A stretch of 64,000 nt of DNA, taken from Azolla caroliniana (lineage: Eukaryota; Plantae; Polypodiophyta). Location of the stretch: NCBI GenBank assembly GCA_043228905.1, contig JBHGNT010000002.1, forward strand, positions 3,100,001 to 3,164,000. Direction: 5' to 3'. Numbering within the stretch: the stretch's first letter is position 1; each line of letters starts with the position of its first letter. The position numbers and the translations under genes are program-made. A model generated the notes under the pieces. The model ran no database searches. It was not told the origin of the DNA and saw only the letters and a list, made by a program, of their open reading frames with translations. This document shows positions 1 through 64,000 of the stretch, piece by piece.

Positions 1-619
1 GGGAGTACTGAAGACACTACGCAATAACGCGTGGATTCCGCAACCACGCAACAAAGCCGCGAAGAAAGATGCAAGCCGAAGCACAGACTTCGTAACTATG
101 CACAACGCAAGCTGGAGCACGGATTTCGCAACTCCGCATACATGCGAGTCGACACGAGTTGACGCGGACTCTAGAACGTGAGTTAAAGCGGATTTCGGAT
201 ACAGTCTAAAACCAACCCGACTTGAGCTTGAGGGGGTGTGTTGAGAATCAAGCTCAACTTGGTCTAGTGTGTGAACTCACCTTGAGAGTGAAGAGACACT
301 CCAACGGTCAAGAGTCACCATTATGTCACCACTTTGTATTCTAGCATTTAGTATGAGTCATAGAATCATATTCTATGACACATAACTTATGAGCTTTCAC
401 ATTCCCCTTGCTCCATGAGCCTTGTAGTTAATGAAGAGAGAGGGTGACTACATAAAGCACCCTCCTCCCACCTTGTAAAATGTTGAGTCTTTCTCCTTTG
501 TCAATATACTTTTACCTTGCGTATTCTCTGTGTTTCACTCTCTCTCCCTCTCTCTCTTACACACACACATAACTCACATCTCTTCCACTTCACAAGAATC
601 CATCTCTTGATTCTTTACA
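1..619 (+). mobile_element. 3' end of an LTR retrotransposon, probably Ty1/copia: 3' UTR, PPT 230-238, 3' LTR 239-619, inserted into the gag of A1
   Basis: GAGGGGGTG is followed by TGTTGAGAAT...ATTCTTTACA (imperfect terminal IR). Sequence from 620 resumes the family-A gag exactly as in intact copies. Confidence 0.75.
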
Positions 620-2087
620 CCGACTCTCTTTGCCGTTCGGCCTCTTCCCGCTGTGATGGCACGCCGCCGTGCGCCTTCCTCCTAGCCTTCTCGGCTCGCT
701 CGTCATCCAGCCGTTGGCATACCCTTCCGAATTTCGACTAGTCCTCCATAAGGCCATTTGCTCTGTCCTCGTCTTCGAGCTCAATCCCGATGGCCTCCCG
801 TTCCGCTCGGTCGATCGACTTAACGAACAACAGGACTTTGTCTGCCCCCACCAAACCTTGTTCCTGCTCCGGGAGCCGAGCAAGCCGTCGTTGGAACTCT
901 CGGAACGCCTTCGTTGCGCCCTGGTGGGTCTTCGCCAATGCAACCCACTTGTCGAAGCCGCGTCGTCCCCGGCTCTTCCGACGTCCTCCATATGCCTACA
1001 GGTGCGCCTCTTCGAAGGCCTCCCACGAACTATGACCTTCTCGTAGCTCCTTCACTTTTGCGTGCATACGAACGACGAAGACCCGACAGAAGAACTCTAG
1101 CCTCAACGCCTCGTCTACGTCTCGCTCCTCCATTTCCGCGTTGTAGGCTTCCAAGTAGAATGGGACTTTGTCCCCATTGAAACGACCGACTCTTTCGACC
1201 ACTCATTGAACAGCTCGTTGCGCCGCCTCGCTTCTTGTTGTTGCTCGACCAAACTCCCTCACCGCTTAGACAAAAAGTTGTGCGATGTCGTCTTCTTCCA
1301 ACTCCATTCTCCCTTGCCACCTATCACATCGGGTTCACCAAATATGTCGCGTTGTTACGCGTGTGTTGGTAGAAAGGGCGGGACCACGGGGGTCTCGGAC
1401 GAGGGAGAAAAGGGATGCCAAGAAAACCGACTCTGGACACGTTCCAGAGGCTACCGAACACGAGAGAGAGAGAGAGTGAGAGCTTGTGCGCAACACCGAC
1501 TCCAATGTACAAAAATAAAGGGGGTAGAAAAACTCGGCACCATCAGAGATGCGGGTGTGCACAACCAAACATATATATATATATTACAAGAAGAAGATAC
1601 AACCCTGGCTTCGAGTCGGACCTAGGAAGCTCAGGACACAATAGTTGTCTACTGCCAAGCCGTCTGTCGGGGAGCTCTCGGGCTTGTTGTGCCGAGCGAG
1701 GTCTTGCGCAGGAGACAGGGCCGAAACAGAACTGCTAGATGCCAGGACTTGCTCACCCCAAAATGACGAAGAAGAAGCAGAACTAGATGAAACCCTAGGC
1801 AAGAGAAAATAAAGAAAACAAGAAACTAACTTACTTCGAACCTAACGGTATACCCTCCTAACTCAAAATGGGCAACCCCTCTCTACAAGGGACCCTCGCT
1901 TCCTTTTATAGAGCAAGGAGAGGAATGCGTTACAATGTGGGATAAATCCCGACTTACATGGGATTCTCTGTCCCGACTTAACTCCTATTTATTCACATGT
2001 TTTTACAAGGGTAAGTGCATATGGTGCACTCCACCGATTCTTTCGATATTCCCCGGTTTCTGACCATGGCCCAGAATCTTCACGACA
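620..2087 (-). mobile_element. Gag-only LTR element copy A1, 5' part: 5' LTR 1345-2087, PBS ~1324-1340, decayed gag ~1300-620
   Basis: TG..CA LTR homologous to the other A LTRs. TGGTGAACCCGATGTGA follows it on the minus strand. Peptide RFNGDKVPFYLEAYNAEMEERDVDEALRLEFFCR. Confidence 0.85.
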
Positions 2088-3718
2088 ACGTGTTCTCGTT
2101 CCCGGCCCCCCGTTGTGCTGTCTTCCGCTTTCCTTGTTCGGCACCACCTGTGCCAAACACCGTCCCGTACTCATGCTTCGCTTTGGCCCTTGATGGCTAC
2201 ATGCACGTCTTCCATTTCGCTTTCGGGTGTGCCCTTTCCGGCTCGACACACCGCTCCTTAACCGGGTGTCCCCGACAACTTACCGTAAAATCACCCTTGC
2301 CATGTCCCGGCTCGCATGGCTTCCAATCCGTTCACGTAACGCCTTGGGTGATCGGTGCGTCTGTTGTTGCCGCCTTCGTCCCCTTGCCGCCACCTTCCAT
2401 TACCCTCAGTCTCACGTTGCCACGTTGGCCGAATAGTCGGGGTCTCCGAACAGGTGTGAAGGATCCTTCTCGGCCTTCATCTTGTTGGCTCACCGACTCG
2501 TGTACCAAGCACGTCCAATCTTTGTCTTGCCAACTCTGTCGGTCGGGTCCGTATCCGGTTTGTGGCCGTCTCGCTGGCCTCATACCTTTCTTTGCTTTGC
2601 TTCCCTTCATCCGATCACGTTCTGCTTCCCTTCTCTCTAGGTCTCACGCCGGCACTTTGTCGCCAGTAGCCGGAGTCTCCGGATTGGTGTGAGTGTCTTC
2701 AAGGGACCTCCCCCTTGTCGTCTTCGGTTGCCCGCCTTGCCGTTTTCCTCTTGCCGTAGTCCCGACCTCTACGTCGGCCTCTTCTGATGGTCACGTTCTT
2801 GCTGCCACCGTTCTCTCCTATAGGACTCACGTCAGCACTCGGGTTGACCGCCGGATCGGTGTGAGGAACTTCGTAGAACGCCCATCCGCAGTCTTTCGCC
2901 TTCGTCCCCTCGCTGCCACTGTTCGTCACTCTAGGTCTCACGCCGGCTCTCAGGCCAACCGCCGGAGTCTCTAGAACCGGTGTGAAGGATACTCCTCGGG
3001 CTCGTCATATCTCTGACCCTTATCCTGGGTCATCTTTCTCCGCAAGTCAAGAGGGTGGCTCGCTCCACACCCTTTCCCGTGGTACCGACGTACTGTGTTC
3101 CTGGTCTCTCCATAGGCCCACTCTCTCCTCCCTCCCGGATCAGTTATCCGGAAGTCCGCTCTGCTCGGTTCTCGTCCGGGTTCGTCCGTCATTCTCTAGA
3201 TTGCCGGGTCCCATTCTCCTACCGCCATTGTTAGTATCTTGGTCTTACGTCGAATCCGATGCCGACCTCCGGAGTCTCTAGATCCGGTGTGAGGTGACCC
3301 ATAGGACCGGTCTTCGCTCTCCGCTTCGTCCCTTGTACTTCCCCCGAACTCGTCGTCGCTCTCCTTCTTGTGCTCCCGCCTCCATCTTCCATCTCTTTCG
3401 GTCTCACGTTGGCACGCTGGACGAATTTCCGAAGTCTCCGGTCAAGATGTGGGGACACTGATTTCGTAACAACTCCCGATGACTCATCCGGGGCCACCGA
3501 CCCTTTTAGTGGTGTCGGTGGAAAGCATCCGCTCTATGATCGATCAAGCCCCGCCTGGGCTTGATTGTCCAATGTCTGGAGTTTCGACTCCGATGCCGAT
3601 TCTGCCGGACTCATTCCGTACCCTCGATCATTTCCCTTTCCATTCTCGACCTTCGCATGGTTGGTCTTTCTCCCTATGTAAAAGAGGGTGGCTTTTTCCG
3701 CACCCAATCTCGTACCGG
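2088..3718 (-). mobile_element. Internal hairpin-array segment of a family-A element (A2), host of A1 and A3
   Basis: Colinear with the arrays at 14.0-16.7 kb, 25-27 kb and 57.6-59.4 kb. Repeated CTCACGCCGG...CGGTGTGAGGA units. Confidence 0.8.
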
Positions 3719-4336
3719 TGTCACGAAGTTTCGTGCGTGCGTGTAGAAGGGCGGGACCACGAGGGTCTTGGACTAGGGAGTGACGGAGCATAGGAAGTCG
3801 TGCTTCACCATTTCCGGGGCATCCCAGAAGCACACCGGAAGCAACCGAAGGGAGAGAGAGAGAGAGAGAGCAGGCACGCAACATTGACTCTCTGTTGCCT
3901 CTTAGGAAACAGGGTCTGTGGTTAGTCCTTCGACCTAGACCCCAAGGTGGGTGTGGAACAACGAACAGAGCTTAATCGTACTACGTAAGGAGGGAACCTA
4001 TGTGACTCCGCTATGTGTAAGGGGAGATGGCTACAACCGACTCCTTCTCATAGGTTGCGCTTATGTACTACACGATTACGTATCCGAGACACTAACACTG
4101 AATTAGCCGTAGCTATACACAGAAACTCAGAGAAGATAGTATTCTATTATCAGGCGTTCTTTTTACAATTCCCAGAATTTACACACACCTCCTTACAAGG
4201 TTTTCTGCCCTTTATATATGCAAGGTCTAATTAGCTGTTCACGCGTACCCGCTTGAACCGTTACATACGTTACGCTTTATATAGTTTCTTATTCCTACGC
4301 TTTTGGCCGTCGGTTACTATTCCGGCGGACAACACC

Positions 4337-4352
4337 TGGCACGCCTGTGGGA
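4337..4352 (+). promoter_or_regulatory. Inverted PBS-like motif TGGCACGCCTGTGGGA at the PPT position of element B
   Basis: 2 nt from the 3' LTR. The first 9 nt are identical to the element's own PBS. No purine tract abuts this LTR. Confidence 0.7.
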
Positions 4353-4381
4353 TAGTGCCTTTGCACATCGGACCCATCCCG

Positions 4382-7314
4382 TTAATCTTCTTCCAAAATG
4401 CCTCGGATGTTTGGCTCTGTTGTGGTGTCCTCGGCCGGAGTTGATGTAGGGCCCGTAGGAGCATCGTGGTGCAGCTCCTCTGCTTGGTCGGCCTGGTTTG
4501 TCCCGGAGTCACCTTCGCCGTGTGCGGGTGGTCCGGGTACGGTGGGCTCTTCTTGAGTTCGTGGACTGGGCTCCGCCGGTAGGGTGCTTGCCGTCGGCTG
4601 CTGCTCTGCCTCTATTGTTACGTCCTCCGCGGTGTTGGCCGTTTTTGTGTGTCCCTGGGCGTGGGGAGGGGATTCCACCTGGTCCGCACTATTTTCCACG
4701 TTTTCTGAAGATGGTGTAGGCTGGACCTTTTGTTGGTTAATCGTTTCGCTGTCTGGTCTTGTGGGGAACTCCGCTCGTTCGTCCCTGCTATTCTCCTCCG
4801 TTGTCCTCGCTGGTGATCGGTCCTGGGGTTCCTCTTCTTCGGCTGGGCCTGGAATTGGTGTCTCGCTGGGTTCCTCGTTTGTATGTGTGTTGCCGGTTTG
4901 TGTGATCTGGTGAAATAGCTCCTCCTGACTTTCACCAAAATTATCTAAGAGTTGTGTGAGTTCTTCGGAGTGTTGGTCTGCTAACGTGCGATAGTCTTGC
5001 GCTAGGTCCTCCTATACGGTCGCAATGCTCTCCTCATTTAGCTTATAAAACCCTCGGTCGTCTTTCCGCCGGTTCTCCTAGTCCGCACGATACGTGTGCA
5101 ATTCCGCTGCTTGGGTTGCCCACGCTATCCATCCTTTGTCCAACGCCGTTTTCAATTGCGATGTGAACCTTTCCCGGTTGGTTTGGAGAAGGATGCGCAC
5201 GTTATCCGTGATGGCCTGCCAGCAGTTGCGTCTTCCATCGACTTCTGGAGATTTGCGATTTCCTACTGTTTAACGGCTGCCGCTTCCTCATACGTGGCCT
5301 TCAGGCCCGCCCACAGCTGAGATTCCTTTTCATGCTGTTTTTCTAATTTCCCCATTTCATTGTTTAGGCAGATTTCGAGTTGATGCCGTCTGTCTTGTTC
5401 GACTACCAACTGTTCATCGAACCATACCTTCTTTTTCTCTAATAAGGCCCGAAGTCCCGCTATTGCCGCCTCTGATTTCTTGGCGTCCTCTCGTAATTGG
5501 GCGTTGTCGTCTTTTGTCCGGATGTGTTGTGCCACCTCCGTAGCTAGTTTCTCTTCAAGCGTTTTTACGGCTTTTCGTCCGTTAGCCCGTATCTCCTTTT
5601 CTCTGTCGGAGGATTGGTGTAGCTCTGCTCGAAGGCGGTCAATTTTGGATTCCGCTAGTTGCACGGCCCTTTTTGCTTTTGAGGCGATGGCGGTCTGAGC
5701 CTCGATTTCTTCTTTGCGAGCGTCGATAACGTGGTTCGGTGGCTGGGTTTCGTGTTGCGCCGTAGTTGTATGAGCTTCTAACTCCGCAATGCGTGCGTTG
5801 TCCTTTTGTAGTTCGGCTTCGGTCAGTTTAACCTTCTTCCAGACATTCTTATTTTTTATGGCCATCTCCTTGGCACCTGTGCTGACCTTTGCCAATTCCC
5901 GATGGACTTCGACTAGGGCCGTGTTTAAGGGTGGTATCTCCATCCCTACTCGCCGTACCCCAGCGTTCCTCTGTCTGCCAACCCTAGCCAGCTGGTCCTC
6001 ATCGTTGCTCTCCGTTGTTTGTGTTAGGGCGCGCTCTATCATTTGTTGTTCTGCATGCTCCTCGGCCATGCGTTGAGCGGGTTTGACCTGTTGTGCTGCC
6101 AGGAACTCCATGAGCTTGAAAGAGGTCCCGAACTGCAAGAGGGCACTGAATTCGTGGGCCGTATCCGGAATATCCGGATATGCCAAAACCTCGCTTTCCG
6201 CCGTCAATACGGCTTTCCCTCGCTGGGACCGAGTCGTAATAATCAGCCACGGCTCCCGGATGATTTCGAAGGTGGTATTGGGCTCTGCTGTTGCGGGGCC
6301 TTCGCCTGCGGTTGGTGCCTCCGGATCTGTGGGGGCATTTTTTACCATCCCCCACCCATCCTTTCTGTCCAATCTACGTCGTTTGGGTCTAGGGCTTTCC
6401 CCTCGTGCTTCGGTGGCTGGTCTGGGGCAGCCTCCATGGGGTGTCTCGGCTATTCCTCCTGCGTCGCCTGTATATCCGGTTGGTCGGTAGGAGGTGTTGT
6501 CCTTGGGTCTAGTTGGGCCGGTTGGGGTTCCTCCTCCCATGCTGGGGCCGCTAATTCCGCTAACCTGCGTTTCGCGGAGCGGGGCGGGGCCGTGGGTTGG
6601 CTACTGGGCTGTGGTGCTGGTAGACCTCGGGGTGGAAACAGTACCGTAAAGTATTGTTGGATGATTGGCCTGAGCTTTTTGCCTGCTTGGTACGCATGCA
6701 AGCCTTCCCATAACGCCGGCCCTGTGATGACCCCCCAGTCGACTGTACGCCCCTCAAAGGTGTCGATAATGATGCCCGCCTTCTGTTTAGGCATCCCGTA
6801 AGCATTGACATGGACGCAGCCTACTTCCAGTAGGAACTTGGCCACTTCACGGAAGAAGGGATCCGGAATCTGTTTTGTTCGGCGGAGGATGAGTATGGGC
6901 AAAATACCGCTGCAGCGCCTCTGTAGGAGGTATTTTGAAATGTCTTTCGCCTAGTGAAGATAGGTCTAACTTCCTCCGAATGGAAGAGTTTGTGACTGTG
7001 TCGATGTTAAGCCGCCTGGCGATGTCCATGGCGTCCGGGTGCGGAGGTGCTTCTGCGACCCGAATATAACCATCCAGGCGCTTCTCCACGAGCCATCGGC
7101 GTAGGGCAGTAGAGATGAAGATCGGCATCGCCAGGGTAGGTTCGTGGAGAGGCGACAGGTAGTAGTGGTGAGTTGGAGCTCTGAGATGTGATGGGGAAGA
7201 AGGTGAGGAGGAGCGATGGGAGCGTTGATAGCTAGACGTTGTGTTTCTGCTTTGTGCAAAAAACCTTCTATTTCCTTCTTTTTGTGGCTTAGGGTTCCTT
7301 GGGCGGTGAGCCAT
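4382..7314 (-). pseudogene. Extra sense-strand ORF downstream of pol in element B, frameshifted: globular N-terminus, long coiled coil, Pro/Thr/Glu-rich tail
   Basis: Consecutive ORF pieces 7314-6847, 6902-6450, 6540-5263 (425 aa, E/K/A/L heptad-rich) and 4699-4382, all inside the LTRs. Confidence 0.7.
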
Positions 7315-7439
7315 TGTGGTGCCGCGTGTTCTTGAACTAGGATTTTGTGCATGCCTTTAGTCGTTTTAATAGTCGCTATCTTCTCTCTTTTTTATTTTTC
7401 TTTTTTTCCTAAAGGTTAGTTACCCCTTATTTTTACATT

Positions 7440-10400
7440 ATAGTACAATTGGGCCTGTCCCTTTTACGCTGCAGCGGGTTCTCCGGCTTTGTCACGTTCG
7501 GCAGTGAATGGGTTAGGTGGTGTAGGGCCTAGGTAAGGTTTGAGCCGAAACCCATTCACTTTTTGCCGTACTATTTCTCCAGCCAGTGTTCCTAGTCGGA
7601 ACGTGCCCTGTTCCGCTCCAATTATCCAGTATGGGCCGGTTCAGTGGAAACGTAGCTTACCCGGCATCTGGCCCATGCATGTTTGAAAAACTAGCACTGC
7701 TCGGCCCACGACGAACTCCTTTTCCCTTGCGCTCTGATGCTGATCGACAAATGCTTTACGCCATCGCTGTTCTTCTTCCAACACAGCCATGCTGTGGACG
7801 CGTTTCTCCCCTAGTTCGAGGAGTTGGTAGAGCCGTTCCTCCTCTGACTTGGCTTCTAATAATCGGTTCCGTACCTAAATGCGCAAACTAGGTACCCGGA
7901 ATTCAATCGGCATTACCGCTTCTAGTCCAAACGCTAGCCGGAACGGTGTTGACCGTATGCTTGTTTTGTAACTAGTTCTGTACGCCCATAATGCGCTCTG
8001 GAGTTTTGGTATCCCAGTCCGTTCAGTTTTTATTGACGGTTTTCTTTAAAATGGTCTGTAAAGTTTTGTTCGTGGATTCCGCTAATCCATTCGCCTGCGG
8101 GTAGTATGGCGTGCTTTTCTTGTGGACGACTGTGTAATGCTGTGTTAGTTCCCGAACCACTGTATTGAGGAAGTGCCTCCCCTGGTCACTAATGACCTCA
8201 ATCGGGCAGCCGAACCGACACCAGATGTGCTCGTACAGAAATTTGGCTGTGACGACCGCCGTATTTTCCCGTAGTGCCTTTGCTTCTACCCATTTGGTAC
8301 AGTAATCCGTGGCTACCAATATGTATTTGTTACCCGTACGGGCTGCTGCTGGTGTGAAGGGCCCCACAAAATCCAATCCCCACATTTGGAAGGGGTCTAG
8401 TGGTAGCACGGGCTAGTGTGGCATCCTTGCGTCCTCCGCGGGCTGACCCATCCGCTGGCACAAATCACACTTTCTACAATACTCGGATGTGTCCTTCTGT
8501 GTTGTTGGCCACCATAAGCCCGCCTGCCATACTTTGCGGGCTGTCACGTTGCCTGCGTAATGGCCGCCGGCCGTGCCGCATTGTGCCTCCCGTAACACTG
8601 CTTCTTTTTCATCCTGACGGACTCCTCGTCGCCAAATGCCGTCACTTCCTTTGTGATATAAATACCCTTCGACCAGGCAGAAGTGACGGCTTCGAACGGC
8701 TAGTCGTTTCTTCTCGTCTGTGCGTAATTGTGGTGGAGGTAGTCCTGTAGTCAAAAAGTACGTCATTTCCATAAGCCATCGATCCGGAAAGGTGGATTCT
8801 GTTTTTTTTGCAATTGTCGCTACTCGCCAGATGTCGGCGTCCGGAAAATCGTCGTCGTCTTTCTGTACTGTTTCTCCACTCACAAGTCTACTCAAAAAAT
8901 CCGCCACTGCGTGTTGCGTCCCTAGCCGGTGCTGAATTACGAACTCGAATTCCTGGAGCAGCAGCATCCACCGCGCCAATTTCCCTGTCAGGGCTTGTTT
9001 CTCTACCAAATACAATAATGCCGAATGATCTACGTGGAACGTGAATTTCTGTCCTAGTAAATAATGTCGGAATTTATTGATGCTATAGATCATCCCTAGC
9101 GCCTCCCACTCTGTTGTGGAATAGTTACGCTCTGCTGCTGATAATTTACGACTTGCGTAGTATACTGGCCTGTACCAGTTTGGTTCGGTAAGTTGCATTA
9201 GCGCGCTTCCTATTGTTGTGTCCGAGGCGTCGACGAACACGTGAAATGGTATCGCCCAAACTGAAGGTTGTACTACGGGGGCCTGTGTAAGCATTATCTT
9301 AAGTGCCTCATATGCCTTATCCTCTGTTGCAGTCCATTGAAAAGGAGTCCGATGTACGGCAGCGTGTAGTGGCGTGGCGAAGTCCGCCAAATACCGTATC
9401 ATCCGACTATGCCACCATATTTGGCCCAAAAACCGACTAAGTGCTTTGGCATTTGTCAGAGTTTTAGCTTGCGTAATAGCGGAGATCTTGTTTGGGTCGA
9501 CCGCTATTCCTTCCTTGCTGACTATGTGGCCCAGGAGAGCCCCGCTGGTCACGCCGAATGCACATTTCGCGGGATTCAGGCTTAAGGGTGCAATGCGGCA
9601 ACGTTCCAGGCAAAGACGTAAGTGCGAGAAATGGTCTTTTGTTCGCCCATATACCGCAAAATCATCTAAAAAGAATGTATTCCCCAAAGATCTCCGTAAT
9701 CGTTCGTTGGAATGTTGCCGGTGCTGTCTTTAGGCCGAACATCATGATGACCGCCACATATACTCCCCAGTCCGTGACAAATGCCATCTTCTCCTGGTCG
9801 TCGGGGTGCGTGCGCACTTGGTTATAGCCACTGAAGCCATCTAAGAAACTGTACATCTCATGGCCTGCGACGGCGTCCAGCACGCTATCAGTGAAGGGTA
9901 AGGGAAATGCATCCGTAATGGTTACGACGTTTAATTTTCGGTAATCCATGCATACCCGTATTTTGCCGTTTTTCTTTGGGACAACCACTATCGGGCTAAG
10001 CCATGTCGGTTGTTTTACTGGTCGTATGAACCCAGCCCTCAGCAGCTTGTCAATTTCTTCTTTCACACGGGTCGCGTAATTGGGGTTCATGCGGTAGCGA
10101 CGCTGCTGGACAGGTTTCGCGTTCGTTGCTAAATTGATCTTATGCTGATAGAACTTGGGATCTAACCCCTTCATGTCCTCATGAGCCCACACGAACACAT
10201 CTTTATATTCTGTGAGTAGTGCGATCATTGTGGTTCTCTGGTCCAGCCTCAATTCCTTTGCTATGGAGAGGAACCGGGGTTCCGATCCTGTACCCACATT
10301 CACTTCGTCGAGAGCGGAAGCGGTGACCTGTCGTGAAATCTCCATTTCCCTTTCGGAGGCCGCCCGTGCTCTGCTAAGTTCCAATATGGACTCTGGGTTT

Positions 10401-10990
10401 GGTTCGTACGGCTCTTCGCTCGGAACAATGGCCGTAGTATATTCTGCCGCAATTGCGATGACATCTATCTCAAACAGCGGAATAATCCGAGGATGTTCGT
10501 CAAGGTACGCTTCCAATTCGGCATCCTCCACCCTAGGTAGCATATTGATGTCTTCCGCATATAACGGTGTTATCCCCTTAGGTTGGGGCGTGTTGCCTCC
10601 TGTAGGAACACGAACCTTGATGTGTTCCTACCGAAAACTGATACACTCGTGTTGCCAGCTCTGCTTGATATTTGCTGTCCGAAGCCATGGTCTGCCCAGA
10701 AGCACTGGGTACGCTCCAGGCGCGTCCAAAGCGAGGACGACCGCCGATATGTCGAAGCGGTGTCCACCCACGATGATGCCTATTTTGCGAATTAGCCCCA
10801 ACGGCCGCACTGATTGGGTATCTGCCATGCGAAGCCAGAATGGACATGCCTCCCATTCGGAAATGCCCAGCTGTTCGCAAGTTTTCGCGCTAATCACATT
10901 GACGCCTAAGCCGCCGTCGATTACACATCCAGGGACTTCCTGTCCGTGCAATATTACTGTAATGGCCGGGTTGTGTTAATCTACCACTGG
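7440..10990 (-). pseudogene. pol: pol of element B: protease, RT, RNase H, integrase with GPY/F motif (frameshifted)
   Basis: CVIDGG; KNGKIRVCMDYRKLN; YSFLDGFSGYNQV; FLDD; VFVDAS...YYASRKLSAAERNYSTTE; WGLDFVGPF...YYPQANGLAESTNK; GPYWI. Confidence 0.93.
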
Positions 10991-10999
10991 TGGTCCCTC

Positions 11000-12562
11000 G
11001 CTGACGTCAATCAGGTTTGTGGCAACGCTTGCCCCGGTCATGCCCACCACCTGTGCTTCCATGGTCTGGCGGAAACATGGAACTAGCTGTAGTAGTTTTT
11101 CCATAGTTAGCGTGATTTCACAGCCCGTTAACACCTACCAAATGGGGTCCGGCCCCAGTTTTTCGTTCTCTGTTTGCTTCATTGCATTCGCGGACTCCTG
11201 CCTCATACATTCCGTATTGGCCGCGTTTGCTTTTTCCACCCAGGCTTGGGCTTGTCGTCGTACCTCGTCCTGCGCAGCCCAATCCACCGTTTTCGTTTGC
11301 TGGCATGTGGTGACTTGTTGCACCTCCGCCATAATCGTGTTGACGGCGGGCCCCTTTCCCTTGCGTGCTGGGCATTGTGTGGCATAATGTCCGGGTTGCT
11401 AACAAATAAAACAGTGGATGCTTGATTCTCCCTTCTCAGCCCCACGTGGAGTGTGCCATTCTCCGGGCGCTACTTGCTCTTTGCGGTCCGGCCTCGTTTG
11501 TCGAGACGTACGCGGTGGCTGCTGTTGATCCTGGTGCCGCTCATCCCCCGACCTTTCGTCGTAACGCCGGTGATCCCTATATTCTTGAGGCTTACCTCGA
11601 TAGCCATTGAAGCCGCCCCGTTTGTTCATCGGGCGTTGATGTTCGTATCGCCGGCCTCCTTTGGCGTAACTCGGATGTCCACGATAATCCTCGTCCTCCG
11701 GGTCCTCCTCCTCGGACTCGTTGTGATTCCGGCGATTCTGGGTGTACCTGTCCTCCCGCGGGTTGCGATCCTTATACCGGGGTCGGTCTTCTTGCCTCCT
11801 TTGTTCCACCCGATGTGGTTGCCGCTGTGTGTCCACAGTGCGGATTGCGGGCGTGGCTCTATTTAACATATTGTACTTGCATTGGTCAACTGTGTGAACC
11901 TTCGAGTGGCAGATTGGGCAATGGATTCGCATATTGAACTCCACCGCGGAATTCCCCGAGTTCAAGCAAATCGTACACTGGATTGCCTGACGAAATTGGT
12001 GTTCCTCATCCTGGGGTAACGGTTGTCGTAAGGATGACATCGAGAACCTCTCCTGCTCGTCATCCAACTCGAGCTGTAACGCTCGTTCAATCACCATATC
12101 CGCCGTTTCCCCTTTCACGCTATTGCTGTTGAGCGTTGCCTTGATGGGCCGACGTAACGCTGCCAGAAATGTTTCCCGTGCCTCCTCCTCCTCGGGGCTT
12201 CGATCTAGTTTCCGTCGTAAATTTTGGAACCGTAAGCTGAAGTCTGCTATTGTCTCAGTCAGTAGTTGCTTAATTGTATAAAACTGCCCAAGAATCTCGC
12301 GTTGTGGAACCCTCCGGTGAAATAAACGCAAGAAGGCGGACTGGAGCTGATCGAAGGTTATTATGGCCGGTCAATCCATCTGTGAATGCCAGAACGTCGC
12401 ATGCCCATCTAATGTTAATCCGAACTCCGTCATTTTCGACTAGTGTGCCACCATCTCGGAAAGGTTTTGTGCCATGTGGTTCGCATTCCAAACGTTCAAG
12501 AACATGCGAACATGAGTTACGGCGTCGGTTTCGCCGTTAAAGCGGGGGTAGGCAAAGGCCAT
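11000..12562 (-). pseudogene. gag: gag of element B with zinc knuckles
   Basis: MAFAYPRFNGE; ETIADFSLRF (major-homology-like region); CPICHSKVHTVDQC; CFIC*QPGHYATQC. Confidence 0.85.
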
Positions 12563-12831
12563 CGTGGGAGCTACGGTGGATCGGAGAAGGTCACCGGGAG
12601 GCTGCGGTAAGCGTGGTCCCCTCACCTCGTTGAGGTATTTGGGGAGCAAGGACTCCTCTTTGCGCTCCTGGCAGGTATTACTGGGGTCGCCGATGCGTGG
12701 CTTTTGCGAGAGCGTTCTTTTGCCTGGCGTGTGACGGACCTTGTTACTGGCCGGTCTTGTCTTGTTGGTTCTCTGAGTCGTCTGCGGCTAAACATCCATT
12801 CGTTGTTGCTCGTCTGTGAGGAAACACAGAT

Positions 12832-12845
12832 CACCGGGCGTGCCA
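12832..12845 (-). promoter_or_regulatory. Primer binding site of element B, tRNA-Arg-like (TGGCACGCCCGGTG)
   Basis: 4 nt after the 5' LTR. Complementary to ...CACCGGGCGTGCCA, resembling the plant tRNA-Arg(UCU) 3' end as recalled. Confidence 0.8.
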
Positions 12846-15285
12846 AAAGTGTTGCCTCTTAGGAAACACGGTCCGTGGTCAGTCCTTCGACCTAGACCCC
12901 AAGGTGGGTGTGGAACAACGAACAAAGCTTAATCGTACTACGTAAGGAGAGAACCTCTGTGACTCCGCTGTGTGTAAGGGGAGACGGCTAAAACCGACTC
13001 CTTCTCATAGGTTGCGCTTACGTACTACTACGATTACGTATTCGAGACACTGACACTGAATTTGCCGTAGCTATACACAGAAACTCAGAGAAGATAGTAT
13101 TCTATTATCAGGCGTTCTTTTTACAATTCCCAGAATTTACACACACCTCCTTACGAGGTTTCCTGCCCTTTATATATGCAGGGTCTAATTAGCCGTTCAC
13201 GCGTACCCGCGTGAACCATTACATACGTTACGCTTTATATAGTTTCTTATTCCTACGCTTTTGGCCGTCGGTTACTATTCCGGCGGACAACACTCTCGCA
13301 CACACACACAACACCGACCGAACTCGCACCCTCATGTACATAAGCAAGAAAGAAACGCTAAGACACACACACACACACCAACATAGACACGAATATGCAC
13401 AACCAAATGTATATGTATTTACAAGACAGCGAGATTCAACACCGACTTCGAGCCGGACCTAGGTCGCATAGGATACAACCGTTGTCTAATGCCAAGCCGC
13501 CGGTCGGGGAGCTCTCGGGCTTGTCGCGCCGAGCGGGGTCTTGCACATAGTACAGGGCAGAAAACCAAAACGCTAGATGCCAAGGCTCGACGGACAGAAG
13601 GACGAAGAAGAAGTAGAGGAGAGCAAGAAGAGACCCTAAAACCAGAGAAGAGAAAGAAAGGAAAGAAAGAGAGAAAGAGGAAGAGAGAACGTCTCTTCAA
13701 CTAACGGTATACCCTGCTAATACAAAAATGGGCAACCCCTTCACAAGAGGCGCTCCCTTCCTTTTATAGAACAAGGAGGGAGATGCATTACAATGTGGGA
13801 TAAATCCCGACTTACATGGGATTCTCTGTCCCGACTTGACTACTCTTCGGCGCCATAAAGGCGCCCTCGTTATTCACACTAAATGTACAAGGGTGAGCGC
13901 ACATGCTGCATCCCGCCGATATAGCCAATATTTCCCGGTTTCCGCCTTTGGCCGAAATTCTTCACGACATCCGCCCCCACCAAACTGCACGTTCACCGCT
14001 ACGTGCCAAATCCGGTGAAGGGTGAGAGATTTCGGCCGGTGAGAAACTGGTCAACCGTAATCCGCAACCCGGCTCGTTGCCGGTTTGAATCATCGGCTTC
14101 GGTTCTTCCTTCGCGCTTACCTGCTCGTAGGCTCGTTTGACCCGTCGATGGGTCCTTCACAGCGATCTCCGTAGTACGCGTACTTCCGCTGGCCCTTGTT
14201 CGGCTGTATGCATGCCCCGCTCTCCGCCGTATGCCCGATGTCCTTCGCTTGAGGAATGCCCGTAGTGGTCCGCTTGGCCTCCGTCGACCATTCGTGTTGA
14301 CATGATTGCCGTCCCATGTTTCACGTTGCCTTCGTCCTCCCTGCCGCCACCTTCCTTCTCCATGGTCTTACGTCGCCACGTCGGCTCGAACCGCCATGGT
14401 CTCCGGAACGGTGTGGAGGATCCTTCTCTGGCCTTCTACGCACTACCTCCAAACCGCGCAACCCATCTTCGCGCTCGCCTTTCCGCTCTAGCACCTCCGT
14501 GTGCCGCATACCCTCGTCCGTTGTTTGGCACTGCCTGTGCCGCACTCCGGTTCATTGCACGGCTTGTCGGCCCCTTTCCCGTCCAGATTGTGCATCGCCG
14601 CTCATCCGCATACCGGTGTCCTCTGCACCCGAGGAGCACCCCGCACTAGCCTGCTTGGCCGTTTTCGTCTTGCGCTGCTACAACAGATCCTGAGTCTTTC
14701 GCCCCCGTCTTACCCATTCGCGATCCGCTATCTCATGTCACCGGGTCTCGTTCCCTACCGCCACCATCCTTCTCCCTAGGTCTCACGCTGACTCCCGTTA
14801 GCCGGCTGCCGGAGTCTCCGGATCGGTGTGAGGGTCCCATAGGACCGGACTCCGTTTCTCTGCTTGTTGTTCGGGTGTCTTCCGTGTAGCCGGGTCCCGC
14901 CTTCGTGTTGCCGGGTCCCGTTTCCCGCCGCCACCAACCCTCTCTCTCGGTCTCATGTTGCCACGTTGGCTGAACTGCCGGAGTCTTTGGTTCGGTGTGG
15001 GGATCCCGTAGGACCAGACTTCCTTATGCCCACTGACCTTGCCGGAAGATCCAAAATGGTCCGTAGTCGCCTCATACCTCCTTGCCGTTCGTCACTTCCT
15101 GTCTTCCGATAATGTTCACTTGCCGCCACCGTCCTTTCCTATAGGACTCACGCCGGCTCTCGGGCTGACCGCCGGATCGGTGTGAGGATCTTCGTGGGAC
15201 CTCGGTTTGCCCGCCTTGCCACCACCACCGCCCGTCGCTCTAGGCCTGACGCCGGCACTCTGGCCAACCGCCGGAGCCTCTAGGG

Positions 15286-15901
15286 TGTCAAGATTCGAAC
15301 TCTTGACACGACCATGTTATAATCTAGTATTATGAGTTAACCAAGATATCTAGTACTAGTTATGTATGTAATTGGTCGTTATTATTTTGCTAGCATCATG
15401 TGCATAGTTGCTCCCTTGTAGTATTTACACTTGGCACATGCATGCATACCTACATGCTCTATTGTAGATTCACATGCGTGCAACAAGTATGACTGCCATG
15501 TAGTATAAATAGAGGAGTTCACCTTCAAGGAATTCAAGGTGAACAAACTGTCACGGATCATAAACTCAAGAGACAAGCAAGAAGATAACCAAATGGACAA
15601 GAAAGAAGATAGTATTAAAGGAAAGACTCCATAACTGGTGTTGTTCACCTTGAATTCCTTCAAGGTGAACTCCTCTATTTATACTACATGGCATGCATAC
15701 TTGTTGCACGCATGTGAATCTACAATAGAGCATGTAGGTATGCATGCATGTGCCAAGTGTAAATACTACAAGGGAGCAACTATGCACATGATGCTAGCAA
15801 AATAATAACGACCAATTACATACATAACTAGTACTAGATATCTTGGTTAACTCATAATACTAGATTATAACATGGTCGTGTCAAGAGTTCGAATCTTGAC
15901 A
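15286..15901. mobile_element. Foldback/MITE-like element, 616 bp, 261-bp TIRs (15286-15546, 15641-15901), TG..CA ends, TSD TAGGG
   Basis: Arms are reverse complements with ~3 mismatches. TAGGG at 15281-15285 and 15902-15906. AT-rich island inside the GC-rich A3 array. Confidence 0.92.
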
Positions 15902-16758
15902 TAGGGACGGTGTGTGTAAGGTCGCGGCACAACCGCTTGTCTCCTCCGCCGCCACCGTTAGTATCTTGATATTACGTCGACCGCGTTGCCGACTGCCGAA
16001 GTCTCTAGATCCGGTGTGAAGGATCCTCCTTGGGCTCGTCGTATCTCTGGCCCTTATACTGGTTCTTCCTTCTTTCGCAAGCCGAGAGGGTGGCTCGCTC
16101 CACACCCTCTCCCGTGGTACTGACGTACCGTGTTCCCGGCACCTCTTCGTAGGCCTCCTCTTCCTCCCTCCCGGAATGGTTATCCGGAAGTCCCCTCCGC
16201 CCGGTTCTCGTGCGTCATTCTCTGGATTGCCGGGTCCCATTCTCCTGTCACCACCGATCTCTCCTATAGGACTCACCCCGGCACTCGGGCTGACAGCCGT
16301 ATCGGTGTGAGGATCTCCGTAGGACTGGTCTTCGTTCTCCTCTTCATCCTTTGTACTTCTCCCAAACTCATCATTTCCCTCCTTCTCGCGTACCCGCCTC
16401 CATCTCCCATCTCTCCAGGCCTCACGCCGGCGCTCGTTGCCGGCTGCCTGGGTCTCCGGATAAGACGTGGTGTTTCCGTCTCGTAATGATTTGCAGACGC
16501 TTGTTCGGGGTACCACTCCCCAAGCACGTTCGGTGAGGAGCCTTTGGACTTCGATCGATCAAGTGCCGCCTACACTTGATTCTCCAACGTCCGGAGTTTC
16601 GGGCAGCGGTGTCCGAAACCTGCTAGTCTCTGTCCGCAACCTCGATCGCTAGCCTCCCGATTTGCGGCCTCCGCCTGGCCGGCTTGTGTCGTCATGTAAA
16701 AGAGGGCGATTTGTTTCGCACCCTCTTCCGCGCCGACACTATTGTACCGAACCGAGCC

Positions 16759-17937
16759 CTACCGATCGGGCTCTATAGCCCGTCCCTGGTCTTTCGCGCC
16801 TTGGGCCGGTTTCGATCGAGTCATCCACATTCGGATCATGCTCCATCCGAATCGGAATGCCAATCTTTCCGTGCCGCCTCCGTCCTTGGCCTCCTCGCAC
16901 GCCGTTTCCCATCCCTCTTCGTTGGCATCCTGCCAGGACTCCTTGTCGGCGCCTTCCTTCTCTCTGGTATCATGTGGGCACACGGGCTCGACCATTAGAG
17001 TCTCTGGAATCCACGTGGAGGGCTCTTCTCCACTCCCGACCTTGTCCTCGGTCGGCAATTCTCCGCAAGTCGAGAGAGCGTTTTGTTCCGCACCCTCTCC
17101 CGTGGTACAGTGGTACCGATCTTCCGCCATTACGTGGGACAAGTCCGTCTCTTCGGTCTCGGCTTGCGGCCTCGATCTTTCCTCTTCCTCGAGCATTGCC
17201 TCGAGAGCTGCGTACGCCTCCGCAATCCAGGCCACAACGCCGACCCTTGCCGACTCTCTTTGCCATTCGGCCTATTCCCGCTGTGATGGCACGCCATCGT
17301 GCGCCTTCCTCTTAGCCTTCTCGGCTCGCTCGTCATCTAGCCGTTGGCACACCCTTCCGACCTTCGACCAGTCCTCCGTAAGCCCATTAGCTCCGTCATC
17401 GTCTTCAAGCTCCATCCCGATGGTCTCCCGTTCCGCTCGGTTGATCAACCTGACGAACAATAGGACTTTGTCCGCCCCCACCAAACCTTGTTCCCACTCC
17501 GGGAGCCGAGCAAGCCGTCGCTTGAACTCTCGGAACGCCTTTGTCGCACCGCGGTGGGTCTTTGCCGATGGTACCCACTAGTGGAAGTTGTGTCGTCCCC
17601 GGCTCTTCCGCCGTCCTCCATATGCTTGCAGGAGCGCCTCTTCAAAGGCCTCCCACGAACTATGAGCTTGTCGGAGCTCCTTCACTTCCGCGTGGATACG
17701 GACGGCAACACCCTGACAGAAGAACTCCAGCCTCAACGCTTAGTCCACGTCTCGCTCCTCCATTTCCGCATTGTAGTTTTCCAAGTAAGATGGGACTTTG
17801 TCCCCGTTGAAACGGCCGACTCTTTCGACCACTCGCTCAACCACTTGTTGCGCTACTTCTTGCCTCATCACCACTCGTGCCGACTCGAACACCATTTCGG
17901 CCACCATCTCCGCGAGGTCGTCGTCTTCCGACTCCAT
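16759..17937 (-). pseudogene. gag: gag of A3 (internal stops)
   Basis: Homologous to the intact 433-aa ORF at 59597-60898. Confidence 0.8.
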
Positions 17938-18470
17938 GCTCCCTTGCCGCCCTTTATGTCGGGTTCACCAAATATGTCGCGAAGTTTCGCGCGTGTGTGT
18001 AGAAGGGCGGGACCTCGGGGGTCTTGGACTAGGGAGTGACGGAGCGTAGGAAGTCGTGCTTCACCATTTCCGGGGCATCCCAGAAGCACACCGGAAGCAA
18101 CCAAAGGGAGAGAGAGAAAGAGAGAGAGCAGGCACACAACATTGACTCTCGCACACACACACACAAGACAGACCCAACTTGCACCCTCATGTACATAAGC
18201 AAGAAAGAAACACTAAGACACACACACGTACACCAACAGAGACACGAATATGCACAACCAAATGTATATGTATTTACAAGACAACGAGATTCAACACCGA
18301 CTTTGAGCCGGACCTAGGTCGCATAGGATACAACCGTTGTCTAATGCCAAGCCGCCGGTCGGGGAGCTCTCGGGCTTGTCGCGCCGAACGGGGTCTTGCA
18401 CAGAGTACAGGGCAGAAAACCAAAACGCTAGATGCCAAGGCTGGACGCACAGAAGGACGAGTGCGGAATC

Positions 18471-21400
18471 ATTCTTTTCTTTAGCAATCCATATAAAGGC
18501 TTGGCAACATGGGCGTAGTGCGGAATCCAGATATGATAAAACACGCATGCTCCAAGGAACCTTCGAACCTCCGTTTGGTTTATGCATTCTTCTTTCATAC
18601 CCTTGATCGCGTTCACCTTGGATGGTGAAGGCTTCTGGCTGTATGCTCCTGCACAAATGACCTACCACCAAGATCTCTGGCTGCCCAAATGCGGATTTTT
18701 CTCCCGAAAATGTCAAATTCGCATCTTCGAGCCTTTGGAGCACATTCTCACAATCTTTCATATGATCCGCGACGAACTTTCTAAACCCATCCTTATCTTT
18801 CTCCTCATCCAAACATCCTTTTATTTTAATATAATCCAAGAATGGCATTGTGATGTCCAGGATGCAATCCTTCAAAACCTTGTTCATGGCATTCACCATA
18901 TGAGCCACCGAGTTCATTGCACCTTGAGGTAAGGTACACATCCACACGAGCCCGATTGGAGTCCTCATGATTGTAAGGTCATGACTGTCGATCGCCAACT
19001 GGAATTGGTCATATCCAGAGTAGAGATTGCCAATGGAGTAGATGGACCACCCCGCAAACACTTCGGCAAATTCGTCCACGCTCGGACCGATTCCAGCTTT
19101 CCGAATTGTCACCTTGTTGACGGGTTGAAGATCTTGGATGAATCGCAATGATCCATTCTTCTTCGGCACCATGAACCACCTATTAGAATAAGGAGCATTC
19201 GTCGGTTCCAGAATTCCCATATTCACCTTCTCCTTTAAGAGCTCGATCAACTTCGGTAGGTGTGCTCTCGGAACTGGTATCGGTTTCAAATTCCAAGGTA
19301 CGTGCGGCACCGTGAAGATCACCATCGGCTCTATTGTCCTTGAATCAGCACATCCGATTTCTTGTGGGAAAAATGCGAAAGCCTTCCGATGTCTCTCAAG
19401 CATGTCGCGAAAGATTTGCTCTTCTTCAGGGGGGAGGAAATCCTCCCTTCCAACTCGTAGCTTTCCCTTCGTCTCTTCGGTGAAGACATGACCTATTGTC
19501 TTCGGATCTCTTAAGCTTGGATCATTAGCGACTTCCTTCATCTTTTGCCAGCTATCTTCTGGTAGTGGAACTGCAACTAGCTTGATCTTCTTATCCACCG
19601 TTTTATATTTTGTGTTGATGTCAGCTTCCTTCATCAAGATGTTTCGATGATATTCATCGATGATAGCATACATGTTGATGGAGTTAACCGAAATCACGTG
19701 ATGATTGTGAAGATAGCTCAAGTCCACGACTTCTTCGATTTCGCCGATGGTGTCATTAAATGAGGCTTCTTCCATAATATGAGTCACGAACTCTTCTTAT
19801 TCTATTATGTTTTCTTCTTTCCGCATCTTCTCGAAGTCTTGTATCCGACGCTTCTCCTTTTTGTCGAGTAGTACTAGTTTACATGCGCCACTAGGTGTGA
19901 CACATGTTGCTTCTCCTCGCAATCCACACACTCTATTTTCTTGTGGGGACTTGTGATTGCTCAGACTATTTGTGCCCCATGCTCTAATAGTCCGCTCTAA
20001 AAATCCGGGGATTCGCCTCCGAGACTATCTCGATTTCTTTCATGATTAGCTCGCACCGTTAGGAATTGAACAGATCTTTGATTGTCAAGACTCTTGATTC
20101 GCGCGAAGGCTGCTCCATTATCGAACACCTTGGTCTCCATCTAGGATGATGTGATATACAGTTGTCCTAGGATGATAGGATGCGACGTCGATTCTTGCAG
20201 GAAGAAGTGTTGATCCATCTCCACATCCCCGATCGTGACTTTAACATTGGGACAAGCTCCGTACAAGTCCTTCGTAGACTTTGTTGCAGCTCGAATCTTC
20301 CATCCGTGGTTTGTATTGGTTGGCCATCTTCCTTTTTTGTAGAACTTGGTTGACATGAGGTTGATCTCTGAGCCATGGTCCATCAAGGCTACCACGGTCT
20401 CATTCCTCTCCCTGATCTTCACCGGCGTCTCCATTGTTGCTCGTGCCCAATGAGGTCGAGTATAGTGGTTGTCCACCATATCTTCATCGACTTCGTCCCT
20501 TGCCATCGTTATGACATTTGTTTTTGCTTTTTGTGGGTTGTCTTCTTCCTCGTCCGATTGTTGCCTCTTTCTTTTTACGAGGTCCACGATCGTGTCATGG
20601 AACTCCTTCTTCGTAATGCCGAGTAATTCCCTCAAGGACAAAGTCATGTGGCTATCAAGAACGCGTTCCTCAAGAATCTTCTTCAGGTCTGTTGTCTGCT
20701 CTATGTCCGACCTTAGCTTATAGGTAGGCATAGTCCTTATCTTTTGAGCGTGGTCTTCGACACCAACCTTCACGGGCCGAACTGTTTCTTCGACTCATTT
20801 GCTCGACTCAGTTTGTAAAGGTCGACTCGTTTCTGCATCTTCTTTCTTTTGCGTGTTTCTTGTTTCATGTCTTTTTGATGGGCCTTGCTCTTCTATTCTT
20901 TTTCTCATTTCTTCGACGAACACCTCGTGGTTGTCGCACATCACTTCCGCGAGTATGGTGTTGTCATCCACCTGATCCGACCACCCAGTTATGCTTTGAA
21001 TGCTTCGGTCTGCAAACTCTACCTCGTTCGATGTGACCTTCCCCATCTTCTCATACTTGAGAACAGAAGACCAAAACTTTGCTCCCACTCTAGCAGCTTC
21101 ATTTTTATCTTTTCCGACTCTAATTCCAGCCGTGGCAGTATAGTGCATCGCATCCACATGAGTCGCCTCAACATCTTCCATAGATTTCTTCATTCCCCCT
21201 CTTCCGAAATTCACCTGTAGGGGTCTTCAAGTTTCAGTCGAGCAGATCATATTGTCATCCATGTAGACGATATTTTGTCGGATCGCCTCTCGAAGGCTCG
21301 TGCAATCCCTTCTCATGTGGTCCATGCTATCGCACCACACACATCTAAAGGGTTCTTTTCCTTTGGGCCCCCGATGATTCATCTTGGCTAGCGTGACCAT

Positions 21401-21962
21401 CTCGAACTTCTTCGCTAGCTCTTCGATGATGTTGTCATCAATCTTCTTTTCTTCCGGGCTGCTTTGTTTGGACGGCTCAACTACTTTCGGTTATCTTGTT
21501 TTCTCCAAGACAGTCGATCGCACCAAGTCGGTGTCATCAGCCCACTGACGACGCTTGTCGAACCTATTGCATGCTCGCTTCACCGTAACCCAGTCCGCCA
21601 GAAGCCTATTCTCTTGGGTATCATCTTCGAGGAGAGTACCCAGTTCTTGTCTATCCTTTATATCCACAACTTTTAGGAACTACAAAGTTTTGTCCTCCTC
21701 AAGTAGCACTTGGTCTGTAGCGGGGAGACGACGAAACATTTGGTCGAATTTGTCGTACACCCTCGAGGCGCACATCTTCTTATTTTTCTTATCTATCCAC
21801 TTCATCAAGGCATGTCGAGTCATCCTCGACAAATCTTCCATTGCGAACTCCGCTAATATCGCTTTCTGGAAATCTGACCACATTGTCTTCCCTTTTTGAA
21901 GCTCGATGATGTGCCTTTGGATGTTGTTGGCGACCACTCTCTTGAAACTTGTGATTTGACGT
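18471..21962 (-). pseudogene. pol: C1 gag C-terminal part, protease and RT
   Basis: CVWCDSMDHMRRDC knuckle; ALMDHGSEINL; YSNRWFMVPKKNGSLRFIQDLQPVN; LYSGYDQF; LPQG; EVRRFLGAC. Confidence 0.88.
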
Positions 21963-24165
21963 TGTCGTGAAGATTTCCGGCTATAGTGTGAAAACGGGGT
22001 CGAATAGGGCAAGTCGGTGGTGTGCAACATGTGCACATGTATAGTAGGAAACGGTGTATAGAATAAAGGGGAGTATTTGTCCCACATTGTAACGCCCTCC
22101 CCTCCTTGGTCTATAAAAGGAGGGAGGGGTCCCTTGTAAAGGGGTTGCCCATTTTGAGTTAGGAAGGGTATACCGTTAGATTTAGGGTTAGGCAGTTTCC
22201 CTTATTCTTACTTCGTTCTAGGGTTTCATCTAGGTAGTTTCTTTTCTTCTTCTTCGTCTTCGTGTGGGTGGAGAGTTTGTGTCTGTTTAGGGATTGCTTC
22301 TACTCGGTCTCCTGTGCAAGACCCCGCTTCGTGCGACGAGCCCGAGAGCTCCCGGATCAACGGCTTGGCAACAGACTGTTGTTGTAACCTACCCTACCTT
22401 GGTCCGGCTCGAAGCCAGGGTTGTATCTTTCCCCTTGTAATATATATACTCATATCTGTTTGTGCATATTGGTGTATTTGGTGGTGTCAAGAGCATAGCC
22501 CCTTGTTTCCTGTGCATAAGAGTCGGTGTCTCGCGCATGCTCTCTCTCTCTCTCTCTCGTGTTCGGTTGCCTCTGGGACATGTTGGGAGTCGACTTCTCG
22601 GCATCCCTTCCTCCCTCGTTCGAGAGCCCCCTGGTCCCGCCCCTTCCACACGCACGCGCGCAATAACACGACATCTTTGGTAAACCCGACGTGAAGGGCG
22701 GAAAGGGAGAATAGAGTTGGAAGAAGACGACTTCGCACAACTTTTTGTCGAAGCGGTGAGGGAGTTTGGACGAGCAACAACATGAGCGAATGGTCAAAAG
22801 AGTCGACCGTTTCAACGAGGACAAAGTCCCAATCTACTAGAGGCCTACAACGCAGAAATGGAGGTGAGACGTAGACGAGACGTTGAGGCTAGAGTTCTTC
22901 TATCGGGTGGTCGCCGGCCGTATGCACGCGGGAGTGAAGGAGCTCCGAGAAGCTCATAGTTCGTGGGAGGCCTTCGAAGAGGCGCTCTTGCAAGCATATG
23001 GAGCATCGCGGAAGAGCCGGGGACGACGCGACTTCGACTAGTGGGTAACATCGACGAAGACCCACCGGGGCACAACGAAGGCATTCCGAGAGTTCGAGCG
23101 ACGGCTTGCTCGGCTCCCGGAGCGAGAGCAAAGTTTGGTGGGGGCAGACAAAGTCTTGTTGTTCGTTAGGTCGATCGACCGAGCGGAACGGGAGGCCATC
23201 GGATTTAGCTCAAAGACGAGGTCGGAGCGAATGGCCTAACGGAGGAGTGGTCGAAGGTCGGAAGGGTATGCCAATGGCTAGATGACAAACGAGCCGAGAA
23301 GGCTAGCAGGAAGCCGCGCGCCATCACAACGGGAAGAGGTCGAACGGCAAAGAGAGTCGGCAAGGCTCAGCTTCGAGGCCAGGATGGCGGAGGCGTATGC
23401 AACTCTCGAGGAAATGCTCAAGGAAGAGGAAAGATCAAGGCCGCAAGCCGATGCCGAGGAGACAGACTTGGCCCACGAGATGGCAGAAGATCGGTACGAT
23501 GGAACCACGGGAGAGGGTGCGGAACAAAATGCCCTCTCAGCTTACGGAGATAGAACGGCCAAGGACAAGGTTGAGATACCGATCGCAGAATCGGAACGTT
23601 GGGACCGTCGGTTTCAGGCACGTCAGCCTGGAACTCCAAACATTGGAGAAGCAAGCCCAAGTAGGGCTTGCGTGATAGGTAAGAAGACGACCACCGATCA
23701 CGAAGAGCCGGTGGCTACGGTGTCGCGTTGTTACGTGCGTGCGTGGAGAAGGGCGGGACCACAGGGGTCTTGGACTAGGAAAAAAAAGGGGTGCCGAGGA
23801 ACTGACTCCGGACGCGTTCCGGATGCAACCGAACGCGAGACAGAGAGAGACAAAGGAGAGGGAGAGCGTGCGCGTGACACCGACTCTTATGCACAGGAAG
23901 CAAGGGATTGTGCTTCCGACACCACCAAATACACCGATATGCACAGACAGACGCAAATATGTATATTGCAAGGGAAAAGAACACATCCCCGGCTTCGAGC
24001 CAGACCAAGGTAGGTTACAGCAGTCGTCTGCTCCCAAGCCGCCGTCGGGGAGCTCTTGGGCTCGTCGCGCCGAGCGGGGTGTTGCAGAGGAGGCCGAGCG
24101 GAAGCAAACCCTAAGCAAACACGAAGAAGAAGAAGAAGAAAAGAAAGATAAACGAAATACTAAAC

Positions 24166-24611
24166 TGTTGAGAGACAAGCTCAACATCGGCCAGATCGGC
24201 TGAAGAAGCCAAGGACCGGATCGGTTGGGACCGATCGGTTAGGCCGAATGCGTCAACCGGTACGCAGACCGGTGCGTAGGTAGGACCGGATCGGTGCGTA
24301 AACCGGGAGGCCGTTAGGAAAGATATTTCGTGAGGAATATATTTGGGAGTTAGTGTAGGAGCTCTTAATGAGCATTGAAGTACGGTCAGTACTTCGGTTA
24401 GTCCTTCGAGGACTTGTATAAAAGTGTTCATGGAACACACATATGTATAGAGTCATGAGTAGAGATTTGAGTATTGTTTTTGTTGAATATAGTTCTTCTT
24501 TCTCCCTCTGTCTCTCCCGCATATATTGCGTAAGCTCAAGCTCTCCATTAAACCTGAGTGTTCTTCCTTATGTTCTGTCTTCATACTTGCTTCCGCACGC
24601 TACTTTCTACA
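24166..24611 (+). mobile_element. Solo LTR (copia-like), TSD TAAAC
   Basis: TGTTGAGAGACAAGCTCAAC..TTTCTACA. TAAAC on both sides. Absent from the sister LTR at 29072. Start resembles LTR 239-619. Confidence 0.88.
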
Positions 24612-27600
24612 TAAACCTAACGGTATACCCTCCTAACTCAAAAATGGGCAACCCCTCGAAAAGGGGGCGCTCCCTCCCTTTTATAGAACAAGGAGAGGGA
24701 TGCATTACAATGTGGGATAAATCCCGACTTACATGGGATTCTCTATCCCGACTTAACTACTGTTCGGCTCCATAAAGGCGCCCTCGTTATTCACACTAAA
24801 TGTACAAGGCTGAGCGCACATGCTGCACCCCGCTGATGTAGCCAATATTTCCCGATTTCCGCCTCTGGCCGAAATTCTTCATGACATCCGCCCCCACCAA
24901 ACCGCACGTCCACCGCCACGTGCCAAATCCGGTGAAGGGTGAGAGATTTCAGCTAGTGAGAAACCGGTCTTCCGTGCTCCGTATCCCGGCTCGCTGCCGG
25001 TTTGAATTGTTGGCTCCGGTTCTTCCTTCGCACTTACCTCCCAGTAGGCTCGTTTGACCTGTTGATGGGTCCTTCGCTGCGATCTCCGTAGTACGCGTAC
25101 CTCCGTTGGCCCTTGTTTGGCTGTATGCATGCTCCGCTCTCCGCCGTATGCCCGATGTCCTCTGCTTGGGGAACGCCCGTAGTGGCCGGCTTGGCCCTTC
25201 CCGTTTTGCGCTGCTGCAACAGGTCCTGAGTCTTCCGCTTGCCGTGTTAGTCTTCACTACTCTAACTGAGCTGCCGAGATCTACGTAGCGATTGTGGAGG
25301 ATCCTCCTCCGGACTCCCTTGTCATCCCCTGACTCCGACCCTGTGCAATCCCCTATGCACCTGTCACCTCATTCCCGGCACCTCTCTTGAGCCGTCTTCC
25401 GCTTCCTTTGTTCGGCACTGCCTGTGCCAAACACCACCCGTAGTCACGCTTCGATCCGGCCCGCGATGGCCACTTGCGAGACTCTTGTTCTGTCTCGGGT
25501 GTGCCTTTCCGGCCCGACACACCTCCCCGTGTTTGTCCCTATCGGCTCCTTCCGAAACCGTAACCGGCCGGTGAGGGTTTCGCACTCCATCCGCCCCTGT
25601 CTTACCGACTCCCGATCCACTATCTCGTGTCGCCGAGTCCTGCTCCCTGCCGCCACCGTCCATCTCCCTAGGTCTCACGTTGCCATGTTGGCTGAACTAC
25701 TGGAGTCTCCGGATCGGTGTGAGGGTCCCATAGGACTGGACTCCGTTTCTCTGTTTGCCGAAATTCGGGGTGTCTTTTGTCGGAGTCCTTTGCGACTCTC
25801 CTCATGTCTTTTGCGTAGCGGGGTCCCGCCTTCGTGTTGTCGGGTGTCGTTTCCCGCCGTCACCAACCTTCTCTCTCAGTCTCATGTTGCCACGTTGGCC
25901 GTACTGCCGGAGTCTCCGATTCAGTGTGGGGATCTCGTAGGACCGGACTTCCTTATGCCCACAGACCTTGCCGGAAAGTCCAAATTCGGTTCGTAGCCGC
26001 CTCACCGGCCTGATACCTTCCTTCTTTGCTTTTGTTGTGCGATCACATTCACTTGGTGCCACCGTCCTCTCCTATAGGACTCACGTCGGCACTCGGGCCA
26101 ACAGCCGGATTGGTGTGAGGATCTTCGTGGGACCTCAGTTTGCTCGCCTTGCCGCCGCCACCGCCCGTCGCTCTAGGTCTCACGCCGGCACTCGGGCCAA
26201 CTGCCGGAGCCTTTAGGGCTGGTGTGTGTAAGGTCGCGGCACCGCCGCTTGTCTCCTCCGTCCTCCGCATCAGCCTCTTTAGCTGGTCGCGTTCACCTGC
26301 CGGCACCGTCCTTTCCTATAGGACCAACGCCGGCACTTGGGCCGACAGCCGGATCGGTGTGAGGATCTTCGCAAACCGCCCATCCATAGTTCTTTGCCTT
26401 CATCCCCTCGCCGCCACCGATCATCAGTCGAGACCTCACGCCGGCTCTCGGGCCAACCGCCGGAGTCTCTAGAACCGGTGTGAAGGATCCTCCTCGGACT
26501 CGTTGTATCTCTGACCCTTATCCTGGGTCTTCCTTCTTTCGCAAGCCGAGAGGGTGGCTCGCTCTACACCCTCTCCCGCGGTACTGATGTACCGTGTCCC
26601 CGGCCTCTTCGTAGGCCTCCTCTTCCTCCCTCCCTGCTCTCGTCCGTCATTCTCTGGATTGTCGGGTCCCGTTCTCCTATCGCCACCGATCTCTCCTATA
26701 GAACTCACACCGGCACTCGGGCCGACAACCGGATCGGTTTGAGGATCTCCGTAGGACCGGTCTTTGTTCTCCCAAACTCGTCGTTGCTCTCCTTCTCACG
26801 TACCCGCCTCCATCTCCCATCTCTCTAGGTCTCATGCCGTCCCGTAATGATTTGCGGACGCTCATTCGAGGTACCGCTCCCAAGCACGTTCGGTGAGAAG
26901 CGTCTGGACTTCGATCGATCAAGTTCCGCCTGCACTTGATTCTCCAATGTCCGGAGTTTCGGGCTGCGGTGTCCGAAACCTACTGGTCTCTCTCCGCAAC
27001 TTCGATTGCTAGCTTCCCGATTTTCGGCCTTGACCTGGCCGGCTTGTGTCCTCATGTAAAAGAGGGCGATTTGTTTCGCACCCTCTTTTGCGCCGGCACT
27101 ATCGTACGGAACCGAGCCCTACCGATCAGGCTCTATAGCCCGTCCCTGGTCTTTCGCACCTTGGGCCGACTTCGGTCAAGTCATCCACATCCGGATCACG
27201 CTCCATCCGAATCGGAATGCCGATCTTTCCATGCCGCCTCCGTCCTCGGCCTCCTCGTAGGCCGTTTCCCATCCCTCTTCGCTGGCATCGTGCCAAGACT
27301 CCTCAATACCGTCATCCATGTCCTCGGTCTCACATGGGCGTAAGGGCCCGAATGCCGAGTTCCCCAGAATCGGGACCAAGGGCTTTCGTCCACTCCATCC
27401 CTGTATTGTCTCGTCGGTGATTCTCGGTCTCTCGCCACCGCCTTCCTCCTCTTGTGACTCACGTGGGCACTCGGGCCCGACTGCCATCATCTCGGGAGCA
27501 AGTGTGGGAAGACACAAGGAATCGCCCGTCTGTTTTTCGCCCTTGTCTGTAGCCACCGCCTCTTCGTGGTCGGCGGTCGTCTCCTTACCGATCGTGCAAG

Positions 27601-29001
27601 CCCCGCCTGGGCTTGCTTCTCCTATGTTTGGAGTTTCGGGCTGATGCGTCCGAAACCGTCGGTCCCAACGTTCCGATTCTGCGATCGGTATCTCGGCCTC
27701 ATCCTCGGCCGTTCTATCTCCGCAAGTCGAGAGGGCATTTTGTTCCGTACCCTCTCCCGTGGTACCGTGGTACCGGTCTTCCACCATCTCGTGGGGCAAG
27801 TTCGGCTCCTCGGCGTCGGCTTGTGGCCTTGATTTTTCCTCTTCCTCGAGCATCGCCTCGAGAGCTGTGTATGCCTCCGTAATCTTGGCCCCAACGCCGA
27901 CCCTTGTCGACTCTCTTTGCCGTTCGGCCTCTTCTCGCTGGGATGGCATGCCGTCGCGCGCCTTCCTCTTAGCCTTCTCAGCTCGCTCATCGTCTAGCCG
28001 TTGGCACACCCTTCCGACCTTCGACCAGGCCTCCGTAAGCCCATTCGCTCCGTCATTGTCTTCGAGCTCCATCCCGATGGCCTCTCGTTCCGCTCGGTCG
28101 ATCGACTTAACGAACAACAGGACTTGGTCCACCCCCACCTAACCTTGTTCCTGCTCCGGGAGCCGAGCAAGCCGCAACTCGTACTCTCGGAACGCCTTCA
28201 TTGCGCCCCGGTGGGTCTTCGCCGATGCAACCCACTAGTCAAAGTCGCATCGTCCCCGGCTCTTCCGACGTCCTCCATATGCCTGCAGGAGCGCCTCTTG
28301 GAAGGCCTCGCACGAACTATGAGCTTCTCGGAGCTTCTTCACTTCCGCGTGCATACAGACGACAACGACCCGACAGAAGAATTCAAGCCTCAACGCCTCA
28401 TCTACGTCTCGCTCCTCCATTTCTGCATTGTAGGCTTCCAAGTAAGATGGGACTTTGTCCCCGTTAAGACGGACGACTCTTTCGACCATTCGCTCAACCG
28501 CTTGCGAGACGTCTCTCGTCTTGCTGTTGCTCATCCAAACTCCCTCACCGCTTCGACAAAAAGTTCCGCGAAGTCGTCTTCTTCCAGCTCCATTCTCCCT
28601 TGCCCCCCTTCACGTCGGGTTTACCAAATATGTCGCGTTGTTACGCGCGTGCGTGGAAAAGGGCGGGACTACAGGGGTCTCGGACTAGGAAAAAAAAGGG
28701 GTGCCGAGAAACCGACTCCGGACGTGTTCCGGAGGCAACCGAACGTGAGACAGAGAGAGACAAAGGAGAGGGAGAGCGTGCACGCAACATCGACTCTTAT
28801 GCACAGGAAGCAAGGGATTGTGCTTCCGACACCACCAAATACACCGATATGCACAGACAGACGCAAATATGTATAATGCAAGGGAAAAGAACACATCCCC
28901 GGCTTCGAGCCGGACCAAGGGAAAAAGAACACAGTCGTTTGCTGCCGCGCCGAGCGGGGTCTTGCACAGGAGGCCGAGCGGAAGCAAACCTTAAGCAAAC
29001 A

Positions 29002-29052
29002 CGAAGAAGAAGAAGAAGAAGAAGAAGAAGAAGAAGAAGAAGAAGAAGAAGA
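29002..29052 (+). repeat. (GAA)n microsatellite expansion in the A5 5' LTR
   Basis: About 17 units, versus about 6 in the sister LTR at 24123-24140. Confidence 0.9.
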
Positions 29053-31495
29053 AAAGAAAGATAAACGAAATACTAAACCTGACGGTATACCCTCCTAAAT
29101 AAAAAATGGGCAACCCCTCAAAAAGGGGGTGCTCCCTCCCTTTTATAGAACAAGGAGAGGGATGCGTTACAATTTGGGATAAATCCCGACTTACATGGGA
29201 TTCTCTATCCCGACTTAACGACTATTCGGCGCCATAAAGGCGCCCTCGTTATTCACACTAAATGTACAAGGGTGAGCGCACATGCTGCACCCCGCCAATG
29301 TAGCCAATATTTCTCGGTTTCCGCCTCTGGCCGAAATTCTTCACGACAACGGACAAGGGCATAAATAGGATGGGTGATTCTACGTGTCTTCCCACACTTG
29401 CTCCCGAGACGATGGTTGTTGGGCCCAAGTGCCCATGTGAGTCCCAAGAGGAGGAAGGCGGCGGCGTGAGATCGAGAATCACCGACGAGACCATATGGGG
29501 AAGGAAGGGACAAGAGCCCTCGGAATCGATTCCGGAGAACTCGGCATTCGGGCCCTTACGCCCACGTGAGACCGAAGAGATGAATGACAGTATTGAGGAG
29601 TCTTGGCACGATGCCAAGGAGGATGGATGGGAAATGGTCTGCGAGAAGGTCGAAGAAGGAACCAAGAAACGACCCGACCGGGGACCGAACAACGCGGCAC
29701 TCCAAATCGGGTGGAGCGCGATCCGGGCATGGATTGTTTGACCGGGGCCAGAATCAGCAGGAAGGTGCCGATACGGGAGAGGGTGCAGAACGAGCCAACC
29801 CCCTTACATGGGGAGAAAGACCGACCAGGCAAAGGTTGGGAATTGAAAGGGAGGTGATCAAGGGTACAGATCGTGTTCGGCAGGTTCGGCATCGGAGCCG
29901 AAACTGTGGACATTGGAGAATCAAGCCCAGGCGAGGCTTGATTGATCAAAGAGCGGATGCTATCCACCGACACTACTAAAAGGGTCAGTGGCCTAGGACG
30001 AGTTGCCAAAAGTCGTTACGAATTCGGTATCCCCACCTCTTGACCGGAGACTTTGGTAGTTTGGCCGGCGTGGCAATGTGAGACTGAAAGAGAAGGGAGA
30101 TGGTGGGGAAGCGCAAGGAAGGGGATCGACGACGGCGGGGGAAAAACGAAAGAGGCGGTTGACTGAAGTATGGGTCTTCCACACTCATTCGTGAGACTTG
30201 GCCGGTTGCATCTGAGAACCAACGGGAGACCTAAGAGATGGAAAGTGGCGGCGAGGACACGGAGGTCACAGTCAATACAACCGATCCAGAAGCGAAGAAC
30301 AAAGATTGGTCCTATGGGTCACCTCACGCCAGGCTAGAGACTTCGGTGGTCGGCATTGGATCTGATGTAAGACCAAGATACTGACGGTGGCGGCAGGAGA
30401 ACGGGACCCGACAATGCGTAGTGACGGTTGGACCCGGACGAGAACCGGGCGGTGCAGACTTCCAAATAACCGATCCGGAAGGGAGGAAGAGGCAGGCCTA
30501 TAAAAAATTTGGGAACACGAAACAACGGTACCACGAGAGTGGGTGTGGAGCAAGCCACCCTCTCGACATGTGGAGAAGGACGACCCGAGAAAGGGTCAGG
30601 AATACGGCGAGCCCAAGGAGGATCATTTAGACCGGTTCTAAGACTTCAGCAGTCGGCAGCGGAGCCGACGTAAGACCAAGAGACTGACGATGGCAGCAGG
30701 TGAACGTGACCAGTAGAAGAGGCCGACATGGAGGTCGAGAAAACTGCAAGCGGTGCTGTCGCGACCTTACGCACACCGTTTCTAGTTGCTCCGGCGGTCG
30801 GCCCGAGAGCCGGAGGAAGACCTAGAGTGAAGAACGGTGGCGGTGGCAAGGCGGGCAACCGAGAAGGCGAGAAAAGAGAAAGGAAGACCGGTCCTATGGG
30901 ATCCTCACACCAATCCAAAGACACCAACAGCTCAAGCCGACGTGGTACCGTGAGACCAAGTGAGAAGGATGGCGGCGGTAGGAGATAGGAACCGGCGATG
31001 CAGGAAGAGCGCATCGGGAGCCGGCAAGACCGGAGTTGACGGGGGCCGAACCCTTACCGGTTGGTTATGGTTTCAGAAGGAAACCAGTGAGGGGTAAGCA
31101 CGGAGCGGAACAAGAGACGTGTGAGTGGCTATTAAGGGCCAAAGCAAGCACGAGTACGAGACGACGTTCGGTACAGGCGGTGCCGAACAAGGGAGGCGGA
31201 AGACGCCACACGGCACGACGACCATAGAAGGAACAAGGAGCGCGTATTGGGGTCACCTGAGGACCGAAGAACGAACGCGCATTCAGGGAACGATAACGGA
31301 ACATGGGAAAAACCAACAGAGGGACATGTGCGGCATGCAAGGCGTGGAATCCAGCGGACAAAGTCGGAGTGATCGGATCGGCAACGGGGTCCGGGGGGAC
31401 CAATCGGGGAGGAAGGGGCAAATGTCGGATATGGTGAATGAGATGGAGCCGATGGTTCGGGGACATACAATGGATTGGGAGGCTACGACGGTTTG

Positions 31496-32292
31496 TGTGG
31501 AAGGGACGGGCATGCTCGAGGTGGAAGACGAAGTCGAGCAAGGTCAATAAGGATGGCTGCGGAGGCGAGTTCCTGGAAGGAGGTGTTGGGAGATAGGTCC
31601 CTCCGAATGGGAAGGGAGAAGAACAGTGCCGATGAACAAACTCGGCCGAGGCCGATAGGCCGGTGTGAATCGGATGAGGAGTACCCGACTACGGAGAGCT
31701 GGATGGTGCAGGCCCGGTGTGAACCGGATGAGGAGTACCCGGCTACAGAGAGTCGGATGGTGCAGGCCCGGTGTGAACCGGATGAGGAGTACCTGGCTAC
31801 GGAGAGCCGGATGGTGCAGGCCCGGTGTGAACCGAATGAGGAGTACCCGGCTATGGAGAGCCGGATGGTGCAGAACCGGTGAGAACTGGAGGAAGAGACA
31901 TATTCGTAAATATGTTTCTGAGAGCCCATCGATGCTAGATTTGTAAATAGCCGAAAAGTCATATTAGTATAAATATGACTTAGGGCAAACTTTTAGTTGG
32001 TTGTCATTTTCTGTTTTGCACGAGATTAGTGTGCGTAACTGTACAGAGAGAGAGAGAGAGAAAGAGGTCGTTGCCTCCGTTGTAACCGCCGCCTGTGGCA
32101 AAGATTTGTGAGCACGAGGTCGGTGCCTCAGTGAACTCACTGTTGTATATTCCTACATAGTGACAGTTTGCAGCCTGTGGGCTGCCGTGGTTTTTCCCCT
32201 AGTTTGGGGTTTTCCACGTAAACCTCTTGTGTATTCTCTCCTTCTTTGTGTCGCGTTTTATTTCCCGTTTTCTGTGTATCATTCTAAGCTCA
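31496..32292 (+). mobile_element. Probable solo LTR (Tnt1/Tork-like copia) inside A4; boundaries approximate
   Basis: Shares TATAAATATGACTTAGGGCAAAC and GTGGTTTTTCCC..GGTTTTCCACGT with the copia LTRs at 46507/51226. TSD is imperfect (TTTG/GTTG). Confidence 0.65.
31658..31882 (+). repeat. 54-bp tandem repeat, ~4 copies, in the U3 of the solo LTR
   Basis: GGCCCGGTGTGAACCGGATGAGGAGTACCCGGCTACGGAGAGCCGGATGGTGCA repeated (18-aa period in the ORF track). Confidence 0.92.
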
Positions 32293-34194
32293 GTTGTGGC
32301 CGAGCGTTGTGCATAAGGAACGTTGGGTTCCCGTTAGGAGGACAGGCGCGGTTCGGAAGTCGACGAATTAGAGCCGGTAAGGAGCCAGCGAGACGCTCGA
32401 GTGCTTGATCACCATCGCTGAAATCTCTTACCCTTTTCCTTTCTTGGCACATCCCGGTGGATGTGCGGTTTGGTGGGGGTGGATGTCGTGAAGATTTCTG
32501 GCTATAGTGTGAAACCGGGGTGGAGTAGGGCAAGTCGGTGGTGTGCAACATGTGCGCATGTATATAGGAAACATTGTATAGAATAAAGGGGAGTATTTGT
32601 CCCACATTGTAATGCCCTCCCCTCCTTGTTCTATAAAAGGAGGGAGGGGTCCCTTGTAAAGAGGTTGCCCATTTTGAGTTAGGAAGGGTATACCGTTAGA
32701 TTTAGGGTTAGGCAAGTTCCCTTATTCTTACTTCGTTCTAGGGTTTCATTTAGGTAGTTTCTTTCCTTCTTCGTCGTCGTCGTGTGGGTGGAGAGTTCGT
32801 GTCTGTTTAGGGTTTGCTTCTACTCGGTCTCCTATGCAAGACCCCGCTTCGCGCGACGAGCCCAAGAGCTCCCCGATCGGTGGCTTGGCAACAAACTACT
32901 GTTGTAACCTACCCTACCTTGGTCCGGTTCAAAGCCGGGGTTGTATCTTTCCCCTTGTAATATATATACTCATATCCGTTTGTGCATATTGGTGTATTTG
33001 GTGGTGTCAGGAGCATAGCCCCTTGTTTCCTGTGCATAAGAGTCGGTGTCGCACGCATGCTCTCTCTCTCTCTCATGTTCGATTGCCTCCGGGACATGTC
33101 GGGAGTCGGCTTCTCGGCATCCCTTCCTCCTTCGTCTGAGACTCCCGTGGTCCCGCCCCTTCCACACGCACGCGCGTAATAACGTGACAACGTGCTATAG
33201 ACACGTCCCTTGATTCATCTCCCTTTTGTATGCATCAAGGAACTTTGTAATGTTCCTTCCGTCAAATTGACAATTGAGCTCAACGACATGGTCGACAACC
33301 TTCTCCATGCTCGCATCGTTGTCTCAAGATCTCATCATTTGTTCAATGATCCGCATCATCCTTTCGAACTCTCCCGCTTGGTTGCTTGAGGACGCCATCT
33401 CCAAATATCGGTTCACCACTTAATTATGTCGTGAAGATCGGTCATTATGTGCGGATCGTGAGGTGGAACCGCCAGGGTTCTAAACCGGAAGGACTCGAAG
33501 TATGCACTAGCTTTAGCGAGAAAGGAATTAAGATAGATTGAGATAAGATAGAATGCTTGACTTTAGATGGAGAGAGATTAAGATTGAACTCTTGACTTTA
33601 GATTTGAAGAACAAGATTGATACATCAATTGGATAACGAATTTTTTACTTTTAATTTCTCGTTTAATACCTCGCTCCCTTTTACATTCTAATTTTTTTAC
33701 CTTTCAATTTTACATTCCTTTCCTACCATCTGTCTCTTGGGTCCCACGTTGGTTCTCAACGCAACTGCCCAAGTCTCTAGATGGAGTGTCCTACATGGGT
33801 ATCACCATCGTCCATCTCTTGGGTCTCACGTTGGCTTTCTACAACTGCCCAAGTCTCCGGAACATGTGTGCTCCTCACATAGACACAAAGGTAATAGCTT
33901 TTGCTTTGCCTTATATATGGTGAGATCCTTATTTGTCTTGTCTATGTGGGATATCTCACAGTTTTATCTTTCTCTTTTCCTTTGCAAACTTCCTACCCAC
34001 ATAACTTGAGACTTAGATGTCCATTTCTTACGTAGTAAAGGGCATTCGAAAGCTCTTGAAGACCTATATCTTTTTGTATTAAGATATTAAACTTATTTAC
34101 AATAGTATTTTCACTATTATTGTTTTATATGATTCATACTCGATTTCGTATGTTTTATGCGATTTTCACACCATTGCCCAAAATCTTCACGACA

Positions 34195-35700
34195 ACGTAA
34201 GCGTTGTTGACTGAATCGTTAGCAAACGATTTTCTCCGAGCTGCCTCAGTTAGAATTGCACTTGTGATTGAGTACTTAACAGAAGCTGTCAACGCATTGC
34301 ATATGGTTGTAATGAAAGGTTCCCACGAGGAAGGGAGACTACTCAGGAGCAGCATTGCTTTTAGTTCATCCTCGATAATTGTCCCCTAGGCAGAGATTTG
34401 GGAGCTTAAGCTTTCGTACTCGTTCAGGTGTACGTGGACCGAGTCGGATTCTTTCATCCGAAGGTTATAAAGGCACCGAATAAGATATATCTTGGTGGCG
34501 GGGACCTTTTCGTAAGTGTCCGAAAGTGTCTTCCATAGTTGGAAGGCAATCGAACATGATTGCACCGTGAAGTACACAGAATCTGATAGGTGCATCCGAA
34601 TGGTGGCTCGAACGATTCTGTCGAGCTTTTCCCATTCAAGTGACTTGTATCCTTCTGGAGGGTTTTCATTCTCAATGGGGTCAATTTGCCCCTTGACTAT
34701 TAGGTAGTCTTGCATCTGCTCCTTCCAAAAGTTGAAGTTCGATCCGTCGAACTTTTGTAGACTCATCTCTAACGTGCCGGATGTTGAAGCCATCTATGTT
34801 GGTATAATAGACTTTGTCCAGAGTTACCTACGAACTGTGGTGGAGTGCAACAGCCGGGCTCACTCGATGTCGTTATAGCTGAAGTTGAACACAAGTCGTG
34901 TCAATTACGAATATCATTTTATTTTATTTTTTGAGATTTTCAGACACGGATTATGTGCAGTAATCCAGGCCGATCCTGTTTCGGTTAATTGCAACGACGG
35001 GAGGGACAAATCCGATTGGTCCTCCCGAATGTCGTTCAGTCGAATGAAACACAGATTGGGGTTGCCCTTGGGGTTGTGTTTGCTTCAGGTGACTACGACG
35101 AGTAGGAGAAAAGTGTCAGATGACCTATTCGATTTCCGCCTAGTCGAGTGAAGCAACGATTTGGCCTAGTCAAGATAGAAGTCTCACTTCGAGCGGCTAC
35201 GATCACATAGCCAAGAGTGACCTATAACAATAGAGTGCAGAATTCGTCACGTTTCTCTTTGCGTAAACAATCTTGTTGTAGGTTGCCTGTCGAGATCAGC
35301 TAAGATCTTCAAGATACACAAAGGAGAGTTGTCAATGGAGACTACATAGAAGGCAACAACATAATCAAACAGAAGACCAGGCTCTGATACCAAATGTTGG
35401 GAACACCGTCTTCTAATGCGGAACAAGATCGACAGTCTTCGAGGATAAGATCGTAAGTGGATGCAAGATCATAGCTTTGATGGCAGCAAAGACAAAAAAG
35501 TAAAAACAACTCGTATGCAAGAGAGAGAGTCAGAGTCAGGTAGGCACGATGTCAATGAAGTTTATTAGAACTCTTTACAAAATGAGCAACCAACCCCGTA
35601 ACTGGGTTACAAAGTCAGTTTATATACTGACTAACTTAGGGCAACTACCCTTCTCACTATTTACATAAATAGCTTAAGTCTAGTGTATTCAAAAGGAGAC
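34195..35700 (-). mobile_element. 5' part of a Ty1/copia: LTR from 35395 (outer end uncertain), tRNA-iMet PBS 35381-35392, gag 34793-34195 interrupted by C1
   Basis: TGGTATCAGAGC; KFDGSNFNFWKEQMQDYL; LLLSSLPSSWEPF. Confidence 0.85.
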
Positions 35701-36299
35701 AATGTGAATACGTCCATTAGAAACCTGTATTCAATAGGGGGTTCAAATGTGAGGGAGAGAAGGAGAGAGACACACAGAGAATGAGAGTGAGAAAGAAAGA
35801 AAGATATATTAACGTCTTCTAAGGCCAAAATTGGCCCATGAGACACATGGTTTACAAAAAAATGGAATATTTACCCATTCATCGAAAGTAAAAATAAAAA
35901 TAAGATAAAAATAGAGTTTAAGCTAAATAGTTCTAAGAAAATAACAAAACTGTTCTATATAAAAAACATGTTCTACAATGAAAATGATGTTAAACTAGGC
36001 CTAATTTCATTTCCATCCAAGTCTCTCGAAGAGAAGCGGGAGGTCAAAGGGTTGTGATGTGGATGTGGCTCGTGGTCCCAATGTAAAAGATACCGCAACC
36101 ATAGCTTCTAGTTGACGTAGCTCACGTTCCTTTATCTTCTTAATCTTTTCTACTCCACGTCGACTTGTTTTGAAGCCCAACATCTGAGGGCGTTTGGTTG
36201 TTCTTTGCATTTTTGTTTCCTGAAGGGAGAGGCCGAGCGGCGTAAGTGTATCCACATTCATCGTCTCCCCTTGTTCCTAAAAATTTACACTAGTTACAT

Positions 36300-37740
36300 G
36301 TTGATGAATAGTAAAAAGGTTATGGTTAACACTTTGTAATTTATTCTCCCCATATTGTTTTAGTTCTAAGATATACCTACCTAGTCTCTTTACACTCGGG
36401 GTATCAAATAGTTTGGAGAGGTGTTGCCTCTTAGGAACACGGTCCGTGGTCAGTCCGTCGACCTAGACCCCAAGGAGAGTGGGAACAATGAATAGACCTT
36501 AAGCATACTACGTAAGAAGAGAACCGTTGTGGTTCCTCCGTGTGTAAGGGGAGATGGCTACAACCGACTCCTTATCACAGGTTGCGCTTACGTACTACTA
36601 CGCTTACGTATCCGAGACACAGACACTAAATTAGTCGTAGTTATACACAGAAACTCAGAGAAGATAGTATTCTATTATCAGGCGTTCTTTTACAATTCTC
36701 AAAATTTACATGCCCTCCTTAAGAGGTTTTCTGCCCTTTATATATGCAGGGTCTAATTAGCCGTTCACGCTTCCCCGCGCGAACCGTTACATACGTTACG
36801 CTTTATATAGTTTCTTATTCCTACGCTTTTGGCCGTCGGTTACTATTCCGGCGGACAACAAGAGGGTGGGAGAGGGTCCTAATATGTCTTGGTATTCCGC
36901 CTGTATCTCAGCATAAGTTGGGCACGTGCATGTGAAGTGATATGCATCCTCTATCTCTATATGACATAACCTACATAGCCTTTCCTCTCTAGGGACTCTA
37001 TTAGCCCGACCATTCTCAATCTCAAGTTGGTGAGATGATATCCTAAGTTGTCCAATGGCCACCCTTAGTGCATTTGATAAGAATGTATCTAGATATTTTG
37101 GTCGTGTAATAAAACCTAACTTAGAGAAGTGCAAGAAGTGATAATTATAGTACAACATTTTCGATGGGAGTGGCTCCCGTGGGGTGCTCCATTTATATCG
37201 AGTGTAAATTTGCCATATTTCTTGGCGTATCACTTTATTACGGGTCTTCATGAGAGATTAGAGTTTGAGCAATCCCATGGTTGTACTTAAGGGGAGGTAG
37301 GTTATTAATGTCTATGCCGTTTGCAAGTAACCAACTCACCACAATGTTACACCAAGAGCTAGTGTCTCCAGACGCATGTAGGGATCGGGATGCCTCAAAG
37401 GCTCGACGGGATATCCTATCATGTGGTTGACTATGTATCCGATGAATAAAAACTACCACTTGAAAGAGTGCTTCTACTAACATCGGGGGTAGATTGAACT
37501 TTGCTCTAATAATGTCATGTGGTACCGTGGATTTGCTTCGGAGTTGACGTGATAACATCGTCACCAAAGGTCTCTCTAATTGCGTCCACATGAAAGAAGG
37601 TAGACCTGGAGTCCATACTACTGATGCATAGATGAGGGAAGGGGTCACTAATGAGTCGAAGAGCCATCCCTTAGTCCGTGGCTCTTGAAAGTATGCCTGG
37701 TGGCATTGTCTCTCTAAGAGTGAGAGGAATGCATACTGAT
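36300..37740 (-). mobile_element. 5'-truncated non-L1 LINE fragment (RTEX/L2/CR1-group-like C-terminus)
   Basis: LFDSLVTPSLIYASVVW; QLRISSHQLEIENGR...ERLCRLC...EDAYHFTCTCPTY. The reading frame continues across the solo LTR. Confidence 0.75.
36422..36860 (-). mobile_element. Solo LTR of family B, TSD AGAGG
   Basis: Homologous to 3893-4334. AGAGG at 36417-36421 and 36861-36865. Confidence 0.95.
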
Positions 37741-37799
37741 AGAGAGATGATAGAAAGAAGAGAGAAGGAAGATATATATATCTAAAACCACAAAGATCT

Positions 37800-39273
37800 A
37801 TTGATAATGAATAATCATGATAGAAGGAAGAGAGACCACACAATTATATTAATAAATGTGTGTGAAAAAGACTACTTACAATACGTGTGACAATGGAGTA
37901 TGGTCACACACTAACCACACTACACTACATGGGTAGTGGAACATGTTGAATTGCCAATAGGCAAGACGAACACTCCACCGAGGAAAGAATTTCCACTTGT
38001 TCCAATAAAGAAAATTGCCACATTAGTACTCCCTTCAACTTTCATAGATATGCTTTTACTCCATGTCTACCATCAAATACAAAAGCGTTGCGCATGTTCC
38101 AATTATGACGCGATCCCTAATATCTCAAAAATAGGAAAACAATCTCCATCTCTGATTTTGGGTCAGCCTGTGTTAATTGTGCAAACACCCATTGTCTAGG
38201 TGTCAAATAACTTCGTGATAAAACTTGCCAAATTTGAGAAATGTAACTCCAAATTTGACAAGCAATTGGAAATTGTATAAATCGATGAGTACTATCTTCT
38301 ATCTAAACTATGCAAAAGAAGCAGGTACCTGTTGCTAGTCCACAATGCTTTAAAGCTAATCCCAAAGGCAATCCTCCGATCAAAACTCTCCAAATGAATA
38401 CCTTTGCAACAAGTGGCAATTTAGAACGCCAACTACGTTGTAAGATTTGCCACCACCCATGATCAGATTTGTGTATTTTCCATTCTTCTTCAGCCTTAGA
38501 TGATAACCATCCAAGAGAGTCAACGGAACAATGATACAAAAGATTAGTCGTCACTTGTAACAATGGTGTTTGACCCCTTAAACTCCAATCAATCCACGGT
38601 TGTTCTCTTGTTTGTAGAGGTAAGGGACCTTGCATCAATGCAATATTCTGTAGTTGTTGCCAAATAAACCCATAATTAGGCGGGATGCGTAATAATTGTC
38701 GTGCTTCAGTAAACTCCAAAATTCTTTGAGATGGAACCTCAACTATATCTCCCACCTCTTTGACCCCCAAACGAAACAAACGATTAACTTGAGAACGCAA
38801 TCTCTCCTTTCTTGGCCAACATAATAACCGAGAAGACACAAGTAACTCTTTTTGCAAAGAGTTACAATGCTCTCTACTAGATGATGGTTTCCATACACAT
38901 AACAAGCGTGCTTCTTGCCATGAGGTAACTAAGTGTTGAACACATGAAGAACCCGGAATCCTAAGTGAAATACATCCATTCAGTAATTGCCACCATGAAG
39001 CCTTAATCGTTGTCCTCCCATGTGTTAAAACCTTGTTCTCAATGAAATATCGAACAATGGATATCCATGGTTGTGAGTTTGAACACATGTCTTGTAATAA
39101 TGAAAATCTACGAGCCATCATATGCATATATAAGTTCAATATTCCAACCCCCCCCAATCGCTTAGGGGTTGCTAGATGATTCCAAGCAATCCATGTGATT
39201 CCCATCTTATCCCTCTTCTTCCACAACAAATATCGAAGAGGTTGCAAAACAAAATTCAATGCCTTCTTTGTCC

Positions 39274-39275
<2 letters not shown>
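37800..39275 (-). mobile_element. 5'-truncated L1 LINE (ORF2 C-terminus with zf-RVT), same family as the L1 ending at 55902
   Basis: WNHLATPKRLGGVGILNL; KVFIWRVLIGGLP...CFFC. Near-identical in inverse orientation to 55200-55902. Confidence 0.85.

Positions 39276-39319
<44 letters not shown>
39276..39319 (+). repeat. (GA)n microsatellite between two divergent L1 copies
   Basis: About 22 GA units. Confidence 0.95.
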
Positions 39320-39321
<2 letters not shown>

Positions 39322-42300
39322 TTGGAGAAGAACAAACACTAATTTTGATGTATCTTCTTGCTACGGTGTCCGTTTCCTTTGTTCTTTAGCTCGTTTTGAA
39401 GCCTGCGCATAGAGCTTTCTAAAGAGTATCTGCACGTATCATTTGGAGGTCTTGGTAGAATGTTACGAGTAAAAATTCCATTCGATTGCATGCATCTCAT
39501 GATCGCTTGCTTTGATTCCTTCTCCAACACAATTACTTGTAAGTGAGCTCTCTCCTATTTCTTGTCATATGGATGGTAGTGTTTTCATGAATATGGATGA
39601 GTCTCCAAATTCTTCAAAGGATGCATGCATGGTTGAGTCAGTATCAAGCCCAAGAGGGGATGGTAAAAGAAAACAATGTATTGGAGATAATAGTAATGAC
39701 ATGTCTTATGCTGATGCAATGCGATAAGATGATATTGAGAAAGATGATAGTCATTGGGAACATTTAAGATGCATGGAAAATATATTAATGGAAGATTGTA
39801 TAAGGAAGAATGTGAAAGTTGCTGAGGAGTTTGTTGACGATGAAGTGGCTAAGGTAGAAATAGACAATAAGGCGTTTTTGGGCTCATTTGCGAATTTTTG
39901 TGATAAAGGGGTCATATTATTTTTCACGGGAAAGATACCTTTCCTTTTGAGGGTCAAACAATGGGATTTTACAAGCTGATTGTGTTCAGGATGTTTATGC
40001 TGGTCCTCGTGGATTTTATGAGGTTGTTTTGGTATCACAAGAGTATAAAGAGAAATTACTCAATAAATTGCCAGTTTTTTATGAGAAAAGTTTGGTTCAT
40101 ATTGTTCCGTGGAGACCATTAGTGGAATACCAAGATATATTAAAGCAAGAGTGTCCCGTATGGGTTGAGGTAGAGTGCACATATTCAGTGGTTTGGCCAA
40201 TATTACGGTCAGTGATGGAAAAGTTGGGAAAGATCTTGGTGCCTCCTAGTGCTAATGCTCAAAATCGATATCAGATGTGTATTCTTTGGAATACTGCTAT
40301 AAAGAGGCCAAGTTGTTTACAGATTGCATGTTCTGGTATGTCGCCTATGTATTTTCGGCTTAAATGGGGTACATTTGTAGGACATTGTTTCCATTGTGGT
40401 GTGTTGGGGCATTTTATGGCCAAATGTCCTCAAAAAAGAAATAATGTAGTGGAAGTGGTACATGAAGAGCCTACAACTCATGATCAGATTCAAGATTTGA
40501 CAATTTCAGAGCAAACAAAGGAACCACAAATTGTGAATGAGAAGGATGGAAAGACTCTAGAGGATGAAGGACAATGGTCAATAGTTTCTAGAAAGATGAA
40601 GAAGTCTAATAAAAATGTTGAGCATAATGTATCTATGGAGAAGGTCCCACCGACACATCCCATGCGGAATAAACCATGGGCTCGTCAAGAGGACTATCCA
40701 AAGAAATTATCTTTTGATAATAAAGGTAATTTGTATGTTCCTTGGAATAAACGGAAATCGGTGCCTCGTTCACATGAGGAGCCATCGGGGTCTGGAGTTT
40801 TGCATTCCCATAGTAATTCATATGCAATCTTAGGGGATTTATTTCAGGATATGGCAGAAACATTAGCAGTGAAGGAGAAGGAGATTTCTCGAATAAAAGG
40901 AAAAAATAAAGTATGAAGATCACCACATGGAATGTGAGGGGATTGTGTTCTAGATTTAGAATGCATGAGGTTTGGAGGATTGTGTTAAGTGAGCAATGGG
41001 ATGTTTTATGTGCAATAGAGCATAAAGATCATCGTAATGCTAGTTTAATTAGCTATTCTAAGGGTTATACATTATGTTATGCTGGCAAGGTTCATGGGGA
41101 TTATTCTGGGATTGTCATGTTTATAAGAGATAAATTTCACCCAAAAGTAATTGTTTCAGATGAATTTTGAAGATTTATTGTGGTAGAGATATGTTATGAA
41201 GGGCAAGCTCTTTGGTTAGTTGGTGTGTATGCATCAAATGTTTCACAAGAACGAAAGTTGTTATGGAGATCTCTAAACTCAGTGCTTGATAATGGTAGAC
41301 CGGGTTTATTGATGGGAGATTTTAATGTTTGTTGTGAGACAAATCAATCAACATCTATCCACTCTATTATGGATGGACTAGAGGCTCAAGAATGGGGAGA
41401 TTTTGAGACTGAAGTCATGTTAAGGGATGTATGGAAATGGATCAAGGGAGATGAACCTGGTTCTACCTTTCAATCGGCTCAATATAAGGATACTTGGAGT
41501 AGGTTGGATTGAATGTATGTAATGCATACTGAAGGTTTTTTACCAGAGATTTTGGATATTTCAGTGTCTTATGGGTCAATTATATTAGATCATTTCCCAT
41601 TAATTTTTGAGTTCAATCACCACTCAATTAGAGGTTTTCATGAGTTTTTAGGAAAACCACCGTTGATTTTTAATTCATCATTTTTGGATCATGAGGTCTT
41701 CCATGCCTATATGTGTCAATTGATTGATGCATTTGCCTATTGTGTTCAATTTGATGGGTATGAAGCGTGGGAAGTATTTGTTGCAAATGTTTAGAGGTTA
41801 ACTAGATATTATGCAATTCACCATGCTTTTAAAAGGAGAAAGAAATTAAGTCTCCTAGTTAATTTGCTTGATAAATGCAACTCATTGTTAACTTATTGGC
41901 CAACAGATGTAGAGTTGATGGGATATCAAGAGGTATTAATTTCTGTGATGCATGACCTAACGGCAAAAAATTATCAACATGCTAGACTACATCGTCTAAG
42001 ACAAGAAGTGGATGATGCTAATTGTCAATCACATAAGTTTTTCCATGACCTTCATGAATCACATGCACGACATAATGTGGTAAGGCTAGAGGAAAATGGT
42101 ATCATGTGTTCCGATCCTCAAGAAATTGTGAAGAAATGCATAGAATATTATACACAATTGTTGGATATACAAGTGTGTATCGATGATAATGTTAAAAAGG
42201 ATAGAGATGTATGTTTTAATGGAGTGAAAAATCATGTACCGCATGATGTGGCACAATCATTAGATGCTAATATTTCAGAGGATGAGGTGGAACATGTCAT

Positions 42301-44880
42301 GTCACATCTTGCTAATGATAAGAGTCCTGGGTGGGATGGATTAACACATGAACTCTTTAAGAAATATGTGATTAAGTTAAAGGGGCCTTTTACGATTTTA
42401 TTTCAGAAGGTGTGGACATCAGAGGAAATGCCTCATTCTTGGAAGATTGGTTTTATCAAGCTTTTGCCGAAGGTGCCTTCTCCATCTTCCTTTGCTCAAT
42501 GGAGGCCTATTTCATTGATGGGGGGAATGTACAAGATTTTTGCAAAAGTGATGGCCAATAGGTTGCATAAGGTTTTACCTTCTATTATTCATAACGCTCA
42601 ATATGGGTTTTTAGCAAAAAGAGACATTTTACATAATATTTTAAATGTTCAAATGGCAATTGACTATGCAAAGGAGTCTAAACAAGAATTAGTGTTGCTA
42701 CAATTGGATATCGAGAAAGCCTATGATAATGTGGATTGGTCATTTATAAATCAATTGATGTCTCATATGGGTTTTGGTGATCGTATGTCTAAGTTGATAT
42801 ACACATTAGGGGAGGGTTCGGTTTCACATGTGATGTTTAATGGAGGAGTAACCCAACCGATTTCTATTCGGAGGTCAGTTAGACAAGGATGCCCGGTAAG
42901 TCCTTTACTATTCACTATTGTGACACATCCTATTCTTGTTAAGTTACACAATATGGCTATGGGGGAAGAATTGCTTGGACTAAGGTTGCCATCAGGGAAG
43001 CCATGTATTGTTCAAGCTCTTGCAGATGACCATATTATGTTTTTGGCACCTAATCGGGAAAATATTAGTAAGACAAGAGATGTGTGGGAATTGTTTTCAA
43101 ATGCTTCGGGGTTGAGAATTAATATACATAAATCTGTCCTCATTTCATGTATAGAACAAGATGTGTTAGGGTTGGGGTGGTCAGGAAGGATAGTACATCG
43201 TGGTATGATTTGTCGTCATCTTGGATATCCAATTGGGGTGGAAGTTTCTCATGTGAAACTTATTGAGTGGGTATCCAAAAGGTTGGAGGATAAGTTTATG
43301 TATTGGAGGTCTCAATTTTGGCCTTTTCATGTACGACTTAAGGTGGTCCAATCGATTATGGTCTCTATGGTATCTTATTATCTTCCTTTGCTCCCATGGT
43401 CAAAGAAAGCTCTTGAAATGTTGTCACGCTCCATGCGAATGTTGTTATGGAAAAGAAAAGGGAAAAGTGCCTTGTCATGGTTGGCATAGGATCATGTTTG
43501 TACTCCAAAGCGTCTTGGTGGGGCATCAATATTGAATCTATATGAGCATATGGTGGCTCGTCGATTTACTTTCATTCGATTCATGTTTGAAGGTGTACAA
43601 CCTTGGACAGAAATGGTGGCATACTTTATAGAGAAGAACAGAATAAAGCTTGGAAACATGAAGGTTGAAGCGAATTGGTGGAATGTAATTAATTTTGACA
43701 GGGATGTCAAATGTACGGGGTCTATGATAGTTAATCATTTGTTGACATCTTGGCAAAGTATGTTGGATTTTGTGGAATGGCATCCCCCACAAGGAAGGGG
43801 ATGTGCCAATTCATTACAAATGGAGGTTTTAGCAACATCAAGGTTGTTGAGGTGGGAAGGTAAACAAATTCTTAATCTTCAATTTAATCGGATGGCTAGA
43901 TTGGGTTTGGTAACAGTTAAGGATGCTATGTTCTTTTCACAAAGAAGATTAATGGCTTTTCGAACAATAAGATCAACATTTCGTATTCCAAAGGTTATAA
44001 CTTTATTTGGGATAAGTTGCAACAAATACTATCTTCGCATGAGCCAATTCCCGATTTAGATGGACGATCTCAAGAGCTTGATTGGAGGTTTGTTGGAAAT
44101 AAGAGATTGACTATGATCTCAACGAATGTTGCTTATCACAAGTTGATTGACAAACATAAGTGGTTGGAAGAAAGGGTTATAAAGATATGGGGTTTTCATA
44201 AGCCCATTACTTGGTGGTTTCATGTGATCAAGGCAAGTTGGTGTTCTCGATTGATGCTACAAGCCAAGGTATTTATTTGGAGAGTTATGGTTGGAGCTTT
44301 ACCATTAGTGGATGCATTAAAAAGAAGAAACATTACTAAAGGATTGTGTTTCTTTTGTTCGGTGGAATTGGAACATAGTAGGCATCGATTTATTTCATGC
44401 CCGATGGCAAGGATGGTTTGGAGGTGTATCAGTTTAGTGTGGATGTTTGTAACAGGAGTAAGTCTATCTTCCTTCAGTTGGGTTTTTGCACATATGGAGA
44501 ACAATGAACCGATGCCTCATTTTCAAATTATTTTTGAGTTCTTGAGGTATTGGGGGCTATGGTTCAATTGGAATATGCGGAATGTCTTCATTTTTTATTC
44601 GCAAGTTAGGGTGAGAAAATATGTTCTAAAGTTAAAAGGACTTCTTTTGTGGCAATTGACAGTGCTAGAGAAGTCAAAAAATCTCAACTAAGAAGAGAGA
44701 GAACTCTCCAAGGTCACATATCATCATATTCACCATTTGAATTGGTGTGTAGGGTGGCATTGAGTTTGGTGTCATAGTTTTCTTTAGATCCCTAGATAGA
44801 AGGGGTTCTATAGTTTGTTGTAAGTTAGTCATGGTGGTGTTTTTTCTTTCGTAATGAAAGCCATTATTTACGAAAGAAGA
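39320..44880 (+). mobile_element. Near full-length decayed L1-clade LINE: ORF1 ~39570-40916, ORF2 40913-44691
   Basis: ORF1 knuckle CFHCGVLGHFMAKC. APE: TWNVRG, MGDFN, SRLD, DHFP. RT: KSPGWDG, WRPISL, LDIEKAYD, RQGCPVSP, LADD. zf-RVT CFFC..HRFISC. Confidence 0.93.
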
Positions 44881-45596
44881 AGAAGAAGATACATAAATCC
44901 AAGTCTACAGAGATATATGGATAACAACACAACCACACTACATGAATAGGCAAGAAAAAAACCACAAGAAGTAGACTCCACACCACCACCTTACTCTTCT
45001 TGCTTTATATGAAGTTCTCCTAAACTAGATAACTTTCCCTTGCTTTCTTTTTTATGCTTTTTTTAGAAGTTTTCCATCTCCTATTCTTAGCTATGACACA
45101 ACAATCTTCAAATCATCATATCTCCCTCGTCCGAGCTGCCAACTTAGAGATTTAAAACGATATGGATAACTCTCTTCACAAGCTTTCTAACACATATTTG
45201 CACGTTATATTTGGCTTTTAAATGAATGCGTTATGAGCGTTCGTTGTAGACTGTGTTTTGGTGGCCCGCTTTTTTCTTCTTTTACTTTTCTCCACGTGTC
45301 TTGCTTTTAGTTTGACTTATCCTCAAAAACTTAGCTCGTGTTCTTACCCTCCGGATGTGAATGCTCCATACCTTATATTCTTATAGTGTCCAATACCTTG
45401 AATTCTAAAATCACTTTCACATTTAGCCCTCCCCCTTGCTTCTTGGTGAACCATTTATGGTGAACGCTAAGCTACTAATAAAACCAAAAATTCTCCTTCG
45501 CCTTATTCATGGCTATAGACAAAGAAGGAGAGAAAAAAAGAAACAAATTATGTGAGTAAAACCCCCGCTAGTCGATAGGAAAAAACTCACACTTCT

Positions 45597-45597
<1 letters not shown>

Positions 45598-45627
<30 letters not shown>
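45598..45627 (+). repeat. (AC)n microsatellite
   Basis: Seen directly. Confidence 0.9.
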
Positions 45628-45632
<5 letters not shown>

Positions 45633-45753
45633 AATTGCCATCACCATCTTTCTTCTTGTTAACACAAAGAAAGAGGTTACAACAATTACTATGTCTTTGT
45701 CAACTCTCCAAACACAAGTAGGTCCATGTGATACATAACTCTTGATAGAAGTG

Positions 45754-46083
45754 TGTTAGGATTTTGGTCCCTCCGGATGGGATATGAGTACCCGGCAAGG
45801 AAGACTTGGTGAGAACCGGATGATGAGTACCCGACAAGGAAGACCCGGTGAAAACCGGATGATGCAGGCCCGGTGAGAACCTCTCACTGGATGAAGGGAC
45901 ATATAGGTAAATATGTTTTTTTGGGGCTATATTTGTAAATAGTCCTAATGTCATATTTGTATAAATATGACCTAGGGCAAACACTTATGTGTGTTGGTGT
46001 ATCATTGTGTTGTTATTATTATTGTATAGAGTTATTGGTGTAACTGCTATACAGAGTGTAATAGAGAGAGAGAGAGAGAGAGA
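45754..46083 (+). mobile_element. Partial copia-type LTR ending in a (GA)n tract where an L1 begins
   Basis: TGTTAGGATTTTGGTCCCTCCGGATGGGAT resembles the 5' end of the copia LTR (51814, minus). ~33-bp internal repeats. TATAAATATGACCTAGGGCAAAC. Confidence 0.75.
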
Positions 46084-46506
46084 TGAAAGAGAGGAAAAAA
46101 CGCAAGAGTGGAGAAGGGAAGAAGAAGCGAATTTGTTTTTATTGCTGTGCTCTCTATTGGTAACGGAATTGAGCACAAATATAAGCATTGGAAAGCCCTT
46201 GAGTAGAGCTTCGCAACGAGATATACCAAGTTGAATTTGGCGGTTTGTATGAGAAGCAGCGATAGCAATAAGGAATCTTGTGTTGTTGGCATCCACATAC
46301 TCAAAACTCATTGTGGGTCTTCGATTGCTTTCAAAATCTTCAACCTCTTCAATCGGGTGAGTTCTGATTTTCTCTCTTGTTCATGGAAAATTGTTTTTAT
46401 CTTGGATCGATATAATGATGGACATAAACATGAATTCATCACAAATTATGGGGGGTATTGATATGAAAACAATCGATCCAAAAAAGAGTAATGTGATGGT
46501 TGAATG

Positions 46507-49500
46507 TGATGGAAATAATTGACACTTTCCAAACTTCACCTCTCGGCCACAACCAAGGAAACACACGAATCGTTGTTGCAGAAAATGGGTAATGCAAAAG
46601 TAAATAAGTGGACACACGATTTAACGTGGAAAACCTTGTACGGGAAAAAACCACGGGAGTACAAGACTCCGAACCAAAACTATGCACAGAGAAATATACA
46701 ATGGCGAGCTGCAAGGCGACGACCTTGAGCTCGCTGTCCTCGCCACAAGCGGCGGAATTACACAGAGGCGTCGACCTCTTTGTCTCTCACGCTCTATCTC
46801 TCTCACGGCTGCTCTCTCTTCACTCCTCTTGAGTGGAAAAACAGAAAAATGAGTAGCAACATTAAAACTGTTTGCCCTAAGTCATATTTATACACATATG
46901 ACTTTAGGGCTATTTACAACTATAGCCTCAAGGGCCCTTGGCAAACATATTCACAGATATGTCCCCGCATCCGGATCTCTCTCCGGGTACATTCGTCGTC
47001 CGGCTCCGAAGTCGGGGTCTTCATCATCCGGTTCCGAAACCGCAACCGGGCTTGTCATCATTCATCTCCGGACATCCGACCATCCCATCCGGAGGGACCG
47101 TAATCCCAACAAACTCCCCCTTCACTTCGGCATGGGATGTCTCTCCAATCCGATCCTCTTCCGGCATGCTTCCAGCTTGTCGGGTGTGAGCACCTTGGTC
47201 ACCATATCCGACCCGTTCTCGTCCGTGTGGATCTTCGTCAGCACGAACTCCTTGTCTTCTATCCTTTCCCGGATCCAGTGATATCTTCGCTGGATGTGCT
47301 TCGTCCGGGAGTGATAGGCCGCGTTCTTCGCAAGGTGGATTGCACTCTGACTGTCGCAGTAGAGTCGGTACTCCTCCTGCCGGATACCGAGCTCTCTAAT
47401 GAAGTCCTTCATCCATATTATTTCCTTGCCGGCTTCAACAACCGCCATGTACTCCGCCTCCGTGGTTGACAACGCAACCGTCTTCTGCAGCCTCGACTGC
47501 CATGAAATAGCTCCCCCTGCATACATCATCACATACCCTGATGTGGACCGGCTGGTATCTGCATCAGCCGACATATCCAAATCGGTGAAGCCGTCGAGTT
47601 CGGGCTTACCGGAGCCGAATCGGAGGCACACGTTTGCCGTGCCCTTCAGGTATCGGAGTATCCACTTGGCCGCGTTCCAATGCTCTTTGCCGGGATTGCT
47701 CATGTACCGGCTCACCACTCCGACTGCATATCCTATGTCCGGTCGGGTACACACCATTGCGTACATCAAGCTCCCGACGGCAGAGGCATATGGTACTTTC
47801 ATCATGTCCTCCTTCTCAGCCTTTGTCTTGGGGCTTTGCTTGCTGGACAACTTGCAGTTTGCCGGGAGGGGTGACCCGACCGGTCTTGCTTCCGACATGT
47901 TGAACCGGTGAAGCACCTTTGTCACGTACTTCTCCTGTGACAGCCACAACTGCTTCTTCTTCCAGTCCCGGATGATGTGCATCCCTAGTATTTGCCTCGC
48001 CGGACCCAGGTCCTTCATTGAGAAGGTTCGGTGAAAAGCTTTCTTCAGCATCCGTATCTTGACCTGGTCCCGTCCGACGATCAACATGTCGTCCACGTAC
48101 AGGAGGAGTATTAGAAAGTCTCCTCCTTCGAACTTCTTCACAAACACGCAGTGATCGGACTGCGTTTTGTGGTACCCTTCGTCGGTCATGAAAGAGTCGA
48201 ACTTCCGGTACCATTGCCGGGGAGCCTACTTCAGTCCGTAAAGGCTCTTCTTCAACCGGCATACCAGGTGCTCCTTCCCTTTCTTCTCGAATCCTTCCGG
48301 TTGCTGCATGTAGATCTCTTCTTCGAGGTCACCGTGAAGGAATGCCGTCTTCACGTCCATCTGTTCTACCTCGAGGTCCACGCTTGCCGCTATGCTCAGC
48401 ACCGTCCGGATGGAGGTCATCTTCACTACCGGGGCAAATATCTCGTCGAAGTCGACGCCCTTCTTCTGCTGGAACCCCTTCACTACGATCCTGGCTTTGT
48501 ATCTCGGGGGGTTTCCGACATCTCCCGGTTTCAGCTTGAACACCCACTTGTTTCGAAGTGCCCGCTTTCCTTTCGGCAACTCCACAAGTTCATATGTGTG
48601 GTTCTCATGCAGGGAATCCATCTCCTCCTGCATGGCACTTAACCACCTGCGGCTATGGGTGTCATGCTTCTCTTCTTCAAAGCTCTCCGGCTCCCCCTCG
48701 TCGGTTAGCAGCACGTGCTCTGGTTCCGGAAATCTCCGGGGAGCCCTTCTCTCTCTTAGAGGATATCTCCGTTCCGGAGCTTCGGTAACCGGTTCTTCCG
48801 ATTCTTCTTCATCCGAATCCATTTCGGGATCGGGGCCGGTTCCGGTATCATTTTCATCTTCTTCGGCCGGTTCTGTTTCTTCACCGTCTTCGGCCGGATC
48901 TTCGAGTGTTAACCGGTCCCTTGCCGGTCGGGACTGCTCCTCGTAGAGTTTATCCTCACCGGTCGACTTGGAGCTCTTCATCTTCTTCTCTAACTCCCAG
49001 TCGGCGAGTGTCTTGTTCTCCATGAAGATGATATCACGACTCTGGAATATCTTCTTGTCGACCGGGTCCCATACTCGGTAGCCGAACTCGTCATCGCCGT
49101 AACCGAGGAATATGCATGGCCGGGTCTTTGGATCTAGCTTTCCTCTCCGGTCCTTTGCCACATGCACGTATGCGAGACACCCGAACACCTTCAGATGCTG
49201 GTAGGATACTTCCCTACCGGTCCACACTGTCTGCGGCGTGTCTCCGTCCAAAGGTACTGAGGGTGATCTGTTTATCACGTATGTCGCCGTTGACATCGCC
49301 TCAGCCCAAAACCCCTTGGGTAATTCCGCATGCGCCAGCATACTCCGGACCCTCTCCATTATGGTCCGGTTCATCCTCTCGGCCAGCCTGTTCAGTTCCG
49401 GCATCTTCGGCACAGTAAACTCGAGCCGGATTCCCTTCGAGCGACAGTACTCCGCGAACTGCCCCCGGTATTCCCCTCCGTTATCTGCTCGTATCGCTTT

Positions 49501-51814
49501 CAGCTTCTTGCCGGATTCCCTTTCCACTCTCGTGTGGAGTTCTTTGAAGACGCACAACACTTGGTCCTTTGTCTTCAACGGTGCCGTCCACAGCTTCCGG
49601 CTGTGATCATCAATGAATGTTACGAAGTACTGGGCTCCGCCATGTGACTTCGTTTCTACTTGACACACATCAGTGTGCACCAACTCCAATGGTGCGCTAC
49701 GTCTCGTCGGTGGCCTTGAGTGGAAGGAGGTTTGGTTCTGCTTACCGGCCAGGCAATCGGTGCACTTCTCCAGGTGCACATGCTTCACTGGAATAAGGTT
49801 GTCTTCTGCAAGCCTCTTCATCCCCTTCTCACTCATGTGGCACAGTCTCTTGTGCCACAGCTCACCGGCAGTGTCAGCTGCCACGTTCAGCTCCTCCGAA
49901 CATAGCCGGGAATTCATCAGGTACAGTGTGTTGACCTTCCGGGCCCGAGCCACTATCAGGCTCCCTTTGCCGAACATCATGACACCGTTCCGGATGCTAC
50001 CCGTGTAGCCTTCATCGTCTAGCCTCCCGGCCGAAATCAGGTTCAATCGAACCTCCGGAACGTGTCGAACATCCTTCAGCAGCATCTTGCATCCGGTTGA
50101 TGTCATTAGCCACACGTCTCCTATGCCGGCAATCCGGCATGTACCTTCATTTCCCATCCGGACACAGCCGTGCTCACCGGCTGTGTAGGATGAGAAGTAT
50201 TTCTTCTCCGGGGTCAGGTGGAACGACGCTCCGGAATCGACCACCCAGGTCATCTCTTCACCGGCAAGGTTCAGCTCCCTCTCTTCAGTAATGAGCATTA
50301 TCTCTTCTTCACTTGCCGCGAGTGCCGTCGTTCCTTTCCGGTCCTGCCCTCGCCGATCCGGACCTCTCCGGTCCGTGGCTCCCCGGTATGCACCGTTTCT
50401 CTCCGGTGACTTCTTCGAATCGGTGTCGTTGGCTCCGTTGTCCTTTCGGTAATGCCGACAATTCTTCCGGAAGTGCCCCGGCTTCCCACAGTGGAAGCAT
50501 GTGGGTCTTCCTCTTGACTGCGACCGGGTCCCCGACTTCTCCCGTCTTTGCGGACTCCGGTTCCATTGTCTTCCCCGTTCCGATTCGGTAAGCAGCGCCT
50601 TCGAGTCGGAGGCCGGTTCTTTATCTCTCTGACGCGCTTCTTCGTTCAAAATACTTGTCTTTACCGTTTGTAGGGACAAGTTATCTTCCGTGCAGGAGGT
50701 GCTGAGAGTCACCACCAAGTTCTCCCAGCTTTCCGGCAATGTACACATCAGAATGATGGCTTGCATTGCATCCTCCAGCGGGAACTTGATCGCCGCAAGC
50801 TGGTTCACGAATCCCATGAACGTGCTTACGTGTTCCACCATACTCTCGCCGTCCCGGTACTTGAGGTTCACTATCTTCCTCATCAGGGAGGTCCGGTTCA
50901 ACGCATTCTTCCTCTCGTAGAGGCCCGACAGCTTCCGCCACATCTCATATGCGTTGATGTCGTTCGCCACATGTTGTAGAACGCTCACGTCGACGTATTG
51001 CCGAATGGTTGCAACGGCTTTCCGGTTCAGAAGCCTCCATTCCGACTCAAGTACCCCCTTCGGTATTTCTGACCTGTCAATCGGTTCGTACAGGTCCCGA
51101 ACAATCAGAAGATCCTCCATCTTGATCTTCCAGTCGGCGTAATTCTGCGCATTTAGCACCATCATCCCCGGCTGCCCGCTGCCGCCACCTTCCATTTTCT
51201 GCAGCAGCTCGCTCTGATACCAAATTGATGGAAATAATCGACACTTTCCAAACTTCACCTCTCGGCCACAACCAAGGAAACACACGAATCGTTGTTGCAG
51301 AAAATGGGTAATGCAAAAGTAAATAAGTGGACACACGATTTAACGTGGAAAACCCTGTACGGGAAAAAACCACGGGAGTACAAGACTCCGAACCAAAACT
51401 ATGCACAGAGAAATATACAATGGCGAGCTGCAAGGCGACGACCTTGAGCTCGCTGTCCTCGCCACAGGCGGCGGAATTACACAGAGGCGTCGACCTCTTC
51501 GTCTCTCACGGCTGCTCTCTCTTCACTCCTCTTGAGTGGAAAAACAGAAAAATGAGTAGCAACATTAAAACTGTTTGCCCTAAGTCATATTTATACACAT
51601 ATGACTTTAGGGCTATTTACAACTATAGCCTCAAGGGCCCTTGGCAAACATATTCACAGATATGTCCCCGCATCCGGATCTCTCTCCGGGTACATTCGTC
51701 GTCCGGCTCCGAAGTCGGGGTCTTCATCATCCGGTTCCGAAACCGCAACCGGGCTTGTCGTCATTCATCTCCGGACATCCGACCATCCCATCCGGAGGGA
51801 CCGTAATCCCAACA
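46507..51814 (-). mobile_element. Young full-length Ty1/copia (Tnt1/Tork-like): LTRs 46507-47111 and 51226-51814, iMet PBS 51211-51222, PPT ~47113-47123, TSD GAATG
   Basis: LTRs differ by ~5 transitions and one 16-bp indel. GAATG at 46502-46506 and 51815-51819. Confidence 0.97.
47122..51195 (-). pseudogene. gag-pol: copia gag-pol polyprotein with one in-frame stop at 48226-48228
   Basis: CFHCGKPGHFRKNC; WVVDSGASFH; LWHKRLCH; LELVHTDV; QMDVKTAFLHG; SLYGLK*APRQW; LLYVDD; RTKHI. Both ORF pieces are in the same frame. Confidence 0.95.
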
Positions 51815-54800
51815 GAATGTAATCGTGAAAGGGAAGACATTGGAAGCTTTAAGAGGTTTAAGGGAATTGAAGAAATTAATGAGAAAAATTTAACATAGGC
51901 CGAAATAATACATGTAGATGAAGTTGACAAGGATCACTGTAATTGGGATAATTTATGGGGAATTGCTAATACCTTATTTTCGGATATTGTGGAAGAAAAT
52001 GAAAATGCAGCGAAAGAAGGCATTAAAGAGGATGTGCATGATGTGGAAGTTGATGCTAAGGCAGTTTTGCAATCATTTGATGTATTCTATGATTGTGCTG
52101 TTATATTATTTTTTACCGGCAAACTCCCATATGTTAATTGGATTAAACAATGGTTGAACACAATCGTGTCACCAAATTGTGTTGAAAATATATATGCGGG
52201 ACCACGAGGGTTTTATGATGTGGTATTTCGTTCACCGGAGCATCAAAGTGCATTGTTGGATAAAGTTCCTGTGTTTTTTGATAAACGAATGGTGCATGTT
52301 ATGCAATGGTCCCCCGTAGCGGACTATCATGCTTTGTTAAAATAAGAATGTCCTGTTTGGGTTATAGTGCATGCTTTTTTATGGCCACTTTTACCAGAGT
52401 TGATGAGTCAAATGGGTAAAGTGTTGGTATCTCCACATGCAAATGCTACAAATAAGTGCAGATTTTGTGTGTTATGGGATACAAGTCACAAGAGGCCAAG
52501 ATGGGTGCATATGAATGCTCCTGGTATGAGAAGTCTTTGTTTTAAACTGAAGTGAGAGACATTTGCAAGTCATTGTTTTAGATGTGGTGAATGGGGCCAC
52601 TTTATGGCGGAATGCCACGATCATTGTCCTTCAACTACAGAGGTTCCTATTGAAGGGAACAATAAGGAAGGAGTTGGGAGAGATGTTGGTGTGTCAGATT
52701 TTGTGGATGAAGGAACATCACCTAGAGCAGGTTATAAAGAGGTCTCACTTCAAGGTTTGGGCCCTAAGAATAAGGGAATTGAATCTATGAATATGGAAAA
52801 ACAAAGTTTAGTGGTTAAAGATAAGGGGGGAAAACCGTTGGATAGAGCTAGTAGTGATGTTGTTGACAAAGATTGGCATGAGGTTAAGGGCAAGTCGAAA
52901 GGGAAATCAATGAATATGCAACGTAGTAGCTTGCCCACTACTCGTGTGACTACTTGGCAAGGTAATTCAGGAACTAGGGAGGGCCCTCGAAAAATTCCTT
53001 GGCAACGACAATCTAGGGATAAGGGATTACCCCTTCATCTTCAATTTAATTCATTAGGATGAGTTGTAAATTCATCGAATTCTCGAGGTTTTCGTCAAGC
53101 AGGAGGACCTAAAAAGAATATTTCGATAGACAACCCTAAGGATGTGTTGCATGAAAATCCATATGCAGCATTAGAGCATGCTTTGACTAGTTTCATGACA
53201 TCGGTTGCTCTAAAGGAGCAAGTGCTCCCATAACATTGTTGATTGAATGAAAGTAGTAACATGGAATGTGAGAGGGGGTTTTACCTTCCAATCTGCTCAA
53301 CATAGACAAACATGGAGTCGGTTAGATAGAATGTATGTGATGCATGATGATTCTTTTTTACTGACATCACTTCGTATGAACATTCTACAAGATGTTGGAA
53401 CTTCAGATCACTTTCCTATTTGCTTGGAGGTGTGTAATCATGCAATTGATATGTATAAATCTTTACTTGGAAAGCCTCCACTACGCTTTAACTCTTCTCT
53501 TTTACTTCAACCTCACTTGGATTCTCTCATGGAGCAAATTTTGGTAAATTTTTCTCAATAAGTGAATCTTAAAGGAGTTAAAGCATGGGATATCACATTA
53601 ACATCATTCATCGTATGTATGGAGTAACCAATGCTCAACGAAGAAGAGGTCTTATTCGACAATTCTCACAAGTTCTCTCTAGGTGTAATGCATTATTGAT
53701 ACATCACCATTAGATGAGGAGCTTTTGGATATTCAAAGTCAATTGCATGTTATTATTTCTCAGTTGCAATGCCAAAGTTATCGTTATGCTAAGATGCGAC
53801 AACTCAGGGAAGGACTCATTGATAATCAATGTCAATCTCATTTGTTTTTCCAAGCATTACATCCTACTTATGCTCGATCTAATGTGGTACATGTGAAGCA
53901 AGGGGATGAATTGATAGTGGATCCTACAACAATAATTGACATATGTCTTCATTACTTTAAGGAGTTGATTGGTCCACAATTGTTAATGACAGATGAGGTG
54001 AGTAGAGCACGTCATGAGTTTTATGATGTGGTTGGATGTATTGTGCATGATCTCATTAGTCATGAATTGGATGCGGATTTCACTGAGGATGAGGTGGATG
54101 TAGTTTTAAGGCATCTTCCTAGTGGTAAGAGCCCTGGTTGGGATGGCTTGACAAATGAAATTTTTAAGAGATATTCCAACATTTTAAAGGGGCCCTTGAC
54201 GTTGATGTTTCAACAGTCTTGTTATTCTGGTTGTATGCCTCAAGCTTGGAAGATTGGTCTAATTAAACTAGTTCCAACGGTGGCATCTCCTGAGTCATTT
54301 CATCAATGGAGACCTATTTCTTTGATAGGGGGGTTGTACAAGATATTTACGAAGGTCTTGGCAAATAGATTACAAAAGTATTTGCCAAAGTTGATACACC
54401 CCGCCCAATATGGTTTTATTGCAGGTAGAAATATATTGCATAATGTGTTGAATGTTCAAATGGCCATGGACTATGCTCGGAACACTCATCAAGAATTGAT
54501 TATGGTGCAATTAGATTTGGAGAAAGTTTATGATCATGTTAAATGGTCTTTTGTTTCTGGGTTAATGCATACAATGGGCTTTGGACCTCGTATGTCTCGC
54601 CTCATATTTTTAGTAGGACAAGATGCAGTGTCTCGAGTAATGCTTGATGGGGGAGTTACATCAGATATTTCCCTCACAAGATCTGTTCATCAAGGATGCC
54701 CTCTTAGCCCATTTACGTTTGCTATTGTTACTCATCCTTTGTTAGTGATGCTATCAAGACTTGCAATAAATGGTGACATTGTGGGTTTACACCTTCCGTT

Positions 54801-57800
54801 CGGAGGGCAAATAGTAGCACAAGCTTTGGCGGATGATTCTTTCATGTTTTTACAAGCCTCACAGGAGAATCTTGAGAAGGGGGTGCTTGTATGGAATCAG
54901 TTTGCATTGGCTTCCGGATTACATATTAATTAGACGAAGTCTAGTCTCATATCATGCACTGAAAGGGATTTGGAATGTTTAGGATGGCAAGGATCCGTGG
55001 TGAAGAAAGGCTCTATTTTTCGACACTTGGGCTATCCATTAGGAATGAATGTTACAAATGGTCAATTGATTGAATGGATGTCTAGTAAGTTGAGGGATAA
55101 GTTCATCTATTGGAAGTAACAATCTTGGTCATTTCATGTTCGCTTGAACGTTGTACAATGTATTATGGAACCCATGATATTATATTACTTGCCATTATTG
55201 CCATGCACAAAGAAGGCGTTGAATTCTGTTTTGCAACCTCTTCGATATTTGTTGTGGAAGAAGAGGGATAAGATGGGAATCACATGGATTGCTTGGAATC
55301 ATCTAGCAACCCCTAAGCGATTGGAGGGGGTTGGAATATTGAACTTATCCATGCATATGATGGCTCGTAGAACTCACAACCATGGATATCTATTGTTCAA
55401 TATTTCATTGAGAACAAGGGTTTAACACATGGGAAGACAACGATTAAGGCTTCATGGTGGCAATTACTGAATGGATGTATTTCACTTAGGATTCTGGGTT
55501 CTTCATGTGTTCAACACTCTTGTTATGTGTATGGAAACCATCATCTAGTAGAGAGCATTGTAACTCTTTGCAAAAAGAGTTACTTGTGTCTTCTCGGTTA
55601 TTATGTTGGCTAGGAAATGAGAGATTGCATTCTCAATTTAATCGTTTGTTTCATTTGGGGGTCAAAGAGGTGGGAGATATAGTTGAGGTTCCATCTCAAA
55701 GAATTTTGGAGTTTACTGAAGCACGACAATTATCACGCATCCCGCCTAATTATGGGTTTATTTGGCAACAACTATAGAATATTGCATTGATGCAAAGTCC
55801 CTTACCTCTACAAACAGGAGAACAACCGTGGATTGATTGGAGTTTGAGGGGTCAAACACCATTGTTACAAGTGACTACTAATCTTTTGTATCATTGTTCT
55901 GTTGTCGCGTTGTTACGCGCGTGCATGTAGAAAGAGGCGGGACCACGGGGGTCTTGGACCAAGGAGAGAGATATGGAGAGAGAGAGAGAGAGAGATGCAG
56001 ATACACAGAAAGAGGTTAAGAGCAAGAAAACAAGAATCCAATTACTAAAATTAATAGCTTACAACTCGAACAGTTACAACCGGCAACCCGGTAATGGGCC
56101 CGACACAGGGTCCTACTCACGCACACAGATGACTGCCACACAACTCCAGGAACCAAAAGGGGGAGAGCCTCTGCTTGAAGCACACGGGCTATCAACGAAG
56201 CAGATGCAGCGAACTCCCAACACCCATAGAGACCGATGACTAGAGGAGGAGAAGAGAGAGCTCGACATTTGGTTCTACAACAACACTTCCTCCTCGCTAA
56301 CGTGCGATGCCCTTTCCTCCTTCTCTCCTCTCCTTAAATAGTTCCCCCAAAAGGGGGGGGGATGCCTCTTTCCCTAGTTAAACCACTTTATTCCCTGTCC
56401 CTTTCGACAAAGATATGCACAATCCCTTAATAAATGTGTACTACTTAGTATTTACATCAGCCGATCCATTTATGAATCATGTACAAAATATCAAATCATG
56501 CGCCCATCCGTGTAAGAGCCACTTCATGCACCTTTTTCTCCGATTCCGCCTATGCCCGGTTTTCTTCACGACATCCACCCCCACCAAACCGCGCATCCAC
56601 CGGCATGCGCCAGAGACGAGTAGATACCGAAGAAAACCGGCTTCACTCGTCGTTCTCTGATTCTCCACCGGGCCCAAACTGATCGTCGTTGTCGCTCCCG
56701 CTCGCAGGCTCCGGCTCGTCTTCGAACCGCTTCTTTTGAACGCTTTGATCCGCTTCCTGGCCACCGGCACCGCTAACTGTGTCACGTCGAGCTCCGCAAG
56801 GTGGTACGTGCCATTGTCGCGTTATTATGCGTGTGCGTGTAAAAGGGCGGGACCACGGGGGTCTCGGACTAGGGAAGCAAGGAAGCCGAGAAGACGATTC
56901 TGGGCGCGTTCCGGAAGCAATCGAACGGGAGAGAGAAAGAGAGAGAGCGCGCGCTTGACCCCGACTCACCCCACACACACACACACTACGCCGACCCAAC
57001 TCACGCCCTTATGTACAGAAACGGAGGCAAGAGAACACCAAAACACCCGCGCAAACACCGGACCCCAACAGAGACATGAATATGCACAGTCAGACACAAA
57101 TGTATATATATAAATGGAAGAATACAATCCTGGCTTCGTGTTGAACCAAGGTAGGTTACAGCAGTCGTGGGCTGCCAAGCCACCGGTCGGGGAGCTCTCA
57201 GGCTTGTCACACCGAGCGGGGTCTTGCGCAGGCGACGAGCTGAGGCAAACCCTACACGAACACCAAGGGGGAAGAAGAAGAAGAAAAAGAAGAAAAAGAA
57301 GAAGAGGAAGAAGAAATGTAACTAACCCTAAACTAACGGTATACCCTCTAACGCAAAAATGGGCAACCCTTCTACAAGGGACCATCCCTTCCTTTTATAG
57401 AACAAGGAGAGGGATGCGTTACAATGTGGGATTAATCCCGATTTACATGGGATTCTTCGTCCCGACTTAACTCCTATTATTCACACAATTATACGAGGGT
57501 GAGTGCACATGGTGCACCCCGCTGATGTAGCCAATATTTCCCGGTTTTCACCTCTGGCCGAAATTCTTCACGACATCCGCCCCCACCTAACCGCACGTCC
57601 ACCGGTTCGTGCCAAATCTAGTGAAGGGTGATTTCGGCTGGTGAGAAACCGGTCTTCCGTAATCCGCATCCCAACTCGCTGCTGGTTTGAACCGTCGATT
57701 TCGGTTCTTCCTTCGCGCTTACCTCCCCGGAGGCTCGTCTGACCCGTTGATGGGTCCTTTGCCGCGATCTCCGTAGTACGCGTACTTTTGCTGGCCCTTG

Positions 57801-59596
57801 TTTGGCTGTATGTACGCTCTGCTCTCCATCGTACGCCCGATGTCCTCGGCTTGAGGAACGCCCGTAGTGGCCCGTTTGGCCTTTTCCATCTTGCGTTGCT
57901 GCAATAGGTCTTGAGTGTTCCGCTTCCTTTGTTCGGCACCCTGTAGTCATGCTTCGATCCGGCCTGCGATGACCACTTGCGAAACTCTTGTTCCGTCCCA
58001 GGTGTGCCTTTCCGGCCTGATACACCTCCCTGTGTTTGCCCCTACCGGCTCGTTCCGAAATCGCAACCGGGTGGTGAGGATTTTGCACTTCGATCGCCCC
58101 GTCTTACTGACCTTTGTCAATGTCGGGTCCCGTTCCTTGCCACTACCTTCCTTCTCCCTCGGTCTTACATTGCCACGTTGGCTGAACAACCGGAGTCTCC
58201 GGAACCGGTGTGAAGATCCCATAGGACCGGTCTTCATTTCGTTGCTTACCGAAATTCGGGTCTTTTGTTCGAGTCCCTCTCGGACTCTCCTCGTGTCTTC
58301 CGCGTAGTCGAGTCCCGTTTCCTGCCGCCATTAGCCTTCTCTCGAGGTCTCACGTTGCCACGCTGGCCGAGCTGCCGGAGTTTCCGGTCTGGTTTGGGAA
58401 TCCCGTAGGACCGGACTTCCTTATGCCCGTGACCTTGCCGGTAGGTCTGATTTGGTTAGTAGCCGTTTTCGCCGGCCTGGTACCTTCTTTCTCTGCTTCC
58501 GTCATACGATCACGTTCAGGTGCCGCCACCGATCTCTCCTATAGGACTCATGCCTGCACTTGGGCCGACAACCGGATCGGTGTGAGGATCTCCGTAGACC
58601 GCCCGTTCGTAGTTCTTTGCCTTCGTCACCTCGCCGCCACTGTCAGTATCTTGGTCTTACGTCGACCGCGTCACCGGCTGCCGAAGTCTCTAGAACCGGT
58701 GTGAAGGATCCTCCTTGGGCCTTCGATTTATCTTCCTGACCCTGTCCTGGGTCGTCCCTTTCCGCATGCCGAGAGGGTGGCTCGCTCCACACCCTCTCCC
58801 GTGGTACCGACGTACCGTGTCCTCGGCCTCTTCGTAGGCCTACTCTCTTCCTCCCACCCGGAATGGTTATCTGGGAGTCCGCTCCGCCCGGTTCTTGTCC
58901 GGGTCCGTTCGTCAATCTCCGGTGTGCCAGGTCCCGTTATCCTGTCGCCACCGACCTCTCCTACAAGACTCACGCCCGCACTCGGGCCGACAGCCGGATC
59001 GGTGTGAAGATATCATGGGACCGATCTTCGTTCTCCTCTTCATTTTCCGTAGTTCTCCCTAACTTGTCGTCGCTCTCCTCGCTGCGTTCCCGCCTCAACC
59101 TTCCATCTCTTTCGGTCTTACGTTGCCACTTCGGGCGAATAGCCGCAGTCTTCGGATAGGATGTGGCGTAACCGATTTCATAACGTCTTTCGACGACTCA
59201 TCCGGGCCACTGCCCCTTTTATTGGTGTCGGTGGATAGCATCCGCTCTGTGATCAATCAAGCCCCGCCTTGGTTTGATTCTCCAATGTCCGGAGTTTCGG
59301 CTCCAATGCCGACCTTGCCAGACTCGCTCCAAACCTTTGATCACCTTCTTCCAATTCCCGACCTTCGCCCGGTCGGTCTTTCTCCCCATGTAAAAGAGGG
59401 TGGCTCATCCCGCACCATCTCTCGTATTGGCACCTTCATGCCGAATCCGGCCCCGATCGAACAATCCACGACCCGATTACATCCCACCCGCATCGGAGCG
59501 TCGCGTCGCGCAGTTCAGTGCCCGGTCGGGTCGTCCCTTGGTCTCTTCGTCGACCTTTTCGCGGGCCATCTCCCATCCATCTTCGCTAGCATCGTG

Positions 59597-60898
59597 TCAG
59601 GACTCCTCGATACCGTCATCCATCTCCTCGGTCTCACTTGGGCTTAAAGGCTCGAGCGCCGAGTTCTCCGGAAACGGGTTCGAGGGCTTTCGTCCGCTCC
59701 TTCCCCGTATCGTCTCGTCGGTGATTCTTGGTCTCTCGCGGCTGCCTTCCTCCTCTTGGGACTCACGTGGGCACTCGGACTTGACCGCCGTCTTCTCGGG
59801 AGCAAGTGTGGGAAGACGCAAGGAATTGCTCGTCCGTTTTACGCCCTTGTCCGTAGCCACCGGCTCTTCGTGGTCGGCGGTCGTCTCCTTACCAATCGCG
59901 CATGCCCTGTCTGGGCTTGCTTCTCCAATGACCGGGGTTTCGGGCTGACACGCCCGACACCACTGGTTCCAATGTTCCGATCCCGCGATCGGTATCTCGG
60001 CCTCCTCCTTGGTCGTTCTAGCTCCGCAAGTTGAGAGGGCGTTTTGTTCTGCACCCCCTCTCGTGGTACCGTGGTACCGATCTTCTGTCATCGCGTGGGG
60101 CAGGTCCATCTCCTTAGTCTCAACTTGCGGCCTCGATCTTTCCTCTTCCTTGAGCATCGCCTCGAGAGCTACGTACACCTCCGCAATCCTGGCGCCAACG
60201 CCGACCCTTGCCGACTCTCTTTGTTGTTCGGCCTCTTCCCACTGTGATGGCATGTCGTCGCGCGCCTTCCTCTTAGCCTTCTCAGCTCGCTCATCGTCTA
60301 GCCATTGGCACACCCTTCCGACCTTCGACCAGTCCTCCGTAAGCCCATTCGCTCCATCATCGTTATCGAGCTCAATCCCAATGGCCTCCCATTCCACTCG
60401 GTCGATCGATCTGACGAACAATAGGACTTTGTCCGCCCCCACCAAACCTTGTTCCCGCTCCGGGAGCCGAGCAAGTCGTCGCTCGAACTCTCGGAATGCC
60501 TTCATCGCGCCCCGGTGGGTCTTTGCCGATGCTACCCACTGGTCGAAGTCGTGTCGTCCCCGGCTCTTCCGCCGTCCTCCATATGCCTGCAGGAGCACCT
60601 CTTCAAAGGCCTCCCACGAACTATGAGCTTGTCGGAGCTCCTTCACTTCCGCGTGCATACGGACGGCGACAACCCGACAGAAGAACTCCAGCCTCAACGC
60701 TTTGTGCACGTCTCGCTCCTCCATTTCCGCGTTGTAGGCTTCCAAGTAAGATGGGACTTTGTTCCCGTTGAAACGGTTGACTCTTTCGACCACTCGCTCA
60801 ACCACTTGTTGCGTTGCTTCCCGCCTCATCACCACTCGTGCCGACTCCAACACCACTTCGACCACCATCACCGCGAGTTCGTCGTCTTTCGACTCCAT
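59597..60898 (-). CDS. gag: Gag-like protein of A6 (433 aa; capsid-like N-half, acidic low-complexity tail, no CCHC knuckle)
   Basis: Open ORF starting just after the PBS. Aligns by eye with C1 gag (RFNGNKVPSYLEAYNAEM vs QFDGRNITKFLDAYKREM; QGLVGADKVL vs QVLLEEDKTL). Confidence 0.8.
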   Translation of the reverse strand: MESKDDELAVMVVEVVLESARVVMRREATQQVVERVVERVNRFNGNKVPSYLEAYNAEMEERDVHKALRLEFFCRVVAVRMHAEVKELRQAHSSWEAFEEVLLQAYGGRRKSRGRHDFDQWVASAKTHRGAMKAFREFERRLARLPEREQGLVGADKVLLFVRSIDRVEWEAIGIELDNDDGANGLTEDWSKVGRVCQWLDDERAEKAKRKARDDMPSQWEEAEQQRESARVGVGARIAEVYVALEAMLKEEERSRPQVETKEMDLPHAMTEDRYHGTTRGGAEQNALSTCGARTTKEEAEIPIAGSEHWNQWCRACQPETPVIGEASPDRACAIGKETTADHEEPVATDKGVKRTSNSLRLPTLAPEKTAVKSECPRESQEEEGSRERPRITDETIRGRSGRKPSNPFPENSALEPLSPSETEEMDDGIEES

Positions 60899-60914
60899 CC
60901 TCCCTTGCCGCCTT

Positions 60915-60931
60915 TCACGTCGGGTTCACCA
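60915..60931 (-). promoter_or_regulatory. tRNA-Trp primer binding site
   Basis: Complement TCACGTCGGGTTCACCA matches the plant tRNA-Trp(CCA) 3' end as recalled. Conserved in A1, A3, A4 and A5. Confidence 0.85.
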
Positions 60932-63900
60932 AAGATTTCGCGTTGTTACGCGCGTGCGTGTAGAAGGGCGGGACCACGGGGGTCTCGAACTAGGGAAGAG
61001 GGGAAACCGAGAAGACGATTTCGGGCGTGTTCCGGAAGCAACCGAACGGGAGAGAGAAAGAGAGAGAGTGCACTCTTGACCCCGACTCACCCCACACACA
61101 CAGACTGCGCCGACCCAACTCACGCCCTTATGTACAGAAACAGAGGCAAGAGAACACCAAAACACCCGCGCAAACACCGGACCCCAACAGAGACATGAAT
61201 ATGCACAGTCAGACACAAATGTATATGTATAATTGGAAGAATATATATAAAGGTAGGTTACAGCAGTCGTCGACTGCCAAGCCGCTGGTCGAGGAGCTCT
61301 CGGGCTTGTCGTGCCGAGCGGGGTCTTCCGTAGGCGACGAGCTAAAGCAAACCCTATGCGAACACCAAGGGGGAAGAAGAAGAAGAAGAAGAAGAGGAAG
61401 AGGAAGAAGAAATGTAACTAACCCTGAAACTAACGGTATACCCTCTAACGCAAAAATGGGCAACCCTTCTACAAGGGACCATCCCTTCCTTTTATAGAAC
61501 AAGGAGAGGGATGTGTTACAATGTGGGATTAATCCCGATTTACATGGGATTCTTCGTCCCGACTTAACTCCTATTATTCACACAATTATACGAGGGTGAG
61601 TGCACATGGTGCACCCCGCCGATGTAGCCAATATTTCCCGGTTTCCGCCTCTGGCCGAAATTCTTCATGACACCGTTGTCGTTCGCGCTCGTCACCGTGT
61701 AGGGCCCGAACCATCTCCTAGAGAACTTTCGCACCGCCTTGTGCTGATTGTCAAGGCTGTTGTCGTATACCAAGACCCAATCGCCTTCCTCGATCTTCTT
61801 TGGTCGCAGCTGGTGCGTCCAGTTGAACCGGGTCTTCTTCCGCTCCCTTGCCGCTCGCAGCTTTTCCTTCGCCCGTTTCATGTCCTCTGGCCTCCGCTCG
61901 AGTTGGCGAATCCGCACCGCCAGCAACTCCTCCCGGCTCATTTCGTCCTTCCAATCAACCGCCGCCCATGGATAAACCGTCCGTTGCATCGTCATGATCG
62001 GCTTCTGTCCGTACATCAGCTCTGTCGGCATACACCTTGTCACCGAACTGTGCGTAGTTCGGTCCGCCCATAGTGCGTAAGGAAGGAGTCGCGGCCAATT
62101 CCCGACCTGCCCTCCGCATGCACGCACCAACGCCTTTACGATCGGCCCGTGCCCACGTTGTACCTTTCCGTTCGCCTTCGGATTGTACACCGTACTGAGG
62201 GAGAGTTTGACGCCTAGCCGATCGAACAACTCCTCAGCCTCCCGCGTATCCAGCTCTCCCCGGTCCGCCACGATCCTCCCGACGCACCCGTACTGACACA
62301 CTACTTCTTCGATCAGGAACCGGCATACCGCCGCGGGTTTCTTGCTCTGCAGTGCACGACCTTCCACTCTCGTGAAATGCCACCAGTAGTTCCTCCTGTT
62401 CTTCTTTCTTTGTCACTACTCGGAGCGGGATGTCGTCTCTCTTCTTTGGGTGCCTCCATATGCACAGTTTGTCTCACAGGAAGAACCGGTACGCCTTCTT
62501 CCGTACCCGGCTCGGCTCTTCTCTCATCCATGCTGCGTCTGGCGTCATCGTCCGTAGGAACCTCCCGATTCGGAGCCACTCCCTGTCGTACCTGCTTTCG
62601 TCGAATTCGTTAAGCGTCGGAGTGTCCCTTTCCCTCGTCGCTACGTTAGCCGACCCGAAGAAGTCCTCGCCGACTTCTTCGTCATCCGAAACCATGTCGT
62701 CTTCGTCGTTGAACCTTGCTCTCGAAAGCATGTCGGCCATGGTGTTATCCTTTCCGGAGATGTGCCGTATCTCCGGGTTCAGGGACTTAATGTATGCTAT
62801 CCACCGAAGCATTGCTAGGTTCGGCGTCGCGCATCCGGAAACCATGCCGAGTATCAGCAGGCAGTCCGTCTCGATGATCACCTCCGTCCCGATCAGATAG
62901 TCCTTGTCGGTCTGGACTGCTGAAACGACACCCCAAATCTCGCGCTTAACTTGGGCTTATCCTCGCTGCCGCTCGCTCAATACCTTCGCCCCGAACCGGA
63001 TCGGGAATCGTACGTTGTCCTTGTCCTCCTGACTGATTACCCACCCAATCCCGGTTGGGCTGGTGTCCACCGTCACGCACATGGGAACATCCTTGTCGTA
63101 AACCTCTTTACGGAGACCCGACGCTACCGTAAGAGCCTCCTTTAGTCTCTGTACCAACTCCGTGTGCTCCGTCCTCCACTCAAAGCTACGCCCCTTTTTC
63201 AATAGTCCGTAGAGGGGTTCCGCGACATGTGCGTAGTATGGGATCTAGATGTGATAGAACGTGCATGCTCCCAAGAATCTGCGGACCTCCGTGACCGAAT
63301 TGCAGTCATGCTTCATCATGGACATGGCTTCCACCTTGGCCGGAGACGGTTTCCGACCGTATGGTCGGCATAGGTGCCCGATGACCATGATCTCTGGTTG
63401 CCCGATGGCCAATTTTTCCCCGGAGAAGGTGAGCCTCACGCCTTCTAGTCTCTGCAGCACCTTCTCGCAGTCATCGATGTGAGTCGTCACGAAATTCCGA
63501 CATCCGTCCGGCCCGATTGCCTCGTCTTTTCCTCCACCGGGCATCCCATGATTGGGATGTCGTCTAAGAATGGCATAGTGATGTCCGGGATACAATCCCT
63601 GAGCATTTTGTTCATCGAGTTCACCATGTGAGCCACTGAGTTCGTCCCTCCTTGTGGTAGGGTAAACATCCGCACTAGGCCAAGAGGAGTCCGCATCGTC
63701 GTAATGTCTCTGCTCTCTACGGCTAGTTGGAACTGATTGTACCCCAAGTATAGATCACCGACAGAGTAAATCGACCTTCCGGCGAAGGCCTCCGTGAACT
63801 TGTCTATGGTTGGTCTAATTCCTACGTTACGGATGGTCACCTTCTTGACTAGTTGCAGGTCCTGAATGAAGTGCAGCGTGCCGTTCTTCTTCGGCACCGT

Positions 63901-64000
63901 AAACCACCGATTCGAATACGAGGCACTCGACGGTTTGATGATGCCCATCTCCACCTTTTGCTTCAGAAGCTCCATCAACTTCGGGATGTGAGCTCTCGGT

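What the first reader, a model, noticed from the sequence alone, without database searches (positions are those of the whole stretch)
2088..61676. CpG-centred 4-bp target sites for all seven A/C insertions
Seen, both flanks: ACGT (21959/33190), ACGG (23717/29349), CCAT/CCGT (56811/61673). Seen, one flank only: ACGT (2088), CCGG (3715), ACGT (34195), CTGT (55899). For the last, the uninterrupted sister L1 (38523-38526) shows the ancestral site was CCGT. Consensus is [AC]CG[TG], even in CpG-poor hosts (L1, copia gag). Family B and copia TSDs here are 5 bp without CG. Known: plant LTR elements mostly make 5-bp, weakly specific TSDs. The C2 integrase ends after GPY/F in an acidic tail with no chromodomain. 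Inference: an integrase with intrinsic CpG (possibly methyl-CpG) specificity, which would steer it into heterochromatin and into its own CpG-rich copies.
Basis: partly seen in the sequence, partly recalled or inferred. Interest (0 to 1): 0.78.

Follow-up and report, generated by a model that had tools for sequence, protein, structure and literature searches.

The report
Phygy-type retrotransposons inserting at CpG
These plant jumping genes really do land on CG pairs and duplicate four bases, but this habit is already published for the moss Phygy lineage, to which they likely belong; whether their integrase senses methylation is untested.

Summary
All ten cited flanks are at the given coordinates, the three two-sided sites are 4-bp (not 5-bp) duplications, and uninterrupted sister copies carry the site once. 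Outside the window, 27 of 36 independent LTR 5' flanks have a central CG (background 3.5%); the other 9 are TG, CA or TA, as expected from CpG decay. But this is not new: Neumann et al. 2019 list Phygy (moss, non-chromovirus Ty3/gypsy) with 4-bp NCGN duplications in 100% of 186 elements, mostly tRNA-Trp primers and no extra domain. Families A/C match on domain order, no chromodomain, no aRH and NCGN; direct placement against REXdb Phygy could not be run. Corrections: the consensus is wider (VCGB, mostly ACGT); the copia gag host is not CpG-depleted; the C2 integrase is dead; self-nesting is no higher than CG density predicts. Family A is gag-only and likely borrows the C integrase. Methyl-CpG sensing has no direct support here and remains the open, testable question.

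The parts
1345..2087 (-). Family A 5' LTR (element runs off the window start); PBS follows it
2088..2091 (+). One-sided target flank ACGT, in family A internal sequence
3715..3718 (+). One-sided target flank CCGG; sisters have TCGG/TTGG uninterrupted
3719..18460 (-). Family A element: 3' LTR (3719-3892 + 13293-13969) split by family B; 5' LTR cut at 18460
3893..13292 (-). Family B gypsy element (control): 5-bp duplication CTCTC
18473..34194 (-). Coding element C1: 5' LTR 33427-34194, gag-protease-RT, pol cut at about 18473; interrupted in gag by a family A element
21959..33193 (+). Family A element 21963-33189 with ACGT/ACGT duplication; LTRs 93% identical
23717..29352 (-). Family A element 23721-29348 with ACGG/ACGG duplication; LTRs 95% identical
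34195..34198 (+). One-sided target flank ACGT of C1, in a copia gag (34212-34781, minus strand; CpG o/e 0.93)
36422..36860 (.). Solo LTR of family B (control): 5-bp duplication AGAGG
38523..38526 (-). Empty site CCGT in the sister L1, homologous to 55899-55902
46507..51814 (-). Copia element (control): 5-bp duplication GAATG
55899..55902 (+). One-sided target flank CTGT of C2 in a CpG-poor L1 (decayed CCGT)
55903..64000 (-). Coding element C2: 3' LTR 55903-56573, acidic integrase tail, broken integrase, RNase H and RT; runs off the window end
56811..61676 (-). Family A element 56815-61672 with CCAT/CCGT duplication, inserted just after the GPY motif of the C2 integrase; LTRs 94% identical
60914..60931 (-). 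18-nt primer binding site, exact complement of a CCA-ending plant small RNA listed as miR894
59597..60925 (-). Gag-like ORF of family A (442 aa); no pol in family A

Best explanation
Families A and C are chromodomain-free Ty3/gypsy retrotransposons that insert at CG with a 4-bp duplication, and they likely belong to the Phygy lineage, whose integrase likely reads the CG sequence itself. Shown: 4-bp duplications centred on CG, T avoided at the first position, shared LTR ends, PBS and PPT in A and C, gag-only content of A. Inferred: intact C-type copies elsewhere supply integrase for both families; the two active sites cut 4 bp apart and bend the target sharply at the central step, as in the foamy virus intasome; base-specific contacts narrow the general pyrimidine-purine preference to CG (candidates: the conserved C-terminal loop before the GPY motif and the D-R-G-E-L-D helix cap); TG/CA flanks arise afterwards by methyl-C deamination. 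Accumulation in CG-rich repeat nests would follow from CG density and selection, without methylation sensing.
For: Window sites. Outside set chosen by LTR start only and validated by downstream LTR similarity: 27 of 36 CG, 6 TG, 2 CA, 1 TA; background CG 3.5%, p = 2.5e-32; first base never T (0 of 36). 8 of 9 LTR 3' flanks CG; 5 solo LTRs with both flanks are 4-bp pairs. Among pyrimidine-purine centres CG is far above its 14% share (p = 4e-16) and TA is rare (1 of 36, p = 2e-4), so flexibility alone does not explain it. CpG decay in LTR pairs (55 of 196 sites; 14% per copy; non-CpG 81 of 2178) is of the order needed for the TG/CA flanks. Phygy row: 4 bp, 100% NCGN, tRNA-Trp 81%, no extra domain. 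No chromodomain, aRH or MBD in 11 of 11 relatives scanned. PFV consensus VYRB and central bend. ZAM integrase binds CGCGCg directly (abstract).
Against: No Physcomitrium Phygy reference could be aligned (none named among listed hits). The tRNA-Trp identity of the PBS is recalled, not shown (searches gave nothing). No methylation data, so methylation-blindness is an inference. One unvalidated, LTR-like row has AAGT (L127). The candidate residues rest on alignments; the C-terminal loop is only one residue longer than in Ty3. The outside set is a partial scan of short-read assemblies and may come from few host species.
Confidence: 0.8

Rival explanations
1. The integrase needs or strongly prefers 5-methyl-CpG at the centre of the target, so it is a chromodomain-free reader of silenced DNA.
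For: All 7 window sites lie in other transposable elements; the region shows CG and CHG decay typical of methylated DNA; the lineage has no chromodomain; Phygy-type domains are enriched at centromeres of a liverwort (passage); a Copia family with a captured MBD exists (search listing).
Against: No methyl-binding domain in 11 of 11 relatives scanned. CG-centred targeting occurs in ZAM, whose fly host has little or no CpG methylation (recalled), and in Ginger1. Outside flanks span CpG o/e 0.26-1.23 and 25 of 35 hit no repeat held here. Decay after insertion is expected either way.
Confidence: 0.12
2. A host methyl-DNA or chromatin protein tethers the intasome (for example through the acidic tail) and positions it on CG.
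For: A short acidic tail is conserved (161 of 239 relatives with the preceding motif; median 37 residues, mean 38% D+E).
Against: Tethers explain regional bias, but base-exact symmetry (V-CG-B) points to the active-site region; the tail varies in sequence and has low model confidence.
Confidence: 0.04
3. Only the general preference of 4-bp integrases for bendable pyrimidine-purine steps, seen in CG-rich nests.
For: 36 of 36 centres are pyrimidine-purine, and T is avoided at position 0, as in PFV and MLV.
Against: TG, CA and TA are each about twice as common as CG in the flanks, yet CG is 27 of 36 and TA 1 of 36; where checkable, TG/CA flanks pair with CG (CCAT/CCGT, CTGT/CCGT, ACGG/ATGG).
Confidence: 0.03
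4. Chance or mis-set LTR boundaries.
For: Only 3 of 7 window sites are two-sided; at 61677 the host begins with TGTCG like the LTR.
Against: PPT- and PBS-anchored LTRs fix both ends; empty sisters fix the 4-bp length; the outside set was chosen blind to flanks.
Confidence: 0.01

Closest known systems
Phygy (non-chromovirus Ty3/gypsy of Physcomitrium patens; Neumann et al. 2019, PMC6317226; passages and Additional files 2 and 5 read)
   Same: 4-bp NCGN duplication, no chromodomain, no aRH, PBS likely for tRNA-Trp, seed-free plant relatives.
   Different: Described as a P. patens clade; here the named relatives are liverworts, ferns and Chara. Gag-only family A is not part of that set. The motif here resolves to VCGB with ACGT commonest. 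Placement against the reference was not possible.
4-bp TSD class in 12 plant genomes (PMC6911290; passages)
   Same: 4-bp duplications with GC-rich centre, typical of Phygy; Phygy often nested in other elements.
   Different: Pooled logo across families; no CG-specific or methylation analysis in the passages seen.
Ginger1 DNA transposons (PMC2836005; passages)
   Same: Gypsy-type integrase with GPY/F; 4-bp CCGG (75%) or CCGT/ACGG (24%) duplications; TGTNR termini.
   Different: DNA transposons with TIRs and no RT; animals; CCGG rather than ACGT is commonest.
ZAM of Drosophila (PMC2527525; abstract)
   Same: Gypsy integrase with intrinsic CG-containing target specificity shown in vitro.
   Different: Longer CGCGCg site; insect errantivirus.
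Prototype foamy virus intasome (PMC4422553; passages; best structural matches)
   Same: 4-bp stagger, VYRB consensus, T avoided at position 0.
   Different: Weak YR enrichment (about 63% over random) against near-exclusive CG here; Glu where PFV has Ala188.

Membership tests
Phygy | Ty3/gypsy domain order RT-RH-INT within LTRs | tested here: met
Phygy | No chromodomain | tested here: met
   C2 tail; 11 of 11 relatives; no PF00385 in the listed rows
Phygy | No extra aRH domain | tested here: met
   No PF13456 in 11 of 11 relatives scanned
Phygy | 4-bp TSD with NCGN motif | tested here: met
Phygy | PBS for tRNA-Trp | tested here: inconclusive
   18 of 18 complement to a CCA-ending plant small RNA (miR894); Trp identity recalled; no tRNA gene found in 31 loci
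Phygy | Length 7.7-10 kb with polyprotein filling the internal part | tested here: inconclusive
   Neither C copy is complete in the window; A copies are shorter and gag-only
Phygy | RT/RH/INT group with P. patens Phygy in a tree | not testable with these tools
   REXdb files too large to read; tree holds no P. patens row and shows only a clade with liverwort and fern sequences (98/98)
TatI (4 bp, tRNA-Trp) | aRH domain in 100% | tested here: not met
Chromoviruses | Chromodomain; mostly tRNA-Met PBS or self-priming | tested here: not met
Ginger1 | DNA transposon with TIRs and no RT | tested here: not met
   LTRs, PBS, PPT and RT present
Methyl-CpG-directed integrase | Preference for methylated over unmethylated CG | not testable with these tools
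   No methylation data or assay; only assembled contigs among 18 runs

The most novel reading that the evidence does not exclude
The Phygy-type integrase, conserved from liverworts to ferns, is a direct methyl-CpG reader: a conserved Gln/His/Lys loop of its C-terminal domain recognises 5mCG at the bend, giving chromodomain-free targeting of silenced DNA at single-base resolution.
Probability: 0.12. Interest if true: 0.75.

Novelty: new member of a known kind. Interest (0 to 1): 0.28.

Why it matters
As it stands: it extends the one known sequence-specific plant LTR lineage beyond P. patens, refines the motif to VCGB, and shows that a gag-only family shares the target. If methylation sensing were true, it would be a new route by which a retrotransposon finds heterochromatin without a chromodomain, and a CpG-specific integrase of use as a tool. 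Intact-looking pol relatives (P0132, P0124) make the question testable.

Tried and rejected
No whole genome was held, so no genome-wide logo. Laying contigs of 5 runs did not return individual LTR flanks; it gave only a few loose ends that fit uninterrupted gag copies. Viral contigs held no relative of the pol and no tRNA gene at the PBS motif (0 of 31 loci). Genome contigs gave 107 chance matches, 0 validated, used only as control; the control has 41 of 148 CG against 27 of 37 (Fisher p = 7e-7) and is a poor background because it is mostly bacterial coding DNA. Three protein searches listed no P. patens protein (best 120 of 163, 141 and 1139 hits shown). The RLG2 transcript in PMC7466625 is cut at 400 letters. 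Atlas search gave only generic RT clusters. A paper on methylation and retroviral integration, recalled, was not held. The integrase model (pLDDT 74) matches PFV and Ty3 but says nothing on CG reading. An 'extended loop' idea was dropped: the loop is one residue longer than in Ty3. PMC6839031, PMC12810828, PMC12877858, PMC5605234, PMC13469084, PMC9033089 and PMC8282616 (passages) added nothing on this question.
Full report
Anatomy. The window is a nest of retroelements. Seven insertions share LTR ends, a PBS and a PPT. Five are family A, whose internal part carries only a gag-like ORF, 22-26% identical to the gag of a liverwort relative, and no pol. Two are coding elements: C1 (5' LTR 33427-34194, gag-protease-RT, cut at about 18473) and C2 (3' LTR 55903-56573, integrase, RNase H, RT). 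Family B (RT 27% identical to C), a solo B LTR, a copia element and L1 copies serve as controls. No whole genome was held. Named relatives of the C proteins are from Riccia, Calypogeia, Adiantum, Ceratopteris and Chara, so the host is likely a seed-free land plant; earlier AI notes on this genome say fern, which I did not test.

The observation. All ten flanks are as stated. The three two-sided sites match over 4 bp and not 5. Uninterrupted homologues carry the site once for 21959, 23717, 55899 and 56811; for 3715 sisters have TCGG or TTGG; for 2088 the one sister did not align at the junction. Six of 7 sites show CG on at least one flank and the seventh is CCGT in the sister L1; with local CG frequencies P(at least 6 of 7) = 2.4e-7. 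B and copia duplications are 5 bp without CG (3 of 3).

Independent test. Of these, 21 had the PPT upstream (3' LTRs), 37 were validated as LTR starts by downstream similarity alone, and 63 were not validated. One validated row (L119) is a PPT variant and was dropped. In the remaining 36, the centre of the adjacent 4-mer is CG 27, TG 6, CA 2, TA 1; background CG is 3.5% per dinucleotide (p = 2.5e-32); position 0 is A 21, G 8, C 7, T 0; position 3 is T 27, G 4, C 4, A 1. Five unvalidated rows look like real LTR starts by eye and read GTGT, ACGT, GCGG, ACGT and AAGT; they are not in the count, and the last is a real exception if the row is genuine. Nine LTR 3' flanks gave 8 CG and 1 TG; five complete solo LTRs gave ACGT/ACGT twice, ACGT/TCGT, ACGG/ATGG and GCGT/ACGT. 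In LTR pairs of family A, 55 of 196 CpG sites read TG or CA in one copy, against 81 differences in 2178 other sites, so decay of about 14% per copy is of the order of the 10 decayed flanks in 45. The preference is therefore real and may have been near-absolute at insertion.

What does not hold. The consensus is VCGB rather than [AC]CG[TG]. The copia gag host has CpG o/e 0.93; only the L1 (0.44-0.47) is CpG-poor. The C2 integrase lacks residues 755-842 of the intact relative P0132, which hold the HHCC finger and first catalytic Asp, so it cannot be the enzyme that made these insertions in its present state; its acidic, chromodomain-free end is nonetheless typical of the lineage (161 of 239 relatives, median tail 37 residues).

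Mechanism. Shown: 4-bp stagger, CG centre, symmetric avoidance of T at position 0 and A at position 3, shared ends in A and C. From established work (PMC4422553, passages): integrases with 4-bp duplications bend the target at a central pyrimidine-purine step, PFV's consensus is VYRB, and Ala188 and Arg329 make base contacts. Flexibility alone is not enough here, because TA, TG and CA are each commoner than CG in the flanks yet TA occurs once. Inferred: base-specific contacts add the CG rule. Candidates are the D-R-G-E-L-D motif (131 of 188 relatives; Glu aligned to PFV Ala188) and the loop before the GPY motif (Gln 148, His 137, Lys 149 of 150); that PFV Arg329 lies in the equivalent loop is recalled. 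The model and fold search confirm only a PFV/Ty3-type integrase. Methylation dependence cannot be read from sequence, since insertion sites become methylated and decay afterwards in either case; ZAM (abstract) and Ginger1 (passages) show that gypsy-type integrases can be CG-specific by themselves.

Comparison with what is known. Neumann et al. 2019 state that Phygy elements have an insertion preference for NCGN, the single exception among plant lineages; their Additional file 5 gives 186 elements, 4 bp in 100%, tRNA-Trp in 81%, no extra domain. A and C meet four features (domain order, no chromodomain, no aRH, NCGN); the PBS is the exact complement of the small RNA listed as miR894 (PMC5846777 Table 3), and that this is the tRNA-Trp end is recalled. 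Placement against P. patens sequences was not possible because Additional files 1 and 3 could not be read; these may bear on membership and on the exact motif. In a 49-row RT tree C1 and C2 sit in one clade with liverwort and fern sequences (98/98), with B far outside. Phygy domains were also assigned in a liverwort and found enriched at centromeres (PMC12885004, passages). My searches found no paper that tests whether Phygy integration depends on methylation, nor one that reports the motif outside P. patens; the library lacks most subscription journals.

Verdict. A correct and well-supported observation of a published trait, in what is likely a further member of the Phygy lineage. Added value is modest: wider host range, a sharper motif, a gag-only passenger family and candidate residues. 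The methyl-CpG reading stays open at about 0.12. Interest 0.28.

Noticed in passing
window 4335-4400 and 12810-12849 (minus strand): Family B has no polypurine tract before its 3' LTR; an inverted copy of its own PBS motif sits there instead, as earlier notes on this genome report.
   Followed up: partly
window 59597-60925, 27176-28138, 17359-17817 (minus strand): Family A is a high-copy gag-only non-autonomous family (TR-GAG-like; name recalled) with the LTR ends, PBS and PPT of family C.
   Followed up: partly
window 33427-34194: The C1 LTR begins and ends with a 12-bp inverted repeat, longer than the usual TG...CA.
   Followed up: no
window 18460-18473: The 5' LTR of a family A element is fused directly to the cut pol of C1; both outer parts are lost, probably by deletion.
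   Followed up: no
window 15286-15901: Element with 261-bp, 99% inverted arms (MITE-like) inside a family A internal region.
   Followed up: no
window 24146-24611 and about 31100-32480: Extra high-copy sequence inside an A LTR and inside an A internal region, the latter partly like the copia LTR.
   Followed up: no
L090:1-3707: Three family LTR starts or ends in tandem, each LTR preceded by a PPT and followed by a PBS: a tandem LTR array.
   Followed up: no
window 60914-60931: The PBS is fully complementary to the abundant plant small RNA annotated as miR894, which could take part in silencing these elements.
   Followed up: no

What the first reader, a model, noticed from the sequence alone, without database searches (positions are those of the whole stretch)
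4335..4400. LTR retrotransposon with a second, inverted PBS (tRNA 3'-end mimic) in place of a polypurine tract
Seen: element B is transcribed on the minus strand and has a normal PBS (TGGCACGCCCGGTG, 12845-12832). Before its 3' LTR the sense strand reads ...TCCCACAGGCGTGCCA-GG-TGTTG(LTR), with no PPT. This mirrors the 5' end (GGCGTGCCA-AAAG-TGTTG on the opposite strand), so both internal LTR junctions follow the same 9-mer ending in CCA. A hairpin GGGAT..GTGC-AAAG-GCAC..ATCCC lies just upstream. Known: LTR elements normally prime the plus strand from an RNase H-resistant PPT. The motif matches ~15/17 nt of the tRNA-Arg(UCU) 3' end (TCCCACCGGGCGTGCCA, recalled). Inference: possibly a symmetric mechanism in which tRNA anneals to minus-strand cDNA and primes the plus strand too. 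Alternatives are that the mimic pairs with the PBS (RNA circularisation/self-priming), or that this was a one-off tRNA capture. Only one copy is visible.
Basis: partly seen in the sequence, partly recalled or inferred. Interest (0 to 1): 0.85.

Follow-up and report, generated by a model that had tools for sequence, protein, structure and literature searches.

The report
tRNA copy replaces retrotransposon purine tract
A lineage of plant (likely fern) jumping genes has no purine tract to start its second DNA strand and carries in that exact place a conserved, hairpin-interrupted copy of the 3' arm of an arginine tRNA, which likely lets a host tRNA start the second strand as well as the first.

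Summary
Observation confirmed and extended. Element 3893-13292 (minus strand) is a decayed non-chromovirus Ty3/gypsy copy with direct LTRs and a 5-bp TSD. It has no PPT. Two bases before the 3' LTR sits a sense copy of tRNA-Arg(UCU) nucleotides ~49-76: CCA included, one C missing, and a 13-14 nt hairpin inserted at A58/G59. This is not a one-off. No variant was listed inside it in four public runs (40 of 100 rows shown). In a metagenome scan 19 of 122 loci carry the same shortened form beside mostly unrelated LTRs; six are placed directly at the 3' junction. The inner stem covaries (0/500 shuffles). A complete CCA-bearing tRNA-Arg(UCU) captured by one relative supplied the real tRNA sequence. 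Best reading (0.5): tRNA anneals to minus-strand DNA through a ~27-nt two-part site and primes the plus strand. Main rival (0.3): the element's own tRNA-like RNA piece is the primer. Sequence cannot separate these, and nothing was shown biochemically. Nine literature searches showed no description. This scan has noted the same structure on other pieces of this genome, and a similar one in a fungus (unreviewed AI notes).

The parts
3888..3892 (.). Target-site duplication CTCTC (other copy 13293-13297)
3893..4334 (-). 3' LTR, 442 nt, 95% identical to the 5' LTR
4335..4336 (-). 2-nt spacer between CCA and the LTR (GG here; GG or TG in 18 of 19 short-form loci)
4337..4353 (-). Sense copy of tRNA-Arg(UCU) nt 59-76 with CCA, lacking one C (about nt 66); on minus-strand cDNA it reads as a PBS
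   Evidence: family-wide
4354..4367 (-). Inserted hairpin at the A58/G59 position; structure conserved, sequence free (compensatory changes)
4368..4377 (-). Sense copy of tRNA nt ~49-58 (5' strand of T-stem and T-loop)
   Evidence: not part of the search pattern
4382..5011 (-). C-terminal piece of an extra sense ORF; its acidic end motif is shared with L036, L105, L127, L151
5263..7391 (-). Further pieces of extra 3' sense ORF(s), no Pfam match; homologues in L105 and L060
7644..10975 (-). pol (PR, RT, RH, INT), broken by stops and frameshifts; no aRH or chromodomain match
11138..12787 (-). gag, in pieces
12808..12829 (-). Hairpin directly after the PBS, then a 5-mer complementary to the tRNA T-loop side; same layout in L105 (possible two-part PBS, post hoc, 2 families only)
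12832..12845 (-). PBS, 14 nt complementary to tRNA-Arg(UCU); 4-nt spacer 12846-12849
12850..13292 (-). 5' LTR
36422..36860 (-). Solo LTR of the same family (90%), TSD AGAGG

Best explanation
This gypsy lineage has replaced the polypurine tract with an inverted tRNA-Arg site, and a host tRNA-Arg(UCU) likely anneals to the freshly made minus-strand DNA there and primes the plus strand two bases before U3. Shown: no PPT; the site's position and conservation; its identity to tRNA nt ~49-76; the covarying inserted hairpin; a whole tRNA-Arg copy captured by a relative. Inferred: RNase H clears the RNA; tRNA nt ~49-57 and 59/61-76 pair with the DNA on either side of the looped-out DNA hairpin, a three-way junction at the A58 position (m1A58 does not pair normally; recalled); RT extends the CCA end; RNase H later cuts the tRNA off. 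The site is always recopied from the element's RNA, so its match to tRNA would be kept by selection alone.
For: Fixed position: spacer of 2 nt in 18 of 19 short-form loci, where plus-strand priming defines the U3 end. The upstream tRNA block was not in the search pattern, yet 164 of 204 cells are identical to the tRNA, including the T-loop-equivalent T, C and G that are unpaired in the RNA hairpin (14-16 of 17 each); flanking columns 1-21 have no base above 10 of 17. Inner stem: structure kept, sequence free (4 pairs with double-sided change, covariation 0.256, 0/500 shuffles). Co-folding the L036 tRNA with the minus-strand copy gives the three-way junction in the 3 cases printed. Net energy is -14.9 to -28.3 kcal/mol, and the full site beats the 3' block alone in 15 of 17 rows (RNA parameters as proxy). 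The captured tRNA in L036 indicates that this tRNA is the lineage's primer and that RT can read through all of it.
Against: No biochemical or cDNA-end data. A tRNA on DNA is an RNase H substrate, and in HIV-1 non-PPT RNA primers are suppressed by RNase H and NC (PMC2665208 passages). The 1-nt deletion weakens tRNA pairing and is kept: all hairpin-type loci have it, and 0 of 103 full-length forms had a GG/TG spacer. Position 59 covaries with the inserted hairpin instead of tracking the tRNA (5 of 17 not G). The wobble asymmetry favouring minus-strand pairing (18 vs 2 cells) is not significant once base make-up is allowed for (18/170 vs 2/34). The conserved loop bases also fit a T-loop fold in the RNA (recalled consensus). 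The 3' block was fixed by my search pattern, so its invariance across families is by construction.
Confidence: 0.5

Rival explanations
1. Built-in tRNA mimic as primer: the element's own RNA segment survives RNase H, refolds as a T-arm-like hairpin with a 10-nt hybrid tail ending in CCA, is cut after CCA by the specificity that removes the tRNA primer, and primes the plus strand like a PPT.
For: The sense RNA folds into T-stem plus inner stem in the alignment (single folds -8.6 to -21 kcal/mol). The conserved deletion costs nothing here. Pair 34-48 covaries within the molecule. A 10-nt tail is PPT-sized, and Ty3 RNase H is positioned by distortions 10-12 bp upstream of the cut (PMC5371799 passages). 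It keeps the standard logic of an RNA primer made in cis.
Against: The outer stem shows no compensatory change, although its 3' side was fixed by the pattern. It needs RT to recognise the tRNA sequence over ~27 nt, which is not shown for any RT that I read about. No 5' acceptor strand is conserved upstream.
Confidence: 0.3
2. The motif pairs with the PBS to circularise or dimerise the RNA (or primes the minus strand in Tf1 fashion), and plus-strand priming uses some unrecognised non-purine fragment.
For: PBS-mimic pairing is favourable in silico (-18.9 and -18.4 kcal/mol). 5'-3' bridging through tRNA sites is known in Ty3 and Drosophila gypsy.
Against: The mimic conserves tRNA nt 49-62, which the 13-14 nt PBS does not complement. 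The family PBS differs from the mimic's complement at two positions. It does not explain the fixed 2-nt spacer. L036 shows a real tRNA copied at the PBS position.
Confidence: 0.1
3. The tRNA-like DNA 3' end of the finished minus strand folds back onto the inverted site and primes the plus strand as DNA.
For: The two sequences are complementary over 9-11 nt.
Against: It would give a covalently joined, inverted LTR. The LTRs here are direct with a TSD, and no such joint or loose end was listed at the PBS junction (list cut).
Confidence: 0.05
4. One-off tRNA capture or copying accident without function.
For: Whole-tRNA capture does occur in this lineage (L036), and the window copy is dead.
Against: Family-wide in four runs, in families with unrelated LTRs, and with compensatory changes.
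Confidence: 0.02

Closest known systems
Ty3 of S. cerevisiae and canonical Ty3/gypsy replication (PMC5371799, passages)
   Same: gag-PR-RT-RH-INT order, direct LTRs, tRNA-primed minus strand. The PBS is not regenerated from tRNA in Ty3, which would explain the stable PBS mismatches of this family.
   Different: Ty3 primes the plus strand from a 12-nt PPT. Its second tRNA-binding segment is complementary to tRNA on the RNA; here the 3' site is tRNA-sense on the RNA and replaces the PPT.
Plant non-chromovirus lineages Athila, Tat (TatI-III, Ogre, Retand), Phygy, Selgy (Neumann et al. 2019, PMC6317226; passages and Additional file 5)
   Same: No chromodomain, 5-bp TSD, extra 3' ORF. tRNA-Arg PBS as in 30% of Retand, 64% of TatIII and 89% of Ogre.
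   Different: No aRH (so not Tat). PBS type unlike Athila (Asp/Asn/Ala), Phygy (Trp) or Selgy (Ala). In my tree it forms its own clade with two Adiantum proteins, apart from angiosperm and Tat-like rows. No PPT.
Drosophila gypsy with 5' and 3' tRNA-Lys2 binding sites (PMC1635307, passages)
   Same: [quoted passage not shown]
   Different: The gypsy 3' site binds the anticodon/T stems on the RNA, does not involve the tRNA 3' end and is dispensable for cDNA synthesis; a PPT is depicted in that genome.
Self-priming Tf1/Tcn1/TAR elements and half-tRNA priming (PMC6317226, PMC5371799, passages)
   Same: Precedents that LTR elements can change primer type.
   Different: All concern the minus strand. 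None of the passages I read describes a change of the plus-strand primer.

Membership tests
Ty3/gypsy LTR retrotransposon | Direct LTRs with TG..CA ends and TSD | tested here: met
Ty3/gypsy LTR retrotransposon | Domain order gag-PR-RT-RH-INT | tested here: met
   (PR below the Pfam cut-off, E 0.002)
Ty3/gypsy LTR retrotransposon | tRNA-complementary PBS after the 5' LTR | tested here: met
   14 nt complementary to the tRNA-Arg(TCT) of L036
Canonical PPT-primed LTR elements | Polypurine tract before the 3' LTR | tested here: not met
   the Copia control has one
Chromovirus | Chromodomain at the integrase C-terminus | tested here: not met
   No Pfam chromo match in the INT-proximal pieces scanned or in relatives; window copy broken
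Tat (TatI-III, Ogre, Retand) | Additional archaeal-type RNase H | tested here: not met
   RH is followed directly by the INT zinc finger (P0009 and P0012); separate from Tat-like PBS loci in the tree
Athila | Clusters with Athila in RT-RH phylogeny; tRNA-Asp/Asn/Ala PBS | tested here: inconclusive
   Own clade (SH-aLRT 100, 39 rows) apart from angiosperm rows that I take to be Athila-like; no REXdb-labelled references; quick tree only; PBS type differs
Phygy / Selgy | 4-bp TSD, short element without extra ORFs, tRNA-Trp or tRNA-Ala PBS | tested here: not met
   5-bp TSD, 9.4 kb, extra ORFs, tRNA-Arg PBS
tRNA-primed plus strand (proposed) | tRNA covalently attached to plus-strand strong-stop DNA | not testable with these tools
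   needs VLP cDNA or an in vitro assay

The most novel reading that the evidence does not exclude
A whole clade of fern-associated gypsy retrotransposons primes both DNA strands with host tRNA-Arg, using mirror-image two-part binding sites (tRNA 3' end, hairpin, T-loop complement), one on the RNA and one on the minus-strand DNA: LTR replication without any polypurine tract.
Probability: 0.45. Interest if true: 0.92.

Novelty: new variant of a known kind. Interest (0 to 1): 0.82.

Why it matters
PPT priming of the plus strand is treated as a near-universal step of LTR retroelements and retroviruses; known variation in priming concerns the minus strand. A high-copy, multi-family clade without a PPT shows that this step can be replaced. 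Under both leading explanations (0.8 together) the primer is tRNA or tRNA-like, which makes testable how RT and RNase H choose, extend and remove RNA primers. It also matters in practice: PPT-dependent annotation would mis-score or mis-orient these elements, and a single inter-PBS primer could amplify them from both ends (inference).

Tried and rejected
No whole genome is held for this window, so full-length copies could not be collected. IMG/VR pattern scan: 34 single hits, taken as chance, none scoring above 20 bits with the covariance model; integrase scan of viral contigs: none. Rfam: nothing near a gathering score at the junction. The covariance model found no second such site in the window. 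The records behind five short loci were not held, so their other junctions could not be read. No RNA holder was listed for the element; this is no evidence on expression. Wobble asymmetry as a test between tRNA-on-DNA and RNA mimic: not significant after allowing for base make-up. The extra ORF has no Pfam family and the Atlas look-up gave no result. Literature searches listed no description of an inverted PBS or tRNA copy replacing a PPT; one search was swamped by other meanings of 'PBS', and subscription journals are not covered. Additional files 1 and 3 of PMC6317226 were too large to read and may list such elements. Rows left out of alignment A1: L125 (no inner hairpin, 1-nt spacer), L132 (near-duplicate of L059), L143 (same contig as L142, cut short). 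PMC12220202: abstract and outline only, not used as support.

Full report
1. Observation. The element spans 3893-13292 with direct LTRs (442 and 443 nt, 95% identical) and TSD CTCTC; a solo LTR with its own TSD lies at 36422-36860. gag, RT, RH and INT domains are on the minus strand in gypsy order, broken by stops and frameshifts, followed by extra sense ORF pieces that end at 4382. The PBS follows the 5' LTR after 4 nt. Before the 3' LTR the sense strand ends in a tRNA-like CCA plus 2 nt; the nearest purine run of 10 nt or more is about 500 nt upstream. A Copia element in the same window has an ordinary PBS and PPT.

2. It is family-wide. Contigs of four runs (organism A in two studies, organism B, a leaf metagenome; one may be the window's own source) were laid on 4200-4560: 1582, 1264, 1406 and 237 contigs. 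Summed depth over the junction is 1.3-2.1e5 in X1. No variant or indel is listed within 4337-4352; 40 variant rows were shown and 60 weaker ones were not. Neighbouring 4353 and 4367 differ from the window together (85% and 90%), as a pair would. Only sequences at least 80% alike are laid. LTR ends with other flanks appear as loose ends of low agreement (0.39), as expected for host DNA. At the PBS most depth differs from the window copy at 12836 and 12837 (97%, 88%), both changes allowing wobble or normal pairing with tRNA. In Ty3 the PBS is not regenerated from the tRNA (PMC5371799 passages), which would let such mismatches persist.

3. It is lineage-wide. Of these, 103 carry the full-length tRNA complement with spacers of 1-5 nt. 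Where pol lies on the inner side it points away from the motif in 9 loci, as for an ordinary PBS; L087 is an exception, with a pol 6 kb off pointing towards it. The other 19 carry the form that is one base shorter; 18 of them have a 2-nt spacer and come from one series of ENA assemblies. Their LTR starts mostly do not align with each other (10 pairwise hits). Six are placed directly at the 3' junction: L105 (INT core 82% identical, then extra ORFs, motif, LTR, PBS), L049 and L116, and L036, L127 and L151 by the shared ORF end. None was placed at a 5' junction; the other 13 could not be oriented.

4. What the motif is. ARAGORN found a complete 76-nt tRNA-Arg(TCT) with CCA in L036, antisense to the element and joined to its 3' ORF about 460 nt before the motif. 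I read this as a primer tRNA copied whole in an aberrant plus-strand transfer (inference; the host of L036 may differ from the window's). Against it the motif is tRNA nt ~49-76 with a 13-14 nt insert at A58/G59 and one C missing (numbering by the standard scheme, recalled). In 17 aligned sequences (16 of the 19 loci plus the window) the inserted stem covaries (4 pairs, 15 cells, score 0.256; 0/500 shuffles; slid controls at most 0.064), while the outer stem does not. Related rows inflate such counts, and by eye the changes amount to a handful of independent events. The upstream tRNA block, which was not in the pattern, matches the tRNA in 164 of 204 cells. The 3' block was fixed by the pattern.

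5. Lineage. A quick RT-RH tree of 92 rows puts the element in a 39-row clade (SH-aLRT 100) whose only named members are two Adiantum proteins, apart from angiosperm, liverwort and Tat-like rows. The host is therefore likely a fern (inference). With no aRH, no chromodomain match, a 5-bp TSD and a tRNA-Arg PBS, it fits none of Tat, Phygy or Selgy as tabulated by Neumann et al. (PMC6317226 passages and Additional file 5); its relation to Athila is open.

6. Mechanism. The U3 end of an LTR is set by plus-strand priming (established; PMC2665208 and PMC5371799 passages), so a motif at a constant 2 nt from U3 is most simply the priming site. On minus-strand DNA it is a two-part tRNA-binding site. Co-folding predicts pairing of the tRNA's last ~27-30 nt with C66 bulged and the hairpin looped out, with energies like those of the PBS (-14.9 to -28.3 versus -20.4 and -16.3 kcal/mol; RNA parameters as proxy). 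The PBS itself is followed by a hairpin and a 5-mer complementary to the T-loop side in both families where I could read it, and its one common variant (12809, 43%) keeps the pairing; this is post hoc and thin. I give tRNA priming 0.5. The rival, that the element's own refolded RNA fragment is the primer, explains the fixed deletion and the pairing at position 59 better, and gets 0.3. The wobble test did not separate them. RNase H attack on non-PPT primers is a difficulty for both. PBS pairing alone (0.1), DNA fold-back (0.05) and accident (0.02) fit worse.

7. What is known. Second tRNA sites at the 3' end of Ty3 and Drosophila gypsy bind tRNA on the RNA and serve or accompany minus-strand priming. 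Nine full-text searches listed no tRNA copy in place of a PPT; subscription journals and two large supplements of PMC6317226 were not seen. Earlier AI notes of this scan report the same structure on other pieces of this genome (8 shown of 51 notes fitting the look-up) and a similar case in a fungus; they are unreviewed and not counted as support.

8. Verdict. The feature is real and conserved, and I found no description of it. It is a new variant of the Ty3/gypsy kind whose plus-strand priming step would be new under either leading explanation. Interest 0.82.

Noticed in passing
L036:1190-1265: Whole mature tRNA-Arg(TCT), with CCA, captured antisense inside a deleted member of the lineage; it suggests RT read-through of the entire primer and a route by which the mimic arose.
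   Followed up: partly
window 12808-12845; L105:5517-5555: The PBS is only 13-14 nt and is followed by a hairpin and a 5-mer complementary to the tRNA T-loop side in two families: possibly a two-part PBS mirroring the 3' site.
   Followed up: partly
window 12836-12837: The window's PBS matches the tRNA perfectly, while about 9 in 10 of family depth carries two other letters; the minority forms may be tRNA-templated corrections.
   Followed up: partly
window 4382-7391: Extra sense ORF(s) between integrase and 3' LTR, no Pfam match, with a conserved acidic C-terminal motif across families.
   Followed up: partly
window 46507-51814: Copia element with 96.5% identical LTRs, a 1037-codon open frame, tRNA-Met PBS and a normal PPT (used as control).
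   Followed up: yes
window 15286-15901: 261-nt inverted repeat, 99% complementary, 94 nt between the arms, inside a dispersed repeat.
   Followed up: no
window 620-3892, 13293-18460, 21963-33190, 56815-61675: A long dispersed repeat family in many nested copies on both strands, into which the element inserted; it lies next to an RT and DUF4100 fragment at 18291-20794.
   Followed up: no
window 38521-39276 and 55202-55904; 41795-44691; 53689-54933: About 750-nt inverted copies (90%) flanking two LINE-like RT regions.
   Followed up: no
L125:301-320: Short-form motif on a 365-kb contig, with a T-stem-like 5' block but no inner hairpin and a 1-nt spacer; chance or a distant relative.
   Followed up: no
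L087: Full-length PBS-type motif with a pol region 6 kb upstream pointing towards it; probably a neighbouring element, not checked.
   Followed up: no
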